Positions 1 through 64,000 of a stretch of 64,000 bases of DNA are shown piece after piece (the stretch's first letter is position 1; each line of letters opens with the position of its first letter). The stretch comes from a virus. The stretch lies in IMG/VR virus record IMGVR_UViG_3300028045_000007, positions 90,409 to 154,408 of that record; one strand, 5' to 3'. Made by a program: the position numbers and the translations under genes. The notes beneath the pieces were generated by a model, which worked only from the letters and a program-made list of their open reading frames with translations, had not been told where the DNA came from and did no database searches.

Positions 1-96
1 TGCGAGATCAACGGTCTTGTTTTGGTAGAGGTGCGTGGCAATCCTACGGTCGCAGACGTACAACGCATGATTCAGGAGGCAAGGGCAGATGACTAA
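1..96 (+). CDS. 3' end of a partial CDS, possibly the C-terminus of a Vsr/DUF559-like nuclease
   Basis: Frame 1 is open from the window edge (CEINGLVLVEVRGNPTVADVQRMIQEARADD*) and its stop overlaps the helicase start. Confidence 0.45.
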   Translation, partial: CEINGLVLVEVRGNPTVADVQRMIQEARADD

Positions 97-1540
97 TATT
101 GCTGCCGAGAAGGTTTTCCTGGCTGGCGTTGTGCGTCATCCTACTAAGTTGTTTGAGTATATCGAATACTTAGATGAAGACGACTTTCATCATACTGCTA
201 CATGTATGACATTTGAGGCTCTCCGCTCCCTTGTCGTCGATAAGGAGGCCGAGAAAGTTACTAAGGCTAAGCTTGTTGCTGAGGCCAAAGCACTAGGACA
301 CCAGAACTTCTTGTCGGCCACGAAAAATGGAGAGTGGTTAGACGAACTCATTGCCGAAGAAGTAACTACCAATGAGCTTGACGCACACTTCATGGAAGTT
401 AAGCGTCAATCTCTTAAGTCTAAGTATCTCGATTCATTTTCTGAGCTACGCGACTATCTTTCGACTACTGACGACCCCTTGTCCATCATGATTGGCAAGG
501 TTGAGAATGACGTTGTTAGTAAAGTGAACATTCTGGATAAAGGCGAGCATGCCATCCAGGATATGCGTGAAGGATTTCAAGAATTCTTGGAGAGCCTTGC
601 TGAAGATCCTGGACACATGGGTCTTGATATTGGCTATCCATTATGGCAAGAGAGGATTGGACAGATTCGTAACGGCACCATTACGTTTATTGTCGGTACG
701 ACGGGTAGCGGCAAATCTCAGTTTGGTATGAAGGCTGCTGTCATTGCTGCACGCAAGGGCATTCCTGTATTGTATCTTGATAGTGAGCTTAGCAAGCATG
801 ACCAGTGGGTACGTATGGCTGCCATGCTTGCCAAGGTTCCGTCTGAGTATGTTGAGACCGGGTTTGTATATCTGAACGAGTCGCAGTTGCGAGATAATGG
901 AGTAACTGACCAAACTAAGATCGACGAGATTATTGCCTATGGTCGTCGCCTTCGTGATCCACGTCTTTGGGAAGCCGTGCAGAAGATGCCTATCTTCTAT
1001 CAGTCTATTAGCGGTCTGACTGTGCCGGATGTCATTCCGCATATGCGTCGTTGGCTTTTGACTCATGTGAAGCCAGACCGTGAGACGCGAGCGGCACAAT
1101 GTCTCATCGTTTACGATTACATTAAGCTATCTATGACCACCGAGATCAGTCGTGGAGTATTGGCTGAGTGGCAGCAACATGGACTTCATGTATCTCACCT
1201 TCATGACTTTGCTAACAGATACAATATTCCGATCATTGGATTTGGCCAGACCAACAACGAGCTAGACGAAGGGATTAGGTGTGTTGCTGGCGGTAAGCGG
1301 ATCAGCGAGAACGTGGATTCCGTTAGTTACTTCAAACGCAAAACCGATGCAGAGCGTGCCAATGATAGCAGCGGTACACATATGGCCAAAATCTTTAAGT
1401 CGCGTTATGGGCGTGGCCTATGGGGCGGTTACATCAACTTCAATGCCGACCTCAGGTTTGGTGAATTTACAGAACTAGACCTTGGTAGCGTAAGACCACC
1501 CGAGACAGACGAGGAAGAAGACGATGACGATGATAACTAA
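89..1540 (+). CDS. dnaB: Replicative DNA helicase, DnaB family
   Basis: Walker A GTTGSGKS, YLDSEL, IVYDYIK, QTNN, KSRYG arginine finger; N-terminal AEKVFLAGV; AGGAGG RBS. Confidence 0.9.
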   Translation: MTNIAAEKVFLAGVVRHPTKLFEYIEYLDEDDFHHTATCMTFEALRSLVVDKEAEKVTKAKLVAEAKALGHQNFLSATKNGEWLDELIAEEVTTNELDAHFMEVKRQSLKSKYLDSFSELRDYLSTTDDPLSIMIGKVENDVVSKVNILDKGEHAIQDMREGFQEFLESLAEDPGHMGLDIGYPLWQERIGQIRNGTITFIVGTTGSGKSQFGMKAAVIAARKGIPVLYLDSELSKHDQWVRMAAMLAKVPSEYVETGFVYLNESQLRDNGVTDQTKIDEIIAYGRRLRDPRLWEAVQKMPIFYQSISGLTVPDVIPHMRRWLLTHVKPDRETRAAQCLIVYDYIKLSMTTEISRGVLAEWQQHGLHVSHLHDFANRYNIPIIGFGQTNNELDEGIRCVAGGKRISENVDSVSYFKRKTDAERANDSSGTHMAKIFKSRYGRGLWGGYINFNADLRFGEFTELDLGSVRPPETDEEEDDDDDN

Positions 1541-2600
1541 AGACCAGAAGCGTATCATACGCAATCACGCCAATCGTAATGTTACGCATCTCCTAGATAA
1601 GCTAGGTGTGCCATACTACGATCGAGGTGATGGTTTGATTCAGGCGTGCTGCCCATGTCAACAACATGGCGGAGACGGAGACAACGAGACGGCCTTTAGC
1701 TGGAGGCTTGATCTAGGCAAATGGGTTTGCTGGTCACATCACTGCGAGCAAGATCGCGGCAATGACATCTTTGGTTTAGTTAGCTGTATCTTGGGAGGAG
1801 ACTTTATGGTCACTCTCAACTGGATCATTGAGACGCTAGAGGAGCGTCAAGTGGATCTGGACGAAGAGGTTGCAGATCCCGAGAATCTTCATCGTGGTGT
1901 TAAACTTCATATTCATGAGCCACTCTCTGAAGACAACCTTCAATTTCTACAGGCCGACCCTCAATATCTTTTGAATCGCGGATTTGACATTGATGTACTG
2001 CGTCAGTACGAAGTAGGACTTTGGAATCGTCCAGGCACATATATGGATGGTCGCGTCGTCTTTCCTGTTCGTGACCACGAAGGACATCTCGTTGGATATA
2101 CTGGTCGCACAATCTATTCACCTGAGCATTTTGAGAAGCGAAGCCTAACGTTTAAGAAGTGGGTTCATGGCCGTCATTACAATCGGTGGCCCAAACGTGG
2201 AGACATCTTTACTGGCTCCATTTTATTCAATCTCTGTCGTGCGAAGAAGTACCTAGAGCCCAATCGACGTTTGATTTTGGTAGAGGGGCCACTGGACGGC
2301 ATAAAGCTAGAGGAGGCCGGGATTCATAATTGGGTTGGCACTCTTGGCACGAACTTTTGCCATGCTCACCGCACCTTGCTAGTGAAGTATGGAGTGAGTG
2401 ATCTTTATGTAGCGTATGACAATGATGATCCTACCAAGTACAAGGACGGCTGTAGTCCTGGCGAAAAGGGATGGGAACGCATGGAGCGTGTCGTCGGCGA
2501 CCTTTTCAATATGCACCGCATCGTCCTGCCGCCCGGCAAAGACTGTGGCGATCTAAGCACACAACTACTTCAAGACATTTTTCAAGGGATCGCATGTTAA
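1524..2600 (+). CDS. dnaG: DNA primase (Zn-binding domain + TOPRIM)
   Basis: CPCQQH...CWSHHC Zn motif, RVVFPVRD...VGYTGR, LVEGPLDG, AYDND, LPPGKDCGD; follows the helicase. Confidence 0.88.
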   Translation: MTMITKDQKRIIRNHANRNVTHLLDKLGVPYYDRGDGLIQACCPCQQHGGDGDNETAFSWRLDLGKWVCWSHHCEQDRGNDIFGLVSCILGGDFMVTLNWIIETLEERQVDLDEEVADPENLHRGVKLHIHEPLSEDNLQFLQADPQYLLNRGFDIDVLRQYEVGLWNRPGTYMDGRVVFPVRDHEGHLVGYTGRTIYSPEHFEKRSLTFKKWVHGRHYNRWPKRGDIFTGSILFNLCRAKKYLEPNRRLILVEGPLDGIKLEEAGIHNWVGTLGTNFCHAHRTLLVKYGVSDLYVAYDNDDPTKYKDGCSPGEKGWERMERVVGDLFNMHRIVLPPGKDCGDLSTQLLQDIFQGIAC

Positions 2601-3571
2601 AACTCAAAAGCATTTCGCCGTCACGTATCAAGACGTTTGATATGTGTCGATTTAAGTACTGGTTGACGTATAACTGTCCAGACATTACCCTGAAATCAAA
2701 TTGGGGTGCTTGTCATGGTTCTCTAGTTCACGACGTATTAGAGAATCTTTCGACGGGAGATGATCCCGATTGGGTTGCACGACTATATCGTGGGTATGGC
2801 GGCACTCTAGAAACTCTTGATCGGTATCAAAAGCCAGAGGTAATGGAGACTCCTTTGGTTTGGGCGAAGCCAAAAGACTACGCCGACAAGAAGCCTCACT
2901 GCGACACTTGTCCATACGCGGCTGATGGCGAATGTAGCATCTCGCGTGAGCCTTTGGATAAATTACCCGGCTGTCCTCGCTCGCTATTCGATGGCTCTAT
3001 TGCAATGATCGAGCGTGTGATAGAAAGGTATCAAGACACATGGCCGAATATCCTACGTGATCCAGAAGGAAAGTCTGTTGGCTGCGAGTACTTCTTTAAG
3101 ATCAATATCCCCAAAACAGATGTTCCTATTTTGGGATATATGGACCTTGTGATTGAGAGAGACTCAGAGACGATTGAGGTTATTGACTACAAGAGTGGCA
3201 CCTGGACACAAGATTACGACGAGTGTCGCAAGGATATTCAGGTTCGTATGTATTCACTCGCTGCTCGTCGTGAATTCATCGATGACATTAGTGGGCACGG
3301 ATACAAATACAAGAACGTCATTATGACATTCGACTATTTTACCAAGAGCCCTATCACTGTAGCTTTTACCGCAGACGAAGATGCCAAGACCGAGCGTGAC
3401 GTACTCTGTAAGATTCGAGAGATAGAAGCGACAGCATGGATTGATCGTGTCGTGAGGTCTAGCAAAGAGTTTAGCGAAAGACGAGCATGGAAGTGTAACT
3501 ACTTGTGTGACTCTGGCGTTTGTGCCAACCAATGGAGTGGGAGGTTCAAGACTGATGAAGGGCAAAATTAG
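2594..3571 (+). CDS. PD-(D/E)XK exonuclease, RecB/AddB/Cas4-like
   Basis: ISPSRI..C N-terminus, GSLVH, GYMDLV, VIDYKSG, QVRMY, C-terminal CNYLCxxxxC; ATG 2594 overlaps the primase stop. Confidence 0.85.
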   Translation: MLKLKSISPSRIKTFDMCRFKYWLTYNCPDITLKSNWGACHGSLVHDVLENLSTGDDPDWVARLYRGYGGTLETLDRYQKPEVMETPLVWAKPKDYADKKPHCDTCPYAADGECSISREPLDKLPGCPRSLFDGSIAMIERVIERYQDTWPNILRDPEGKSVGCEYFFKINIPKTDVPILGYMDLVIERDSETIEVIDYKSGTWTQDYDECRKDIQVRMYSLAARREFIDDISGHGYKYKNVIMTFDYFTKSPITVAFTADEDAKTERDVLCKIREIEATAWIDRVVRSSKEFSERRAWKCNYLCDSGVCANQWSGRFKTDEGQN

Positions 3572-4163
3572 TAAGGACTGGATCGATGCCTATTTTGAGT
3601 ATGGCGTAGACGTTAATAACCGTAAGGTGTTTTTGTTTACTGGCGTAGACGAGGTAAGTATCGGTTATGTTATTAAGGGATTGTATTTAATGGAAGCCGA
3701 AATCACAACGGCTCAAAGAAACGCTGGTGACATTCCACCTATTGAACTTTTTATTGGTTCGTTTGGAGGTGATGAATACGAAATGTGGGCGTTATATGAT
3801 GTCATGCGTACCCTTGAATCGCCCGTGCGTACAATTGCTATAGGTAAATGCATGAGTGCAGCCCCCCTTTTGGTTGCCTGTGGCCAACAGGGACATCGTT
3901 ATGCTACGCCAAACACATGGTTCATGGTACATCAGGGATGGGGCGAATATGGCGAGCAGCGTTACGACGAACTTAAAAAGAATATGAAACACCAGGATGC
4001 CATGGATAAACGCTGGTATGAACTGATGGAGGCACACACTAATAAGCCAGCGTCATTTTGGAAGAGACACTGCGATCAGCCCGGCGACAAGTACTTTAGT
4101 GCATATCAAGCACAAGAGTGGGGATTGATCGATCACGTTTGGGACGAGAAGGGAGGGGAGTAA
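3555..4163 (+). CDS. clpP: ClpP-like serine protease subunit
   Basis: RKVFLFTGVD, IELFIGSFGG, GKCMSAA (catalytic Ser), FMVHQ (His), DKYFSAYQAQEWGLIDHV. Confidence 0.85.
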   Translation: MKGKISKDWIDAYFEYGVDVNNRKVFLFTGVDEVSIGYVIKGLYLMEAEITTAQRNAGDIPPIELFIGSFGGDEYEMWALYDVMRTLESPVRTIAIGKCMSAAPLLVACGQQGHRYATPNTWFMVHQGWGEYGEQRYDELKKNMKHQDAMDKRWYELMEAHTNKPASFWKRHCDQPGDKYFSAYQAQEWGLIDHVWDEKGGE

Positions 4164-4849
4164 TGGCTAAACATACGGTTATAGTTTGTTGTTGGGAACA
4201 TGGTCACGAGACTGAGCTTGTTATGACGAGACGCCAAGAGGAACGATTGGCCGAACAACTCAAAAAACTCAAGGCCGTGTGTCCCGTTTGTCGTAATGCC
4301 GAAAATGGCAATCAGCCAATCTTTATTAAGGAGGGCGAGACGCTGTTCAACCCCTCTAAGATTTACCGCTGTCGTCACGGGCATATCACCACGATTGGTG
4401 CGTTTCAGAATGGTCACTTACACGTTAGATATGGCAATGGGCCGGAAGAATTCGTGAATATCGAGTGTACTCTCGAAGAACTCCCAGATCTTGTTGACAC
4501 GAAGGACGTTTCGTGCCATCATATAGGAGACGCTGACAAGGAATGCGACTGTAAACTCAAAGAAGTTGACGATTTCGAGTTATCTGTCCCAAGAGCGGCT
4601 GGTATCAAGACGATCACACGTGTTGGCGACCTATGGGATAAGGCGGGCATCGAGCCCGTTCGTGATGGCAAGTATGATGGTGACGGCAATTATCGTGCAA
4701 CACGCACCGAGAAGGCAAATCGTCACAGGCTCGCCGCTAAACGTAAGCGTCTCATGGACGAAGATAAGCATCCTGGCAAACGGATGACCAAGACATCGAA
4801 GAAAAAGTATACCCGTCGTCGCAAGAGCGACCTGGACATGGGATCATGA
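4163..4849 (+). CDS. Hypothetical Zn-binding protein with basic C-terminal tail
   Basis: CWEHGH, CPVC and CRHGH motifs; Lys/Arg-rich end; coupled to both neighbours. Confidence 0.7.
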   Translation: MAKHTVIVCCWEHGHETELVMTRRQEERLAEQLKKLKAVCPVCRNAENGNQPIFIKEGETLFNPSKIYRCRHGHITTIGAFQNGHLHVRYGNGPEEFVNIECTLEELPDLVDTKDVSCHHIGDADKECDCKLKEVDDFELSVPRAAGIKTITRVGDLWDKAGIEPVRDGKYDGDGNYRATRTEKANRHRLAAKRKRLMDEDKHPGKRMTKTSKKKYTRRRKSDLDMGS

Positions 4850-7800
4850 CATTTGCACACCTGAACGTACACTCGAAAGCCTCGATGCTGTATGGGTCTG
4901 CCGACATTAAAGACCTAATCAAGCGAGCCAAGGAGTTAGGACAGCCAGCTATCGCACTGACGGACTACAGTAACATGTATAACGCAGTCACGTTCTATCG
5001 TGAAGCGGACAGGGCTGGGATCAAGCCGATCATTGGTATTGATCTTTACTTTTGCGAGGACGCTGAACAGCTTAGGATTCAACGTGTACGTCAGGTTTCT
5101 CACGTTGTGCTTTTGGCCGAGAACGAGGAGGGCATGAAAAACATTGCTAGACTGGTTTCATCGGCCCACGACAAAGAGCACTTCTACTACAACCCACGTA
5201 TTGATTTTAAGCTCCTAGAACAATATAACGAAGGGATTATCTGTTTGACGGGTAGTAGTTTGGACGGCGTAATTGCCTCCAAGCTATTTGATAAGGTTGC
5301 ACCCGATGGTGAGGTCATGGAGCCCGCCGCTCTATTTAGGGCAGAGGGTCTTGTTCGTCGTTTCCTTAAGATCTTTGATACTAACCACTTCTTTTTAGAG
5401 GTGCAAGATACAGGACTTGCAGAGCAGGAAGTAATCAATACTCGTCTTCGTAATATTGCCATGAAGTATGGCCTCAAGACTGTTGCTACAAACAATGTAC
5501 ATTATGTTGAGCAACATGCAGCCGAGGCACACAAGACGCTGCTTGAGACTGGTACCAGCAAGTTTAGTCGTGCTACTTACACCGACTTTACTCCAGAGGA
5601 GTACTACCTAAAGGATCGCGAAGCACTTGAGCAGACCTCTTTGTTGCCAGAGGAGCTAGATATTGCCCTTGAGATTGCAGAACGCTGTAACGTTACGATT
5701 GATCTCAAGAAGCGACGACTACCTAAGTATAAGTTTATTCCCGAAGGAAAGACATCGGTTGAATACTTGCGTGAACTGGCCCACGCTGGTCTCAATGAGA
5801 TTATTACTGATGAACTTGACACTTGCGAACAAGAAGAGTCTTACAATGACAGGTTAGAGCGTGAGCTTGCGGACATTGAAGAGATGGGGTTTGCCGACTA
5901 CTTCCTTATCGTCCACGACGTTATGTCATGGGTACACGGTCAGAAGATCTTGGTCGGTCGTGGACGAGGTAGTGCTGGCGGTAGCCTTGTGTCCTACGCT
6001 CTGCGGATTACTGACATCGACCCATTGAAGTATGGACTCATCTGGGAGCGATTCTTGAATAAGGGACGTGGTGGCCTGCCTGACATCGATACCGACGTTC
6101 CTCGTTCACAACGCCAGAAGGTACTGGCGTACGTGCGTGAGCGGTTTGGCGAGGGCAATGTTGCCCAGCTAGTGACGCTCGGTGGCCTACAGGCTAAGGC
6201 TGTACTCAAAGAGGTCTTTCGAGTTTATGACATGCCGTTCGATGAGGCGAACAAAATTACGGCACTTGTGCCCGCTAAGAATGATGATCATGGTGCAATT
6301 ACGCTGCAAGAAGCGATTGATGCCGTACCAGAACTGAAGGCATATTACGATAAGTATACTTCCTGGTTTAAGATTGCGTTAGCCCTTGAGGGATGCTACA
6401 AGACGACTGGTATCCATGCCGCCGCCGTTGTCATCTCTGACGTGCCGTTCGACGAAAGCTCATATCCACTGACACGCTCTAAGGATGGAGACCTGATCTT
6501 TGGTTGGGATATGGATACGGTAGACTCTTTAAGTTTGCTAAAGCTAGATATCCTGGGACTGACTACCCTGGACGATATTCAGCTTACTACAGATCTCGTT
6601 AAGGGACGACGTGACATCGACATCTCTCGTGTCAACATGCCACTAGACGACCCCGTTACTTGGGCGATGCTTGGTCAGGGATACACTGTAGGTATTTTCC
6701 AGATTGAGCGACAGCTTGGTCGTACATGGAGTAAGAATCTACAGCCAGAGAACATTGAACAATTGAGTGATTTGGTCTCACTAATTCGACCCGGCCCCAT
6801 GTCGTCTGATATGCATACGTCATACCGTGGCGTCAAGATGAAGGGCGAGGAGCCCACCTATCTACATCCCATGTTGGAACCCATCATGGGGACAACTTAT
6901 TCCGCTCTTTTGTATCAGGAGCAGGTAATCTATATCTGTCAACAGCTTGCTGGCATGAACTCGGTTGATGCGGACATGGTTCGCAAGGCCATGGGCAAGA
7001 AGAAGCCAGAGGAGATGAAAAAATGGAAGGAGAAGTTCGTCAACGGATGTTCGGCTGCCGGTATTACTATCACGTGTGCCGAAGAAATCTGGGGATATAT
7101 CGAGAAGTTCGCTGGATATGGCTTCAATAAGTCTCATGGTATTGGGTATGCTCTACTAGCATACGAGACGGCCTATCTAAAGGCTAACTTTCCTGTCGAA
7201 TTCTTTTGTGCCAAACTACAGCACGCAGAGAGTCATACCGACAAGTACGAACAGATGGCCGCACTTGTTTACGATGGCAAGCTATTCGATCTTGAGGTGG
7301 TTCCGCCGAGGCTACGACGCGGCAATAAGGATTTCGCCGTCATTAGCGATAATCAGGTAGCGTTTGGTCTCAGTGCTCTCGAGGGCGTGGGTCGCGTTGC
7401 TGTTACGGACCTTGTGCGTGTGGCCAAGGAATGCCCGTCTTTCGACGAATTGATTTGGCGTGTACTGACCACGAAAACAAAAGTGAATTCTTCGGTTGTT
7501 ACAGCACTCATTCGTGCCGGTGCGTTTGATGACCAAATTGAGCATCGCGTAGAGTGTCAGCGTCGCTGGCGTTTACTTGAAGGTCTTACGACCAAGGAAC
7601 GCGAAACCATTACGTCTCTCATGCCACATCAGGAGGGTGAGCCCAATTGGATTAAGATCTTACGTGCCCTAGCGGACGAAGACAAGGCACCGCTAGTCAA
7701 GGAGCACTTTGATGTTAAGATTCCCAACGCTGCTCGACGACCTAAGATACGAGCACTGCTAGATGACCATGATCGTAGCGACCTATTTGATAGTAAAGCC

Positions 7801-8154
7801 CAAAGAATTGCGTGGGAACAGCACTATCTTGGTATTTCTCTGAGTGGTAGTGAAGCGGACATCTATCGTGCATCTCATAAATGTATTGATCTGGTGAAGA
7901 ATGGGTATCCGGACCTGAGATTTGAAATTGCTGTGTGCGTCGATGCTGTCCGTGAGATTATCACCAAGAAAGGTGATCCTATGGCGTTTGTTACCGCACG
8001 AGACAATACGTATCTTATGGACAATATCGTTGTCTTCCCGAAGGTATTCGAATATAAGGGCAAACTACTGGAAGAAGGGAACGTTTTAAAGATTCGTGGC
8101 AGAGTTGATGATCGTGGTTCACTAATTGTCGATAGACTAGAGAGATTACAATGA
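4846..8154 (+). CDS. dnaE: DNA polymerase III alpha subunit
   Basis: PHP domain HLNVHS/ALTD, GRGRGSAGGSLV, PDIDTD, KLDILGL, YGFNKSH, C-terminal OB fold; no intein seen. Confidence 0.97.
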   Translation: MTFAHLNVHSKASMLYGSADIKDLIKRAKELGQPAIALTDYSNMYNAVTFYREADRAGIKPIIGIDLYFCEDAEQLRIQRVRQVSHVVLLAENEEGMKNIARLVSSAHDKEHFYYNPRIDFKLLEQYNEGIICLTGSSLDGVIASKLFDKVAPDGEVMEPAALFRAEGLVRRFLKIFDTNHFFLEVQDTGLAEQEVINTRLRNIAMKYGLKTVATNNVHYVEQHAAEAHKTLLETGTSKFSRATYTDFTPEEYYLKDREALEQTSLLPEELDIALEIAERCNVTIDLKKRRLPKYKFIPEGKTSVEYLRELAHAGLNEIITDELDTCEQEESYNDRLERELADIEEMGFADYFLIVHDVMSWVHGQKILVGRGRGSAGGSLVSYALRITDIDPLKYGLIWERFLNKGRGGLPDIDTDVPRSQRQKVLAYVRERFGEGNVAQLVTLGGLQAKAVLKEVFRVYDMPFDEANKITALVPAKNDDHGAITLQEAIDAVPELKAYYDKYTSWFKIALALEGCYKTTGIHAAAVVISDVPFDESSYPLTRSKDGDLIFGWDMDTVDSLSLLKLDILGLTTLDDIQLTTDLVKGRRDIDISRVNMPLDDPVTWAMLGQGYTVGIFQIERQLGRTWSKNLQPENIEQLSDLVSLIRPGPMSSDMHTSYRGVKMKGEEPTYLHPMLEPIMGTTYSALLYQEQVIYICQQLAGMNSVDADMVRKAMGKKKPEEMKKWKEKFVNGCSAAGITITCAEEIWGYIEKFAGYGFNKSHGIGYALLAYETAYLKANFPVEFFCAKLQHAESHTDKYEQMAALVYDGKLFDLEVVPPRLRRGNKDFAVISDNQVAFGLSALEGVGRVAVTDLVRVAKECPSFDELIWRVLTTKTKVNSSVVTALIRAGAFDDQIEHRVECQRRWRLLEGLTTKERETITSLMPHQEGEPNWIKILRALADEDKAPLVKEHFDVKIPNAARRPKIRALLDDHDRSDLFDSKAQRIAWEQHYLGISLSGSEADIYRASHKCIDLVKNGYPDLRFEIAVCVDAVREIITKKGDPMAFVTARDNTYLMDNIVVFPKVFEYKGKLLEEGNVLKIRGRVDDRGSLIVDRLERLQ

Positions 8155-8396
8155 CGAAGTATGAGTATGATTACGAAGAACTAAAGCTTAATGAAGAAGA
8201 ACGGGCATTGCTGGACCTAGATATGGGCGATGTTGATACGCTGAATGTCTTGCTACGCGAGACTATCAATGAGCGTGCTGCCGATGGCTGGGAGCCACTG
8301 TATCCATTTTCCGTGCCGTCCTTGTGGTTTCGTAGAGTGATTCCTACTAAACGTAAAAAAGTTACGAAAAGCTTGGACAGCAAGCATCAGGGATGA
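8151..8396 (+). CDS. Small hypothetical protein (DUF4177-like pattern)
   Basis: KYEY...INERAADGWE...WFRR pattern; ATGA coupling to dnaE. Confidence 0.6.
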   Translation: MTKYEYDYEELKLNEEERALLDLDMGDVDTLNVLLRETINERAADGWEPLYPFSVPSLWFRRVIPTKRKKVTKSLDSKHQG

Positions 8397-8402
8397 CACA
8401 AT

Positions 8403-8741
8403 ATGTATGATTATGCACAGTCTCAATTGCTTGGTAGGGCGACTGCCGACGCACACTTTGATACAGATCGTGATGGCCGTGTCATTAAGGCGGTCTTTAT
8501 GATTGCACTTAATACCCCCGTGAGACGTGGCAATAGGATGACCTCGCGTACTATTTACAGACGTATTATGGTACTGGGGTCTTTTGCGGACTATGTACTA
8601 AATTGCCAAGAAGAGGACGGACTCCGTGGTCGTCTCATTAATGTAATTGGCGTCATGGACGACGAACACGTGCCAACAGACGAAGAGGATGACGAATACT
8701 ACGAAGTCACTAGAGTTGCCCCTGGGGGCTGGATTCATTAA
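8403..8741 (+). CDS. Divergent SSB-like OB-fold protein, possibly frameshifted near its 3' end
   Basis: LLGRATADA...FMIALN...LRGRLINVIG resembles the SSB fold. Confidence 0.6.
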   Translation: MYDYAQSQLLGRATADAHFDTDRDGRVIKAVFMIALNTPVRRGNRMTSRTIYRRIMVLGSFADYVLNCQEEDGLRGRLINVIGVMDDEHVPTDEEDDEYYEVTRVAPGGWIH

Positions 8742-8767
8742 GATTATGGATCGGAGAGTCAAGCCCG

Positions 8768-9418
8768 ATGCTTGATCATGCAGAGACCATTTTGGATAAT
8801 TATGGTCCACTCATCAAGAAGATTGCTAGGTCGGCTTGCTTCTCGTCTGCTACTATTGACATATTGGATTTGATTCAGGTTGGCGAGATCGCCGCACTGA
8901 GGGCAGTTAAGAAATATGATCCCTCGGCTGGTGCCACGATACGTTCATATGTAGCACGCTTGGTACGTCAAGATATTTATCGTGAGGCTGCCAGATTCCT
9001 TGGTGTGTTTACCGTGGATCCTCGCGTGACTAGCCTTGCAGCAAAAGCTAATCGCATGTCTCTAGATGGACACAGTGATGAAAGTATCGCTACGGCTCTT
9101 GACGAGTCAAGTAGTTATGCACTGGACGCAGATCATGTACGAGATCTTCGGCTCGCGTACAGTCGTCGCCAGTACGTGGTTACCCAGGATGACGATGCAC
9201 TAGATGAGTCTGATGCAGATCAACACACCATTAAAGAACTACTAATAGAGATTGTACAGGATGAGCCGGATAAGATTATTCTAGACAATCGAATCCTTGG
9301 CACCTCTTCGGTACGTGACATTGCACGCCTACTCTCGGTGTCGCCGCGACGAGTTTATGAGTTGGAAAACGATCTCAAGGATCGTATCAAACATGCAATC
9401 AAAGGGATGACTGAATGA
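8768..9418 (+). CDS. Sigma-70 family RNA polymerase sigma factor
   Basis: Region 2 DLIQVGEIAALRAVKKYDP...IRSY; region 4 HTH SVRDIARLLSVSPRRVYELE. Confidence 0.85.
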   Translation: MLDHAETILDNYGPLIKKIARSACFSSATIDILDLIQVGEIAALRAVKKYDPSAGATIRSYVARLVRQDIYREAARFLGVFTVDPRVTSLAAKANRMSLDGHSDESIATALDESSSYALDADHVRDLRLAYSRRQYVVTQDDDALDESDADQHTIKELLIEIVQDEPDKIILDNRILGTSSVRDIARLLSVSPRRVYELENDLKDRIKHAIKGMTE

Positions 9419-11226
9419 AAAAACGTATTCTATTTGTGGGCGAAGCCAGTAATCTAAGCACTGGGTTTTCGACATATTATCGAGAATTGATACCTCGTCT
9501 AGTAGCCACGGGCAAATACGAGATTGCTGAGTTTGGGTGCTATGTGCGTCAGGACGACCCCGCAGTTCATAACTTTATCCAGGGCCGCTGGAAGTTTTAT
9601 GGCGTCATGCCAATGTCCGAAGAAGAGAATCAGGTCTTCAATCAGCCGAATCCACACCCTCGTACTCGTGGACAGAATACTAACCAGTTTGGCGAGTATA
9701 AGTTCAACAGTGTTGTTGCTGATTTCAAGCCCGATATTGTAATTGATATTCGAGATTGGTGGATGCTTGAATACCAGGAACGCAGTGTCTTTAGACCTTG
9801 GTACAAATGGATCGTGATGCCAACCGTGGACGCAGAGCCACAAGACGAGAGTTGGGTTCAAACTTACGAGAATGCCAATATGGTTTTGGCATATTCCGAC
9901 TACGGAGTACATACGCTACGTCGTCAAAGTCAACTCATGCCCAATGGTCGCCGCAAAATGAAGGTATTCCCTACGCCTATGCGGCCCGGCGTTGATCTTA
10001 CAGTTTTCAAACCTATAGATAAAGCCGATACTCGTGAGTATTGGAATATGTCTAAAACCAATCCTGTAATTGGTACAGTAATGCGTAATCAAAGTCGTAA
10101 ACTGTATCCAGACTTGATTGATGCTTTTTCACTCATGAAGAAGCGATACAAGGGTGTTGATGCTGTCGATAAGGCCGTACTCTTGATTCATTCGTCTTGG
10201 CCCGACAATCAGCATTCATTTGATTATCCACGTCATATGATGAGGCTTGAAACGTATGAATGGCTACCTCATTACAACAAGGGCATTCGTGGTAGTGTCT
10301 TGCAAACCATGCACTGTCACGCTTGTAAAGAACCATCTGTGACGTTTGCTATGAACCTTTATGGTAAACCCCTGCAAGATGGACGTATTAAGTTACCTTG
10401 TCCTCATTGTGGTGCGGTAGAAGCTTCGCCTCCGGGTACTGGCGGAGGATTTACTCGTGAACGACTAGCTAAACTATATAACCTCATGGATCTGTATGTA
10501 CAATGCTCTATTTGTGAGGGCGATGGCATGCCGATCCAAGAAGCGAAGGCGTGCGGTGTGCCAGCACTCATGACAGATTACACGGCCATGCGTGAGAAGG
10601 GGCGTTTTCCAGACTATCCTCACTTTGAGGAACTCAAGATAACCGAAGACACATACACCTGTCCGAAGGGTGGCATGGTTGTAGATGTTGAGCGGTACTA
10701 TTACGAGCCTGAAACTAGTTGTCGCCGAGCACATCCGTCAATCAGTGACCTAGCTGACAAGATGCATAAGGCTATCTCGGATGACGATCTTCTTGCCAAA
10801 ATGTCCACCGAGGCCAGAGAGTGTGCCGAAGAGAACTACGACTGGGAGGAATTGTGGCAGCAATGGGAATATGTGCTGGACAACGTTGTGCCAATGGATA
10901 GATCAGAGACCTGGGATAGTCCTATCGTAGAACACGATGAAGTCAAGCCCGTGCCCATTCCTGACAATTTGAGCGACGAACAGTACGTGGAATGGCTATA
11001 CATTAATGTTCTCAAGTATCCTGTCGTAGACCCGGAGGGTGCAAAGACATGGATTCAACACCTACAACTCGGTGTGCCGCGTGAAAGACTCATGGAGCAA
11101 TTCGTTGCTATCGGTAACCAACAATCAGATGGCAGTAAAGTGCGTGATCAGATCCGTAGTCAGATGCTTCCACAGGGACATAGCGTAACGCCCGTGGCCA
11201 ATAGACCAAAACAGGAGTTCATTTAA
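9415..11226 (+). CDS. GT-B (GT4-like) glycosyltransferase with Zn-ribbon insert and DUF4214-like tail
   Basis: KRILFVGE..STGF, MRNQSRK, EGDGMPIQEAKACG (EX7E), CHAC/CPHC. Confidence 0.85.
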   Translation: MKKRILFVGEASNLSTGFSTYYRELIPRLVATGKYEIAEFGCYVRQDDPAVHNFIQGRWKFYGVMPMSEEENQVFNQPNPHPRTRGQNTNQFGEYKFNSVVADFKPDIVIDIRDWWMLEYQERSVFRPWYKWIVMPTVDAEPQDESWVQTYENANMVLAYSDYGVHTLRRQSQLMPNGRRKMKVFPTPMRPGVDLTVFKPIDKADTREYWNMSKTNPVIGTVMRNQSRKLYPDLIDAFSLMKKRYKGVDAVDKAVLLIHSSWPDNQHSFDYPRHMMRLETYEWLPHYNKGIRGSVLQTMHCHACKEPSVTFAMNLYGKPLQDGRIKLPCPHCGAVEASPPGTGGGFTRERLAKLYNLMDLYVQCSICEGDGMPIQEAKACGVPALMTDYTAMREKGRFPDYPHFEELKITEDTYTCPKGGMVVDVERYYYEPETSCRRAHPSISDLADKMHKAISDDDLLAKMSTEARECAEENYDWEELWQQWEYVLDNVVPMDRSETWDSPIVEHDEVKPVPIPDNLSDEQYVEWLYINVLKYPVVDPEGAKTWIQHLQLGVPRERLMEQFVAIGNQQSDGSKVRDQIRSQMLPQGHSVTPVANRPKQEFI

Positions 11227-11227
11227 T

Positions 11228-12487
11228 ATGAAACTACTACTCACTGGACCGCTCCTAGACTTCAGCGGCTTTGCTCATGCGTCGCGTGACATCTTGCGTA
11301 TGCTGCTCGAAAGCGACGAACTCGATATCGTAATCCGTCCCCTGCGGTATGATCAGCTAGATCCGGGGCAGGAGTTTGAGGTTCCGGATTGGATGCAGCC
11401 GCTACTGGAAAAAGACCTCATGAATGTTGACATGGTATTGCAGATTACTACGTGCAACGTAGAGGCAGTACCGATCCCCGGCGTGGTCAATGGACTCTAT
11501 ACCTTTTTCGAGACCAATAGATTACAACCTAATTGGGCAGCTAAGGCTCAGGAATTTGACTTTCTAATTGTGCCGTCGCGATTCAACGCCGAGGCCCTTG
11601 GTTATTCTGGCGTGACCAAACCCGTCTTAGTTGCTGCTCCTCCGTGCGACGAGGACACGTACAAGCGTGAATATACTCCCTTTGAGATTGCAGACGTAGA
11701 GGGACGTACTGTATTCTATAATATCTGTCAGCTTAGTACTAAAAAAGGCATCGATGTTTTGCTGAGGGCATACTATGCGGCGTTTGCCGGTGCTCCGGAT
11801 GACGTTTTGCTTGTTCTTAAGACGTATGTCGATATGCAGAATCGTCAAAATGATTTTGATATTGTAAAAGGGTACATTGAGGGTATCAAGGCACGTTGTC
11901 GCATCCCGGTGGAGAAACTTCCCCCCGTATTACCTGTTGTGTATACCATGACAGATGATGAAATTCATGGCCTACACACTAGAGGCGACGCCTATGTTTG
12001 CTCCAGTCGTGCAGAGGGTTGGGGACTGCCTGTATTTGATGCAATGGCACATGGCAATACCGTAATTTCGCACGACAAGAGTGGTCTGGGAGATTTCGTG
12101 TCTCGTGAAAATTGCTTGCTTTATGGTGGCACACCCTCGTTCTTCTATGATATGCCACATCCGGACCCCTTGCTCTTTACAGGTATTGAGCAATGTCTTG
12201 AGCCCTCACCAGTTGAATTGGCTTTGACCATGCAGCAGTTTCACTTGCTTCGTAAGGGTAACGAGAGCGACGAGCTAGACGAAGCCCATCAAGAACAATG
12301 GAGTGCTGTATTGCAGCGACGCGAGAATGCTGCACAGGTTGGTCAACGCTTTGACTATCGCAACATTAGTGGCAAAGTTGTTACACAGCTTTTGGCGGCA
12401 CTTAAGTCTTGGAAAGAGACAGGTGTGGTCAGTTATGATGCAACCGCAGAAGGTACCGTAGTAGGTAGTCTAGAGGATCAACTATGA
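11228..12487 (+). CDS. GT-B (GT4-like) glycosyltransferase
   Basis: SGFAHASR, KKGIDVLLRAY, SRAEGWGLPVFDAMAHG. Confidence 0.88.
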   Translation: MKLLLTGPLLDFSGFAHASRDILRMLLESDELDIVIRPLRYDQLDPGQEFEVPDWMQPLLEKDLMNVDMVLQITTCNVEAVPIPGVVNGLYTFFETNRLQPNWAAKAQEFDFLIVPSRFNAEALGYSGVTKPVLVAAPPCDEDTYKREYTPFEIADVEGRTVFYNICQLSTKKGIDVLLRAYYAAFAGAPDDVLLVLKTYVDMQNRQNDFDIVKGYIEGIKARCRIPVEKLPPVLPVVYTMTDDEIHGLHTRGDAYVCSSRAEGWGLPVFDAMAHGNTVISHDKSGLGDFVSRENCLLYGGTPSFFYDMPHPDPLLFTGIEQCLEPSPVELALTMQQFHLLRKGNESDELDEAHQEQWSAVLQRRENAAQVGQRFDYRNISGKVVTQLLAALKSWKETGVVSYDATAEGTVVGSLEDQL

Positions 12488-13521
12488 ATAATCAACCCCT
12501 ATATGTTCCGCAGATGCAGTCTATTGCGGACTGTGTAAATAAGCCCGTGCGTATTGTGCAATGTATTCAAATGCACAACGAGGAGGAGTTCGCATCACTT
12601 GTGCTTGCCTCCCTCTATGACGAGGTAGACCGCATCCTCGTCATAGAAGGGGCAGTTGAAAATAGACCTAACTCCACAGAGGATGGACACTCTATTGATA
12701 GCACGAAAGAGATTTTGGCTGACTTTAAAGCCAATCATGACCCCGACAACAAAGTCGTAATCATCTCTATCAATAAACACTGGAAGAACCTAGAGGAGAT
12801 GAAGCAAGCATTCCTAGATATGTCATTTCCGGGCGACTGGATTCTTATCAATGACGCTGACGAGTTCTATCGCCCAGAAGATATTCGTCGCTTGCGGCGA
12901 GCGATCGATCTAAATCCTCACGCCTGTGAGTTTGTGCCTAACTTCCTACACTTCTATGGCGACATCTTCCACGTTGCTGTGCCCGGTCCCGAATGGCAAC
13001 CGCAGCACCAGAGGTTCTTCAAGTTTGTGCGTGGCATGAAATACAACTCTCACCCAGTTGTGACCGATCCCGCTGGCCACTGTACATATTTCTCTCTACA
13101 CTACCAACATCGTAGAGTGATGCTCAACGATTTCTGGATCTACCACTATGGTTATGCTCGCCGCAACATGAAAGCAATCATGACCGACAAGCAAGAGTAC
13201 TACAAAGGGGAACTCGCTAAGCATGACGGTGCAGACAAGAAGTTCGACCAGAAGGTACAGGATTGGATGGACGGGACCGAGCCGGTGCTGGAGTTTGACG
13301 GACAACATCCGGCCATTTTTGAAGCCAAACCGGGCGTGCCGTTGCCAAGCCTAATGGTGCCTATGGACCACGAGCTAAACGTGGTTGGTAGCTGGAAGGA
13401 CGATCCGTTTTACAGCAAAGTACTTGCTGGAGAAGAATACGGCAACATTTACCTATGTATGACGGGTAGGGCACAACCACACATAGAACACTACCACAAT
13501 GGTATGGAGATACAACAATGA
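12484..13521 (+). CDS. GT-A (GT2-like) glycosyltransferase
   Basis: HNEEEF, SIDST, DWILINDADE (DXD), HYGY. Confidence 0.82.
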   Translation: MNNQPLYVPQMQSIADCVNKPVRIVQCIQMHNEEEFASLVLASLYDEVDRILVIEGAVENRPNSTEDGHSIDSTKEILADFKANHDPDNKVVIISINKHWKNLEEMKQAFLDMSFPGDWILINDADEFYRPEDIRRLRRAIDLNPHACEFVPNFLHFYGDIFHVAVPGPEWQPQHQRFFKFVRGMKYNSHPVVTDPAGHCTYFSLHYQHRRVMLNDFWIYHYGYARRNMKAIMTDKQEYYKGELAKHDGADKKFDQKVQDWMDGTEPVLEFDGQHPAIFEAKPGVPLPSLMVPMDHELNVVGSWKDDPFYSKVLAGEEYGNIYLCMTGRAQPHIEHYHNGMEIQQ

Positions 13522-13850
13522 GACTACGTCATAAACTTGCGGCATTGCTCACTAGATGGGCACTCTGTCTTGATCCCACCAACGCTACTATACGTCGTGC
13601 GGCACTTGAAGCACTCGACGCTCGTAATCTCGCACAAGAGAAGGAATTTAGCGATGGCTTTTCTCAGATCGATTGGGTCAAGAGAGACATCGAGGGTGGC
13701 AGGGAGGATTGTGATCACATGAACGTTCTGTGTGAGGTTCACGACATAGAAGATCGCCCATATCGTGTGTGTAGCCGATGCAGGGCTCGTGTATATATTC
13801 CACGTGCAGAACACAAAAGAGGACTTATTCCGTTTGACGGCACAAAATGA
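13518..13850 (+). CDS. Hypothetical protein
   Basis: ATGA-coupled ORF with CxH...CxxC. Confidence 0.6.
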   Translation: MRLRHKLAALLTRWALCLDPTNATIRRAALEALDARNLAQEKEFSDGFSQIDWVKRDIEGGREDCDHMNVLCEVHDIEDRPYRVCSRCRARVYIPRAEHKRGLIPFDGTK

Positions 13851-14281
13851 ATTACACATACAAATACCCCCGCTACGACATCACGTGTGATATTGCGTGT
13901 GTCGTTTGGAACTTTTACTCCAAACAGGCAACAGAGCTTCTACTGATTAAGCGTGGAGTTGAGCCTGACAAGGGCAAATGGGCGTTGCCGGGAGGACACC
14001 TTGATCCTGATGAACTCTTGATCGAGTGTGCCGCACGCGAACTACAAGAAGAAACGGGGCTAGTTGCTGATCTGCAACCTGTTCGTAACTTTGACACTAT
14101 AGATAGGTCTCCAAACGACCGATGTATCTGTTGTCTTTTCATGGCAAAGTTTGACATCAGTAGACCAGAGGTGGTAGCGGGTGACGATGCCGTAGATTAC
14201 AAGTGGATCAAGGCGGGAGACCTAGACGATATTGACTTTGCATTCGACTGCAAGGAAATGGCTAAGACTATACTACTATGA
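13847..14281 (+). CDS. NUDIX hydrolase (ADP-ribose pyrophosphatase-like)
   Basis: WALPGGHLDPDE...AARELQEETG Nudix box; AGDDA, AFD. Confidence 0.92.
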   Translation: MNYTYKYPRYDITCDIACVVWNFYSKQATELLLIKRGVEPDKGKWALPGGHLDPDELLIECAARELQEETGLVADLQPVRNFDTIDRSPNDRCICCLFMAKFDISRPEVVAGDDAVDYKWIKAGDLDDIDFAFDCKEMAKTILL

Positions 14282-15216
14282 AGAAAGTACTGTACGTTGG
14301 CTTGAAATGGAATTACGGTAAGAAAGAGGAGGACACTTCCTTTGAATACCGTAACATTGAGGCGGGCATCAAGGAGTGTGCTGACGTTACCTGTTGGCAT
14401 CCGGACGAACCAAGCATGTCCGAAGATGAGTTGCTAGAATTAGTCCCTAAGTTTGATTGTATCTTCCATACGGCGTTTAACGAGACTCTTGACCTACCAG
14501 AGTCGGTAGCTCGCCTTGCCATGAGGATTGATATTCCTGTTGTGCAGTGGGACTGTGATGCGTCCTGGAGATTCCACAACTGGATCCTGCCGCATCGCAA
14601 GGATAGAGCGTCGCACTTTATTACTACTCACTCCTCTACGGTGGGGTGGTACGAGAAATGCGGTATGAACGTGATCAAGTCCCAGTGGGCGGGCTCTCCG
14701 ATGTATGTTGGCAAACCAGATACTCCCAAGCTATACGACGTTGGCTTTGCTGGGCAAAAGCACGGCATTAGAACTCAGTTGATAGAGGTTATGGCCAAGG
14801 CTGGCTTCGATGTCCATGTCTTTGGTCATTACTGGGAAGACTTTCCTAACTCTCATCCACATACACCGCAGCTTCAGCAGATGATTGATGTCTTGGACGC
14901 CTCCAAGATTTGTCTCAATCTGTCCAACCCGTGGCACGTTGGCACAATGCCTCAGATCAAGGGTAGACACTTTGAAATCCCCCAAGTTGGAGGCTTTCAA
15001 CTGACAACGACTGCTGACAACCTTGACGAATACTTTGTTCCCGACAAAGAAATCATCGTCGTTCATTCTGCACCAGACCTAATTGAGCGTTCGCTGTACT
15101 ATCTTGATCACGAAGATGAGCGGTTGGCTATCGCGAAGGCCGGTCAGGAAAGAGTGCTCCGTGATCATCAATGGAAACATAGGTTCGAGGATATCTTTAA
15201 TGAGATTGGAATCTGA
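14278..15216 (+). CDS. CgeB-like (Glyco_trans_1_2) glycosyltransferase
   Basis: YDVGFAG, SKICLN, KGRHFEIPQVGGFQLT, RLAIAKAGQERVLRDH. Confidence 0.85.
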   Translation: MKKVLYVGLKWNYGKKEEDTSFEYRNIEAGIKECADVTCWHPDEPSMSEDELLELVPKFDCIFHTAFNETLDLPESVARLAMRIDIPVVQWDCDASWRFHNWILPHRKDRASHFITTHSSTVGWYEKCGMNVIKSQWAGSPMYVGKPDTPKLYDVGFAGQKHGIRTQLIEVMAKAGFDVHVFGHYWEDFPNSHPHTPQLQQMIDVLDASKICLNLSNPWHVGTMPQIKGRHFEIPQVGGFQLTTTADNLDEYFVPDKEIIVVHSAPDLIERSLYYLDHEDERLAIAKAGQERVLRDHQWKHRFEDIFNEIGI

Positions 15217-15778
15217 CATCATTCGTGACATCGATGGCGTTTTATGCTATAACAATTTTGAGTTCTGTGATCCAGTGCCATTCTTGAATTCGTGCCCAGC
15301 TATTTTTCCTGGGTCGTTTAACCCCGTACACGATGCACATTTGGCTATTGGTACGGAATGCTTATTTGAGATCTGTGTAGACAATTTCTATAAGGGACTT
15401 GCCGATCCGGAAGATATCCTGCATCGCATTAAGATGTTGTCACTATGTGGCGTGCCCGTATTGCTCACCAAGGGTCGTAGTTATGTTGAAAAAGACAGGC
15501 TGTTGCGTAGTTGTCGCAATACACGCTACGTGTATCGTATTGGCAGTGATGCGTGGCACAGATGCATTCGATCTGAGGGTATGTTTGATGGCGTAGACGC
15601 TGCCTTTGAAGTGTACGCCTATCCTGGCGAGACCGTTGCGAGTGCAGACCTAGACTTTTGTGTTGTTCATCTACCAAGACCTCAGGTGCGTGCGTCTGAT
15701 ATCCGACTGGGTAAACCACACAATATCCCCGACGTTGTTAGGGAGTATATAGATCAAAACGGATTGTATCAAGTATGA
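15200..15778 (+). CDS. HxGH-superfamily nucleotidyltransferase (NadD/cytidylyltransferase-like)
   Basis: FPGSFNPVHDAH, IGSD, RASDIR...IPDVVREYIDQNGLY. Confidence 0.75.
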   Translation: MRLESDIIRDIDGVLCYNNFEFCDPVPFLNSCPAIFPGSFNPVHDAHLAIGTECLFEICVDNFYKGLADPEDILHRIKMLSLCGVPVLLTKGRSYVEKDRLLRSCRNTRYVYRIGSDAWHRCIRSEGMFDGVDAAFEVYAYPGETVASADLDFCVVHLPRPQVRASDIRLGKPHNIPDVVREYIDQNGLYQV

Positions 15779-16632
15779 AATTATCGTATATTGTAGCTAC
15801 ATACAACTGTCCCCACTGGCTGGATTTACATCTTGCCAATTTGATCGAAGGACAGACAGATCGTGATTTTGAAGTACTCGTTGTTCATCACGAATCACCC
15901 AATTATGATAGAGAAGTAGGAGAAAAATGGGCAGCGATTGATGATCGCGTACGTAACCTAGACGATAAGGACTATGGGTGCTACGCCCCCGCCTGGATTC
16001 ATGGCTGGAAACATGCAAAGGGTGATTTCGTTGTCAACAGTAACACGGACGACTTCCATCATCCGGACTTTACCAGCGAATTCCATAAACATATGACATT
16101 GGCGACCAAAGGGGTTCTATCTCCTTATCCTATAGCATTTGGCTATGCAGGCATGCAGGTTGTACGCGAAGACGGTAGAATGGTCGGTGCGGGACTAAAG
16201 CCAGCCTTCGATTTTGAGCTAATGACTCGTGAATGCTGGGGTGGACCCCAGGTATGCTGGCGTAACGATGACGACTTTCGTCAGACGGTTGACTGGGATC
16301 TGATGTTGGATCGAGCCAAGAGCTATCACTCCGCGTATGACTACTGGCTATGGCTTTACTTCTTAAGTTTGGGGTATCACGGCTACGTTATCCAGAAGAT
16401 ACTGACTATCTACACACAAAGAGATGGGTCCGTCGAGAATGCTAACAAGTGGCAAAATAATTGGGAAACATATGCGTCCATTAGTGAGTTTTTCGGACAT
16501 AATTTTGATGGACACTTGAAACACGCTCGGGAGTTTCGTGACTTCCATACATTGCCCCCCAAGGACAAGTGGGTAGAGACTATGCAAGCAGGAAAAAAAT
16601 GGAAAAGATCAAAGCGTGGTGGTACAAACTAG
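15775..16632 (+). CDS. GT-A (GT2) glycosyltransferase
   Basis: LSYIVATYN, QTDRDFEVLVV, AKGDFVVNSNTDD, YDYWLWL. Confidence 0.85.
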   Translation: MKLSYIVATYNCPHWLDLHLANLIEGQTDRDFEVLVVHHESPNYDREVGEKWAAIDDRVRNLDDKDYGCYAPAWIHGWKHAKGDFVVNSNTDDFHHPDFTSEFHKHMTLATKGVLSPYPIAFGYAGMQVVREDGRMVGAGLKPAFDFELMTRECWGGPQVCWRNDDDFRQTVDWDLMLDRAKSYHSAYDYWLWLYFLSLGYHGYVIQKILTIYTQRDGSVENANKWQNNWETYASISEFFGHNFDGHLKHAREFRDFHTLPPKDKWVETMQAGKKWKRSKRGGTN

Positions 16633-17009
16633 TCGCTAGCGACCTCGTTCTGAAGATTAAGCTCGTGGACGCTCGACTTGCTAGTGAAAAAATCATTAGT
16701 GATGCCCTCAGAAAAGAACTAAACTCGGTACGCAGGAGATACGCCGAGGTTACGGAAAAGCTCCACATGAAGCTTGCAAATGATGATTCCAGAGCGGCAG
16801 TTCAGATCCTTAGGGAGAGAATGGGCATGGATTCAACCCTTCCTGGCAAGCTTGATATCGTCAGACAACAACTTCGTCAGGAACTTGCCGTAGCCTGCTA
16901 TCACGACGAGTTACTTGAACATTACGCCAGCGATCAGTGCTCTTTCGACGACCTTCCTCTTGAGGAACGTAAGCGATACTTCAAGATGATCGACGACCAA
17001 ACCTCATGA
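16599..17009 (+). CDS. Hypothetical helical protein
   Basis: ORF filling the gap between GTs; ATGA coupling downstream. Confidence 0.55.
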   Translation: MEKIKAWWYKLVASDLVLKIKLVDARLASEKIISDALRKELNSVRRRYAEVTEKLHMKLANDDSRAAVQILRERMGMDSTLPGKLDIVRQQLRQELAVACYHDELLEHYASDQCSFDDLPLEERKRYFKMIDDQTS

Positions 17010-18076
17010 TTAAGATTCTGCATTACCTACGTAACTTGGGGCTCGGAGGCACCGAAAAGACCTGTGAGTTGTTTTTCAAGTATTCGTCTAGTGATTTTGA
17101 CGTTGTGGTTGCGTACGAAAAGACTGGCGATCATACCAGATTGCAGCAATTTCGAGATGCCGCTGACGAGTGTGATGGTAGACTCTATGAGGTAGACTCG
17201 CATTCTACTGATTCTGATCTTGTAGCACTCATCAATAAGATTAAGCCAGACATTGTTCATGTGTATCGTAGTGGTTTTGAGGAGTATCCAGAGCCCGGTA
17301 CGCATATTGACGTACCCCATTTTGTAGAGACTAACGTCTTTGGGTTTGTTGATCGCAATCCCCTGATTGATCGTACTCTGTTTATGAGTAGGTGGCTAAT
17401 GGACAATACGCTTCGTGGTTTTTATCACTCGCGTTTTGACTATGTGAACAACCCCGTTGAGGAGCCTTATACTCAGGAGCGACTCCCTGGACTTGCCGAA
17501 GAGATCACGTGGCTTGGTCGTTGTGGTCGTCCAGACAATGGCATCTATAATGCCGTGAACGTTGAGGCTGCTCGTCTATTGCGTCTCCAGGGACACGACG
17601 TAGGTTTTATTGTGATGGCTCCTCCTAGCAATATGATTGATGACCTGAAGCGTCACGGCATCCCCTATCGTGCTATTAAGCCCACGACTGATCCTGTTGA
17701 ACTAAGTAAGTTCTACAATTCGGTTGACATCTATGCTCACGCACGAGCAGATGGTGAGACGTTTGGCGTAAACATTGCCGAAGCGATGATGCACGGCAAG
17801 CCGGTCGTGACGCATATTGCCACGCCTAGTAACCCCCAAATGGGCGTTTTTCAGTCGCAAACAGAACTTGTAGATCATGGTAGCACTGGCATTGTCGTTA
17901 ACAATAATGCCGCTGAGTATTCTGAAGCACTGAAGGTTTTGTTAGATCCAGTCATGAGGGAAGGAATGGGGGCCGCTGGCTTCATTAAGGCCGTTCGTGA
18001 ATATCATGTTGACGCATGTGTTCGGAAACTAGAAAAGATTTATAGAGAGATTACAAATGGAAAAACTGAAGTTTGA
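17006..18076 (+). CDS. GT-B (GT4) glycosyltransferase
   Basis: LGGTEK, PDIVH, GETFGVNIAEAMMHGKPVV. Confidence 0.9.
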   Translation: MIKILHYLRNLGLGGTEKTCELFFKYSSSDFDVVVAYEKTGDHTRLQQFRDAADECDGRLYEVDSHSTDSDLVALINKIKPDIVHVYRSGFEEYPEPGTHIDVPHFVETNVFGFVDRNPLIDRTLFMSRWLMDNTLRGFYHSRFDYVNNPVEEPYTQERLPGLAEEITWLGRCGRPDNGIYNAVNVEAARLLRLQGHDVGFIVMAPPSNMIDDLKRHGIPYRAIKPTTDPVELSKFYNSVDIYAHARADGETFGVNIAEAMMHGKPVVTHIATPSNPQMGVFQSQTELVDHGSTGIVVNNNAAEYSEALKVLLDPVMREGMGAAGFIKAVREYHVDACVRKLEKIYREITNGKTEV

Positions 18077-18437
18077 TAAGATGTTCCTGCTCCAAAGACT
18101 AAACGAAAATCGTAAACGTCACGAGACCATTTTCGAGGAAGCCATCGAGGGCTATCGTACTAATGCGGTTGTTCATCTTGAGGAGCGTCTGGAGGACTTT
18201 GAGGCTGGCAAGGATGTCAATCTATATTTTACGCTAGATAAGCCATCGAACCATTTGAAGGACTACGATCGTGTCATCATGATGATTGAGCACAGCGTGG
18301 AGACCGAGATCGAGCTTACCGAGAGCGAGTATGCACACTACGTCATGGACGACTGGAGTTGGCAGCGTTCATTCATGACATCTAACTCGTTCTATTCGAC
18401 CACGGCTACCTCTGGCTGCCTGGAAATGGGATACTAA
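18057..18437 (+). CDS. Hypothetical phage protein
   Basis: Coupled ORF; P..H..DYDRVI.M...YVMDDWSW pattern. Confidence 0.7.
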   Translation: MEKLKFDKMFLLQRLNENRKRHETIFEEAIEGYRTNAVVHLEERLEDFEAGKDVNLYFTLDKPSNHLKDYDRVIMMIEHSVETEIELTESEYAHYVMDDWSWQRSFMTSNSFYSTTATSGCLEMGY

Positions 18438-18655
18438 TGTTCTGGAGGGGCCACCACTGTTACGAAGTGTGCGGCGTATGTGGTAAGCTAGTAAGACTAA
18501 ACAAACCTCTTCTTGGTAGCTTACACATATGTCTTACCGAAGAAGAACGTAACGGTTTTGTGACCCGGGACGGATGCCGTAAGGTCAAGCGTAGCGTAAT
18601 AACACACGAGAACGAAAACGGAGCCTGTGGCTTTATTGAGTTTGAAGATGAATAA
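18437..18655 (+). CDS. Small Cys-rich hypothetical protein
   Basis: CGVCG...HIC; TAATG coupling. Confidence 0.55.
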   Translation: MFWRGHHCYEVCGVCGKLVRLNKPLLGSLHICLTEEERNGFVTRDGCRKVKRSVITHENENGACGFIEFEDE

Positions 18656-19814
18656 GATTAAAGTAGTACATCACTCTAAGACCTGTGGCTTTAGTGGCAC
18701 AGATCGTACGGCTCAACTATTCTGTAAGTACCTTGCTACCAGCAAGCGTTTCGAGCCATTCATCGTATACCGTGAGGGTGATGGTGCAAATTCTCGCTTG
18801 GATATTGCTAGACAATGGCTAGGCGATGATCACGTCGTTGGTTACGAGTGGGAACCCGGCAAGAAGGGGCGTAACGCACCATTTATGCCACAGCATGATA
18901 ACCTGCACGACGTACTAAAGGGTATCGACCCAGACATCGTGCATGTTCACCGCTCAGGGTATGCCGAGTGGCCCGGGTTTCGCTATATGGCCCCGCGTGC
19001 TAAATGGGTAGAGACTAACATCTTTGGGTATACTGACGACACGCCCGAGTCTCAGTTTGACCTTCACGTCTACATCTCCGATTACATCTGCTCGCGTGCC
19101 ATGAACGACGGTGGACCTAACGGCCCCGTGCTGTACAATCCTATTGAGCAGCCCGTACTGGATATGACGCCTGAAAACAAAGAGTTGTGTCGTGAGCGGC
19201 TCCTAACCAAGTTCAAGATTCCGCACAATGCTGTCCTACTTGGTCGTGTTGGGCGTCCCGACAACTTTGATCCCATCTCTCTGCGTGCGTTTGCAGAGGT
19301 CGAGAAGGAATTTCCAGAAGCTTGGTACATCGTGATTGGTGCATGTGAGAGGTGGCACGCCGAAGCCAAACGTCTAGGTATCCAGAACATTAGGTTTGGC
19401 GACATCATCATCGATGACGCCGAGCTGTCTGCGTTCTACCACGGGCTTGATGTTTATGCTCATGCCCGCCATGACGGCGAGTGTTGCCCATGTAACATCC
19501 AGGAAGCCATGATGCATGGCGTTCCCGTGGTGTCACACGAGAGTGCCATCTACAATGGTCAGTCCGAAATCATTGGTGATGCTGGTTTTGTTGTGCCTAT
19601 TGGTAACCACGAAGCCTATCGCGACATCATCGTGCAACTAATCTTGGATCCAGAGGTTGTAGACGAAGACGGCACCGGTATGGTGCGACTTCGCAGCCAT
19701 TTCAGCCGTGCGGCACGCAGACGTGCTATGCGGTACTTCGATGCCGAGTGTATCACTAAACAACTTATACAATGTTACGACTGGGTTTTGTCTCATGAAA
19801 GTAATCAGCTTTAG
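18648..19814 (+). CDS. GT-B (GT4) glycosyltransferase, paralog of 17006..18076
   Basis: SGTDRT, PDIVHVHRSG, DGECCPCNIQEAMMHGVPVV. Confidence 0.88.
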   Translation: MNKIKVVHHSKTCGFSGTDRTAQLFCKYLATSKRFEPFIVYREGDGANSRLDIARQWLGDDHVVGYEWEPGKKGRNAPFMPQHDNLHDVLKGIDPDIVHVHRSGYAEWPGFRYMAPRAKWVETNIFGYTDDTPESQFDLHVYISDYICSRAMNDGGPNGPVLYNPIEQPVLDMTPENKELCRERLLTKFKIPHNAVLLGRVGRPDNFDPISLRAFAEVEKEFPEAWYIVIGACERWHAEAKRLGIQNIRFGDIIIDDAELSAFYHGLDVYAHARHDGECCPCNIQEAMMHGVPVVSHESAIYNGQSEIIGDAGFVVPIGNHEAYRDIIVQLILDPEVVDEDGTGMVRLRSHFSRAARRRAMRYFDAECITKQLIQCYDWVLSHESNQL

Positions 19815-20535
19815 TCTATGGGGCAATGACCCCAAGTATACCCGTGGTGCCATTCGCAACGTGCAACTGGCGTCAGCCCTGTTCCCCGATTGGCGGTGTC
19901 GCTTCTACGTTGGTAAATCGACCGACTACTCGTTTACAGAGAATCTCCAGTCGCTAACTAAAGACTGGGTACGTTACGCACGTGTTGACGGTACATGGGA
20001 GCCCATGTGTGGTGGCAGCAGTACGCACGCCCCCAAGGTCGAGATCTATCACGTACCCGAAGAGGGCGATTGGCGTGGCATGTTTTGGCGTTTCGAGCCC
20101 GCAGCAGAGAACAATGTAGAGGCCATGATCAGCCGTGACTGTGACAGTAGGCTTTCACTCCGCGAGAGGGTCGCCGTAAACGAGTGGATGGAGTCTAGCA
20201 AGGGATTCCACATCATGCGAGACCACCCTTGGCACGGCACAGAGATTCTCGGCGGCATGTGGGGCGTTAAGCGTAATATGTTGCCCGATATGCGTGAACT
20301 GATGGCCGACTGGCATCAGGAGGATCGCTGGCAGACCGATCAAGACTTCTTGAAGGCCAAGATCTATCCCCGCGTGGTCAACGCCTCCATGATTCACGCC
20401 TCCTTTTGTGGTTTCGAGGCACACGCACAGGACTTTCCTATGGCAAGACTTGGCACGGAATTTATCGGCCAAGTGTTTGACGAAAACGAGACTACAATTA
20501 GAGAACATGTCGAGGCATTAGCAAAAGTACTATGA
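19795..20535 (+). CDS. Putative GT-A-like glycan-modifying protein
   Basis: ISFSLWG...Y..GA, MFWRF, SRDCDSR (DXD), HIMRDHPWH, ILGGMWG, DQDFL; located in the GT cluster. Confidence 0.6.
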   Translation: MKVISFSLWGNDPKYTRGAIRNVQLASALFPDWRCRFYVGKSTDYSFTENLQSLTKDWVRYARVDGTWEPMCGGSSTHAPKVEIYHVPEEGDWRGMFWRFEPAAENNVEAMISRDCDSRLSLRERVAVNEWMESSKGFHIMRDHPWHGTEILGGMWGVKRNMLPDMRELMADWHQEDRWQTDQDFLKAKIYPRVVNASMIHASFCGFEAHAQDFPMARLGTEFIGQVFDENETTIREHVEALAKVL

Positions 20536-21587
20536 AAGCACTGTCTTTCGACGACATCTCGCTCGTGCCGAGGTACAACAACATTACGTCACGTCGTGAC
20601 GTAGACACTAGCGTTCAGTTTGGTGATCTAAAACTGCGTATCCCTGTGTTTTCATCTAATATGGACACGGTCACCGATGCTCGCATGGCACGTAGGCTTC
20701 ATTCGTTAGGCGGACTTGGTTTTCTACATAGATTTTGCTCTATCGAAGACAATGCTGCGATGTATTATCAGGCTCGTATAGCTGAGCCGGGCAATTCTCA
20801 TAGTCCAGATGCCGTTGTGTCGTTAGGTGTCAACGAGGGGCTCGATCGTTTTCATGCTCTCTACGAGGTAGGTGCCCGCTATTTCTGTGTAGACATTGCT
20901 CATGGACACAGCCAGCCAGTGGGTAGACTAGTCGAACAGATCAAACAGTTCGACAGTAGTGTATTCGTAGTCGCTGGAAACGTGTGTGAGAACGCTGGAG
21001 CCAGCTACTTGGCCGACAAGGGTGCTGACGCAATCAAGGTAGGCATCGGCCCAGGAAGCGTTTGTACCACTAGACGTAAGTCTGGGTTTGGTATCCCACA
21101 ATTCACAGCCATTCGAGAGTGTCACCGTGTAAACTGTTTCGTGATCGCCGATGGCGGCATTCGTACGCCCGGTGACGTGGTGAAAGCCCTGTATGCCGGT
21201 GCCGATGCAGTCATGATTGGAGGTATGTTTGCCGGGTGTGACGAGACTCCGGGCGATTTCATCGAAGACACCATCTGGGAGTCAGCGTCACCCGCAGGGT
21301 TTCTGCACCGCAAGGTTAAGGTGTACCGTGGCATGGCCTCCAAGGAAGCCCAAGACGAATTCATGGGATCCATGCACGACTGGAAGACCTCCGAGGGTGT
21401 CGAAATCAAGGTTCTGGCCAAAGGACCCGTTAGTGACGTAGTCACTGACCTAATGGGTGGTGTTCGTAGTGGTATGACCTACTGTGGGGCCAATGAACTA
21501 AGTCAGATTCGCCAGAGAACATACCACGTTGAGGTTTCGGCGGCAGGAGCCGCCGAAGGTACGGCACACGGGAGGAATCAATCATGA
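20532..21587 (+). CDS. IMP dehydrogenase / GMP reductase family enzyme without CBS domains
   Basis: [43 protein letters not shown]; GuaB versus GuaC not resolved. Confidence 0.9.
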
Positions 21588-21769
21588 ACTACTTCTATGT
21601 CAGAAACACCAAGAACGCCGAGGTCATCAAGGGGTTTCACCGCGAAATGATGGTCTGGCAAAGCGAAGAAGAGGCTACGGCATTCATTGAACGTTTGCCT
21701 GTTGGCCAATCCTCGTGGGAGGTTGCCCGTTGTCCTATTGAAAATCGTCCAGAACAAGAAGACAAATGA
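21584..21769 (+). CDS. Hypothetical protein
   Basis: GGAGG RBS; ATGA coupling on both sides. Confidence 0.6.
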   Translation: MNYFYVRNTKNAEVIKGFHREMMVWQSEEEATAFIERLPVGQSSWEVARCPIENRPEQEDK

Positions 21770-22683
21770 AGATTCTAGTCTCATATCGTGGCATTCCGCA
21801 GTCACCAGGGTGGGCTGTCGGCGACATGGTTATTACGGCACTCCGTGACCTTGGTCACGAGGCCCACCCATACGCCAAGTACTATCAAAAGAACGATTGG
21901 GTCAAGACTCGTCCCATGCTGGACGATCATGACTGGGACCTGATTCTGTACGTCGAATGCAACGATGCAGATCAGCAGTATACGGAGCTAAGGATAACAC
22001 GTGCCCGTAAAACAGCTTGTTGGCTATTCGATACCAGCTATCACGAAGACCGTTACCAGTCTCTTGTGAACTACTTCGGCTTTGATCATCTTTTTCTAGC
22101 CAACCCACTCACTATCCAACAATACAAGGTATGGGGGTATAAGAATGTCCATTATCTACCTTATGCATCTGATAGCAAATTACACGTACGTTCGTTGGAA
22201 CATCCCAAAACTCATGACGTGGTGCTTGTTGGGTCTGTTAGAGACGATAGGCGTACTCTTATTGCTCAGCTCCGTGAGGGCGGCATAAACGCAGAGTTAA
22301 TTGGAGGCAAATTTCGCGAAGAGTACATTGATACCCTCGCAGCAGCGAGGGTAGTGGTCAATCAGAACCCCGAGATTGGTCGTGGCCTCCTAAACATGAG
22401 GTTTTTCGAGGCTCAATCTGCTGGTGCTATTCTATTGACAGAAGACAGTGATAGGCAACACAACCATTTAGTTTCCCTAGAAAAAGCTACCGAGGGCTCT
22501 ATTGGTTATGATTCCATGAATGATTTAATGTTCCTTGCTCGTGAAGCTTTGGAAGATAGTGAAGGACGGCAAAAACATTGTGAGTGGGCACAGACTAATA
22601 TACTCACTAACCACACCTATCATAATAGGTGTCAACAAATTTTAGAGACAGTGTTTTCAAATGAAAGAAACCGACAGTATTAG
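21766..22683 (+). CDS. CgeB-like glycosyltransferase
   Basis: YLPYA, DVVLVGS, LNMRFFEAQSAGAILLT, HTYHNR. Confidence 0.82.
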   Translation: MKILVSYRGIPQSPGWAVGDMVITALRDLGHEAHPYAKYYQKNDWVKTRPMLDDHDWDLILYVECNDADQQYTELRITRARKTACWLFDTSYHEDRYQSLVNYFGFDHLFLANPLTIQQYKVWGYKNVHYLPYASDSKLHVRSLEHPKTHDVVLVGSVRDDRRTLIAQLREGGINAELIGGKFREEYIDTLAAARVVVNQNPEIGRGLLNMRFFEAQSAGAILLTEDSDRQHNHLVSLEKATEGSIGYDSMNDLMFLAREALEDSEGRQKHCEWAQTNILTNHTYHNRCQQILETVFSNERNRQY

Positions 22684-23326
22684 TGTTTTACTCTGCGTAC
22701 ATAGCCAAGATCATGAACATGATATGCTTTTGCAGCGTGCCCTTGAGTCATTAGTGGCACAAACGTATACAGATTTCGAGACGGTCATCGTGATGGACGA
22801 GTGCTGGGACGGCACCCGCCACATCGTTGATAGCTATGGTGAGGTGTTAGACTTACGGGTCCATGAACGCCCCCGCAAGGAGGGCTTGGCAGCAGCTAAG
22901 AACTTTGGCCTTAACCATTGCGACCACGAATGGATTGCCTATCTAGACGCCGACGATCAGTGGCTTGATTGCAAGCTCGAAGTGCAGCGGAAGTGGCTAT
23001 TGGAGCGACCAGAGGTGGACTTTTGCGGGACAAACGCCTGGGACCTACTTGATGGTGCGATGGTACCCAATTGCTTTGAAGTCACGCAATACAGCACGCA
23101 TAACGATATTGTTGAGAGACTACCTTACGAGAATATCCTTTGTCATGGCAGCATGATGATTCGTCGTTCCGCTCTTCATGCTTTGGGTGGCTATAGTCGT
23201 GACAAAGTGTTGCTTGGTCGTGAAGATTGGAATCTATGGCAACGAGCCGTGGCTGCCGGATATAACTTCGGCAAAATCGCGGAGAGGCTTTACATTTACT
23301 CATTAGGAACTAGCGTACCCCGTTGA
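22661..23326 (+). CDS. GT-A (GT2) glycosyltransferase
   Basis: ALESLVAQTYTDFE, GLAAAKNFG, IAYLDADD, EDWNLW. Confidence 0.9.
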   Translation: MKETDSISVLLCVHSQDHEHDMLLQRALESLVAQTYTDFETVIVMDECWDGTRHIVDSYGEVLDLRVHERPRKEGLAAAKNFGLNHCDHEWIAYLDADDQWLDCKLEVQRKWLLERPEVDFCGTNAWDLLDGAMVPNCFEVTQYSTHNDIVERLPYENILCHGSMMIRRSALHALGGYSRDKVLLGREDWNLWQRAVAAGYNFGKIAERLYIYSLGTSVPR

Positions 23327-23328
23327 CA

Positions 23329-23982
23329 ATGAATACTAAAGGACATAATCCATTTAAAGATACGCCCGACAATCATGATTTCATGACCGAGGAGCACGTC
23401 TCTGTTTTTCTTCGGAACCACAAGACAGGAGTTGATAATCTGGGACGACACATGCTGGTAGACATAGTTGCACGGTATGATAATCCCAGGGTGTTGGACA
23501 TGGCATGTGGCACGTGTGTCAACTGGGATGTATTCAAACAACGCGGACTCAAGTGTCAATATGTTGGTTTAGATCGTACGACCAGTATGATTCTCGAAGC
23601 AGATAAACGCTATGGCACTGAGATCACCCTTCATGAAGGATATGTACAGCGTACAGGGCTACCTGATGACTTCGCCGACATAGCTATTATGCGACACATA
23701 CTTGAGCATTTACAGGAGGGGTATGAGGATGCGATTAGAGAGGGGTTGCGTGTTGCCTCCAAGGAACTCGTTGTTGTTTTCTTCTTGACTCCTTCAAATA
23801 AGGATGAGGATGAAGTTAGTGAGTCCGAGCCAGATGAGAATGGCTGCACTTACTTCTGGAATACGTATAGTTGGTCCAAGTTTGCCGAGTTCGTTGCCAC
23901 TTTGGGCGTACAGATGAAAGTTGGGCACGTTGTAACCCCTGGTGCCGCTCATGCTGACACGATTGTTCGACTAATCAAATGA
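23329..23982 (+). CDS. Class I SAM-dependent methyltransferase
   Basis: VLDMACGT, YVGLD, RHILEH. Confidence 0.85.
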   Translation: MNTKGHNPFKDTPDNHDFMTEEHVSVFLRNHKTGVDNLGRHMLVDIVARYDNPRVLDMACGTCVNWDVFKQRGLKCQYVGLDRTTSMILEADKRYGTEITLHEGYVQRTGLPDDFADIAIMRHILEHLQEGYEDAIREGLRVASKELVVVFFLTPSNKDEDEVSESEPDENGCTYFWNTYSWSKFAEFVATLGVQMKVGHVVTPGAAHADTIVRLIK

Positions 23983-24821
23983 TCCCCGACGTTACGTACT
24001 TCATTCTCGACTACAATCCACGCTGTCAAGATCAGGCGAGTGGATATCTTGATGCGTGTATTCGTTCGCTGTATGCCAACCGCAACAGCAGCATCACGAG
24101 CGAAGTGTACGTGATTGATCAAGGTAATGGTTTTACCGACTACAAGAATGCACTAGCCAACAAGTGTGCTGGCTATGGCTTTCACTTCGTTGGCCTGGAC
24201 CACAACAAGGGCATTTCCGGCGGCATCAATCTGGCGGCTCGCCTAAGTCGCAGTCCGCACCTATGTCTAGTGACCTCAGATACGACATTCACGCCCGAGC
24301 TTGATACAGTGCTTTTGGGAGAGCTAGAAGCACACGATGACATCTATCAAATAACGCCTTCTGTAGATAAAGGAGACATTCCGTATCAGGTGCAAGGATT
24401 CACAGATAGCAAGGATCCTATCCGTTGTGCTGTTCAAGAGCTTACTATTCAGTGCTGGAAAAGAGAAGTGTTTGACGTTATTGGCTACTGGGATGAGCGA
24501 TGGCTTGCTTGTTACGAGTCGGCAGACTATCCCCTGCGGTTATTTCTGACGGGGCGTTGCTCTGCGGCTATCACGCACAAGATTTCCTGCCATCACGAGC
24601 ACAATACTACCTATCACAATGGTTCCCTGGCGGACGCCTACGGTGGGCAGTTTGATCATGGGCCTCTACGTCATATGTGGGACGAGAAGTGGCCCGGCCT
24701 AGACTGGGACATGCTGTACGATCTGACTCAGTACAACGAAACCACGAGAGCCCGTCTTGCCGCCCAGTACTACCAAAACATCGCATTATCATGGAACGCT
24801 CAGCAATCATCAGGCACCTGA
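23979..24821 (+). CDS. GT-A (GT2) glycosyltransferase
   Basis: VYVIDQG, NKGISGGIN, IGYWDE...YESADY. Confidence 0.8.
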   Translation: MIPDVTYFILDYNPRCQDQASGYLDACIRSLYANRNSSITSEVYVIDQGNGFTDYKNALANKCAGYGFHFVGLDHNKGISGGINLAARLSRSPHLCLVTSDTTFTPELDTVLLGELEAHDDIYQITPSVDKGDIPYQVQGFTDSKDPIRCAVQELTIQCWKREVFDVIGYWDERWLACYESADYPLRLFLTGRCSAAITHKISCHHEHNTTYHNGSLADAYGGQFDHGPLRHMWDEKWPGLDWDMLYDLTQYNETTRARLAAQYYQNIALSWNAQQSSGT

Positions 24822-25369
24822 TCCGTGCATACGGCTTTCAGTCCTATCTCGAAATTGGCGTACGTGGTCGCGAGACCCTGAGTCAGATTGATCTGTCCGT
24901 TGTGGACGGTGTCGATCCGAACGGCCAGGGCAACTATACCATGACCTCCGACGAGTTTTTCGAGTCCCATTGCAAGCGTAGTTATGATATAATCTTTGTC
25001 GATGGACTACATTTGCATGAGCAGGCCAAAAAAGACATAGAAAATGCCCTGACGCATTTGAGCGACAACGGTATAATTGTAGTACATGACTGTCTTCCGG
25101 AAGAGGAGTGGCATCAGCTACGGGAAGGCATATCTGGGCGTCCCTGGAACGGAGACGTTTGGAAGGCTTTCGCGGATCTGCGATCCGAGAGGGCCGATCT
25201 TAGTATGTATGTTGTGGACACCGATTGGGGTTGCGGCATCATTAGACGTGGTTCTCAGTACCTCTACCCTCGTCCTGATGAGTGGACTTGGGGGTATTTC
25301 AAGCAGCATAGAGACAATATCATGAACGTAGTAACAGTAGAGGAGTTCCTTGGATATTCACAACCGTAA
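24791..25369 (+). CDS. SAM-dependent methyltransferase (Methyltransf_24-like)
   Basis: SYLEIGV, TSDEFF, DIIFVDGLH, GIIVVHD, WNGDVWK. Confidence 0.85.
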   Translation: MERSAIIRHLIRAYGFQSYLEIGVRGRETLSQIDLSVVDGVDPNGQGNYTMTSDEFFESHCKRSYDIIFVDGLHLHEQAKKDIENALTHLSDNGIIVVHDCLPEEEWHQLREGISGRPWNGDVWKAFADLRSERADLSMYVVDTDWGCGIIRRGSQYLYPRPDEWTWGYFKQHRDNIMNVVTVEEFLGYSQP

Positions 25370-25865
25370 ATGGATCGAGGCGGTAGCCCCGCAGTACTCG
25401 CCTTTCAATCCCGATCAGAAGGTGCTGGAAATTGGCAGTTGGATTGCCCCAGGACAGGAAGAGATCGTGTGTCGCAAGACTATTGCTCCGCTCGTTGGAG
25501 AATACGTCGGATTGGACATGCAGGACGGCAATGGCGTTGATGTTGTATCGGACGCCAAGCTCATGCCGTTCTCTGATGAGCACTTTCATGTAATCATCAG
25601 TACCGATTGCTACGAACATGTAGATTGGCCTCGTGAAGTGACGCACGAGGCTTATCGTGTTTTGAAGCAAGGTGGCGTGTTCTACCTGACGACCGTGTTT
25701 GACTTTGAGATTCATGGTTATCCGGATGACTTCTGGAGGTTCACGCCACACTGCATTAGGCTTCTTCTTGAGGACGCTGGATTTGAAGCGGTAGAGGTGA
25801 CGGGGTGCGGCGGACCACATGCAAAGCGTCCGTGTATCGTCAGAGGAATAGGTATCAAGCGATGA
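25350..25865 (+). CDS. Class I SAM-dependent methyltransferase
   Basis: VLEIGS, YVGLD, EHV, RVLKQGG, HGYPDDFWRFT; TTG start after AGGAG. Confidence 0.85.
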   Translation: MDIHNRKWIEAVAPQYSPFNPDQKVLEIGSWIAPGQEEIVCRKTIAPLVGEYVGLDMQDGNGVDVVSDAKLMPFSDEHFHVIISTDCYEHVDWPREVTHEAYRVLKQGGVFYLTTVFDFEIHGYPDDFWRFTPHCIRLLLEDAGFEAVEVTGCGGPHAKRPCIVRGIGIKR

Positions 25866-26395
25866 AGCTGAATCTGGCCAGCCACGGAGACAATCGCGAG
25901 GGGTATGTGAACGTTGACTTCGATCACCCCGCCGCCGACCTGAAGGCAGACGTTACCGATTTGTTTACGATAGAAGATGAGTCAGTCGATGAGATCCTTG
26001 CCTTTCACATCCTAGAGCACTTCCGTGCTGGACATTACGAGCCGCACCTGTCCAATCCCCTCAATCCGAGAACAGTGATAGAGGCCCTGGCCGAGTGGAA
26101 GCGTGTCCTCAAGCCGGGCGGCAGACTGGAGATCAAGGTGCCTGACTTTGAGAAGGTCATTTGGCTTTTCCAGAACTTTCCCACGTGGTCTAGGAAGCCA
26201 GGTGGTAACGATCCATTCCCCGCATACTCTGACTGGCTTGTGTCCAATGGACAGCATCAGTGTATTTTCGACAGGCCAACCATGCTAAGCGTGCTACGGG
26301 CGGTCGGCTTTCGAGACATCAACTTTGTTGACTCGTCGCCCGAGGCAGTTGTCAATCGTGAAAACATAGAAATGTATGTAGTGTGTAGTAGATGA
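25862..26395 (+). CDS. SAM-dependent methyltransferase (Methyltransf_11-like)
   Basis: KLNL, GYVNVD, HILEHF, EWKRVLKPGG..IKVPD. Confidence 0.83.
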   Translation: MKLNLASHGDNREGYVNVDFDHPAADLKADVTDLFTIEDESVDEILAFHILEHFRAGHYEPHLSNPLNPRTVIEALAEWKRVLKPGGRLEIKVPDFEKVIWLFQNFPTWSRKPGGNDPFPAYSDWLVSNGQHQCIFDRPTMLSVLRAVGFRDINFVDSSPEAVVNRENIEMYVVCSR

Positions 26396-26444
26396 TCTTG
26401 AAATTGATCATATCGATCCCATGATAAAGGAAAACAATAGCGTA

Positions 26445-27416
26445 ATGAAAGTACTAATCACAGGAGCCCACGGCTTCGTAGGACATCACGTCGTCCGGGA
26501 GCTTGAAAAAGAGCATGAGCTTTTGACGCCTTCGCGTCGAGAGTTGAATTTACTGTACACGACAGATCCATGCGGAGATCCACTAAGGGAAACTGAAGAG
26601 TACTTGAGGCGTAAGTCTGTAGATGCCATTGTGCATCTTGCGGCAACCTGCGGCGGCATTGGTATCAACAAAGACAACCCCGGCAAGTTCATGTATGACA
26701 ACCTACAGATGGGGATCAACGTGCTGGAGGCAGCACGCCTCGCGAACGTCTCAAAGGTTGTGGTACTCGGAACTGTTTGTGCCTATCCTAAGTTTACACC
26801 TATTCCTTTTCGAGAAAAAGACATTTGGAATGGCTATCCAGAAGAGACAAATGCCCCCTATGGCATAGCAAAGAAGACAGTCATGGAGATGGGTATTGCG
26901 TATTCGCGTCAGTATGGCATGAACATCACCAACCTCGTTCCTGTGAATATGGCGGGCGAGTGGGACAACTTTGACGAGTACAGCAGTCACGTGATCCCAG
27001 CACTGATCAAGAAGTTTGAGAACCCACACGGTACGGCCATACCCACCGTAGAACATGGTTACTACTGTGATCCCACGGTGGTGTTGTGGGGTACTGGTTC
27101 TGCTTCACGCGAATTCCTATATGCTGGTGATTGTGCAAGAGCTATCGCGGTAGCTCTCGTGAAAAACACTGGTCCAGAACCAATCAACCTTGGTACCGGC
27201 AACGAAGTTACTATCAAGGATCTTGCGGAATTGGTAAAGCGGGTTGGTAAGTATGACGCCAATATCGTATGGGATCCTACGAAGCCAGATGGGCAGCCCA
27301 GACGTAGCCTAGACATTACAAGGGCACAGAATGTACTGAGGTGGAACGCTACCACTTCACTCTTTGAAACGGTACGTAGAACAATTGAGTGGTATAGAAC
27401 AAATGGATCAGTATAG
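26445..27416 (+). CDS. fcl: GDP-L-fucose synthase
   Basis: TGAHGFVG, HLAATCGGI, CAYPK, YGIAK, SHVIPALI, WGTGSASREF, KPDGQPRR; alternative start 26421. Confidence 0.93.
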   Translation: MKVLITGAHGFVGHHVVRELEKEHELLTPSRRELNLLYTTDPCGDPLRETEEYLRRKSVDAIVHLAATCGGIGINKDNPGKFMYDNLQMGINVLEAARLANVSKVVVLGTVCAYPKFTPIPFREKDIWNGYPEETNAPYGIAKKTVMEMGIAYSRQYGMNITNLVPVNMAGEWDNFDEYSSHVIPALIKKFENPHGTAIPTVEHGYYCDPTVVLWGTGSASREFLYAGDCARAIAVALVKNTGPEPINLGTGNEVTIKDLAELVKRVGKYDANIVWDPTKPDGQPRRSLDITRAQNVLRWNATTSLFETVRRTIEWYRTNGSV

Positions 27417-27888
27417 TACACATACAGAGCTTCTAAAGTTTTTGATGGACAACCTTGCCATCGAAACAGTTTTGGAGTTAGGCATGGGACACTTCAGCAC
27501 CCCGTTGTTTCGGAGCTATCCAGGCGTTAGTTTAGTTAGCCTGGACTCTGACATCAATTGGGTCAATCAATTCAGTCCCGGTCCTAATCACACCGTTGGT
27601 GCCTACCCACTACTGGGGTTTGCTCGCAACGTGACTTGGTTTGATTTAGCTTTTGTTGATGGTAATCCAGCCAGCGAACGTGCCGCCTGTGTACAAGAGC
27701 TTTTGCTCAAAACTAGACTGGTTGTAGCACATGACACGGGTCCAGAAGACAATTGGAATTATCACTATGACGAGATCGTATTACCAGAAGGCTTTGTGCG
27801 TTTAGACTATACGAAAAAGTCACCGTGGACATCTGTTTTCACTGCTGACGCAGAAGTTATTGCTAAGGTACAAGAGTTCAATGGGTAG
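27403..27888 (+). CDS. Putative SAM-dependent methyltransferase
   Basis: VLELGMGHFST, FDLAFVDG, VVAHDT. Confidence 0.72.
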   Translation: MDQYSTHTELLKFLMDNLAIETVLELGMGHFSTPLFRSYPGVSLVSLDSDINWVNQFSPGPNHTVGAYPLLGFARNVTWFDLAFVDGNPASERAACVQELLLKTRLVVAHDTGPEDNWNYHYDEIVLPEGFVRLDYTKKSPWTSVFTADAEVIAKVQEFNG

Positions 27889-28519
27889 AAAAATCTTCCT
27901 AGATGTCGGGTGTAATACTGGTCAGTCTCTTGAGGCTGCACTAGACCATGACTTTGATGTCGTCTATTGTTTTGAGCCGGTGATGGAGTATTGTCAGTCG
28001 TTACAGTCTGGCGTCTTGTCTTCTGATGTCGGTTCTGGCATTGCAGAAAGACCTTACGACCAAACCAGGGTGGTCATTTGTCCCTTTGGACTTTGGGTCA
28101 ATACCGAGCGTATTTCTGTACATAGTCCTCACACAATGGCAGCGTCAGTGTTTGACGACCACCAGGACAGCGAGGGCGGCACCACAGAGTGTCAGTTTGT
28201 CAAGGCTTCCGAGTGGTTACGACATCACATCACCGACGACGATTTTGTTGTCATGAAAATGAATTGTGAGGGTAGCGAGTGTACCATTCTGGACCATCTA
28301 ATGGACAGTGATACTATACACTTGATCGATCACATTATGGTTGATTTTGATGCAATGAAGATTCCGTCCCAACGCCATAGACCGCAGCGTACTATTTGGA
28401 ACCTGAACAATCATGGTGTTGATTACGTGTTCGCCGAGGACGTTATGTGCGGGGCTACCCACCACGATCGTATTTGCTATTGGCTAAAAGAAAAGGTTGA
28501 GGAGATCAATGAACGATAA
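27881..28519 (+). CDS. FkbM-family methyltransferase
   Basis: FLDVGCNTG, YCFEP, MKMNCEGSE. Confidence 0.82.
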   Translation: MGRKIFLDVGCNTGQSLEAALDHDFDVVYCFEPVMEYCQSLQSGVLSSDVGSGIAERPYDQTRVVICPFGLWVNTERISVHSPHTMAASVFDDHQDSEGGTTECQFVKASEWLRHHITDDDFVVMKMNCEGSECTILDHLMDSDTIHLIDHIMVDFDAMKIPSQRHRPQRTIWNLNNHGVDYVFAEDVMCGATHHDRICYWLKEKVEEINER

Positions 28520-29543
28520 AACAGCAATTGTTACTGGTATTACAGGACAGGACGGATTCTATCTCGCCCACTATCTACTCTCGTTGGGCTATCGTGTCAT
28601 TGGCGTAGTGCGTCGTACGTCCATGCCCACAGACTGTCGTTTACGTACGTTGCGTGGCAGCCCCAATCTACATCTGGTACAGGGAGACGTTACTGACATT
28701 TCCAGTTTACAAAAGGCCGTGCGTGACTTTGCTCCCGATGAGTTCTATCACCTAGGGGCACAGAGTCACGTGGCTATGTCTTGGGAGTATCCCTTGGCCA
28801 CCGCAGACATCACGGGTATTGGCGTACTCAACTGTCTAGAGGCTATTCATACAGAGAAGCCAGACTGTAGATTCTATTTTGCTGGCAGCAGCGAGCAATT
28901 CGGCAATTCGATCGGTAAGCCTATCGAGGGAGAGATTCAGAACTACCTCAATGAAGATTCGCCGATGCATCCCGAGTCTCCTTACGCCGTGAGTAAGGTT
29001 TTCGGATACAATATGACTAGAGTTTATCGTAGGTCGTTCGACATGTTCGCGTCCTGCGGTATTCTGTTTAACCATGAGTCACCGGTTCGAGGTGAAGAAT
29101 TTGTGACTCGCAAAATTACGAGCCAACTGGCTCGTGTGAAGTGGGGATTACAAGAGTACGTTGAGCTTGGCAATATGGACGCCTGCCGTGACTGGGGATT
29201 CGCTGGAGACTATGTGCGTGGTATGCACGCCATACTACAGCACGATGAACCAGATGACTTCGTTCTAGCGACTGGCGAAACCAATTCCGTCAAGACGTTT
29301 TTCCAGAGATGCTGCCAGTGGTTTGATTTAGATCCGGATGAGGTCTATAAGGTCAATCCAAAGTTCATGCGTCCCAAGGACATCAACGTACTATTGGGCG
29401 ATAGCTTGAAAGCACGCAGCACGTTGGGTTGGGAGCCCACTTGTGCGTTCGATCAACTAGTAGACAAGATGTGTCAGTACGACTATCATCTACAGTCGCC
29501 AGATCCAGCTTATACCCGTCAAGCAGACGAGTTTCTATTTTAG
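28509..29543 (+). CDS. gmd: GDP-mannose 4,6-dehydratase
   Basis: TGITGQDG, AQSHV, SPYAVSK, GILFNHESP, FVTRKIT, RDWG. Confidence 0.96.
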   Translation: MNDKTAIVTGITGQDGFYLAHYLLSLGYRVIGVVRRTSMPTDCRLRTLRGSPNLHLVQGDVTDISSLQKAVRDFAPDEFYHLGAQSHVAMSWEYPLATADITGIGVLNCLEAIHTEKPDCRFYFAGSSEQFGNSIGKPIEGEIQNYLNEDSPMHPESPYAVSKVFGYNMTRVYRRSFDMFASCGILFNHESPVRGEEFVTRKITSQLARVKWGLQEYVELGNMDACRDWGFAGDYVRGMHAILQHDEPDDFVLATGETNSVKTFFQRCCQWFDLDPDEVYKVNPKFMRPKDINVLLGDSLKARSTLGWEPTCAFDQLVDKMCQYDYHLQSPDPAYTRQADEFLF

Positions 29544-29552
29544 GAGGATGAT

Positions 29553-30215
29553 ATGAAAGACCCCGATGAACACACTATTACAGATCGTGAGAAACGTACT
29601 TGGCAAGCCGGTAAGAAGGTTACCAAGCGTGAACGTCCAGAGCTAACAGTAGAACAACGCCTTCAGTTTTTGGATCTATTCGTAAAGATGGCTTCACAAG
29701 CCACGTTTGAGCGTATCCTTGGACTAGAGTCTAAAGACGTTGAGTACTATCGTCAGTTCTTTAATATAGAAAGCCATGATGAAGCACGTATTCTACTACG
29801 TAAGCTTCGTCAGGAGAACGAAGAAGGTCGCGAGGCCGCTATTGTTGCAGAAACGAAACTGGCTCGTGAGGCGGAGGTTACTGCTCAGCGACGACTCAGT
29901 GAGATGGAAGCAAGACGTAATAGAGAACGTCCAATCCACGAAGTTGATGCTAACAAGATCAAACAAGAGGATGCCGAGCGTCAGCGTCGTTTTGCCGACC
30001 AACAAGAGAAGCTCGAAGAGCCCAAGCAGAAGTGGCAGCTACCAATGGAAGGTACGTTGATACAGCGTGAAGAGCAAGTTGATCGTTTTCGTCGTGCCAT
30101 TACCAACCACGGTTATACCTTCGTTCGTAATACGTACGGAGCCACTCCGCAACAAGTAAGACATGAGGCGGGACGACTGGGCCTGAAAATCAATTGGGAT
30201 CTTGTTCGTCGCTAA
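29553..30215 (+). CDS. Hypothetical charged coiled-coil protein
   Basis: AGGAGG RBS; E/R-rich central helix. Confidence 0.75.
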   Translation: MKDPDEHTITDREKRTWQAGKKVTKRERPELTVEQRLQFLDLFVKMASQATFERILGLESKDVEYYRQFFNIESHDEARILLRKLRQENEEGREAAIVAETKLAREAEVTAQRRLSEMEARRNRERPIHEVDANKIKQEDAERQRRFADQQEKLEEPKQKWQLPMEGTLIQREEQVDRFRRAITNHGYTFVRNTYGATPQQVRHEAGRLGLKINWDLVRR

Positions 30216-30937
30216 TGAAGCTCACCAAGGAGTCTTTGGAGAAACTGTATAGCTCCATGTCCATTGATGAGATGGCTGCCCACCTCGATATGGCAAAGTC
30301 TACGTTATACTATCATATGCGTAAGCTAGGTGTAACCCGTCGCTCAAAGAGCGACGCCCAACGTCAACACCTGAAGAATGCTCCGCATCAGAGGTCTGGC
30401 AAGAGTCATTCTACTGATGCGAAGGCACGTATTGCCGATGGCACGAGACGTTTCTGGGAATCGCCAGAAGGTCGTGAACAAAAGAAGCAACTAGGGACAC
30501 TACGTCGTAACGAATGGAAGAAACGTTCTGCTCGTCAGCGTTCTGCTGCGATACGTCGTCTACAGTCTGCTGCACGACCTGGACCTGGGGAATTGTCTCG
30601 TTTCGGCACGAAGCTCGCGGCGTTTTTGGAGGAACGCGAGGAAGTAAAAACGGGGATCAAGCTGACAGCCAGTCACATCTCTGACATTATTCTAGTAGAC
30701 CGCAAGGTAGTGATCGAGCTACTGCTTCCCATTAGTGTTTATGGCGAGCGTCAAGAACAGAAGACGGAGGCACGGTATGACAAGCTCACATTAGAACTTG
30801 TGAGTGCTGGCTATCGCGTAGTGGTTATAGAGGATCGTTCCAACTCATTATCTAGGGCGAGGTGTGAACGAGTTTACGATGAGTTACTGAAGTTTTTCGA
30901 CGACACGAGTGTACAACGATTGACCGTGGTGTCATAA
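30215..30937 (+). CDS. HTH + NUMOD3-like + degenerate Vsr/DUF559-like domain (homing-endonuclease-like)
   Basis: SIDEMAAHLDMAKSTLYYHMRKLG HTH; GKSHSTDAKARI; DIIL...VVIE...YDK...GYRVVVI. Confidence 0.6.
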   Translation: MKLTKESLEKLYSSMSIDEMAAHLDMAKSTLYYHMRKLGVTRRSKSDAQRQHLKNAPHQRSGKSHSTDAKARIADGTRRFWESPEGREQKKQLGTLRRNEWKKRSARQRSAAIRRLQSAARPGPGELSRFGTKLAAFLEEREEVKTGIKLTASHISDIILVDRKVVIELLLPISVYGERQEQKTEARYDKLTLELVSAGYRVVVIEDRSNSLSRARCERVYDELLKFFDDTSVQRLTVVS

Positions 30938-30944
30938 TAGAAGT

Positions 30945-31628
30945 ATGAGTAGAGAAATCAAAGACCTGTTTACGACTGACTGGGAAGCCGAGTTAATCGC
31001 TGGCGAAACTGTCGAGCGTTCTGAGGGACGCGATAAGTTTCGTGTGGTATTGCTGGCTGGCTTACAACGCCTTGCTCGCGAAGCTGGCATAGTAGGACAA
31101 AACTGTGTCATTCAGACTCCTGGCGAGACGATGGTGCAGGCTATTTTTACGTCACGGTTTATTGTACACAACGACGACAACACTCATCATGTTGTTGATT
31201 TTGTTGGTACTGCTGACTGCAATAAGAACAATACCTCAGGTAAGTTTGCCAGTTATCCCACTGCCGTAGCAGAGTCACGTGCAGAAGCACGTTGCTTACG
31301 GAAGGCACTTGGTATTCGTATGCTATCGTCTGAAGAGGTAGGATTTCGTGAAGGGTTTAGTGAGATCGAGGCTTCTCCAACGGGCAAGGCCGACACTCAG
31401 CTTGTTAAAGCTATCCAAACACTCTGCGATTCCCGCAAGATAGACATTGTACAAGTCCTCGAAGAAGTTATCGAGGGAGACCGTGCTTCCACCATTTTTG
31501 AGTTGAGTGAACTCACTACGGAAGAGGCACAGCGTGCCATGTCATGGCTTAATGGTCAGAAGCCGCACAAGAAAGAAATGACCGCTCAAGAAAAGCGAGA
31601 CGCTCGCAAAAAGGAACTACAATCATGA
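30945..31628 (+). CDS. Single-strand annealing protein (Rad52/Sak/RecT-like)
   Basis: LAGLQRLA...GTAD...AVAESRAEARCLRKALGI...SSEE; C-terminal LSELTTEEA. Confidence 0.65.
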   Translation: MSREIKDLFTTDWEAELIAGETVERSEGRDKFRVVLLAGLQRLAREAGIVGQNCVIQTPGETMVQAIFTSRFIVHNDDNTHHVVDFVGTADCNKNNTSGKFASYPTAVAESRAEARCLRKALGIRMLSSEEVGFREGFSEIEASPTGKADTQLVKAIQTLCDSRKIDIVQVLEEVIEGDRASTIFELSELTTEEAQRAMSWLNGQKPHKKEMTAQEKRDARKKELQS

Positions 31629-31933
31629 AGGTTACTGTACAATCAGGTAATGTTACCGTTGAAGCCGAAGGGCAAAAAGAACTGTTTGAAACCCTAGCGA
31701 CATATCAGGAGGTTTTTGGCATCTCTTCATGCAAGGGATGCAAGGGCACTAACCTCCGGTACGTTGTTCGCAAGAAGGAAGACGGCAAGAAGAAGACACA
31801 CACGTACTATGAACTCCAGTGTCAAGAGTGTCGTGCCAAGCTCCCCTTTGGGCAGCACGTCGATCAGCCCACCCTGTTTCCCAAGAATTGGATTCGTTGG
31901 GATCGCGACAACAATCAAGAGGTAGAACTGTAG
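31625..31933 (+). CDS. Hypothetical Zn-ribbon protein
   Basis: CKGC...CQEC; coupled to neighbours. Confidence 0.7.
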   Translation: MKVTVQSGNVTVEAEGQKELFETLATYQEVFGISSCKGCKGTNLRYVVRKKEDGKKKTHTYYELQCQECRAKLPFGQHVDQPTLFPKNWIRWDRDNNQEVEL

Positions 31934-32421
31934 TGCCTGTCCTTTCTGTATATCCCACGGGGCCAGACTCTAAAATGCCTACCCAGTCAACAACTAGGGC
32001 ACAGTGTATTGATTTCTATGCTGCCGAAGACGCCGTAATTGATCCAGGCCAAACCGTTCTGGTTGACCTCGGCGTCAAGGTGGTTCTGCCTGAGGGATAT
32101 GGACTGGAATTTCGAGAACGTTCCGGTCTTGCCGTCAAGGGGATTATCATTGGTGGTGGGATTATTGATGAAGACTATCATGGCACACTCAAGGCGATCG
32201 TGCGATATATGACTTCTATTCCTCCCGTCACGGGTGCAGCGGTACCCGAGTTCAATCCCGTGATTGTCAAAGCTGGCGACAAGATTGTGCAGGCGGAACT
32301 AGTGAAGAGAATCCCGATTGAGATTCGATGCATTAACGAAGGTGCTCTCCAGCGAGCAATAGACCATTCCCAAAGAGGCGAAAAAGGATTTGGTAGCACA
32401 GATGAAAATCCCGAATCGTAA
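31933..32421 (+). CDS. dut: dUTP diphosphatase (trimeric)
   Basis: RSGLA, GIIDEDYHG, GDKIVQ, RGEKGFGST; GTG start overlaps upstream TAG. Confidence 0.92.
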   Translation: MPVLSVYPTGPDSKMPTQSTTRAQCIDFYAAEDAVIDPGQTVLVDLGVKVVLPEGYGLEFRERSGLAVKGIIIGGGIIDEDYHGTLKAIVRYMTSIPPVTGAAVPEFNPVIVKAGDKIVQAELVKRIPIEIRCINEGALQRAIDHSQRGEKGFGSTDENPES

Positions 32422-32692
32422 ACCTGTAGACAAGCGTGCTTTTCAGTGTCCGCAGTGCAATAAGATGCGTATGGTACGCGACCTCGATCACGAGGTAAGT
32501 ACTGTCAAACAGGATTACAAAACACGCGATGGCAGTACTATTTCTCTGATCGTAGACATTTGCGACTACTGTCAACATCGTAACCAGAAGAAGTATTTCG
32601 AGCCCACGCGGGCGGATCTGCGTCGTGCCATTAAAGCAATGCACACGAAGGCCGAACTGTCAGAAGAGGAGACCCTAGAAGATCTATTGTAA
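32402..32692 (+). CDS. Hypothetical Zn-finger protein
   Basis: CPQC...CDYC. Confidence 0.65.
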   Translation: MKIPNRKPVDKRAFQCPQCNKMRMVRDLDHEVSTVKQDYKTRDGSTISLIVDICDYCQHRNQKKYFEPTRADLRRAIKAMHTKAELSEEETLEDLL

Positions 32693-33924
32693 TGGCTCAA
32701 CATAACAACTATTGGTTCGGCACACGCCCGACGCGACAATCTGTTTCGTCGGGCCTTATTCGCACTGTAGATACACTCATCATCGGTGGTGGCATTGCTG
32801 GGATAACCTTATTGGGTCGCCTTATCGGTAGCGGCGTTACTAATACGTATCTCGTTGAAGATAGCACTGTCGGTTACCATGCTTCTGGTCGCAGTGCTGG
32901 TCAACTCATGTTACGTGGCGGCGAACTGTTCTCGCAAATGCCCCAGAAAGATGGCATCGAGTATTTACAGTTTATGATTGATAACAATCAGCGATTCATA
33001 AACGGACTCCGTAACACAAAGTCCGATACGGATTTACGTGAGTCTGGTGGGTTGAGACTTGCTACCACGCACGAAGAATTTGAGTTGCTCAAACAAGAGT
33101 CCGAGTTTATTTTACAACACGGTAACATAGACTGTCCCATCCTGACGACCAGCGAACTCAAGACGTTTTTTCCCCACAATTGTGGCTTCACTGGTGGAAT
33201 ATATGTGCCTACCGAGGCGACGTGTAACCCGTATAAGGTTGTGAACGAATTGCGGGAACTTATTGAGGACAAAGGAGCTAGGGTGCTTACGGGTTGTTGT
33301 GTAGATGATGTTATACGCAACCCCGACGATAGTTTCAGTGTGTCAATTCGTCACAAGGGCACCATCAAAGCGAAGCGAATAGTGTATTGTATGGGAGCAT
33401 ATACCTCAGAACTGTTGCCCGAACTGGCGGAGTATACAGAAAGCTTTAGAGGTCAAATGATTGCTACCGACACCTTGGAAGATAGCGTGCTACAGTCATT
33501 GCCTCAGATGAGCGTTACGTATAACCACGGCAATGAATATTGGCGTCTGTATGCTGGCCGACTATTGGCTGGTGGCATGCGTCATTCTATTCGCGGTGCT
33601 CAAGTGGGCATTAGCGATGACGGCGAGTTCAGTCCTGCGGTGTATGATAGGCTACGTCAGTTCATTAAGGACACGTTGCCGGTCACTAAAAGAGTCAAAT
33701 TTACGCACGTATGGTCTGGTGTAATGAGTAAAACACTGGACCAATTGCCGTTAATTGGTTCGCTTCCTGGTCGTCCCAACGAATTTGTATTTACCTGCTT
33801 CAATGGCTATGGCTATAGCCACGTTATGCATGGTAGTATGATTTTAAAGGACATCGTAATCAATGGCGAGTCAATGCGTCCTGGTGCCCGGCTATTCGAT
33901 CCCGCGAGGTTTAATCATGCTTGA
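32692..33924 (+). CDS. FAD-dependent oxidoreductase (DAO/glycine oxidase/PuuB family)
   Basis: IIGGGIAG, ASGRSAG, RGQMIAT, WSG...DQLPLIG, FNGYG. Confidence 0.88.
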   Translation: MAQHNNYWFGTRPTRQSVSSGLIRTVDTLIIGGGIAGITLLGRLIGSGVTNTYLVEDSTVGYHASGRSAGQLMLRGGELFSQMPQKDGIEYLQFMIDNNQRFINGLRNTKSDTDLRESGGLRLATTHEEFELLKQESEFILQHGNIDCPILTTSELKTFFPHNCGFTGGIYVPTEATCNPYKVVNELRELIEDKGARVLTGCCVDDVIRNPDDSFSVSIRHKGTIKAKRIVYCMGAYTSELLPELAEYTESFRGQMIATDTLEDSVLQSLPQMSVTYNHGNEYWRLYAGRLLAGGMRHSIRGAQVGISDDGEFSPAVYDRLRQFIKDTLPVTKRVKFTHVWSGVMSKTLDQLPLIGSLPGRPNEFVFTCFNGYGYSHVMHGSMILKDIVINGESMRPGARLFDPARFNHA

Positions 33925-35812
33925 GTTGGGCAAATTACAACACGAAATTTTCGACAAACGATACGCCATGCCAGACGAGACCGAGTGGTCTCAATTAGCC
34001 AAGAGGGTTGGTGACAACATCGCCCTCATGGAGTTAAATGGCCTTGCTTCTGAGTGGAGCAAGAAATTCCGAGAGGTAATTGCCGCTGGCGACTTTATGC
34101 CAGGAGGACGCATCCTCTTTGGTGCTGGTCGCAGACAGTTCAATATGCTTAACTGTTTTAGGCTACACCCAGAAGATACTGTCGAGAGCATCGGCAACGC
34201 CATGCGAGATACCTATCTTATTTCGTGTGGAGGTGGCGGGATTGGCTATAACTTCTCTGATATTCGGCCCAAGGGTGACGACATTCAGAACATTCGCTGG
34301 TCTGCTCCCGGTGTTGTGTCAGTCATTAAAATGAAAAACGAGGTAGGGGATCATGTACGTAGCGGCAAGAATCGTCGCACTGCCCTTATAGCTATCCTCA
34401 ATGTCACCCATCCAGACCTATTCGATTTTCTGCACGTTAAGCTAGATCTAGCACAGCTTGCCAATTTCAATATTTCTGTTGGCATTACCAATGAGTTCAT
34501 TGATGCCGTCAAGAAGAACAAGAAGTGGCATTTCAAGTTTAACGGTCGTCGTTATTACACGTACGAGATTGATCGAGCGACCCCTACTGGTGGCCGTCCT
34601 AAGATCGAGACGATTCGTGTTACAGCACTCAACGAAGAGGATGCTCTTGGCCGAGCACGAGCTTATTGCCGTATAAGCGAAAAAGATCGGCTTGAAAATG
34701 TCCGCATGTACGATCTGTACGCTCGCGAGATTTGGGATACGATCATCACGAACAGTTGCGAGAGCGGCGAGCCGGGCATATACAATATCGATTTCGCCAA
34801 TAGATATACGAACGTGTCGTATTTCGAGAGCTTGGACGCTCCCAATCCATGTGGCGAAATTCCCCTGCCTCCATACGGGAACTGCTGCCTGGGGCATATC
34901 AATCTGTCTCACATGTACAACCCCAAGACCAACGACGTACAATGGAAGAAGTTGGCGGCGACCATCCGTACCGCAGTACGATTCCTAGACGACGTACTCA
35001 GCGTTAACCACTACCCCATCCCCGAGTGCAAGACCGTTGGTGAGCGTTCCCGCCGGATTGGCTTGGGCGTGACTGGTTTACACTATCTTCTTTTGAAGTT
35101 GGGATACGTATACGGTGATGAGAAGTGCCTAGAATTCTTAGATCGATTGTTCGCGACCATTCGCAATGAAGCATATAAAGCTTCTATTGATCTTGCCAGG
35201 GAGAAGGGAGCCTTCCCCGCGTTCGACGTAGACAAGTACTCTCAGGAGGAGTTTTTCCAGCAGTTGCCTCCACGCATTCAGAATTCCATTAAGAAATATG
35301 GCATTCGCAATGCTGTCATGTTGACTATTGCTCCGTGCGGCACCAACAGTATGGTACTGGGCGTCTCCTCTGGTATTGAGCCAATTTATGCACCCGTGTA
35401 CATGCGTCGCTTCCTAGACGGCAATGTGTGGCGTGAGGAATACGTGGCCGACCCGCTATTCTCGGAGTTCTATAGGGGAGGGAAGGACTACTCTCATTTT
35501 GTAGGTACCCACGATATTACCCCTGAAGTACATATTCAGGTACAAGGCACGATCCAAAAATACGTTGACTCCTCTATATCGAAGACTATTAATCTACCTG
35601 AGGACTTCACGCCCGATACGTTAGGCGATGTGATCTTGGAACACGTCGAATACGTCAAGGGATTAACCGTGTATCGTACTGGCTCGAAAGGCATGGAGCC
35701 CTTCACGTCTATCGATACGTCGTCTCCTGAAAAACTACAACAGGCTATGGAGCAGGCCGATACTGGCCTTGAGTCTAATGATGCTTGTCGTAGTGGCTCT
35801 TGTGAACTGTAA
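33917..35812 (+). CDS. nrdJ: Class II (adenosylcobalamin-dependent) ribonucleotide reductase
   Basis: PGGRIL, NCF, GGGIG, EPG, NPCGE, CCLGHINL, TIAPCGT, SISKTIN, C-terminal CRSGSC; no NrdB nearby. Confidence 0.88.
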   Translation: MLELGKLQHEIFDKRYAMPDETEWSQLAKRVGDNIALMELNGLASEWSKKFREVIAAGDFMPGGRILFGAGRRQFNMLNCFRLHPEDTVESIGNAMRDTYLISCGGGGIGYNFSDIRPKGDDIQNIRWSAPGVVSVIKMKNEVGDHVRSGKNRRTALIAILNVTHPDLFDFLHVKLDLAQLANFNISVGITNEFIDAVKKNKKWHFKFNGRRYYTYEIDRATPTGGRPKIETIRVTALNEEDALGRARAYCRISEKDRLENVRMYDLYAREIWDTIITNSCESGEPGIYNIDFANRYTNVSYFESLDAPNPCGEIPLPPYGNCCLGHINLSHMYNPKTNDVQWKKLAATIRTAVRFLDDVLSVNHYPIPECKTVGERSRRIGLGVTGLHYLLLKLGYVYGDEKCLEFLDRLFATIRNEAYKASIDLAREKGAFPAFDVDKYSQEEFFQQLPPRIQNSIKKYGIRNAVMLTIAPCGTNSMVLGVSSGIEPIYAPVYMRRFLDGNVWREEYVADPLFSEFYRGGKDYSHFVGTHDITPEVHIQVQGTIQKYVDSSISKTINLPEDFTPDTLGDVILEHVEYVKGLTVYRTGSKGMEPFTSIDTSSPEKLQQAMEQADTGLESNDACRSGSCEL

Positions 35813-35827
35813 AATATCGAAGAAGTG

Positions 35828-35856
35828 ATGACACTAACGCACGTCGTGCGTATAAT
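35828..35856 (+). promoter_or_regulatory. Sigma70-type promoter, probably giving a leaderless mRNA
   Basis: ATGACA-N17-TATAAT, then 6 nt to ATG 35863; no Shine-Dalgarno. Confidence 0.65.
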
Positions 35857-35862
35857 ACTGCT

Positions 35863-36168
35863 ATGACACAACCCAAGCCCAAAGAGAAGTTTGTTTTTAC
35901 CCACCCCAAAGACGAAGACGGTAACGATATCCTGTTCCGCTTTATGTTGACGCTAGATCGCAAGATCAGTAGTCTCGGCAAGACGTTGCCCGATTCGATT
36001 GGTACCATCGACGGCATTGATGCCGTAGTGCCCCAAGTAGGCATGTATACAATGGAGATTGCTATCGCTCGCACTTTCGATCCGGCAGAGGTCATTGAGG
36101 AAATCAAGAGACGTTTGAAGGATGTTTTGAGCGACATCATTCGTCCCAATAAAGAACTCATCGTTTAG
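35863..36168 (+). CDS. Hypothetical protein
   Basis: ORF directly after the promoter, before thyX. Confidence 0.7.
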   Translation: MTQPKPKEKFVFTHPKDEDGNDILFRFMLTLDRKISSLGKTLPDSIGTIDGIDAVVPQVGMYTMEIAIARTFDPAEVIEEIKRRLKDVLSDIIRPNKELIV

Positions 36169-36171
36169 ACT

Positions 36172-36870
36172 ATGGACAAAGGACATACTATTCCCATTCT
36201 AGGGGGAGGGTACGTACGCTATGTCGATCATCTTGGGTCGGATCAGCGTATTACTGAGACAGCTCGTATATCGTATCTGTCTCCCTCGAAGGGTGAATTG
36301 CAGGATAAGGAGCTACTTTTCTACCTATTCAAGAAGAGGCACACAAGTCCATTTGAGTCGTCCAACATCACATTCAATATTCGCATGCCTATCTTTTGTA
36401 TGCGGCAGTTCGTGAGACATCGTACGTTCAGATTGAATGAGCAGTCGGGACGGTATTCTGAGCTGCCCAGTGATTTCTACGTGCCCGACGTGTGGCGAGG
36501 ACCAGACGATATCAATAGACAAAGCAGCGTTCCCGTGCGGCGTGACCTCCCTGGACACGAAGAGTGGCACGAAGAGAACGACAGACTGGCACGGGGGCTG
36601 TTTGCCGAAGCGTACGCCGTCTATCAAGAGTTTTTGAATCGTGGCGTCGCTAAAGAGCTTGCTCGCATTGTATTGCCGGTTGGTATCTTTACTGAGATCT
36701 ATGTAAGTTGTGACGTACATAACCTTATCCATTTCTTGAATCTTAGACAAGATTCCCATGCTCAATGGGAGATGCGAGAGATTGCTAATGCGATGAGTGA
36801 AGCGTTTCAAAAATTCTTTCCCTGGTGTGCAGAAGCACGCAGTAAATACAAATGGAGACTAGTAGAATGA
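36172..36870 (+). CDS. thyX: Flavin-dependent thymidylate synthase
   Basis: ARISY, HTSPFE, RQFVRHRTFRLNEQSGRY, ELARIVLP, HAQWEMR. Confidence 0.95.
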   Translation: MDKGHTIPILGGGYVRYVDHLGSDQRITETARISYLSPSKGELQDKELLFYLFKKRHTSPFESSNITFNIRMPIFCMRQFVRHRTFRLNEQSGRYSELPSDFYVPDVWRGPDDINRQSSVPVRRDLPGHEEWHEENDRLARGLFAEAYAVYQEFLNRGVAKELARIVLPVGIFTEIYVSCDVHNLIHFLNLRQDSHAQWEMREIANAMSEAFQKFFPWCAEARSKYKWRLVE

Positions 36871-37388
36871 AGAAAATCGTATTGGTGCTTGGTGTTATCG
36901 GCGGACTTGCCGCAGGAGGCTGGGCCTTGTATAGTGCAGCCCCCATGCAGCCACAGCCACAAGGCGTGGAGACCGATTGTGAATCGACCAATCCTTACAA
37001 GCCTGAAAACGCTCCTGGATGTCCACAGGGACCTATCTATTGTCCCGTTCCGCAGGAGATCGATTGGGATTGTGTCAAGAAGGCTCAGAAGAAATACGAA
37101 GACGACATGGCCACCCTGTACGGACTAGCGTATGGCTGGTATGACCACGCTTGCGAATCTTTTGAGAGCGAGGTCGAAGGTATTGATAAAGCGTATGCCG
37201 CTTGCGTTGACAGTGGAACTCCAGAGGAGGTCTGTGCTCGCCGCCAAAATTTCAGTTACAAAATTGCCCTAGACGTGTATGCGTCTAGACTTGAAGGTCA
37301 ACAGAAAAGCGTGTCTGAGTGGACGGACAAAATTGCTATGCAGTACTGGGAAGATGTTTCGAAATGCTGCGTTGAGGGAGATCAGTAA
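36867..37388 (+). CDS. Secreted or membrane-anchored Cys-rich hypothetical protein
   Basis: MKK + hydrophobic signal segment; 9 Cys. Confidence 0.7.
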   Translation: MKKIVLVLGVIGGLAAGGWALYSAAPMQPQPQGVETDCESTNPYKPENAPGCPQGPIYCPVPQEIDWDCVKKAQKKYEDDMATLYGLAYGWYDHACESFESEVEGIDKAYAACVDSGTPEEVCARRQNFSYKIALDVYASRLEGQQKSVSEWTDKIAMQYWEDVSKCCVEGDQ

Positions 37389-37912
37389 TGTTTAAGAGGA
37401 TTCTAGGATTACTGGGCATTGGCTTGCTTTCGCTGGGCGTTCTTGCGATGACTGCCGACGCACAACTTGTCGCGTCCGCTCACCGTATTTGGAGTCAAGT
37501 ACTTGGCCCCGCTAACAGTGCTAGTCTTGTCAGTGTCAATCTGCGGGGCGTGTATGTTACTCCCGGTCCAGGTGCGGCTGGTGTATTCCTACCCCTACCA
37601 GGGCACGTAGCTACGCTTCCTGGTGGCGTCATTATCCAGGACGATCACACGTTTGTCATTACGGATGTACGTATCACGTACCAGACTCATCCTGGCATTA
37701 AACTTAATCTCTTGGAGATGTCTCAGAGCTTGGCGATTGAAAACGTCCTTCTAATGGAAGACAGTATGGTAGCTGGCTGGCAATCTTCTGTGGGTGTCAA
37801 GGCTACTGGTAGTAGTTCTGAGGCTGTGGGCGTTGCCATTCGCAAGGTATCCAATGGGGACGATAGCCCCCTCATTGATATTGAGCTTGTGGGATATGTG
37901 ACACAACAATAA
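37388..37912 (+). CDS. Secreted hypothetical protein
   Basis: MFKR + hydrophobic stretch + ADA signal-peptidase I site; beta-rich. Confidence 0.7.
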   Translation: MFKRILGLLGIGLLSLGVLAMTADAQLVASAHRIWSQVLGPANSASLVSVNLRGVYVTPGPGAAGVFLPLPGHVATLPGGVIIQDDHTFVITDVRITYQTHPGIKLNLLEMSQSLAIENVLLMEDSMVAGWQSSVGVKATGSSSEAVGVAIRKVSNGDDSPLIDIELVGYVTQQ

Positions 37913-37935
37913 AACATAACGCTACACCAGTGTAC

Positions 37936-37963
37936 AGAAGGCGGCCTTTTTGGGCCGTCTTCT
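37936..37963 (+). terminator. Stem-loop, probable terminator
   Basis: AGAAGGCGGCC-TTTTTG-GGCCGTCTTCT between operons; weak U-tract. Confidence 0.6.
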
Positions 37964-38014
37964 AGTGTATTTATAGGCAGTCAAGTTTCGTTTCGTCTCT
38001 TTAGAGGTAAAGTT

Positions 38015-38455
38015 ATGACTGAAAAAGTAGCAGCCATCGTTGGCTCAGGTACGGTTCCGTACGTTAGGGGTATTCTGCCAGAACTTCAGCGAGGTATTGA
38101 AGATGACGGTGAAGGTATTCGCACCGGCATTCAGATGATGGTCGGTAACCCCGAAGACCTACTTGCCGTAGACGCCTTTGCGGCTTCTGGTGTTACGGTT
38201 GGTACGACAGCGATAGAGGTTTTGAGTCCTGGTACTAATCCATTGCCACGTTCTCGTCAGGTGATTATTGAGAACATTGGCAGTAACGAAGTATACATTA
38301 GCCACAAGGATGTTTTTACCACATTAGACGCTTTCGAGTTGTCGGAGGGTGTGGCTGGCGAAAACAACCGCGTGACATTGCCAGTATTGCATAACGTTTC
38401 TATCTGGGCCAAGACCGATACCGGCACGAGTACAGTACGCCTATTGATCTTCTAG
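38015..38455 (+). CDS. Putative virion structural protein (beta-sandwich), paralog of 38484..38924
   Basis: GAGG RBS; GSGTVP, NPED, VIIENIGSNEVYI shared with the next gene. Confidence 0.6.
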   Translation: MTEKVAAIVGSGTVPYVRGILPELQRGIEDDGEGIRTGIQMMVGNPEDLLAVDAFAASGVTVGTTAIEVLSPGTNPLPRSRQVIIENIGSNEVYISHKDVFTTLDAFELSEGVAGENNRVTLPVLHNVSIWAKTDTGTSTVRLLIF

Positions 38456-38483
38456 TCGCGGGTGTTCCCGTAGGGAGCTTGCG

Positions 38484-38924
38484 ATGAGTAATCATGAATA
38501 TGCAACTTCGATAGGATCTGGCACCGTACCGCACGTACAGAGTGGCCCAGTCCATAATCTTGCTGATGGAGCATATCCTGTTCCCGATCAGCGAACATCA
38601 CTAAAGACACGTCGGGGGGACGGTGCAGTTATCCTGAACCCAGAGGACTTCTCCGTTGGGATTGGTCTTCGTGCGGCAGCAATTACCGTATCTACCTCAG
38701 CGGTTCCGCTTCCAGCGGACCCGCTGGAGTTTCGTCGTGCTCTCGTCGTTCATAACAACGGCTCCGTGACTGTCTATTTGGGGCAAGCGGGAGTGACCGT
38801 CAGCAATGGTTTACCATTGACGGCGGGTGAGAAGATTGCTTTTGATATCCAAAACAACCCGAACGTGGTTGTGTACGCTGTTGCCGCGTCTTCGGTTGAC
38901 GTGCGTATTATGGAGTTAAGCTAA
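38484..38924 (+). CDS. Putative virion structural protein (beta-sandwich)
   Basis: GSGTVP, NPEDF, LVVHNNGSVTVYLG. Confidence 0.6.
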   Translation: MSNHEYATSIGSGTVPHVQSGPVHNLADGAYPVPDQRTSLKTRRGDGAVILNPEDFSVGIGLRAAAITVSTSAVPLPADPLEFRRALVVHNNGSVTVYLGQAGVTVSNGLPLTAGEKIAFDIQNNPNVVVYAVAASSVDVRIMELS

Positions 38925-39608
38925 ATGGTGGGCATAGGTAACATTGTATCTGTTGGTGGTTCAGGCGGTGGAACCAGCAGTAGCTCTGGCGTCAGTATAC
39001 TGAACGGCCAGACTGGTCCCGAGGTTACTCTTGTTGGAACTAGTGGCATTGTTATCTCGCCCGTTGCCCCGAACGTTATCAACATTGGTTACGACGGATC
39101 GATTCAATCCGGCGTGTTTGGCGTCAACGGCATTGACGTAGAGCAAGTTGCTGGCGAATACGTCGTTGATGGAGCATCACTATCTGGATTGATCACACCA
39201 TCGGGTGGAATTGGCTCCATCAACGGGCAGATTGGTCCTACGATTGACATTCAAGGCGTCAATGGCGTTACCGTTACCGTACCGGGAACCAACACCCTAC
39301 TGATTGATGGTGCTGGAGCATCTGGTGTAGGTGGTGGCGGCACGGCTAGTGGGGTTTGTTATACGGAAACATTTACAAGTCAAACGTCTGTTACTGCAAA
39401 CCATGGACTTGGCACAGCTAACGTTGTGGTCAATGTTTTCGACGCTTCTGACGACCAAATGTTGCCCGACAGACTCAATATTGTGGACACAAACAACGTA
39501 TTAGTGCAGTTCAATAGGCCGCAGACTGGCAAGATTGTGATTGTTGGCTGTGGCGGCGACGATACCAATTTTGAACTATGTAAACGATACGCATTACTAG
39601 TGAGTTAA
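38925..39608 (+). CDS. Putative tail-fibre/decoration protein
   Basis: Repeated S(I)NGQ.GP / GVNG fibre-like units; C-terminal NHGLG...VVVNVFD...FNRPQTG domain. Confidence 0.65.
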   Translation: MVGIGNIVSVGGSGGGTSSSSGVSILNGQTGPEVTLVGTSGIVISPVAPNVINIGYDGSIQSGVFGVNGIDVEQVAGEYVVDGASLSGLITPSGGIGSINGQIGPTIDIQGVNGVTVTVPGTNTLLIDGAGASGVGGGGTASGVCYTETFTSQTSVTANHGLGTANVVVNVFDASDDQMLPDRLNIVDTNNVLVQFNRPQTGKIVIVGCGGDDTNFELCKRYALLVS

Positions 39609-39611
39609 GAT

Positions 39612-39947
39612 ATGGCACTACAAGAAAAACAATTAGGACAGTCAAGACCTGGAAGCACGACTGCCGTATCGCTATACTCTCCGGGGGCTGGTGTCACGGC
39701 GATTATCAAAGCCGTCTTCGTATCAAATACCACATCGGCAACAGCTACATTTCGTATTTTCGTGGATGATGATGGCACAACGTACGACGAGACGACAGCA
39801 TTGTTTTGGGATGTCACTATTCCTGGCAATACAACCGTAGAACTTGATTCTTTTCTAGCCATGAATGATTCAGCAGGTAACATTGCGGTGCGAACCGATA
39901 CCGCTTCCGCCTTGACGTTTACTGCTTTTGGTGCGGAGGTAAGCTAA
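39612..39947 (+). CDS. Putative virion structural protein
   Basis: Small Thr/Ala-rich beta protein within the structural cluster. Confidence 0.6.
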   Translation: MALQEKQLGQSRPGSTTAVSLYSPGAGVTAIIKAVFVSNTTSATATFRIFVDDDGTTYDETTALFWDVTIPGNTTVELDSFLAMNDSAGNIAVRTDTASALTFTAFGAEVS

Positions 39948-41470
39948 TGTCTATCAATCAATATCCCGATGGTGTACGAACTACAGAAGCGAATGATGTA
40001 CCCAGTGAATATAGTAAAATGATGGGGTCGTCTGAGGTCTTCCATACCGTCAAGGGAACCCTCAATAAATATCGGGTACGACCACGTATCCAGAATGAAC
40101 ATGCTGCATCATCACGAGAGGCGATGGACGTTGTTGATGCTTCTACTGTGGTTGGACAGATGTTTCGAGCGAGCAATAGTACCATTAATGGCATCTCATT
40201 AACGCTAGAGAGTGCCGCAGTGTTTGCCAGCATGGATGCTATTACCGCTGGTGGTGGAGAACATAAAGCTGGCACCATGGAGTACTCAAGCGATGCCGCA
40301 CTACAAGCCGAATACATTAAGAGTGGTGCTGTCGAAGCGGTTCGGAGTGCGTTCACTGATGATGGGGGTACAACGCAAGACGGTAGTTATGCATGTAAAA
40401 TGCCGTGCGACGCCGAAGAAAGCTGGACCGTTACTCTCACTTCGACAGATCTTACTGGAGTGACTTTTTCTCTCAAGTACGCCAACACTAAAGAGTGGAA
40501 CAAATGTAAGGTATACTTTTTTATTGGTGATGGCACTAATACTAAAAGCTATCCGTTGACCGTTCTTGATAAGAACGACTGGCAGACCTTCACGTTTGAA
40601 GAAACCGCGATGAATGTGACGGCTGATGACTTGACAGTGACGACACCAACGATGACGGCCATTACACGAATGGGGTTTCGTGTTACCGATACTGATGCTG
40701 ACGAATTTATATACGCAGATTCAATTACGTATCAGGCTGAGCCCGGCAGTGTCGCAATGGAGCTATGGGACATGGGTACGTCTCTTCCGGCGAGCAACGG
40801 CACGGTCAACTATACCACGGCAGGGACACAGTATACCGAACTGGGAGACAGAGGTATTAACGGTGCTGTTGTGGCCAGCCTTTCTCTAACGCTTGAGGGT
40901 GGCAAACGCAAGTATCTCGTAAACAGGTTTATTGCTGGCACCGCACTGGAGAACCCCGATAATACGATATTAAATGTTGATAATTATTACGCGATCGTCT
41001 TGAAATATGTTGATACAGACGTGACCGTGTATGGTCCCAACACACTTTATAGCGTCAACTACTACACTAGCGGCTATGGATGGAAAGCTGAAATTGCAGA
41101 CAATCTAATTGATGTCATCCCTGGTGCCGCTGGAGCTGGGGCCTACTCTGACATTATGTTTCAGATTTTCTCTACTCAAGATGTCTACATCACCAAAATG
41201 GAGCTGTGGCCAGATGCAGCACCGGGCAATAACGCTGAAGTGTCTGTGTTTTCTGAGGATTCCAACATGATGATTACGGATATTGCATTGTACGCCCAGC
41301 GTGGTGGAACATCCGTAACGTCTCTGGTAAAGGATCTCAGTCTTAAGCCAATTTTTCTAGAGTGTGGCGGCAAATTTGAGGCGTATCATAATGATGACCC
41401 GCAAGATGATATAGAACATGCCTTATTTGTATTTGAGTATTTGTTTATCCCCCCAACGGTACATGGGTAG
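39947..41470 (+). CDS. Putative virion protein with a carbohydrate-binding-like beta domain
   Basis: Thr-rich; DLTGVTFSL...WQTFTF...ITRMGFRV...YADSI jelly-roll-like segment. Confidence 0.55.
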   Translation: MSINQYPDGVRTTEANDVPSEYSKMMGSSEVFHTVKGTLNKYRVRPRIQNEHAASSREAMDVVDASTVVGQMFRASNSTINGISLTLESAAVFASMDAITAGGGEHKAGTMEYSSDAALQAEYIKSGAVEAVRSAFTDDGGTTQDGSYACKMPCDAEESWTVTLTSTDLTGVTFSLKYANTKEWNKCKVYFFIGDGTNTKSYPLTVLDKNDWQTFTFEETAMNVTADDLTVTTPTMTAITRMGFRVTDTDADEFIYADSITYQAEPGSVAMELWDMGTSLPASNGTVNYTTAGTQYTELGDRGINGAVVASLSLTLEGGKRKYLVNRFIAGTALENPDNTILNVDNYYAIVLKYVDTDVTVYGPNTLYSVNYYTSGYGWKAEIADNLIDVIPGAAGAGAYSDIMFQIFSTQDVYITKMELWPDAAPGNNAEVSVFSEDSNMMITDIALYAQRGGTSVTSLVKDLSLKPIFLECGGKFEAYHNDDPQDDIEHALFVFEYLFIPPTVHG

Positions 41471-41490
41471 CGATTAGTGTATTTGTAATT

Positions 41491-42171
41491 ATGACCCTAC
41501 ATGATATCTGGCTAGGTGACGTAATGCCCGAAAGCGGCGTTGCGGTGGCAATTGGGCGTAATAGTTACGACCCTCCCGCCCCCACTGTGCCCGTATTTGA
41601 CATTCATGCACGCTCATTAGTCATGCATGATTCGGGTGCCCCCGCACATTCTGGCATTTTACAGTACAATTCAGCCGATAATAGACTAGAGCTTATTCCT
41701 GGCGGTAGCGGCACACAACCCATCGTAACCGCCGTGTATTGGGACGGCTACACCGTTGGTACGACTACCGTATCGACCAGTGCTACGACCATCGCTATTA
41801 ACACTACACGTAGTCAAAATCCTACTGGCATTCTAACTGCGGATACAGAAGTGGGAGCGTATCGATTTACGATGGCGGGTACGTATTCCATTGAATATAG
41901 GGTATCGCTCAATGTTGGTACAACGACACGTACCAGTGCCCAGCACTACATTGATATTATGGCTCCAGGCGGTTCGTATAGTCCCGCTAACGGAAGTACA
42001 TCGTATTCATATCACCGTACAACTGCAAACGGAGAAGATACGGGGTCAAGTAAAGCAATTATTACTGTGGCAGTAGACACTCTCGTCCGTGTTCGGTCTC
42101 TTGTACTTAGCGGTGCGAACCTGTCCAGTGTTACGTACTCGTGTGGATTAACCATTAGGAAATTGGCATGA
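41491..42171 (+). CDS. Putative fibre/adhesin: conserved N-terminal module + C1q/TNF-like C-terminus
   Basis: N-terminus near-identical to the next gene; AGTYSIEYRV. Confidence 0.6.
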   Translation: MTLHDIWLGDVMPESGVAVAIGRNSYDPPAPTVPVFDIHARSLVMHDSGAPAHSGILQYNSADNRLELIPGGSGTQPIVTAVYWDGYTVGTTTVSTSATTIAINTTRSQNPTGILTADTEVGAYRFTMAGTYSIEYRVSLNVGTTTRTSAQHYIDIMAPGGSYSPANGSTSYSYHRTTANGEDTGSSKAIITVAVDTLVRVRSLVLSGANLSSVTYSCGLTIRKLA

Positions 42172-42896
42172 GTTTGCACGACATTTGGCTGGGCGACGTA
42201 ATGCCCGAGAGCGGAGTGGCCGTAGCTATTGGTCGTAATAGCTATGACCCACCGGCTCCCGTAGTGCCAGTACATGATGTCCATGCCCGTTCGCTCGTGA
42301 TGTATGATTCTGGTTCGCCAGAACACTCCGGGATCATATCCTTTTACAGTGATCTAATAGACAAGTGGTGGCCCACTAATTTACGAGTTATTCCTGGCGG
42401 TAGTGGAATGCAGCCAATTGTTCCTGGTGCTGTTGTTTCGGCATATAGCTCATCTAACGCAGACTGGGCAGTCGGTACTTATAACCCGATGCCATCTTTG
42501 ACCGAAGAAACCAACGTTGTTGCGGACGCTTACACGGTGATTGGGGGCAGTGGAATGATTATTGTCAATCATGGTGGCGTGTATGATGTTGCTTGGCGTT
42601 TCACTATGCGAAACACGGATCCTACCTCCGTTGCTCGTCGTAGTATTTATTCGTGGTTACAAACAATATCCCCAATCGATAGCCAAACTGGGTTTGTTGA
42701 AGTGACCGGATCACGCACATGGATGTACTTAAGAAGTACGGGGTTTTATGATACTTGTGAGTCTAGATGTATTGTTGAATGTTTGGCTGGTGATGTCCTA
42801 CAGGCGGTAATTGGGGGTGCTGGCGATAGGCCGGTAACGAATCCACCGACCATCATTGCTGATGGCACCAGTATCACTGTAGAAAAATTGGAGTAA
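42168..42896 (+). CDS. Putative fibre/adhesin, paralog of 41491..42171
   Basis: Shared N-terminal 56 aa; GGVYDVAWRF...AGDVL...ITVEKL. Confidence 0.6.
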   Translation: MSLHDIWLGDVMPESGVAVAIGRNSYDPPAPVVPVHDVHARSLVMYDSGSPEHSGIISFYSDLIDKWWPTNLRVIPGGSGMQPIVPGAVVSAYSSSNADWAVGTYNPMPSLTEETNVVADAYTVIGGSGMIIVNHGGVYDVAWRFTMRNTDPTSVARRSIYSWLQTISPIDSQTGFVEVTGSRTWMYLRSTGFYDTCESRCIVECLAGDVLQAVIGGAGDRPVTNPPTIIADGTSITVEKLE

Positions 42897-42900
42897 TATT

Positions 42901-43686
42901 ATGGGTTTTCCTATTAATGGCGATCTTGTTCCGAGCACTAGTGGCTTTTCTAATCTCGGTGTTGATGTAAGTTCGAATGGCCGGAATGCCTTTGATATTA
43001 CGTCAATCCGTCCCTTTAATCATGTTCACCAAGTTAGTGGTGTTTTCCACGATACGACCCTGGGTCAGTCTGGTGTCCTGCGATATAGCAGGGCAGCGGC
43101 GGCGTTCCAGGTTTCTGTTGACGGTGGTAAAACTTTCCAAGATCTTGCAGCCGGTGCTGGCGTAGATAGCGTCGGCGTCATGGGGGGTGCGGACCTCACT
43201 GGCAACGTTGATATTGCATCACATGGCAGTGGATTCATATCCGTCACTGATACTGCCGGTGCATCTCCGATCGTCATTGGGGTTGATCAACTTGGACTGT
43301 CGGGCATGTGGGACTTCCCGACTCAGGGCTTCAACGGCAGTGTCGTTAACGAACTGACAGACTTCAACGGCACGACAGCACAGGGGGCAATTAGCGTCGT
43401 TGGTGCCTCCGGTATCATCGTTGATATCGTTGGTCAAACCATGACAATTGCTTCCAACACAGATGTTGGTAGCGTGGCACGTTGCTACTCAGAAACGTTT
43501 GGTGCGGCCACTAGTTGGGTTGTTACCCACAGCCTCAACACAACCAACGTGAGTGTTTCGATCTACAACTCTGACTCTCCTGCGTTGGCAATCATGCCTG
43601 ATGAAGTTGAGATTACAGATGCAGACAACGTAACGATTGGTTTTAATGTTGCACAGGCCGGTGACGTAATCATTATGGGACACTAA
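42901..43686 (+). CDS. Putative fibre/decoration protein
   Basis: N-module shared with 43691; C-domain shared with 38925 (CYSETF...THSLN). Confidence 0.6.
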   Translation: MGFPINGDLVPSTSGFSNLGVDVSSNGRNAFDITSIRPFNHVHQVSGVFHDTTLGQSGVLRYSRAAAAFQVSVDGGKTFQDLAAGAGVDSVGVMGGADLTGNVDIASHGSGFISVTDTAGASPIVIGVDQLGLSGMWDFPTQGFNGSVVNELTDFNGTTAQGAISVVGASGIIVDIVGQTMTIASNTDVGSVARCYSETFGAATSWVVTHSLNTTNVSVSIYNSDSPALAIMPDEVEITDADNVTIGFNVAQAGDVIIMGH

Positions 43687-43690
43687 GACT

Positions 43691-45163
43691 ATGGCAAGGC
43701 AGACGGGAGACTTATGGCCGCACGCTAGTGGTACGGCAAGCTTGGGCGTTGATCAAATCAATGGCCCCCAAGGGGGGTTTGCGAATGAGATACGCCCGTT
43801 CAATCACATTCATCAAAACAGTGGTGTATGGCATCATGGAGGCATGTCTGGCCTGTTGCGTTTTCACGCATCATCTACTCCTGGGTTTGAGATGTCGTTT
43901 GATGGTGGTGGTAGTTTCCCGCTGCTTTTTCACAGGTTAGCCTCGGACGCTTCAAGAATACAGGTGACGGCTGGCAATAGTCTCTATATAGATGGTGACG
44001 AGCTGATTCTTACGGGTGATGCTGGGGCTATTTTCTTGACTGGAACGTGCCAGTTTGTAGCAACCAATGGTTTGATTCAAACTATCGGAGATCTATATAC
44101 TATGACATGTGATAGTGCTGCTTTCACCGCAGAAGGCGGCAGCTATCACGTGAGGTCACTTGATCACATGGTGAAGCTGGATTCGTTCGATGGAAGTGGT
44201 ATACTGCAATACGGCTTCGGTCCCTACGAAGGTTGGCAAGTCGCCGTAGGTGCTGGCAACACAGATCTTGTGCCTATTCCGCACTCTGGTCATATTGTAC
44301 AGATGATTGCGGAAGGTGGCGGTGGTGGCGTCAGTGATTTACAGGGTGCCTATGATGGTGGATCAACCATTACTACCGCTGGCGGCAACCCCGTTGCTAT
44401 TACTGGCGATGGGGGCTATGGCCTTTCGTTACAACAAACAGAGAATGAATATCCGCACGTAGATCTTACTGGTCTCGTGCAAGGCTTAAGTAGCACCCCA
44501 GCAGGCGGTGATTTTTGGCTTCAGGCTCACACTGCTGGTGTACAAGGACAATTGTGCCCGGCTACCAGCTATCCGACTACTGCCGCTGAGGCGGCAGCTA
44601 TGTCTCTTGGACCAGAAACGCTTTTCTATCATGCTGGGTCTGGTATTGTAGCCATTCGTCCTGCTTCTGGCGTTGCTCAGTACTTTAATGCTCTCCCCTC
44701 AGATGCAATTGACGAAACCGGCGTGACTGTACCAGTTGGTTTTGCGACAACGGGCGATAGGTATTCCATTACCAAAACCGCTGCCGCAAGTGACGGCATT
44801 ACAATTCAGGTTGCTGGCATGTATCGCGTACAATATACTGCCGTTTTAGAGAAGACCGCCGGTAACTTAGCTCAGCAAGTTGACACGCAGTTACAGGTTG
44901 ACAACGCTGCCGGAACTTCGTATGAACTATATGGCAGCAATAGCTCTGCTCTTGTACGCAATAGTACTACTCTTAATAAAAATACAGCCAATGGCATGTG
45001 GACTGGAGATTTTCAAAAGGGTGATCGCGTTCGATTGTATGCGACACATAACGGCGTTCCGCCAGCCGGTAATACGGTAATAGCGTCACAACGTTCTAGT
45101 ACAATTATCGTAGAGTGGCTCGCACCGATCGGTGCAGGTAGTCTCACCAGGATTGCACTATAA
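43691..45163 (+). CDS. Putative tail-fibre/adhesin protein
   Basis: Shared N-module, LQGAYDGG fibre-like motif, C1q-like AGMYRVQY...KGDRV. Confidence 0.6.
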   Translation: MARQTGDLWPHASGTASLGVDQINGPQGGFANEIRPFNHIHQNSGVWHHGGMSGLLRFHASSTPGFEMSFDGGGSFPLLFHRLASDASRIQVTAGNSLYIDGDELILTGDAGAIFLTGTCQFVATNGLIQTIGDLYTMTCDSAAFTAEGGSYHVRSLDHMVKLDSFDGSGILQYGFGPYEGWQVAVGAGNTDLVPIPHSGHIVQMIAEGGGGGVSDLQGAYDGGSTITTAGGNPVAITGDGGYGLSLQQTENEYPHVDLTGLVQGLSSTPAGGDFWLQAHTAGVQGQLCPATSYPTTAAEAAAMSLGPETLFYHAGSGIVAIRPASGVAQYFNALPSDAIDETGVTVPVGFATTGDRYSITKTAAASDGITIQVAGMYRVQYTAVLEKTAGNLAQQVDTQLQVDNAAGTSYELYGSNSSALVRNSTTLNKNTANGMWTGDFQKGDRVRLYATHNGVPPAGNTVIASQRSSTIIVEWLAPIGAGSLTRIAL

Positions 45164-45173
45164 GGAGAATAAT

Positions 45174-45503
45174 ATGTTTATGATATTGACAGAAGCTATG
45201 GTAGACCCAGTAACTACTTCCTTGATGGGAGATTTATTAGAGCAATACGGCTTGACGGGGGTAGCCTTTGGTGCATTATTAACTATTATGCTTCGCCAAA
45301 ACAAGAATGCTCAAAAACGCATTACCGATTTAGAGGGAGCCAGCCAAGAGCAACACGAAAAAGAACTAGACGCTCGCAAGAGTATGCTAGACGAGTATGT
45401 CGAGCTTGTGAAGAACAACCTCAAGGTGGTCGCAGACCTGACTGGCGTACTAGATCGCATTAAGGATACGTTGGAACGCATTGAACGAAAATCGGACGGC
45501 TAA
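45174..45503 (+). CDS. Single-TM membrane protein, holin-like
   Basis: AAGGAG RBS; QYGLTGVAFGALLTIML TM then coiled coil; ends the structural operon. Confidence 0.55.
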   Translation: MFMILTEAMVDPVTTSLMGDLLEQYGLTGVAFGALLTIMLRQNKNAQKRITDLEGASQEQHEKELDARKSMLDEYVELVKNNLKVVADLTGVLDRIKDTLERIERKSDG

Positions 45504-45529
45504 GAGCCGCCCGTCTTACGCAATACATC

Positions 45530-45557
45530 AGCGGCAGCTTCGGCTGCCGCTATTTTT
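45530..45557 (+). terminator. Rho-independent terminator at the strand-convergence point
   Basis: AGCGGCAGC-TTCG-GCTGCCGCT followed by ATTTTT. Confidence 0.85.
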
Positions 45558-45804
45558 ATATGATCTCTGGCTTTGAGCCACCCCGCTGAGCCTTACCTTC
45601 TTTACGGGCTTGATCAGCAGCGATAGATGCCGCTGGTGTCATGACGCACGCACCGAAAGGCTTCTTCTCTGGCCTCTCAAAGAAAGCTAGGATCTCTTCC
45701 TTTAACGCTGTAATGACATCGTTGGGTACTTCAAATTGATTTAGGCGTTCACGGAGGATGCGGTCCACCGTTGTGTTTAGACTGTTACTACGTTCACTGG
45801 GCAT
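45556..45804 (-). CDS. Hypothetical protein
   Basis: Last ORF of the minus-strand operon; GGAG RBS. Confidence 0.6.
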   Translation of the reverse strand: MPSERSNSLNTTVDRILRERLNQFEVPNDVITALKEEILAFFERPEKKPFGACVMTPAASIAADQARKEGKAQRGGSKPEII

Positions 45805-46312
45805 TGTCTTTATCTCCGAACCAAGAGTTGCGTAAATTGGTAACTATACGTTTGCCGCGTTGCTTATGTTGACGTACACGATGTTCTTCTTCTTTTCGTG
45901 TCATGTCTTTTATGGTTTGTGAATCGATCTGCGTAAGCATTGATGCGTGGCCAGCCAATATACTCTGTCGTACATGAGAGGCGGGCTTTCTACGGAAGAA
46001 AACCAATGACCGGATTGACGGAATGGTGTAGCGATGCAGGACGTTGAGCCACTTTTGATTCATGTTATCTAGCGGCTCGATTGTGCCATTGACCTCATCA
46101 ATGATTCTGTTATCACCATACACCATGACATCATCGCCGATATCAATTTCGTGTAGCTCACGCAGTGCAAGAAACAAGACCTTGTACATGTGCTGAAGCG
46201 ACTGAAAGATCGGGTCTCCGTGCTCAGTTAATGCTGGGGAGCAGCTTCGAGATACCTCGATGCCCTCCCCAGATACATAATACCCAGTCTCGTTAAAGAA
46301 GACGCCAATCAC
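45794..46312 (-). CDS. Degenerate RNase HI-like fold protein
   Basis: YKVLFLALREL...VMVYGDNRIIDEVNG resembles the RNase HI EYxAL...GDSxLV segment, but acidic catalytic residues are missing. Confidence 0.5.
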   Translation of the reverse strand: MIGVFFNETGYYVSGEGIEVSRSCSPALTEHGDPIFQSLQHMYKVLFLALRELHEIDIGDDVMVYGDNRIIDEVNGTIEPLDNMNQKWLNVLHRYTIPSIRSLVFFRRKPASHVRQSILAGHASMLTQIDSQTIKDMTRKEEEHRVRQHKQRGKRIVTNLRNSWFGDKDNAQ

Positions 46313-46839
46313 TTTACTTCATCTGACAGTAGTTTATGCTCTACTACTTCGTCCGAAGTAACGGTACCAGCGGCACGAAGAGCGTTGGCAATAACGGTAA
46401 GTAGTTCCTTGGTTCGCGGAGACAGTTCAAGGATGCCCGTTTCCGGGTTGATCCAATCCAGGGCACCGCGTGCCTTCAGTTCTTGCTCCATAACAACTAG
46501 CAAGAATGTTACTTCGTCATTGGTCATGCCTGCATCTGCTAACGCCTGCGAGACAGCAGACTCTACACCCGGCATGAAGTTTTGATCTCGCAGTGTTTCC
46601 AGTGCGACCGCTGCAAGCTCTAGATCTTCAGCGGTGACGAGACCCTCTTCTAGTAGGCGGTTGGCACCGATCTTGACGCCAAGTTGTAGATACATTTTCC
46701 ACTTGCTGTATTCGAGGTCGGTCATTTCCTCCAGCATTTCGATACCCTGACCTTCTCCAGTGCTAACGCATCCACTGATGGCTCCAATACCCAGTACAAG
46801 TGCTAGTGTGATGGGAGCGATAAGTTTTTTCTTGTCCAT
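46309..46839 (-). CDS. Putative lipoprotein
   Basis: MDKKK + hydrophobic core + ISGC lipobox; GGAG RBS. Confidence 0.7.
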   Translation of the reverse strand: MDKKKLIAPITLALVLGIGAISGCVSTGEGQGIEMLEEMTDLEYSKWKMYLQLGVKIGANRLLEEGLVTAEDLELAAVALETLRDQNFMPGVESAVSQALADAGMTNDEVTFLLVVMEQELKARGALDWINPETGILELSPRTKELLTVIANALRAAGTVTSDEVVEHKLLSDEVK

Positions 46840-46854
46840 ATTGTTGTCTCCAAG

Positions 46855-47403
46855 TTATTTTGAGATGTCACGGATGTTAACATCTGCTGGTGCTTTTCCA
46901 TTTAAGTATCCGTCACGTTCTTGCTTGGTCATCTCGGGTGCTCGTTGATGACAGTCCTTGCAGATGCGATAGATATAACGCTTGCCATTTTTCATGGTCG
47001 CTTGAATTGGTCCTTTATTCATATGAGAACAGCCGTTCACTGAGGTTTCAACCCGGTCGGTCTCTTCGATGACTCCAGCTTCACGTAGCTCTTTCTTTTT
47101 GTGAGCAACAAAATCAGCGTCATCATCGAGGTCACCCAAAGTCTGAGGGACATCTTCTGGTGAGGATGAGATCTTACTAGTAATGAAGCTTAGGTCTTGT
47201 TCTTCGGTAAAATGCCAGTCTTGTGGCAATGTCTTGCTGCCATTCAACTGAGCCAGTAGCTTTTCCGCTGCCGCCGCACTAATCTCGTACTTCATGGGGG
47301 CCTTACGGCCCTTCTTGGCGACGGTTATGGTAAAGAGTTGTTCCTCTTCGGGATCAAACTCCTGCTTAGTGAGGTCGCATTCGTAAATGGTTCGTTTACC
47401 CAT
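46855..47403 (-). CDS. Hypothetical protein with C-terminal CxH...CxxC
   Basis: Start MGKRTIYECD overlaps the phoH end. Confidence 0.65.
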   Translation of the reverse strand: MGKRTIYECDLTKQEFDPEEEQLFTITVAKKGRKAPMKYEISAAAAEKLLAQLNGSKTLPQDWHFTEEQDLSFITSKISSSPEDVPQTLGDLDDDADFVAHKKKELREAGVIEETDRVETSVNGCSHMNKGPIQATMKNGKRYIYRICKDCHQRAPEMTKQERDGYLNGKAPADVNIRDISK

Positions 47404-48073
47404 AGTGTTGCTCGAAGTCTCTATATGCTTTAATGATGTCGCGTACGATCGCACTACGCTGAATAGTTTCAACGTTATCCATCTCTACGATACCAACGGT
47501 TGGCAGAGGATTAAGGACATTAATAGCCTGGGTGAGAGCACTGTCTCGCGGATCTATGTCGCACTGATCCAGATCTCCAGCGATAACCATTTTGCAATGT
47601 TTTCCTACACGTGTGAGGACCATCTTCATGGCGTCGCCGTTGAGGGGGACGTTTTGTGCCTCTTCCACAATTACAAAACAATTGTTGAAAGAGCGACCAC
47701 GGCACATACTGAGTACTGTAAACTCAAACTTCTGTGCAATGAGTTGCTGGATTTCTTGCTCACTCAGGCCGAACTGACGTAGGTTATCCCTTACTGATTG
47801 TACATAAGGTGTAACCTTTTCATCTAGCGTGCCGGGGAGTGCTCCAATTTTCTCTCCTGTATTCGATGGAATGTACGGGCGGATCACTACGATACGCTGT
47901 ATACCACCTCGTTTTGATGATCTGCGAACCATCTCAATCGCTTCAGCTAGAGCGAGATATGTTTTACCCGTACCCGCTAGGCCAGTACAGATTGTAACCA
48001 CGTTACCCCTGATGGATTTTACGTAATCCTCTTGTCCCTCTTGGGGCGTTGGTGCAACAAAATTATTCAACAC
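47396..48073 (-). CDS. phoH: PhoH-family ATPase
   Basis: GLAGTGKT, GALPGTLDEK, RGRSF, EEAQN, LTRVG, GDLDQCD. Confidence 0.95.
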   Translation of the reverse strand: MLNNFVAPTPQEGQEDYVKSIRGNVVTICTGLAGTGKTYLALAEAIEMVRRSSKRGGIQRIVVIRPYIPSNTGEKIGALPGTLDEKVTPYVQSVRDNLRQFGLSEQEIQQLIAQKFEFTVLSMCRGRSFNNCFVIVEEAQNVPLNGDAMKMVLTRVGKHCKMVIAGDLDQCDIDPRDSALTQAINVLNPLPTVGIVEMDNVETIQRSAIVRDIIKAYRDFEQHYG

Positions 48074-48076
48074 AAA

Positions 48077-48739
48077 TTACCTCCCAATGGTTCGTGCCTT
48101 ACGGGCACGTTTGTTTTTAGCACGCCTTCGTGCGATGGTTTTGGTACGCTGGGGGGTTATTTTCATGCCAAATGAATTGCGATGAGGCTGTTTGGCAATT
48201 TCTTTTTCTAGGTGATGCGAGATGAGAATACCGTCTAGGTGATCGAGTTCGTGCGAGACAGCCTGTGCCCAGAACCCCGTGAATGTTTCGGTATGGTATT
48301 CGCCATCTAGATCAACGAATTTAATCGTAATGCTCTTTGGTCTTGTGCATCGAGCGTGCATGTGCGGTAGTGACAAACAGGCTTCGGGTACGCTCTTTGT
48401 GGCATGACTCTTATGCGTCACTACCGGGTTGATGTATGCATTATTCGTTGCGTCACCCTCATCGTTGACGCCGTTACGCAATAGGAATATACGATGTGGA
48501 TGTCCGACCTGTACGGCAGCCAGCCCGACAGCATCCGGATCTAATGCGTCGAGTAAGGCATCCATAAGCACAATGGCTTCCTCATCAGTCTGCTCGATGG
48601 GTGTAGAGCACGACTGCGATACCATTTCGAGTAGTGGAAATCTTTCGGTGTCTGCTGGAGTAATGATGGGATTCTGACGTGCCACGGTAGCTTCTTGCTC
48701 TTCGGGTGTCGGCACGTCCTTTTCAGTAAGGTCACTCAT
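48077..48739 (-). CDS. def: Peptide deformylase
   Basis: VGLAAVQ, YINP, EACLS (EGCLS variant), HELDHLDG. Confidence 0.92.
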   Translation of the reverse strand: MSDLTEKDVPTPEEQEATVARQNPIITPADTERFPLLEMVSQSCSTPIEQTDEEAIVLMDALLDALDPDAVGLAAVQVGHPHRIFLLRNGVNDEGDATNNAYINPVVTHKSHATKSVPEACLSLPHMHARCTRPKSITIKFVDLDGEYHTETFTGFWAQAVSHELDHLDGILISHHLEKEIAKQPHRNSFGMKITPQRTKTIARRRAKNKRARKARTIGR

Positions 48740-48804
48740 AGTAGATTTTGAAAATTGAAGGAGTAGTGATGGATGAACTTTTCCTACTCATCGCTTTGGC
48801 TGTG

Positions 48805-49584
48805 TCAAGACAGTAGTTCATAGCCATCATCCAGGACTACGATACATCTTTCTGTGTGTGCGACAATATCACCATTGCGTTTACGGACGGTCCACCCGTC
48901 CTTATCTATCATTATGTCAGCGTTATCGTACGCTGTCACGGGTTCAATACAAATTGTTTCACCCGTCTTTAGCGTTTGTCTAGTATATCGCGTAACATCT
49001 AGGTGTTGTTTCAGTGCTGACTGTGTTCTATTTATAGCATTTGGAATAAAGGGATCGACATGAACTTGGTCCCCAATGTAATGACCTCCAAACTGATGGA
49101 TGAGCACGACGCCTTTTTCGTCAGCGGTACGCTCTGCCGCTTCAACCAATCGCATAAAGGTGCAGCCATCTCGCACGTAAGCCAGTTGAGCACTCATGAT
49201 AGCCTCAGTGGCGTCCACCAGATTTTGACTACGGTCACATTGAGGGGCACCCATAACCCGTGAGCGAGCAGAATCAGCAAACCAACCCTCATACTCGGTG
49301 CCTACGTCAATTGTAATGAGGTCTCCTGCCTGTATGATGTAATCGTCAGGAATACCATGCACTACAACGTCGTTAGGACTAATGCACGCTGCCGCTGGAA
49401 AAGGAGTAGCCATTCCTGGGGGCTGATAATTCTTAAACGCTGGCACACACCCGGCATTTAGGATGTATCTTTCAATGATGGCGTTCACTCTGGCCAAGGT
49501 AACTCCCGGTTTAGCTACACGGAAACCACACTCGATGGCTTGAGCGTTGACCTTCCCGGCATATCTCATCCTTTCAAGACTCAT
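48805..49584 (-). CDS. map: Methionine aminopeptidase type I
   Basis: CISPNDVVVHGIP, IDVG, ADSA, GHYIG, VH, IEP, AHTE: all metal ligands present. Confidence 0.92.
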   Translation of the reverse strand: MSLERMRYAGKVNAQAIECGFRVAKPGVTLARVNAIIERYILNAGCVPAFKNYQPPGMATPFPAAACISPNDVVVHGIPDDYIIQAGDLITIDVGTEYEGWFADSARSRVMGAPQCDRSQNLVDATEAIMSAQLAYVRDGCTFMRLVEAAERTADEKGVVLIHQFGGHYIGDQVHVDPFIPNAINRTQSALKQHLDVTRYTRQTLKTGETICIEPVTAYDNADIMIDKDGWTVRKRNGDIVAHTERCIVVLDDGYELLS

Positions 49585-50167
49585 CACGCACCCAGTTCTT
49601 GACTTGCTTCCAGTGAGGTAGGGTCGTCTTATATGCACGCTCCGGAGACCTTAGGTGGTAGCTTGGGTGATACGTTACGAGCACAAGGGATTCGTGCTCG
49701 CCAGTGCGATAGTGTAACCACCCATCTTTCACATTTTCAGGAAAGAACTGACTCATTGCACCTTTGATTGGGCGACCACTGAGTTGCTGCATGGCGACAC
49801 GTCCCAATATAATGATGAGCTTAGGACGAAGCAACTGCACCTGTAGGTCAAGTCTCCACTTGCAGGCATCTAGCTCATCTGGTTTCGGGTTTCGATTGTT
49901 GGGAGGGCGGCAAAGCACTGCGTTAGTGATAAAGATTTCATCTCTAGTGACACCTATATACTCTAAGATGCCATCGAGTTTCTTGCCAGCCTTTCCTACA
50001 AATGGCACACCCTTAGTATCTTCCTCTTCTCCTGGGGCCTCACCTATGATCAAAATACTGGGGGTCTGCGAGCCTTCACCGAATACTATTTGGTTGCGTT
50101 CGTGACAGAGGTCGCAAGACCCACAGTTTAACATTTGACTATGTAACGTATCGAATTGACTACTCAT
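49574..50167 (-). CDS. udg: Uracil-DNA glycosylase, family 4
   Basis: CxxCxL, IGEAPGEEED..GVPFVG.AG, NAVLCRPPNNR, YHPS. Confidence 0.93.
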   Translation of the reverse strand: MSSQFDTLHSQMLNCGSCDLCHERNQIVFGEGSQTPSILIIGEAPGEEEDTKGVPFVGKAGKKLDGILEYIGVTRDEIFITNAVLCRPPNNRNPKPDELDACKWRLDLQVQLLRPKLIIILGRVAMQQLSGRPIKGAMSQFFPENVKDGWLHYRTGEHESLVLVTYHPSYHLRSPERAYKTTLPHWKQVKNWVRDES

Positions 50168-50817
50168 GATAGATGACCTGTAAAGAAATCTCCATGCCAA
50201 TTTCCTTCTTGCTTCGTTTGTAGGGTAGCAACTCCGAAACTCAGGACATCTGCTATGTTATCGGCATAGGCTACGATCATGCCTTCAAATGTACAAATGT
50301 CCTTTGTGGGGTTACACATGTTTTCTAGCACTTGTTGATATGCAGTTGGCAATACGGTTTGAGTGTTGGCCACACAGGCATTTACCAGTTTATTGATGTA
50401 GTGGATACTGGCACGCCTTACTCCGATGGTTTTGTACGAGTCGCGTGGTCGGGGTTTGTCACCCTGGAAATTAGTGGTAGTATACCAGCCGACGTTTCTT
50501 AGGATACACCCCATAGTCACCAGGGAGGGCGAGAACGGCGTCTCCAGCTCTTGTGCCTGGATGCAGGTGGCCAAAGCACAACGGAGAGAACGGATCGTAT
50601 GGACTAGAAGACCGCCACGGTATGACATTGTGCCTTCTAGTCCATATGGTGCATCTCTTAGTGTGCGTAACAACGTAAGATGATTCATCGCACACCCCAT
50701 AACGTCCCTACATAGAGGATCGTCGAGGTTTAAGATAGCCTGCTCTATTTCTTCGGCATAACATATGAGCAGGTTGTCGGTTACGGCATCAGCGTTCAAA
50801 CTTTTTCCTTTTGCCAC
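50164..50817 (-). CDS. YhaM-like HD-domain protein, degenerate
   Basis: YRGGLLVHT matches the YhaM HD region; ILRNVG in place of LLHDIG; AYADN. Confidence 0.55.
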   Translation of the reverse strand: MAKGKSLNADAVTDNLLICYAEEIEQAILNLDDPLCRDVMGCAMNHLTLLRTLRDAPYGLEGTMSYRGGLLVHTIRSLRCALATCIQAQELETPFSPSLVTMGCILRNVGWYTTTNFQGDKPRPRDSYKTIGVRRASIHYINKLVNACVANTQTVLPTAYQQVLENMCNPTKDICTFEGMIVAYADNIADVLSFGVATLQTKQEGNWHGDFFTGHLS

Positions 50818-51001
50818 CCACGGTGCGATCTTCTCGTTCTTTGCACGACTGACAAAGAGATACCTTGCGTACGATGATGGCTAATTCGTCTGGCAATTCC
50901 TTTTCGTTGCCAGGATGCAACGACATACGTTCGGTGCCTCCGTAGTAGCTACCGTGGCATTTACGACACTCGATTAACTTCAGTGTCTTAGGCGTTTTCA
51001 T
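50789..51001 (-). CDS. Small Zn-finger hypothetical protein
   Basis: CRKC...CQSC. Confidence 0.6.
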   Translation of the reverse strand: MKTPKTLKLIECRKCHGSYYGGTERMSLHPGNEKELPDELAIIVRKVSLCQSCKEREDRTVGGKRKKFER

Positions 51002-51512
51002 GACTAAGCCTTATCTCTAGTAACGAAACGAGTTTATTGATACGTGCCGCAATATTTGCGTACGATACCCCGTCCTCTGACGCAATACGTCTTAGGGATT
51101 TTCCATTAATGAAATATTCCGTCAGTAAACGAACGTCTTTATGGTCGGAGGCTTTACGCAAGATTGTATCCAACACGTCTTGACCTTCTAGTTCTCTCCC
51201 GTCTTCACTACTGACACAAAAATCGGAGACATCTTCATTTATCATTGGCAATACATTATGTGTACGCTTCTTGATATATCGTAGCACGTGACCACGGATA
51301 TAGAAGTATGCCCACGTCGTGAATCGAGACTTGGTAGGGTCGTAAGTTTCACACGCAGATAGTAGACCAACCCATGCTTCCTGATGAAGATCGTCCATAT
51401 CAATAAGAACGTCTCTCTGACACAGAGCATAGAATGGTTTTAAGATGCTGTAAATGAAAGCGTCCCATTCGTTTTGTGGTAAAATATCGAGCGGACTATC
51501 TTGCATATCCAT
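50988..51512 (-). CDS. Second sigma-70-like factor
   Basis: DDLHQEAWVGLLSACETYDP..SRFTTWAYFYIRG region 2; SLRRIASEDGVS HTH. Confidence 0.85.
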   Translation of the reverse strand: MDMQDSPLDILPQNEWDAFIYSILKPFYALCQRDVLIDMDDLHQEAWVGLLSACETYDPTKSRFTTWAYFYIRGHVLRYIKKRTHNVLPMINEDVSDFCVSSEDGRELEGQDVLDTILRKASDHKDVRLLTEYFINGKSLRRIASEDGVSYANIAARINKLVSLLEIRLSHENA

Positions 51513-51882
51513 TGATTTGTGCGATTAGTAGTCGCATGTATATCCGTTTCTCTTCCGACGTTAATGCTGCCCAACGCTGGATAGTGACAGTGTTGCCGCC
51601 GTCAGGAATCTCTTCGTGGCCTGCATTGAGTTGTGTATGACGATACAGCGTCCGACCCTCTTGATCCTGCACGACTAGCGTAGTCACACGCATTTCGTTA
51701 TTGTCAGACACCGCCCAAAAGAACCTCAGGAAGTCTTTGAACTTAATGACAGACTTTTTAGCCTTGCCGTTCGCCAACATCATCAGGAATGTGACTTCAG
51801 TTTCATCCTCCAGACCCTTGCTTGTCACAAGTTCTTTTTGTACCAAAAGCAGTTTTTCCCAGTTGATATTCAAGGACATCAC
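51496..51882 (-). CDS. Hypothetical protein
   Basis: GGAGGTG RBS before GTG/ATG. Confidence 0.7.
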   Translation of the reverse strand: MMSLNINWEKLLLVQKELVTSKGLEDETEVTFLMMLANGKAKKSVIKFKDFLRFFWAVSDNNEMRVTTLVVQDQEGRTLYRHTQLNAGHEEIPDGGNTVTIQRWAALTSEEKRIYMRLLIAQINGYAR

Positions 51883-51906
51883 GATACACCTCCATTAGTG
51901 ATTACA

Positions 51907-53145
51907 CTAAGCTACGGTGCCGTCCTCGATGTATACACCCATACGGTCGTTGTCATTTCGCGACGCATATTCAATCCAAACTTGAAAATCTTTATCTTGA
52001 GCCATTTCTTCTACAATTTTCATGTTGCCATCATCTAATAGTGAGCCGTCAGCAATCCTAATTATACGTAGTTTTGGGTTAGCTGCCATAGCAATACCCA
52101 GGGAAATACGCAGTCTTTGGGCGGCAGAAGCTTGACAGAACGGCACAGGTAATCCTTCTTCGTTGAGTACCATAATACCCTCCGCCGTTACCATTAATCC
52201 CTTGACGGGCAGCGGTGATTTCTCTAGGGCTTCCGCTTTTTCTATATCAATAAGCTCCATGGAATTGTTGAGTTTTACAATTTGCTCTTCGATATTCCGT
52301 AGAGATTTGCGGATTTTACCGTAATCCTGTATCTCTCTCGCACGACGGTTATGGGTTTCGATGTTTTGCAGTTGTTCTTTCAGGAATTCGATATCCGGTA
52401 CGTCTGGTAGGTCTTCCAGCTCACTAATGACTAACGACCTCTGTTCTTTGGCGGCAGCTAGTTGCTGCTCAAGTGACAGTATCTTTTCCTTAAGGCGTGC
52501 GTCCGTTTCTGTCAGTTTTTTCGTGCGAGCATTTAGAGTTACGGCATCAGTAATCGATTGCGTGAGGTCCGTAACCGATAACTCTAGCGTTGGTTCAGCG
52601 TCAGTCGGGGGCTTGATGTTGGTCAGTAGAGTGGTGAGTCTCTTCTTTTCACGATTGGCATCTGCACGTTCATCGAATGCTTTCTTGTGACGTTGCTCGA
52701 AATCAGCAAGGTCTACTTTGCCTCCGGTGATAGTATATAGGACATCACCAAGCATGTCTCGCTGTTCTTTGACGGATTTTCGTGAGAAAACCCAGGGATC
52801 AAAGCTCATGTCACCGATCATGCCGTCCAGTAGCTTTTGTGGAGACGAGATCTTGCTGCCGTCTGGTGTTTTGATTTCAAGTGTCGTACCAGACGGAGTA
52901 AACTTACGGGTAACGAGATAGTCACCGAGATCAAGCTCGACCGTCCCCTTTTTCTCTCCATTACGGAGAGGGTCTGGATTGTTCCTGCTGGCAGCACGAT
53001 ACTGGAGGGCGAGCCAGATAGCATCTAACGTAGACGTTTTGCCTTGTTCGTTCTTGCCACTAATGACAATGACATCGCCAGTAGGAGTGATATCAACAGC
53101 TTTAATGCGTTTGACGTTTTCGGAACGTAGGTGGATAATTCTCAT
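51907..53145 (-). CDS. SMC/Rad50-like ABC ATPase with coiled coil
   Basis: ENVKRIK, GKNEQGKT Walker A, long coiled coil, ASAAQ signature, IADGSLLD. Confidence 0.88.
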   Translation of the reverse strand: MRIIHLRSENVKRIKAVDITPTGDVIVISGKNEQGKTSTLDAIWLALQYRAASRNNPDPLRNGEKKGTVELDLGDYLVTRKFTPSGTTLEIKTPDGSKISSPQKLLDGMIGDMSFDPWVFSRKSVKEQRDMLGDVLYTITGGKVDLADFEQRHKKAFDERADANREKKRLTTLLTNIKPPTDAEPTLELSVTDLTQSITDAVTLNARTKKLTETDARLKEKILSLEQQLAAAKEQRSLVISELEDLPDVPDIEFLKEQLQNIETHNRRAREIQDYGKIRKSLRNIEEQIVKLNNSMELIDIEKAEALEKSPLPVKGLMVTAEGIMVLNEEGLPVPFCQASAAQRLRISLGIAMAANPKLRIIRIADGSLLDDGNMKIVEEMAQDKDFQVWIEYASRNDNDRMGVYIEDGTVA

Positions 53146-53729
53146 CGCTTAAAAATAAAGGTTACTTCGTCAGATTTGATTACTTTGCCGCCAGCATCTA
53201 TCATTTGCTTCCACAAGATATGGTCGTGGTTGTCACATGGTAGCCACCCTTCCGTTTGATTGAATAGCTCTCGCGTATGAGCCATACCAACAGTTAGAGG
53301 GTCTTGCGTATTGATTGGTCCCATCTTGCGGACACGCTTACTTGATCGTGGATGTCTGTGGGCCATCTTGAATGATTGACCCGCAGTGCGAAGCATGCTT
53401 GCTTCAGGATTAGCGGCAGCCATTGCCGCTAGGGTTTCTAGGTGATGCGGAAGCCACTCGTCGTCATCGTCAATGTAGGCAGTCCATTTGGCACTCCCCT
53501 GAAAAATGCCAAAGTTACGTGCAGCCGCACCAAAGTCTTGACTGGGCTCTTTGACTTTAAGCCAGTAGATGTTAGGATTTGGGAACGCCTGAGATAACAT
53601 ACTTGGCACAACTGTGCCATCGACTACAATATATAGGCTCCAGTCTTCATGTGTTTGTTCACATACGCTATTGATAGCGGCAAACAACGACTCCCTTACT
53701 ATTGTTGGTAGTATTACGTCGAAGTGCAT
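53142..53729 (-). CDS. GT-A (GT2) glycosyltransferase, outside the main cluster
   Basis: VILPT, SVCEQT, AARNFGI, AYIDDDDEWLPHHL. Confidence 0.85.
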   Translation of the reverse strand: MHFDVILPTIVRESLFAAINSVCEQTHEDWSLYIVVDGTVVPSMLSQAFPNPNIYWLKVKEPSQDFGAAARNFGIFQGSAKWTAYIDDDDEWLPHHLETLAAMAAANPEASMLRTAGQSFKMAHRHPRSSKRVRKMGPINTQDPLTVGMAHTRELFNQTEGWLPCDNHDHILWKQMIDAGGKVIKSDEVTFIFKR

Positions 53730-54208
53730 AATGATCTCCAAACAAACATGTCAACTGGAATGCGATATGATTGCTTGCCGCCAAAGCCAGTCCAGGGTAT
53801 GATTTCACAGGATTTCATAATGTTTTTCAAGGCTTTTGGTTTCAGTATAGTGAACGTTGGTGCATCACTATCAGCACCATTGACCATCAAGATGGCAGCA
53901 TTCTTTTTGAGGTAAGACTTAACTTGATTGGCCTTTAAATGAAAGGTCTTTGTCAGGAGTGGCTTACTAAATTTGACCTCGATTTGACCGTAGCCATCAA
54001 CCCAAAAGTCAGGATCGGTAGAAACCTGAGAGTCCTCTAGATACTCTCCGTCGTTGCCACAGCCAACATCCCGAAAATTAGGACGCTTCCCGGTTTCGTG
54101 TTCGATTAGACTTATCCACAGTAGGAACAACGTACGTTCTCGTAACGTAGATTCCTTAATCTCCCTCTTGAACTGTTCCTTGGATCGATTGTCGAACCTA
54201 TAGTTCAT
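53714..54208 (-). CDS. PD-(D/E)XK endonuclease-like protein
   Basis: DPDF...IEVK motif. Confidence 0.6.
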   Translation of the reverse strand: MNYRFDNRSKEQFKREIKESTLRERTLFLLWISLIEHETGKRPNFRDVGCGNDGEYLEDSQVSTDPDFWVDGYGQIEVKFSKPLLTKTFHLKANQVKSYLKKNAAILMVNGADSDAPTFTILKPKALKNIMKSCEIIPWTGFGGKQSYRIPVDMFVWRSLCTST

Positions 54209-54384
54209 ACATTGACCCTGGCAAACGCCTCTTCGCGAGAGTATGCCTTTTTGCGACCAGCAATGATCCATTTCCATTGGAAGGCACCGTTGGCCTTAAG
54301 GGCGGGCACCGCTACCCAACCATTCTTTTTGAGTACTCGTCGTTCGTATTCGCGGCGTTGCTTATTAGAATCTCTATACTTCAT
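54205..54384 (-). CDS. Small basic hypothetical protein (59 aa, absent from the ORF track)
   Basis: MKYRDSNKQRREYERRVLKKNGW...AFARVNV*; ATGA overlaps at both ends. Confidence 0.65.
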   Translation of the reverse strand: MKYRDSNKQRREYERRVLKKNGWVAVPALKANGAFQWKWIIAGRKKAYSREEAFARVNV

Positions 54385-54980
54385 GCTCTCAGTCTTTCAA
54401 CCACATCGGGCTGGGTAATAACAGAACGGAATTTGTGCAGCAATTTGAACGAGCAGATTGCATCAAACAGAGCGGTGTGGAACTTATTCTTGCCATACTC
54501 TGACATATTCATCTTGAACCACTTGATAGCTTGTCCAAGCGTGGCTCCCGACGCGATATTTTCATGTCCAGTACACGCACGCACGACAGACATGCTATCG
54601 ATGGCACGATACGTGAAGTTGGCTTCGAACTCTGACACAGTAATGTCATAGATCTGACGTGACATAAAGCGACGGTCGAAGTGTTCGTTGTGGCCGCCAA
54701 TGATACTGGCACCATGATCGTGCCAGAGGTCCATGAACTCTTCGCCGATCTCCTCCGTCGTCAAACCCTTAGCGAAGGCTTGTTGCGGGGTAATACCATG
54801 AATCTCTATCGCCTTCGGCGTAAAGACATAATCGTCCACAGACGGTAGTTTATGTAGGGCCTCAAACTGTTCGATGATTTCTCCAGTATCAAGGTCGCCA
54901 ACCAGGGCACCTACCGAGAATATCGAGTGCTTCTCAGCGTCGAGACCCCCGGTTTCAGTGTCATACACTAGCACTTTCAT
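54381..54980 (-). CDS. dnaQ: DEDDh 3'-5' exonuclease (DnaQ/epsilon-like)
   Basis: YDTETGG, HGIT, GHNEHFD, HTALFD. Confidence 0.85.
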   Translation of the reverse strand: MKVLVYDTETGGLDAEKHSIFSVGALVGDLDTGEIIEQFEALHKLPSVDDYVFTPKAIEIHGITPQQAFAKGLTTEEIGEEFMDLWHDHGASIIGGHNEHFDRRFMSRQIYDITVSEFEANFTYRAIDSMSVVRACTGHENIASGATLGQAIKWFKMNMSEYGKNKFHTALFDAICSFKLLHKFRSVITQPDVVERLRA

Positions 54981-55398
54981 TAGCGATCACCTTATTGGCA
55001 AGAATCATAACGGTATCGAATAGCGTGTCGGCAGACGGACGGTGATGCACTTCGACGCCACCAAATCCACCAAGAGCCGTCAGTACGTTGTCGGACTCGT
55101 CCGGAGTAGGCTTAAACAACTCACGGAACTCGCCCATGAACTTATGTGCGGGCATCGTTGTATCGAAAGTAATGCCCGAAGCACAGGTTCCGGCCTCGAT
55201 CATCTTGGTGATGCGTCCAGCAATACGCAGACGAGCACCCTTACGTGAGAACGAGTCGCGACGATCAGCGTGGAAAAGTCCCTTGCGACTCGTACCATCA
55301 TTGACCAGGGCCACAGCCACATAGAGTTTTGTACCGTCAGAGTATGCTCCGACACTAACGCCAGCGTTGGGGCGATGAGAGAAGATTACGTTATTCAT
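54961..55398 (-). CDS. Hypothetical protein
   Basis: Coupled ORF; DSFSRKGAR..I..R pattern. Confidence 0.7.
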   Translation of the reverse strand: MNNVIFSHRPNAGVSVGAYSDGTKLYVAVALVNDGTSRKGLFHADRRDSFSRKGARLRIAGRITKMIEAGTCASGITFDTTMPAHKFMGEFRELFKPTPDESDNVLTALGGFGGVEVHHRPSADTLFDTVMILANKVIANESASV

Positions 55399-55576
55399 TG
55401 GTTGGTTCCTTGGGTGGTTGGACTTGGCTGAGTGAGGCGAGACGCATATATGTCTGGAGCGACATACCTACAGGCAACTGTGCCGTAGACATCATTAGGG
55501 CACCCATAAGAAGGCGTGCCTCATCGCCCGTCAGGTGAATATTGGGTGTAGGTTCGGGCCGTTGTTCGGGTTCCAT
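55391..55576 (-). CDS. Hypothetical protein
   Basis: Coupled small ORF. Confidence 0.6.
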   Translation of the reverse strand: MEPEQRPEPTPNIHLTGDEARLLMGALMMSTAQLPVGMSLQTYMRLASLSQVQPPKEPTNE

Positions 55577-56355
55577 TAGACTAACTGTAGTTTTTCAAGT
55601 GTTTGTCGGACGAATGCACGTAGGTCTTCCAGCGTGCCGTTGTTTTGATAGAGTATATCGAACGTTTCGTTGTCGAGGGCGGTTTCACTGAGGTGTTCGT
55701 CTACGTAGCCGGTATCACGTTCCAACCTAATAATAACACCGCCATTCTCTTCTGTCACCATCTTTTCGTTGGGAAATCGACAATCCGTTAGGAGCACTAC
55801 GTCATAACCGCCCCAGTCACGGTTGAACGGTGACTCAGCCCAAACGTCATTATAGATAGAGCGAAACACGTCCGTGCCCATGACCTGTAGTACTTCGCGA
55901 GTAGACATGGGACCAACACGAGGTACCGGCTCTCTTTCTTGCTTGACACACGGCTCGTCAATCATGTGTCGTCTTGGGTCCAAGCTATCACGACGTGCCG
56001 GTATCCAGGCGACAGCATACTTCTTCCTGATTTCAGATGAGAAACCATCCCACTTGATGTGACACGGTGCGTCTTTGGTGGCGTTGTCTCCGTATACCGC
56101 TAGACGCTTCAGTCCCAAGACCCTAATACACATTTCCTTTAGGGACTCGGCAAAGGCCGTGAAGATGACATCCTTGCCCGCCTCATTCAACATAATGGCT
56201 GCCATGTCAGCAGCAGTATCCTTACCGCACTGCTTTTTGCCTGAAAAAGCTATGAAAACAGTATGGGGGGTCCGTTTGGAGCCTTCTGCACTCACCAAGT
56301 TGGCACAACCTTGTTCTTCGGCGTCGAGCATTCTCTGTTTCAAGTAATCGTTCAT
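55576..56355 (-). CDS. Deoxynucleoside monophosphate kinase
   Basis: SGKKQCGKDT, FAESLK, REVLQVMGTD, TDCRFPNE, HLSE. Confidence 0.9.
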   Translation of the reverse strand: MNDYLKQRMLDAEEQGCANLVSAEGSKRTPHTVFIAFSGKKQCGKDTAADMAAIMLNEAGKDVIFTAFAESLKEMCIRVLGLKRLAVYGDNATKDAPCHIKWDGFSSEIRKKYAVAWIPARRDSLDPRRHMIDEPCVKQEREPVPRVGPMSTREVLQVMGTDVFRSIYNDVWAESPFNRDWGGYDVVLLTDCRFPNEKMVTEENGGVIIRLERDTGYVDEHLSETALDNETFDILYQNNGTLEDLRAFVRQTLEKLQLV

Positions 56356-56402
56356 AGGTGTTACTCTAAAAGGTCTGGCAGTGTAGGTATACCCCTTAGG
56401 GC

Positions 56403-56888
56403 CTAATAATCACCCAGGATGGCCTTGATCACTTCCACTCCCTCACGAATGGTAGAAACCCTGAATCCTGTGCATTCGTTAATCATTGCGTGATCGTGCT
56501 GATTGCCATTCTTCTCCATCACAATCACAGATGGAATACGCATCGCGTCGGCCCAGGCGATCTCCATACAGGTACCAATCGAAACCCTCTCGGTACCTAA
56601 TAGATTTACGAAAAGCACACTGGTATTCATGCAATCAAAACGATCTCGTGTAGTAATTCCATGAGGTGTACTCATGTTGCCGAACACTTCTTGATCGAAC
56701 TCGTCGCTCTCATAGCTGTCAGCGATTGGGCCAGAGCATTCTCTCAGGTATACTTTAGCTCTCAGTGGACTAACCGCTCGGATGCCACTACGCAAGAGTT
56801 GCTTCTGTACTTCGTCACGCCAGTCTGTGGCTTCGTCGTACGTGCAGCCACTAATGGGGCCAGCGAGATATACTGTCTTGTTTACCAT
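56403..56888 (-). CDS. Nucleoside 2-deoxyribosyltransferase-like protein
   Basis: VYLAGPI, WR, SPLR, RD..D, SIGTCMEIAWA. Confidence 0.8.
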   Translation of the reverse strand: MVNKTVYLAGPISGCTYDEATDWRDEVQKQLLRSGIRAVSPLRAKVYLRECSGPIADSYESDEFDQEVFGNMSTPHGITTRDRFDCMNTSVLFVNLLGTERVSIGTCMEIAWADAMRIPSVIVMEKNGNQHDHAMINECTGFRVSTIREGVEVIKAILGDY

Positions 56889-57244
56889 GTTATTTGTTTT
56901 TCGAGATCTTCGATCCAATTGAAAGCTTCTATTTCAGATGCAGGATAGAACGAAAGCATACGATCCGCTTTACTATATCTTTCTTCTACGTCGAGCCCCT
57001 TGCTCTTTAGTCGTTCGATCTGTTCTGGAAACAGAGGGATTTCTGAAAATTGTTTGAGTATTGCGTACACTGGTTCGTTACGCCAGTACGGATAGTGCTT
57101 GTCCCAACAGTCCATCGCAACTTGTGATGGTATAATGAATGGCTGATAGAACCGTCCATACATAATGGCTACCACCGTGCCAAGCGTGGCTGGACTAGTA
57201 ATGCCTTCAGTTCTAATCTTAGTGCCTAGTTGCAGCATCATCAT
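56882..57244 (-). CDS. Hypothetical protein
   Basis: ATGA-coupled to the RNA ligase. Confidence 0.6.
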   Translation of the reverse strand: MMMLQLGTKIRTEGITSPATLGTVVAIMYGRFYQPFIIPSQVAMDCWDKHYPYWRNEPVYAILKQFSEIPLFPEQIERLKSKGLDVEERYSKADRMLSFYPASEIEAFNWIEDLEKQITW

Positions 57245-58446
57245 TGTGCAGTCTCCAGCCTCACTTTTTCAAGGACGAGTTTCCAAATTTTATCTTCGAT
57301 ATCTTTATCATCGAGAAGAGCAAACACAAAGCCCATCTCTGCGTTTTGCACATTGGTGATTATCCACTGTGCATACAGCTTACGTGATTGATTGATTCCA
57401 ACTGTTGACAGAAGACTGTTGTGATTATCGTAGGCACGTCCCAAGAGGTCGTTATACAACCCCTGTACATACGCACGCATGTCGTCAAAGTCACGGGCAA
57501 TACTTGTAGGTAATTGCTTAACTGTAACTCCATACTCGGAACCACGAATAAGATTAATGACTCCCTTTGGACTGAGATTGTCGAGCAATCTATGGATGCG
57601 TAGGTACGTTGGGCTCTTCACTTTGACTCGAAGTCCATTGTCAAAGCGTGCCACATACCCTTCTGAATTCTCGTCAAAAGGGATGCTTCCTTGCAGATCA
57701 ATGTCGAACCGACGTGGACGGTGGAAGCCGCAACGCTCAGCTATCTGATCTACACGACGCGGGTGCCACTCGGTGCCGTTATGCTCGAATATTGCTAACA
57801 ACGAGAGAAAACTCTCGCCGTTATAATCTACTACAATTCTGTTTCCAGGATAGATGATCTCGAATACAGGAGTACAATTTGTCGGCAAAGCCTCCAGATT
57901 ATAGCGACACCTTGGTGCGGGCCATTCTGGAAACAGAGATTTTCCCGTTTCATCACCAACCATAATAGTTTCGTTGAGGATACGAGTACCCTCGACAGCT
58001 TGGTCAGATTCCGTGCTGCCTGGAGTAGCGAGACGCCACGTTGGAATCTTTATAGGATAGACGTGCCTGTTTTTGTAAAACTCTGGATCTTCTTCAAACG
58101 TTGGCAATGGGGCTCTCGTGTCAGGACCATCGGTCCCGAAGTATCCGATGCCGCACGAGCCGTCCATCTTTTCCCATATCTCTACCCCCTCCTTCCAGGG
58201 GAGATTCTTTGGCTCGGTCTCTGGACGTTCGTTCATATTGAAGAACTTAGAGAATGGGCGAGCTACGACCGTACCGTCCGTTCGAAAGATGATGCCGCGA
58301 GCTTGGCGGTTCGTCTCGTTCCATCTATCGTGGATGTGACAGTCTTGCGTGTACTTGAATAGGGTCAAGTCGCCGCTAATATTTGCTACAACGTTACCAG
58401 CTTCGACTTCCTTCCAGAGTTTATTTAGTAGGATTGGGTCTTTCAT
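57241..58446 (-). CDS. RNA ligase, T4 Rnl1-like
   Basis: ARGIIF, RPFSKFFN, EKMDGS (motif I), FEII, EGYV, VKVKSPTY. Confidence 0.9.
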   Translation of the reverse strand: MKDPILLNKLWKEVEAGNVVANISGDLTLFKYTQDCHIHDRWNETNRQARGIIFRTDGTVVARPFSKFFNMNERPETEPKNLPWKEGVEIWEKMDGSCGIGYFGTDGPDTRAPLPTFEEDPEFYKNRHVYPIKIPTWRLATPGSTESDQAVEGTRILNETIMVGDETGKSLFPEWPAPRCRYNLEALPTNCTPVFEIIYPGNRIVVDYNGESFLSLLAIFEHNGTEWHPRRVDQIAERCGFHRPRRFDIDLQGSIPFDENSEGYVARFDNGLRVKVKSPTYLRIHRLLDNLSPKGVINLIRGSEYGVTVKQLPTSIARDFDDMRAYVQGLYNDLLGRAYDNHNSLLSTVGINQSRKLYAQWIITNVQNAEMGFVFALLDDKDIEDKIWKLVLEKVRLETAQ

Positions 58447-58459
58447 AATGGCTCCGCCA

Positions 58460-58708
58460 TTAGGGCCATAGGCAAATCACTTTCGCAAACCCGTCTCTTT
58501 CTCCGGGGTCAAGACAGCAGTCGTCGTCACTGTGTGCATCAGAATAATAGCTATCGATTCGATCCGTTTCCAGGTTGTCGGGATGCACACTGCCCTCGTC
58601 GATGGAGTACAATGAGCTATACCCGTTGCCCTCTGGGTCCTTGCTCAGAATGACTTCGGCATCTTGGTTGTATTCCTTGAGGATTTCGATTAATTCGCTG
58701 ACCTTCAT
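58460..58708 (-). CDS. Hypothetical phage protein
   Basis: MKVSELIEILK...DPEGNGY...LWP. Confidence 0.7.
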   Translation of the reverse strand: MKVSELIEILKEYNQDAEVILSKDPEGNGYSSLYSIDEGSVHPDNLETDRIDSYYSDAHSDDDCCLDPGERDGFAKVICLWP

Positions 58709-59001
58709 GACTTCTTAGGTGCTTTCTTCCTGGTTGTTTTTGCCTTAGGCTTGTCCTGCTCCTCGGTGGGATCGGGGTCAAGCCACTCGATTGAGCCGTT
58801 CCCTTCGTGGCCATGAATAGCCACAAATGTTTTCATGTTGTCGTATACACTGACGGTGCCCATATTGGACAACCATGTAAATACAACTTTACCGTTGGAC
58901 ATTTCGCAGCCCTCACCCACGATGCCCGTGCCACTGACGCCTGAAACGTCTTCGACACGAACAAAGTGGAAGCGTCTAATTGAAGGTGTTTGACTATTCA
59001 T
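58705..59001 (-). CDS. Hypothetical phage protein
   Basis: RRF..VR.EDVSGVSGTG.V.EG...HGH.G. Confidence 0.75.
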   Translation of the reverse strand: MNSQTPSIRRFHFVRVEDVSGVSGTGIVGEGCEMSNGKVVFTWLSNMGTVSVYDNMKTFVAIHGHEGNGSIEWLDPDPTEEQDKPKAKTTRKKAPKKS

Positions 59002-60244
59002 GATCCTTGAGGGCTTTAGCCCTTTCGTTTTCCATACGTTGGGCGATCTTGCGACCGTCTTTGAGGTGGGCGAAGAGCGTTCCCCTTACCGTCCGCACGA
59101 CAGCGGCAGCTTGCACCAACGCTTCGCGGTTCGGGTACGGTTCAACAATAGACTCGGGACCGCGACCCTGGGCATCAGCCTGACAGGCCAAACCCACACG
59201 CCGCAGCAGCACGTCATTGTGAACAACGCCAAGACGCATCAATAGACGAACTCTCTTGACGGGCTTCATGATGTCGAAACGATGCACGTTTAGGTGTTCT
59301 CGCGTCACGGCAACCGCGACCGCTCGAAAACCATTCGGGACACGTAAACGATCACACATTTCCTTTACTAGCGGCACCCCAAGACGCTCATGGTCGTAGT
59401 GGTGCGGAAGGTTATCGTCCGGCGTGACTGCTTTACCAAAATCGTGCGTTAGCACGGCAAACATCGTCTCGTCGTCGGCACCCAAGGCTCTGGCTCTTTC
59501 GAGTACCAGGAGCGTATGCTTGTACGCATCCCCTTCGGGATGATACTGTTCCGGTTGCACGCGACCCCGAAGGTCCACAAGTTCCGGAAACACAGCTTCC
59601 AGTGCCATCATTTTATCAAGAGCTTCAAAGAACAGTCTGGGGTGATGCGATTGCAAAGCCTTTAGGAGTTCTCCCCACACTCTGTCGGGCGTGAGGTCGA
59701 AAAGCTCATCATGCACGTCTATTGCGGCAAGCACAAGCTCATCCGAAACTACCATGTTCAACTGAGCAGCGAATCGTGCGGCTCGCAGCACACGAAGGGG
59801 GTCTTCGGCAAAGTGCGGGCCGACCGGACGTAGTACACCCTTTTGCAGATCGTCGGTTCCGCCGAACGGATCGAACAGCTTGCCCGTGAACGGGTCCATA
59901 GCCATTGCGTTGATCCGCAAGTCTCGTCGCCTAAGATCTTCTTCGAGCGTTACGTTAACAGTATCGCACTCGAAGCCATCGTGACCAGCACCCACCTTTT
60001 TGTCGGTCCTGGCGAGTGCCCACTCTACACCGTCCTTGATGTAGACAGGGAAACCCTTACCCACGGGGTCAGCGGCCTCTAGTGCGGCCTCTAGCCCCTC
60101 GGGATCAAGTCCAACGACCACGATATCTACGTCTTTGGGGTTACGGCCCATGATCTTATCACGGACCCACCCACCTACAACGTAGGGCTGGCCGCCAGCG
60201 TCAACAATGCGTTGACATAGCTTGAGGTGTCGATTGCGTAGCAT
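58994..60244 (-). CDS. cca: Multifunctional CCA-adding tRNA nucleotidyltransferase with HD domain
   Basis: VGGWVRD, DVD, EDLRRRDLRINAMA, EDPLRVLRAARF, HPEGD...HT, HDFGK. Confidence 0.92.
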   Translation of the reverse strand: MLRNRHLKLCQRIVDAGGQPYVVGGWVRDKIMGRNPKDVDIVVVGLDPEGLEAALEAADPVGKGFPVYIKDGVEWALARTDKKVGAGHDGFECDTVNVTLEEDLRRRDLRINAMAMDPFTGKLFDPFGGTDDLQKGVLRPVGPHFAEDPLRVLRAARFAAQLNMVVSDELVLAAIDVHDELFDLTPDRVWGELLKALQSHHPRLFFEALDKMMALEAVFPELVDLRGRVQPEQYHPEGDAYKHTLLVLERARALGADDETMFAVLTHDFGKAVTPDDNLPHHYDHERLGVPLVKEMCDRLRVPNGFRAVAVAVTREHLNVHRFDIMKPVKRVRLLMRLGVVHNDVLLRRVGLACQADAQGRGPESIVEPYPNREALVQAAAVVRTVRGTLFAHLKDGRKIAQRMENERAKALKDHE

Positions 60245-60250
60245 ACGGAC

Positions 60251-60278
60251 AGTATACACCCTTGCGGGTGATTGTCAA
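60251..60278 (-). promoter_or_regulatory. Sigma70-type promoter, probably leaderless cca mRNA
   Basis: TTGACA-N16-TATACT, then 6 nt to ATG 60244. Confidence 0.7.
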
Positions 60279-60589
60279 GTCTTTTCAGAGAAACAGTTGC
60301 AGTTTTGTACGCAAGCAACTGTAATTGGAGGAGACGGGGCGACATTCTTGACTCCCCAGAAACACACCGCCCTGACACGTTCGTGCTCGATTGTGTGTTC
60401 AACAATATCCATTGTTTCTTCGTCGTCCTCAACAGATTCACAGATATCGAATGGTGAAACGGAATCGTCTGGGGGTCCACCAGTCATACCAGCATGAAAG
60501 ACACGCTCTTGCTCGGTCTCTTTCACGCACATGCCATACTTGCACTTCCAGCATAAGCTGGACTTGGCATCAATTTTACGATCACTCAT
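60275..60589 (-). CDS. Cys-rich hypothetical protein
   Basis: CWKCKYGMC...C...CVQNCNC. Confidence 0.65.
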   Translation of the reverse strand: MSDRKIDAKSSLCWKCKYGMCVKETEQERVFHAGMTGGPPDDSVSPFDICESVEDDEETMDIVEHTIEHERVRAVCFWGVKNVAPSPPITVACVQNCNCFSEKT

Positions 60590-61091
60590 TAAAAATATCC
60601 ATATTGGACCACTCTTGTTCATCGTCGAGCGGCTGGTACTTAGAGATTTGTTTTTCTAGCGTAGCGAGAGGAACGCCATGAATGTTACGAGCGAACAAAG
60701 TCTCGGCATCCCATGGACCCGGCGTACGCCAGACTTCCAACTCGCATCCATACTGTTCAGCGAGTTGGAGGTAGGGGTTGAGTTCCCACTTGCTCATACT
60801 GGTATTAGATACGATTGCATCACAACCAATAAGAATGGTACGCTCGACATTCAATTGGCACCAGCGATGAGCTTGACTCAATTTTGTTGGATCAAAGTTG
60901 TATTCGTCTCCGAATTCACTTGTGAAGAATTGGTCTGCCTCATGGAAAACGACACGCGGACCATAGGTGGCACCCATGATTCTTGTGTGTCCCTTGCCGT
61001 ATTTTGCTTCGTCCTCTTTTCGTTCGATAGAACGAGCGATCGTAGTCTTGCCGCTACCGCTAGGGCCTCGAATGATGATTACTTTACTCAT
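60582..61091 (-). CDS. P-loop kinase (AAA_33 / polynucleotide-kinase-like)
   Basis: RGPSGSGKT, EADQFF, AHRWC, IVSNT, RNIHGVP. Confidence 0.85.
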   Translation of the reverse strand: MSKVIIIRGPSGSGKTTIARSIERKEDEAKYGKGHTRIMGATYGPRVVFHEADQFFTSEFGDEYNFDPTKLSQAHRWCQLNVERTILIGCDAIVSNTSMSKWELNPYLQLAEQYGCELEVWRTPGPWDAETLFARNIHGVPLATLEKQISKYQPLDDEQEWSNMDIFNE

Positions 61092-61100
61092 GATATAAAT

Positions 61101-61133
61101 TAAGCGGGGACCAAACTTTTCGGTCCCCGCTTA
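61101..61133 (-). terminator. Stem-loop terminator after ssb
   Basis: TAAGCGGGGACC-N9-GGTCCCCGCTTA perfect 12-bp stem, then AT-rich sequence. Confidence 0.7.
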
Positions 61134-61136
61134 GGG

Positions 61137-61535
61137 TTAGAAAAGCTTACTGCCTTCTGTTTCTGCGTCTTCGGGTTCACTATTGACGGCGACTTCGGCG
61201 GGTCCGTTACTCACCTTGTTGCCAGTGAAGAAGAAGCCTCCGTAGTTTTCCAGACGGATTTCAAGCTTGGATCGCTTGTTGCCTTCTGCATCTTCCCACT
61301 TGTTCATGACGATCTGACCACGAACATTCACCTGTTGTCCCTTGATGAGATGAGATTCGATGACGGCTACTTGCTTACCAAAAGCAACGCAGTCGATGAA
61401 TGCGGTTTCGGGACGGTTCTTGGTGCCGATGTTTGATGCGATTGTAAAGCGGGCCACCCTGTTTTCTTCATTCCCCATAATCTTTGGGGTATCCGTAAGG
61501 TTGCCTTGGACGATTGCTACGTTGAGATTACTCAT
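61137..61535 (-). CDS. ssb: Single-stranded DNA-binding protein
   Basis: LN..IVQGNLT.TP, ARFTIASN, FIDCVAFGK, KGQQVNVRG, WED.EG.KRSK; acidic tail ending LF. Confidence 0.92.
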   Translation of the reverse strand: MSNLNVAIVQGNLTDTPKIMGNEENRVARFTIASNIGTKNRPETAFIDCVAFGKQVAVIESHLIKGQQVNVRGQIVMNKWEDAEGNKRSKLEIRLENYGGFFFTGNKVSNGPAEVAVNSEPEDAETEGSKLF

Positions 61536-61920
61536 TTGTGTCTTCAGTGCTGGGGGTAGATTGTTTGGCCTCGATGACCTCGATTAGTGCCTGTGCCCGT
61601 GTGATGTCTCCTGACTTCATACGGTTATGTTGTGATTGTGATACTCGGAACCTACGACGCACTCCGATAGCTCCCTCAACACGATCAGAGAAGTTCTCCA
61701 ACGTAAGACCCGGCTCCAGATAAACAGAATCGGGAATGTCGGGACGAGTACGGTCTTGAAGGTTTTTCAAGCCTCCATTTTGGATGAACTCTTGGAATGC
61801 TTCTTCTCTAGTCAGTACACCACCGTCAATGCGTTGCTTCTGATCCTTAGAGATACGGAAACGGAACCCGGTTTGGGCAGTGAAGTTTTCGAGCGTTAGA
61901 TTATCTGTGGTTGCAGTCAT
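61528..61920 (-). CDS. Hypothetical protein with two internal repeats
   Basis: LTLENF...RFR.S..Q..R...G..TR..A occurs twice; GAGG RBS. Confidence 0.75.
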   Translation of the reverse strand: MTATTDNLTLENFTAQTGFRFRISKDQKQRIDGGVLTREEAFQEFIQNGGLKNLQDRTRPDIPDSVYLEPGLTLENFSDRVEGAIGVRRRFRVSQSQHNRMKSGDITRAQALIEVIEAKQSTPSTEDTNE

Positions 61921-61959
61921 TATAGTTTAACCTCGTGGTTGGGGTCGTGTTACGGTATT

Positions 61960-61987
61960 ATTATGACACTACTGGTCTAGAGTGTAA
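61960..61987 (-). promoter_or_regulatory. Possible extended -10 promoter for the ssb operon
   Basis: TTACAC-N16-CATAAT with TGT directly before the -10. Confidence 0.4.
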
Positions 61988-62047
61988 CGTAGTTTCTGGA
62001 GTTTCTTCATTCCAAAAACCAGAGGAGTAGGGTTTCTGAACTTTAAC

Positions 62048-62929
62048 CTACTCATGAGATTCGGTGTTTTGATGAGGCCGCTCATTGGCAAGTCTCTCTC
62101 GGATTTCGCTTAGGGTGTATTCTTTGATCAGTGTACCATCGAGGAAAACGGTTTCGAATTCGCAGTTACGAACTTCGATCCAGGCCGTTTGATCAACCTT
62201 GTAGAGTTCGCCATCAGTATCTCGGTGGACGGCGACAAGCCCCTTGGACATGATTGCGTGCGTTACGACCAAGAAGACTCGTTTGGCACCTCGCCCCCTG
62301 AGCTTCGCTGCCAAAGCGAGGAAGGTGCCGCCGCCGTCGCAGAGATCGTCTACGATGATGTAGTCTTCGCAGTCGGCGGGGAGTTCGGGGACGACCATTT
62401 CCATTACGTGATGGTGTTCTGCCATCTCGTCTCTCTTCTTGTCGCACTGAACAAGAGGACGCAAGAAGTGTTGAGCGTATTTCCCAACCCAGAGTGATGC
62501 TCCCTTGTCGGGAGAGACGATGGCGTACTTTATTAGACCGAAGTCTTCGATACACTTGCCGATGAGGGTGTCCGTCATGTCGTCTTCGGCACTTGTGCGT
62601 AGTAATTCTAGCGTTACGGGCGAGTGCGGCTTGAGAACTGTCACGGTCTTAAAGTTTAGCGTATTGATGAAGCTACAAACGATTTCGAGATCGAATGCTT
62701 CGCCCACGCTAAACTCACGATCACAGCGGGCGGCAAGTAGATACACAATACTCAGATGCTTGAGATTGGGTAAAATGTGAGTAGCTTGTGCCAGCAGGAA
62801 TAGGTCGTCGAAATTGCGAATCGACGCTCTGATCGATGTCGTGTAAAAGTGCTCAAAGTCCGGGGGCACGATAAGGTGTTTGTGTCCGTCCGGAAAGTTG
62901 GCTACGGGGATATCGTGTAAATTTATCAT
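62048..62929 (-). CDS. prs: Ribose-phosphate pyrophosphokinase-like protein fused in frame to a NAMPT-like C-terminal remnant
   Basis: FPDG, ARCDR, PHS, VSPDKGA, KKRD, IVDDLCDGGGTF, VTH; the last ~65 aa resemble the NAMPT C-terminus. Confidence 0.85.
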   Translation of the reverse strand: MINLHDIPVANFPDGHKHLIVPPDFEHFYTTSIRASIRNFDDLFLLAQATHILPNLKHLSIVYLLAARCDREFSVGEAFDLEIVCSFINTLNFKTVTVLKPHSPVTLELLRTSAEDDMTDTLIGKCIEDFGLIKYAIVSPDKGASLWVGKYAQHFLRPLVQCDKKRDEMAEHHHVMEMVVPELPADCEDYIIVDDLCDGGGTFLALAAKLRGRGAKRVFLVVTHAIMSKGLVAVHRDTDGELYKVDQTAWIEVRNCEFETVFLDGTLIKEYTLSEIRERLANERPHQNTESHE

Positions 62930-62981
62930 AACTCGGAACCGCCATTAGTCTTCTTCGTTTTCCATGTTATTTATAGTGTGT

Positions 62982-63068
62982 TGGTACGGAAGAGGGGACT
63001 TGAACCCCTACACCCTTTCGGATACGAGATTCTAAATCTCGTGCGTCTACCAATTACGCCACTTCCGC
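62982..63068 (-). tRNA. tRNA-Leu (anticodon TAG), long variable arm, encoded CCA
   Basis: GCGGAAG/CTTCCGT acceptor, CGAGA-TTTAGAA-TCTCG anticodon arm, AGGGG-TTCAAGT-CCCCT T arm, A73-CCA. Confidence 0.95.
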
Positions 63069-63094
63069 ATGTGATGCCGCTATGCGACATGTTC

Positions 63095-63171
63095 TGGTGA
63101 CTGGAGTCGGACTCGAACCGACAACTTCTTGCTTTTGAAACAAGTGACTCTGCCAATTGGCCTACCCAGTC
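63095..63171 (-). tRNA. tRNA-Leu (anticodon CAA), short variable loop, encoded CCA
   Basis: GACTGGG/TCCAGTC acceptor, CTTGT-TTCAAAA-GCAAG anticodon arm, 5-nt variable loop, GTCGG-TTCGAGT-CCGAC T arm. Confidence 0.9.
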
Positions 63172-63233
63172 GTTTCTACCTGTAGAGTAGAGATAACTAC
63201 CGTGCCCGGAGGCGGCCCGATTTTGTCGTACAC

Positions 63234-63656
63234 TCACTTGTGCCCGACCCAGCGTGCTCGGTAGTCTTGTTCTGTTTTGCGAATCCAGCGTCCAATGACC
63301 TTGGGGTCGTCGAAGTCGGGCTCGAAGTTTTGGCCGTATTTGGCCTTGAGACGTTCGGTCTCGGACGCACGAGCCAACTCGCGGTTTTGCTCGAATATCT
63401 GCTCGAACACTTCCTGCATGATGAAGCTCTTGCCAGCCGCTAGATCGAAACCACCTTCCAGAGAGCCGATAGGATACCCTTGGGGGCGGATGGTATCGAT
63501 GTGCTTATTGCCCAGGGTCCGCCCCATATGCTGGTGATCTAGACTGTCATACGCCTTTTGTTGAAGCTGGCGAAGATACTCTAGTTCCGCGTCGGGCACG
63601 TGATCATTCAGCACGCAGGGATTCGGTTCCCCAATCGGAGTCTCTTTGTCGGTCAT
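63234..63656 (-). CDS. Hypothetical protein
   Basis: ATGA-coupled to the upstream ORF. Confidence 0.65.
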   Translation of the reverse strand: MTDKETPIGEPNPCVLNDHVPDAELEYLRQLQQKAYDSLDHQHMGRTLGNKHIDTIRPQGYPIGSLEGGFDLAAGKSFIMQEVFEQIFEQNRELARASETERLKAKYGQNFEPDFDDPKVIGRWIRKTEQDYRARWVGHK

Positions 63657-63940
63657 TTTGCCTTTTCCCACGTGTACGAGACGCACGGAATCCGAACGAC
63701 CTCGGGGCACTCCAGTTGGTAGTCGTAGTACCAGTCGGTGTAGTGCGAGCCGGTCCTGCTGACGGACATCATGAACCCTTTGACGCCGTCCTCAACGGGG
63801 GTATCGTCGTCAGCCGCTCGAAAAACGACATCTCGGTGTTCGTACTTGCCGCCGCCAATCCATTCGCCTTCGTCGAGGACGGTGAATTCGTCGCTGTCGC
63901 CGCAGAGGATGTCTTGGGCTTGTTCTTCGGTGAGTTTCAT
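63653..63940 (-). CDS. Hypothetical acidic phage protein
   Basis: GKY...VF...SRTGSHYTDWYY motif; directly after a consensus promoter. Confidence 0.75.
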   Translation of the reverse strand: MKLTEEQAQDILCGDSDEFTVLDEGEWIGGGKYEHRDVVFRAADDDTPVEDGVKGFMMSVSRTGSHYTDWYYDYQLECPEVVRIPCVSYTWEKAK

Positions 63941-63946
63941 GCCGTC

Positions 63947-63974
63947 ATTATAGCTCGCTATCGCTCGCTGTCAA
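63947..63974 (-). promoter_or_regulatory. Consensus sigma70 promoter, probably leaderless
   Basis: TTGACA-N16-TATAAT, then 6 nt to ATG 63940. Confidence 0.8.
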
Positions 63975-64000
63975 GAAGATTCTTGTGAAAGTGTTCGGCC

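Follow-up and report, generated by a model that had tools for sequence, protein, structure and literature searches.

A glycosyltransferase-rich gene block in an uncultured tailed phage and its candidate role in virion glycosylation

Phage glycosyltransferases (GTs) are classically DNA-modifying enzymes. Chloroviruses encode their own Gmd and GMER along with several cytoplasmic, soluble GTs and methylate their sugars, and their glycans consist of a conserved core with strain-specific decoration. In bacteria, GT2, GT4, Gmd and Fcl are standard components of O-antigen and colanic-acid loci, the GTs of which usually lack transmembrane segments, and mycobacteria produce cytoplasmic methylglucose or methylmannose polysaccharides. 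Comparable Gmd/Fcl/FkbM/multi-GT blocks are carried by cultured cyanophages, including S-SCSM2R, reported to have 13 GTs (PMC12801897), and were interpreted by their authors as host cell-wall modification systems (PMC9602691, PMC12801897). The virions of mycobacteriophages Che8, Corndog and Myrna are glycosylated by phage GTs, as summarized in papers citing Freeman et al. 2023 (PMC12363180, PMC12619734). In bacterial cytoplasmic O-glycosylation, TPR repeats are among the accessory modules through which proteins are recognized (PMC7591256). Finally, poly-glycosylated bases exist, and all known routes to glycosylated DNA bases depend on a base that bears a hydroxyl, supplied either by a ThyA homologue or through the combined action of a C5-methylase and a TET-like dioxygenase (PMC13326640; bioRxiv 10.1101/2023.12.21.572611). 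Here, we analyse a window of 64,000 nucleotides (positions 90,409 to 154,408 of IMG/VR record IMGVR_UViG_3300028045_000007), in which positions 9415-29543 encode a block of this general kind. The initial annotation considered it the strongest candidate for an undescribed system, which is too strong: given the cyanophage blocks and the known glycosylation of mycobacteriophage virions, the system is less unprecedented than was held.

Gene content and conservation of the block

The source genome is that of an uncultured, 154-kb tailed phage (99% complete according to CheckV), with terminase, portal and tape measure genes on the contig; the long tape-measure protein suggests a long-tailed phage. 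Synteny of the block is preserved across at least 26 related contigs (25 from IMG/VR and one MAG contig), three of which have terminal repeats; the block is phage DNA rather than a chimeric piece of host DNA. It is flanked upstream by genes for Pol III alpha and a sigma factor and downstream by those for HTH proteins, a dUTPase-like protein, RNR and ThyX, in line with its initial placement between replication and nucleotide genes. Comparison across the relatives reveals a conserved core and a hypervariable island, with a second module of two GTs and an FkbM protein located beside the terminase (Table 1).

Table 1. Features of the block and the lone GT (window coordinates). Fractions out of 25 refer to the IMG/VR loci, some of which are truncated.
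Feature	Coordinates	Strand	Evidence and occurrence
Phage sigma-70-family factor, conserved left border	8768..9418	+	PF04542 E 6.7e-10; overlaps first GT; 23/25
GT4-like GT-B, 603 aa, core	9415..11226	+	Pfam; 25/25, 57-78% identical
GT4-like, core	11228..12487	+	PF00534 34 bits, PF13692 29 bits; 25/25
GT2, core	12484..13521	+	PF00535 25.3 bits; 25/25, 53-76% identity
Phage-specific segment at this position	13518..15778	+	110-aa ORF (no assigned function) and next three features
Nudix hydrolase	13847-14281	+	PF00293 66 bits; top match Nudix half of NadM
CgeB-like GT	14278-15216	+	PF13524 103 bits
NMNAT-like ORF	15083-15778	+	Weak match to NMN adenylyltransferases
GT2, core	15775..16632	+	PF00535 45.7 bits; 24/25
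146-aa ORF, no assigned function	16569..17009	+	No Pfam match; homologues in few relatives only
GT4-like, core	17006..18076	+	PF13692 38.5 bits; 25/25
Two small ORFs, 126 aa and Cys-rich 72 aa (18437-18655)	18057..18655	+	No Pfam match
GT4, core	18650..19814	+	PF13692 48.6 bits, PF00534 44.4 bits; 51-76% identity in 25 contigs
GT-A fold GT, 246 aa, core	19795..20535	+	Start corrected by alignment; AlphaFold2, Foldseek, ESM Atlas
IMPDH/GMP-reductase-family enzyme without CBS domain	20532..21587	+	PF00478 314 bits; 24/25
CgeB-like GT-B, core	21766..22683	+	PF13524 51.6 bits; 24/25
GT2, core	22661..23326	+	PF00535 77.7 bits; 22/25
Class I SAM methyltransferase, final core gene	23323..23982	+	PF08241 42 bits; 17/25, shortfall partly from truncated loci
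Variable island	23979..26395	+	Pfam; patchy among relatives
GT2, island	23979-24821	+	Pfam
Methyltransf_24, island	24677-25369	+	Pfam
Methyltransf_11, island	25350-25865	+	Pfam
Methyltransf_11, island	25805-26395	+	Pfam
GDP-L-fucose synthase (GMER/Fcl)	26421..27416	+	NF047922 E 5e-76, under NCBI strict cut-off
174-aa ORF, no assigned function	27364..27888	+	No Pfam/NCBIfam match; between Fcl and FkbM
FkbM-family SAM methyltransferase	27860..28519	+	TIGR01444 38.2 bits (cut-off 37.7); PF25276 33 bits
Gmd, GDP-mannose 4,6-dehydratase, right border	28497..29543	+	PF16363 348 bits, TIGR01472 327 bits; 57-75% identical in relatives
Lone GT2	53142..53741	-	PF00535 47 bits; between SbcC-like ATPase and RNase T-like exonuclease

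All 11 GTs of the initial count are retained, four GT4-like, four GT2 and two CgeB-like on the basis of Pfam matches, and the putative eleventh as a GT-A fold enzyme following AlphaFold2 modelling and Foldseek searches. FkbM, Gmd and Fcl also stand, whereas the six SAM methyltransferases are reduced to five, including FkbM. The 174-aa ORF is without a family match; its homologue in contig G013 (50% identical) lies between Fcl and Gmd. The genes are co-oriented and tightly packed, as described, and apparent gaps are occupied by small ORFs that had been overlooked; for instance, two of these fill 18057..18655, leaving no true intergenic gap. Equally overlooked were three GTs and one FkbM protein encoded outside the block, which bring the genome total to 14 GTs and 6 methyltransferases. 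The start of the GT4 gene is likely the ATG at 18650 rather than the GTG at 18627, as the relatives align from residue 7-8 on.

The description of the 20 kb as a glycan pathway holds for most of the genes but not for the Nudix, NMNAT-like and IMPDH/GMPR-family genes. The former two resemble a split pair of the NadM type for NAD salvage and, like the 110-aa ORF, have no counterpart in the relatives, where the homologue of the adjacent CgeB-like GT sits downstream, between the homologues of the genes at 22661 and 23323. For the IMPDH/GMPR-family protein, NCBIfam matches are divided between IMPDH and GMPR (top PDB match 3r2g, 314 bits), and a role in the supply or recycling of guanine nucleotides for GDP-sugars is plausible.

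The 603-aa GT contains an inserted segment with four cysteines (C301, C304, C329 and C332), all invariant in an alignment of 14 sequences, and a C-terminal helical DUF4214 domain. Its AlphaFold2 model (pLDDT 78) matched GT4 enzymes in Foldseek searches, with the GT of chlorovirus NY-2A (3oy2) yielding the top target-normalised TM of 0.77, and no match was found among 50,697 GenBank phage records. The 246-aa enzyme, modelled with a pLDDT of 93.5, displays a GT-A fold and belongs to a family that is not in Pfam. Its alignment contains an invariant R-D-C-D-S-R-L motif, including D-C-D, and Foldseek matches include Skp1 galactosyltransferase, glycogenin and the PBCV-1 capsid glycosyltransferase A64R.

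Sugar supply and soluble enzymes

The prediction that the block encodes GDP-L-fucose synthesis is well founded. Fcl aligns over its full length with E. coli GDP-fucose synthetase (1bws), retaining the catalytic Cys, His, Tyr and Lys with a Ser-to-Thr substitution, and a Gmd/Fcl-type pair was present in all 16 relatives tested. Because the genome encodes no NTP_transferase or ManC-type nucleotidyltransferase, the phage depends on host GDP-mannose. Together with the methyltransferases, the pathway would fit a methylated, fucose-containing glycan, although no GT10, GT11, NodZ or POFUT fucosyltransferase family was detected in the block by Pfam, which counts against a virion glycan. At the island position, contigs G009 and G013 carry ~10 unrelated genes instead, including those for nucleotidyltransferases, a kinase, an aldolase, a HAD phosphatase, Methyltransf_24 proteins and a TylF-type sugar O-methyltransferase, the last of which we count in favour of virion glycosylation.

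The initial observation that export machinery, an initiating transferase and obvious transmembrane segments are missing from the block is confirmed, and neither export machinery nor an initiating transferase is encoded in the rest of the genome. A Kyte-Doolittle scan of the 99%-complete genome identified no protein with two or more transmembrane-like segments, none of the block proteins reached 1.6, and there is no suitable membrane protein for Wzx, Wzy, WecA, WbaP, an ABC permease or an oligosaccharyltransferase, so that no flippase or polymerase is encoded elsewhere. The solubility of the block enzymes is thus supported by the predicted proteins.

These features bear on whether the phage remodels a surface glycan of its host during lytic infection, with soluble GTs acting at the inner face of the membrane on host lipid-linked intermediates (O-antigen, capsule, EPS or S-layer glycan) and the host flippase or ABC exporter carrying the product out. 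Such remodelling, which we consider unlikely but worth serious attention, could block superinfection or change grazing or aggregation. It is consistent with the O-antigen-like toolkit, with the dependence on host GDP-mannose, with an island resembling the variable centre of O-antigen loci, and with the usability of host machinery by GTs of a type that usually lacks membrane segments; the published interpretation of the cyanophage blocks (PMC9602691, PMC12801897) also speaks for it and against a virion target. However, the phage has no initiating transferase, flippase, polymerase or multi-pass membrane protein, and assembling an entire glycan with ~11 GTs on a foreign lipid carrier would be costly in the course of a single lytic cycle. 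Furthermore, no integrase or resolvase was found in the genome, which makes lysogenic seroconversion unlikely and leaves no lysogen to profit. Host surface remodelling also leaves unexplained two features described below, the terminase-side GT module and the serine motif of the tail proteins.

Candidate acceptors of the glycan

Three lines of evidence favour virion proteins, one of the two targets named in the initial annotation, as the best supported acceptor. First, all 10 relatives examined have genes for a CgeB-like GT, a GT2 and an FkbM protein 2-3 kb upstream of the TerL gene. Second, proteins from the 49-90 kb region of the genome contain 37 copies of the motif [APV]SG[VIL] where 2.6 are expected (a 14-fold excess), compared with 10 against 7.2 expected in the remaining proteins. 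In the 502-aa protein following the tape measure, eight serines in the Ser-Gly-hydrophobic context are 98% conserved across 13 homologues, versus 50% for other serines. On the other side, the protein that weakly matches a major head protein shows no enrichment of the motif, the motif could be structural or serve another modification, and every relative with this tail protein also carries the block, so that their co-occurrence does not discriminate. Third, bacterial homologues of the 246-aa GT-A enzyme frequently carry TPR or GT41 domains, and fusions to GT2 and CgeB-like domains are also seen; among eight cellular fusions tested, five contain TPR and one TPR plus GT41. Because TPR and GT41 are typical of protein-directed GTs, the 246-aa enzyme is a candidate for such a function, although its bacterial homologues show no steady neighbourhood with flagellin genes.

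We regard it as an even call that the block is a lipid-carrier-free cytoplasmic system glycosylating the virion proteins of the phage, chiefly those of the tail, tail tip and fibre. As sequence and catalytic residues indicate, Gmd and Fcl would convert host GDP-mannose to GDP-L-fucose, and the host would provide other UDP- and GDP-sugars. The 11 soluble GTs of the block and the terminase-side trio could then build the glycan stepwise, directly on the serine side chains of freshly synthesized structural proteins, probably at the conserved [APV]-S-G-[VIL] motifs, with the five class I SAM methyltransferases O-methylating some of the sugars. The island between the core and Fcl/Gmd may vary the decoration from phage to phage, which would fit an exposed glycan under diversifying selection; candidate roles of such a glycan are shielding, stability and adhesion. 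Against virion glycosylation count the location of the block among replication and nucleotide genes rather than late genes, and the generic GT-A and GT-B folds recovered in structural searches, from which protein binding by the GTs is not demonstrable.

Alternatively, the product might stay in the cell, either as a polymethylated polysaccharide like those of mycobacteria or as glycosylated host proteins or small molecules that assist cell takeover. This appears improbable, even though all enzymes are soluble, many methyltransferases lie beside the GTs, TPR-fused cellular GT-A homologues may target non-virion proteins, and methylmannose polysaccharide mannosyltransferase (7qsg) is a Foldseek neighbour of the 603-aa GT. 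This neighbour is one of hundreds of generic GT4 structural matches, the tail-protein motif and the terminase-side module would be left without explanation, and no phage is known to make a product of this type.

DNA, the other target suggested initially, is a highly improbable acceptor. Base glycosylation as a defence against restriction, known from T-even phages, RB69 and phages using the MT/TET pathway, would match the classical role of phage GTs and the existence of poly-glycosylated bases, the position of the block between replication and nucleotide-metabolism genes, and the lone GT2 among recombination genes. Yet searches found no ThyA homologue, no C5-methylase and, in a search that had no positive control, no Tet/JBP match; the phage ThyX would yield ordinary thymidylate, and 11-14 GTs with five methyltransferases go far beyond any known DNA glycan.

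Comparison with known glycosylation systems

The block shares Gmd/Fcl, GT2/GT4, methyltransferases and a variable centre with Wzx/Wzy- or ABC-dependent O-antigen and capsule loci and with seroconverting temperate phages. In contrast to these, the phage lacks an initiating phosphoglycosyl transferase, flippase, polymerase, chain-length regulator and ABC transporter, as well as an integrase and GtrA/GtrB-type membrane proteins. The T4-like cyanophages S-SRM01 (MW015081), S-SCSM1, S-SCSM2R and P-SSM2 are likewise lytic and aquatic and, as here, carry a single co-oriented block with adjacent genes for Gmd and GDP-fucose synthase, an FkbM gene and genes for numerous soluble GTs of the GT2 and other types; a homologue of the GT-A enzyme (36% identical) lies within the S-SRM01 block. 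However, our phage represents another lineage, with a long tape-measure protein, a terminase only ~27% identical to that of any GenBank phage and a Gmd only ~45% identical to the cyanophage Gmd. It lacks the GT11/NodZ fucosyltransferases and the NDP-sugar synthase, but has more methyltransferases and the Cys4/DUF4214 GT of 603 aa, which has no homologue in GenBank phages.

Soluble GTs acting on Ser/Thr before assembly or export, as proposed here, are found in FlmG/Maf flagellin glycosylation, in GT41 OGT/SPINDLY-type enzymes and in autotransporter heptosyltransferases, from which the phage system differs in sugars, GT number and the lack of a TPR module in its GT-A enzyme. The likeness to the machinery of chlorovirus PBCV-1 and other giant viruses encompasses Gmd and GMER, soluble GTs, methylation and a core with variable decoration, and PBCV-1 A64R (2p72) and the NY-2A GT are structural neighbours of the GT-A enzyme and the 603-aa GT, respectively; the folds are shared, with no sequence-level homology beyond. 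Whereas chloroviruses infect eukaryotes and carry glycans N-linked to Asn of the major capsid protein, the host here is bacterial and the candidate acceptors are tail-protein serines. In mycobacteriophages, as far as the citing papers describe them, soluble phage GTs modify the capsid and tail proteins of the phage in the cytoplasm without involving a lipid carrier or an export step; we propose a system of this kind here. Neither the 603-aa GT nor the GT-A enzyme has a mycobacteriophage homologue at E 1e-5. According to the same sources, mycobacteriophages employ few GTs and modify C-terminal regions of capsid and tail-tube proteins, whereas the present phage encodes 14 GTs and 6 methyltransferases in addition to a GDP-fucose pathway of its own, and its candidate sites, the Ser-Gly-hydrophobic motifs, lie internally in proteins of the tail tip and fibres.

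Enzymes encoded in the glycan block

The block combining glycosyltransferases (GTs), SAM methyltransferases, Gmd and Fcl was checked with Pfam, NCBIfam, structure prediction and alignment. All eleven GTs proposed in the initial annotation were recovered, namely, four GT4-like enzymes of the GT-B type, four GT2 enzymes, two CgeB-like proteins (PF13524) and one enzyme with the GT-A fold. By contrast, of the six SAM methyltransferases originally counted, five could be confirmed, including FkbM, with a score just above the NCBI cut-off, but the sixth could not. The Gmd-Fcl pair also stood: Gmd matches PF16363 with 348 bits, and the Fcl-like SDR enzyme matches the E. coli GDP-fucose synthetase (GMER) along its entire length, with Cys and His of the epimerase and the Tyr/Lys couple retained, which makes GDP-L-fucose the expected product of the two enzymes. 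A family search of the genome found no ManC-type nucleotidyltransferase, so that GDP-mannose must be supplied by the host. The genes are indeed co-oriented and mostly overlapping, and the two apparent gaps hold small ORFs. Promoter and terminator counts in the block do not exceed those in shuffled sequence, and PDB sequence searches with the GT-A profile, two methyltransferases and the ORF following Gmd returned nothing useful.

Two of the GTs deserve closer description. In the 603-aa GT4, four invariant cysteines (CxxC ... CxxC, residues 301-332) are inserted in the C-terminal Rossmann domain, forming an insert that looks like a zinc ribbon, and a DUF4214 helical domain is found at the C-terminus. 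At the sequence level this enzyme appears distinctive, with no homologue detected by tblastn in any of 50,697 GenBank phage records. The protein initially listed only as a putative eleventh GT, the 246-aa GT-A with a start corrected to 19795, is a real GT, given its predicted GT-A fold (pLDDT 93.5) and invariant D-C-D motif; its family has no Pfam model. It has 52 cellular or MAG homologues, 18 of which carry N-terminal extensions. Among the eight fusions scanned, five contain TPR repeats and a sixth has TPR repeats together with GT41; the remaining two have a GT2 and a CgeB-like domain, respectively. Some of these bacterial homologues are giant proteins with several domains. FlmG and other protein-directed GTs show the same combination of TPR repeats with a GT (PMC7591256). 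Flagellin glycosylation islands were considered as the site of the bacterial TPR-GT-A homologues and dropped, as no steady adjacency was observed.

Three genes within the block, encoding a Nudix hydrolase, an NMNAT-like ORF and a member of the IMPDH/GMP-reductase family, are not glycan genes. The first two, which resemble a split NadM NAD-salvage enzyme, are inserted in the GT block together with a translocated CgeB-like GT and are missing at the corresponding place in relatives; the pair may counter NAD-depleting defence. Assignment of the Nudix protein as a GDP-mannose mannosyl hydrolase was rejected because its best match is the ADP-ribose pyrophosphatase half of NadM, it adjoins the NMNAT-like ORF and it is absent in relatives. 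The third, a CBS-less enzyme of the IMPDH/GMP-reductase family with 3r2g as its best PDB match, is retained within the block by nearly all relatives and is a candidate for feeding or recycling guanine nucleotides for GDP-sugars.

Whole-genome family searches revealed three further GTs and a second FkbM, bringing the genome total to 14 GTs (11 in the block, two beside the terminase and one lone) and six methyltransferases. All 10 relatives examined carry the CgeB-like gene of the terminase-side module 2-3 kb upstream of TerL.

Location of the features discussed (window coordinates unless the genome or a compared locus, L, is named; L003 is a region of the same genome)
Feature	Coordinates	Strand	Content or context
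Glycan block	9415-29543		GTs, methyltransferases, Gmd, Fcl
603-aa GT4	9415-11226		
Nudix and NMNAT-like genes with CgeB-like GT	13518-15778		insertion in GT block
246-aa GT-A	19795-20535		
IMPDH/GMP-reductase-family gene	20532-21587		
DAO-family FAD oxidoreductase	32692-33924		between dUTPase/dCTP-deaminase-like gene and ribonucleotide reductase
Motif-rich proteins	38925-39608; 42901-43686; 43691-45163		
Lone GT2	53142-53741	-	between SbcC-like AAA ATPase (51907-53145) and RNase T-like exonuclease (54381-54980)
CgeB-like GT, GT2 and FkbM methyltransferase	genome 45850-48268 (L003:5850-8268)		outside the window, directly upstream of terminase
Island of two relatives	L046:5499-12729; L047:6823-13471		nucleotidyltransferases (a double one), PRK-type kinase, class II aldolase, HAD phosphatase, TylF-type sugar O-methyltransferase, Methyltransf_24 proteins
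Cronbergia GT-A homologue	L059:6923-12142		1739 aa, TPR repeats and GT41 domain
Azospirillum GT-A homologue	L085:5357-8374		1005 aa, TPR repeats
Deltaproteobacterial GT-A homologue	L053:6998-8530		fused to CgeB-like domain

Phage lineage, conserved core and variable island

The window makes up the final 64 kb of one contig of 154,408 bp, which has a CheckV completeness of 99%. The large terminase, portal and a 1727-aa tape-measure protein are encoded at 49-88 kb of the genome, where one further protein shows a weak match to major head proteins; the contig therefore belongs to a large tailed phage. The terminase is at most ~27% identical to anything in the 50,697 GenBank phage records, and a near-identity DNA search with the block produced no match among GenBank phages. 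Judging from these comparisons, the lineage is separate and has no cultured member. The concern that the contig might be chimeric with host DNA was dispelled by its even GC content (0.46-0.53 across the window) and by the synteny of the block in complete relatives. Outside the block, the DAO-family FAD oxidoreductase is an unusual member of the phage nucleotide-metabolism cluster.

Using the central GT4 as a query, we identified 25 IMG/VR contigs, the longest of 183 kb, with 51-76% identity. The same gene order is found in NZ_JAILWB010000012.1 (157,945 bp), a contig binned in a RefSeq Hydrogenophaga MAG, with the GT block at 54-87% amino-acid identity; this contig is a close relative that was placed in the wrong bin or else gives a weak hint at the host. 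Conservation across related large phages, proposed initially as a check, was confirmed: a core consisting of a sigma factor, the GTs of 9415-23326, the IMPDH-like gene and the first methyltransferase is syntenic in relatives, and in 16 of 16 relatives the block ends with a Gmd/Fcl-type pair, with block length ranging from ~19 to 27 kb. The core is separated from Fcl by a hypervariable island, which here encodes one GT2 and three methyltransferases and in two relatives contains about ten unrelated genes. By their gene content, the islands of related phages would encode whole alternative sugar-activation routes, and the overall arrangement points to a putative conserved core glycan with lineage-specific decoration.

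Candidate targets of glycosylation

The initial annotation had recognized no exporter or initiating transferase in the block, and this holds for the whole genome. When all 219 ORFs were scanned by the Kyte-Doolittle method, no protein had two or more separated segments at a threshold of at least 1.6; at the lenient setting of 1.2, only five proteins have at least three peaks, two of them small (161 and 211 aa) and the others giant tail proteins. None of the block proteins comes near the transmembrane threshold even at the lenient setting, and no transmembrane-like segment was detected in any of the 14 GTs. The lack of multi-pass membrane proteins implies that Wzx, Wzy, WecA/WbaP, an ABC permease and an oligosaccharyltransferase are all missing, and no flippase or polymerase elsewhere in the genome points to conversion of the host surface. 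The phage thus differs from Wzx/Wzy- or ABC-dependent surface polysaccharide loci, which possess the initiating phosphoglycosyl transferase, flippase or ABC transporter and polymerase. The block could still remodel the host surface by way of a host lipid carrier and exporter, as comparable cyanophage blocks have been read by their authors (PMC9602691, PMC12801897); this is the main rival explanation, although we regard it as rather improbable. The integrase/lysogeny module of seroconverting temperate phages is absent: the integrase and resolvase families PF00589 and PF00239 were not found in the genome, with positive controls, making classical seroconversion unlikely.

What argues for virion proteins is, first, the distribution of the motif [APV]-S-G-[VIL], which occurs 37 times in the proteins encoded at 49-90 kb of the genome versus 2.6 expected, compared with 10 versus 7.2 in all other proteins. 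In the 502-aa tail protein encoded after the tape measure (genome 71925-73433), the serines of eight Ser-Gly-hydrophobic motifs are 98% conserved across 13 homologues (53-69% identity), compared with 50% for the other serines. In searches with this protein for distant relatives devoid of the GT block, every match was at least 53% identical, and all contigs carrying it belong to the same lineage. The motif may instead be structural. Second, the GT/GT/FkbM module lies beside the packaging and head genes, and third, some cellular homologues of the GT-A are fused to TPR repeats. The predicted folds of the 246-aa GT-A and the 603-aa GT are generic. Taken together, cytoplasmic glycosylation of tail proteins is our best reading of the block, held with moderate confidence.

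Ser-Gly-hydrophobic motifs are also dense in three proteins encoded far from the main structural block, with 5-6 copies each versus 0.3-0.7 expected. The first and third have no match in a Pfam scan, and all three are possible additional components of the virion or its fibres.

DNA, which the initial annotation had offered as an alternative acceptor to virion proteins, did not fare as well. Known routes of DNA glycosylation all start from a hydroxyl-bearing base, provided either by a ThyA homologue or jointly by a C5-methylase and a TET-like enzyme (PMC13326640; bioRxiv 10.1101/2023.12.21.572611). ThyA-family (PF00303) and C5-methylase (PF00145) proteins are absent from the genome, with positive controls, and the phage encodes ThyX. 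TET/JBP proteins (PF12851) are also absent, a weaker result because the control search matched nothing anywhere. Glycosylation of phage DNA by the GTs is accordingly unlikely.

A more specific form of the tail-protein reading, which we put forward tentatively, is sequon-directed O-glycosylation free of a lipid carrier, whereby some twelve soluble GTs would assemble an oligosaccharide of about ten sugars, methylated and with fucose among them, on the [APV]-S-G-[VIL] serines of tail-tip and fibre proteins, and the swappable island would give rise to glycan "serotypes".

Comparison with known systems

Chloroviruses are the model for a virus-made combination of Gmd/GMER, soluble GTs and methylation. 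Both chlorovirus enzymes, the GDP-mannose 4,6-dehydratase and the GDP-4-keto-6-deoxymannose epimerase/reductase, are predicted here as well. However, chlorovirus glycans are N-linked at atypical Asn sites of the major capsid protein, whereas the motif enriched here is Ser-based and located on tail proteins. Among phages, to our knowledge, the only virions demonstrated to be glycosylated are those of a few mycobacteriophages, which have two to four GTs. The present phage shares with them phage-encoded soluble GTs, of which 14 are predicted here. When the 603-aa GT and the 246-aa GT-A were used in tblastn searches of the 50,697 GenBank phage records, no mycobacteriophage matched at E 1e-5, so that neither shows homology to the Che8, Corndog or Myrna enzymes at this level. 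According to papers citing Freeman et al. (2023), virion glycosylation by phage GTs is established in mycobacteriophages.

The suggestion that the system is undescribed goes too far, as this type of gene block is already present in cultured cyanophages. In cyanophage S-SRM01, a single block contains Gmd, Fcl, FkbM, three fucosyltransferases, several GTs and a homologue of the 246-aa GT-A with 36% identity, and S-SCSM1 carries 13 genes of this kind (PMC9602691). More broadly, Gmd is found in 233 GenBank phage records. The phage described here matches the cyanophage pattern of adjacent Gmd and Fcl, FkbM and several GTs brought together in a lytic aquatic phage; it differs in that no block protein matched the Pfam families of dedicated fucosyltransferases (GT11 alpha-1,2-FucT, NodZ, POFUT) at E 0.01. 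Distinctive are the separate uncultured lineage, the Cys4/DUF4214 GT, the complement of 14 GTs and six methyltransferases, the core-plus-island layout, the terminase-side module and the candidate sequon.

The "LPS gene" blocks of marine cyanophages have had no explanation for about twenty years. The present lineage offers a cleaner case: its soluble pathway is complete and involves no membrane step, neither lysogeny nor a way of glycosylating DNA is in evidence, a second GT module adjoins the terminase, and the tail proteins carry a candidate acceptor motif. If the link to virion proteins holds, environmental phages would devote ~15% of a 154-kb genome to a glycan coat, the cyanophage blocks would be worth re-reading as modifiers of the virion rather than of the host, and a testable sequon together with soluble GTs and sugar methyltransferases would become available for glyco-engineering. 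Should the sequon-directed form prove true, no protein glycosylation system known from phages would come close to it in size, and its acceptor motif would be defined.
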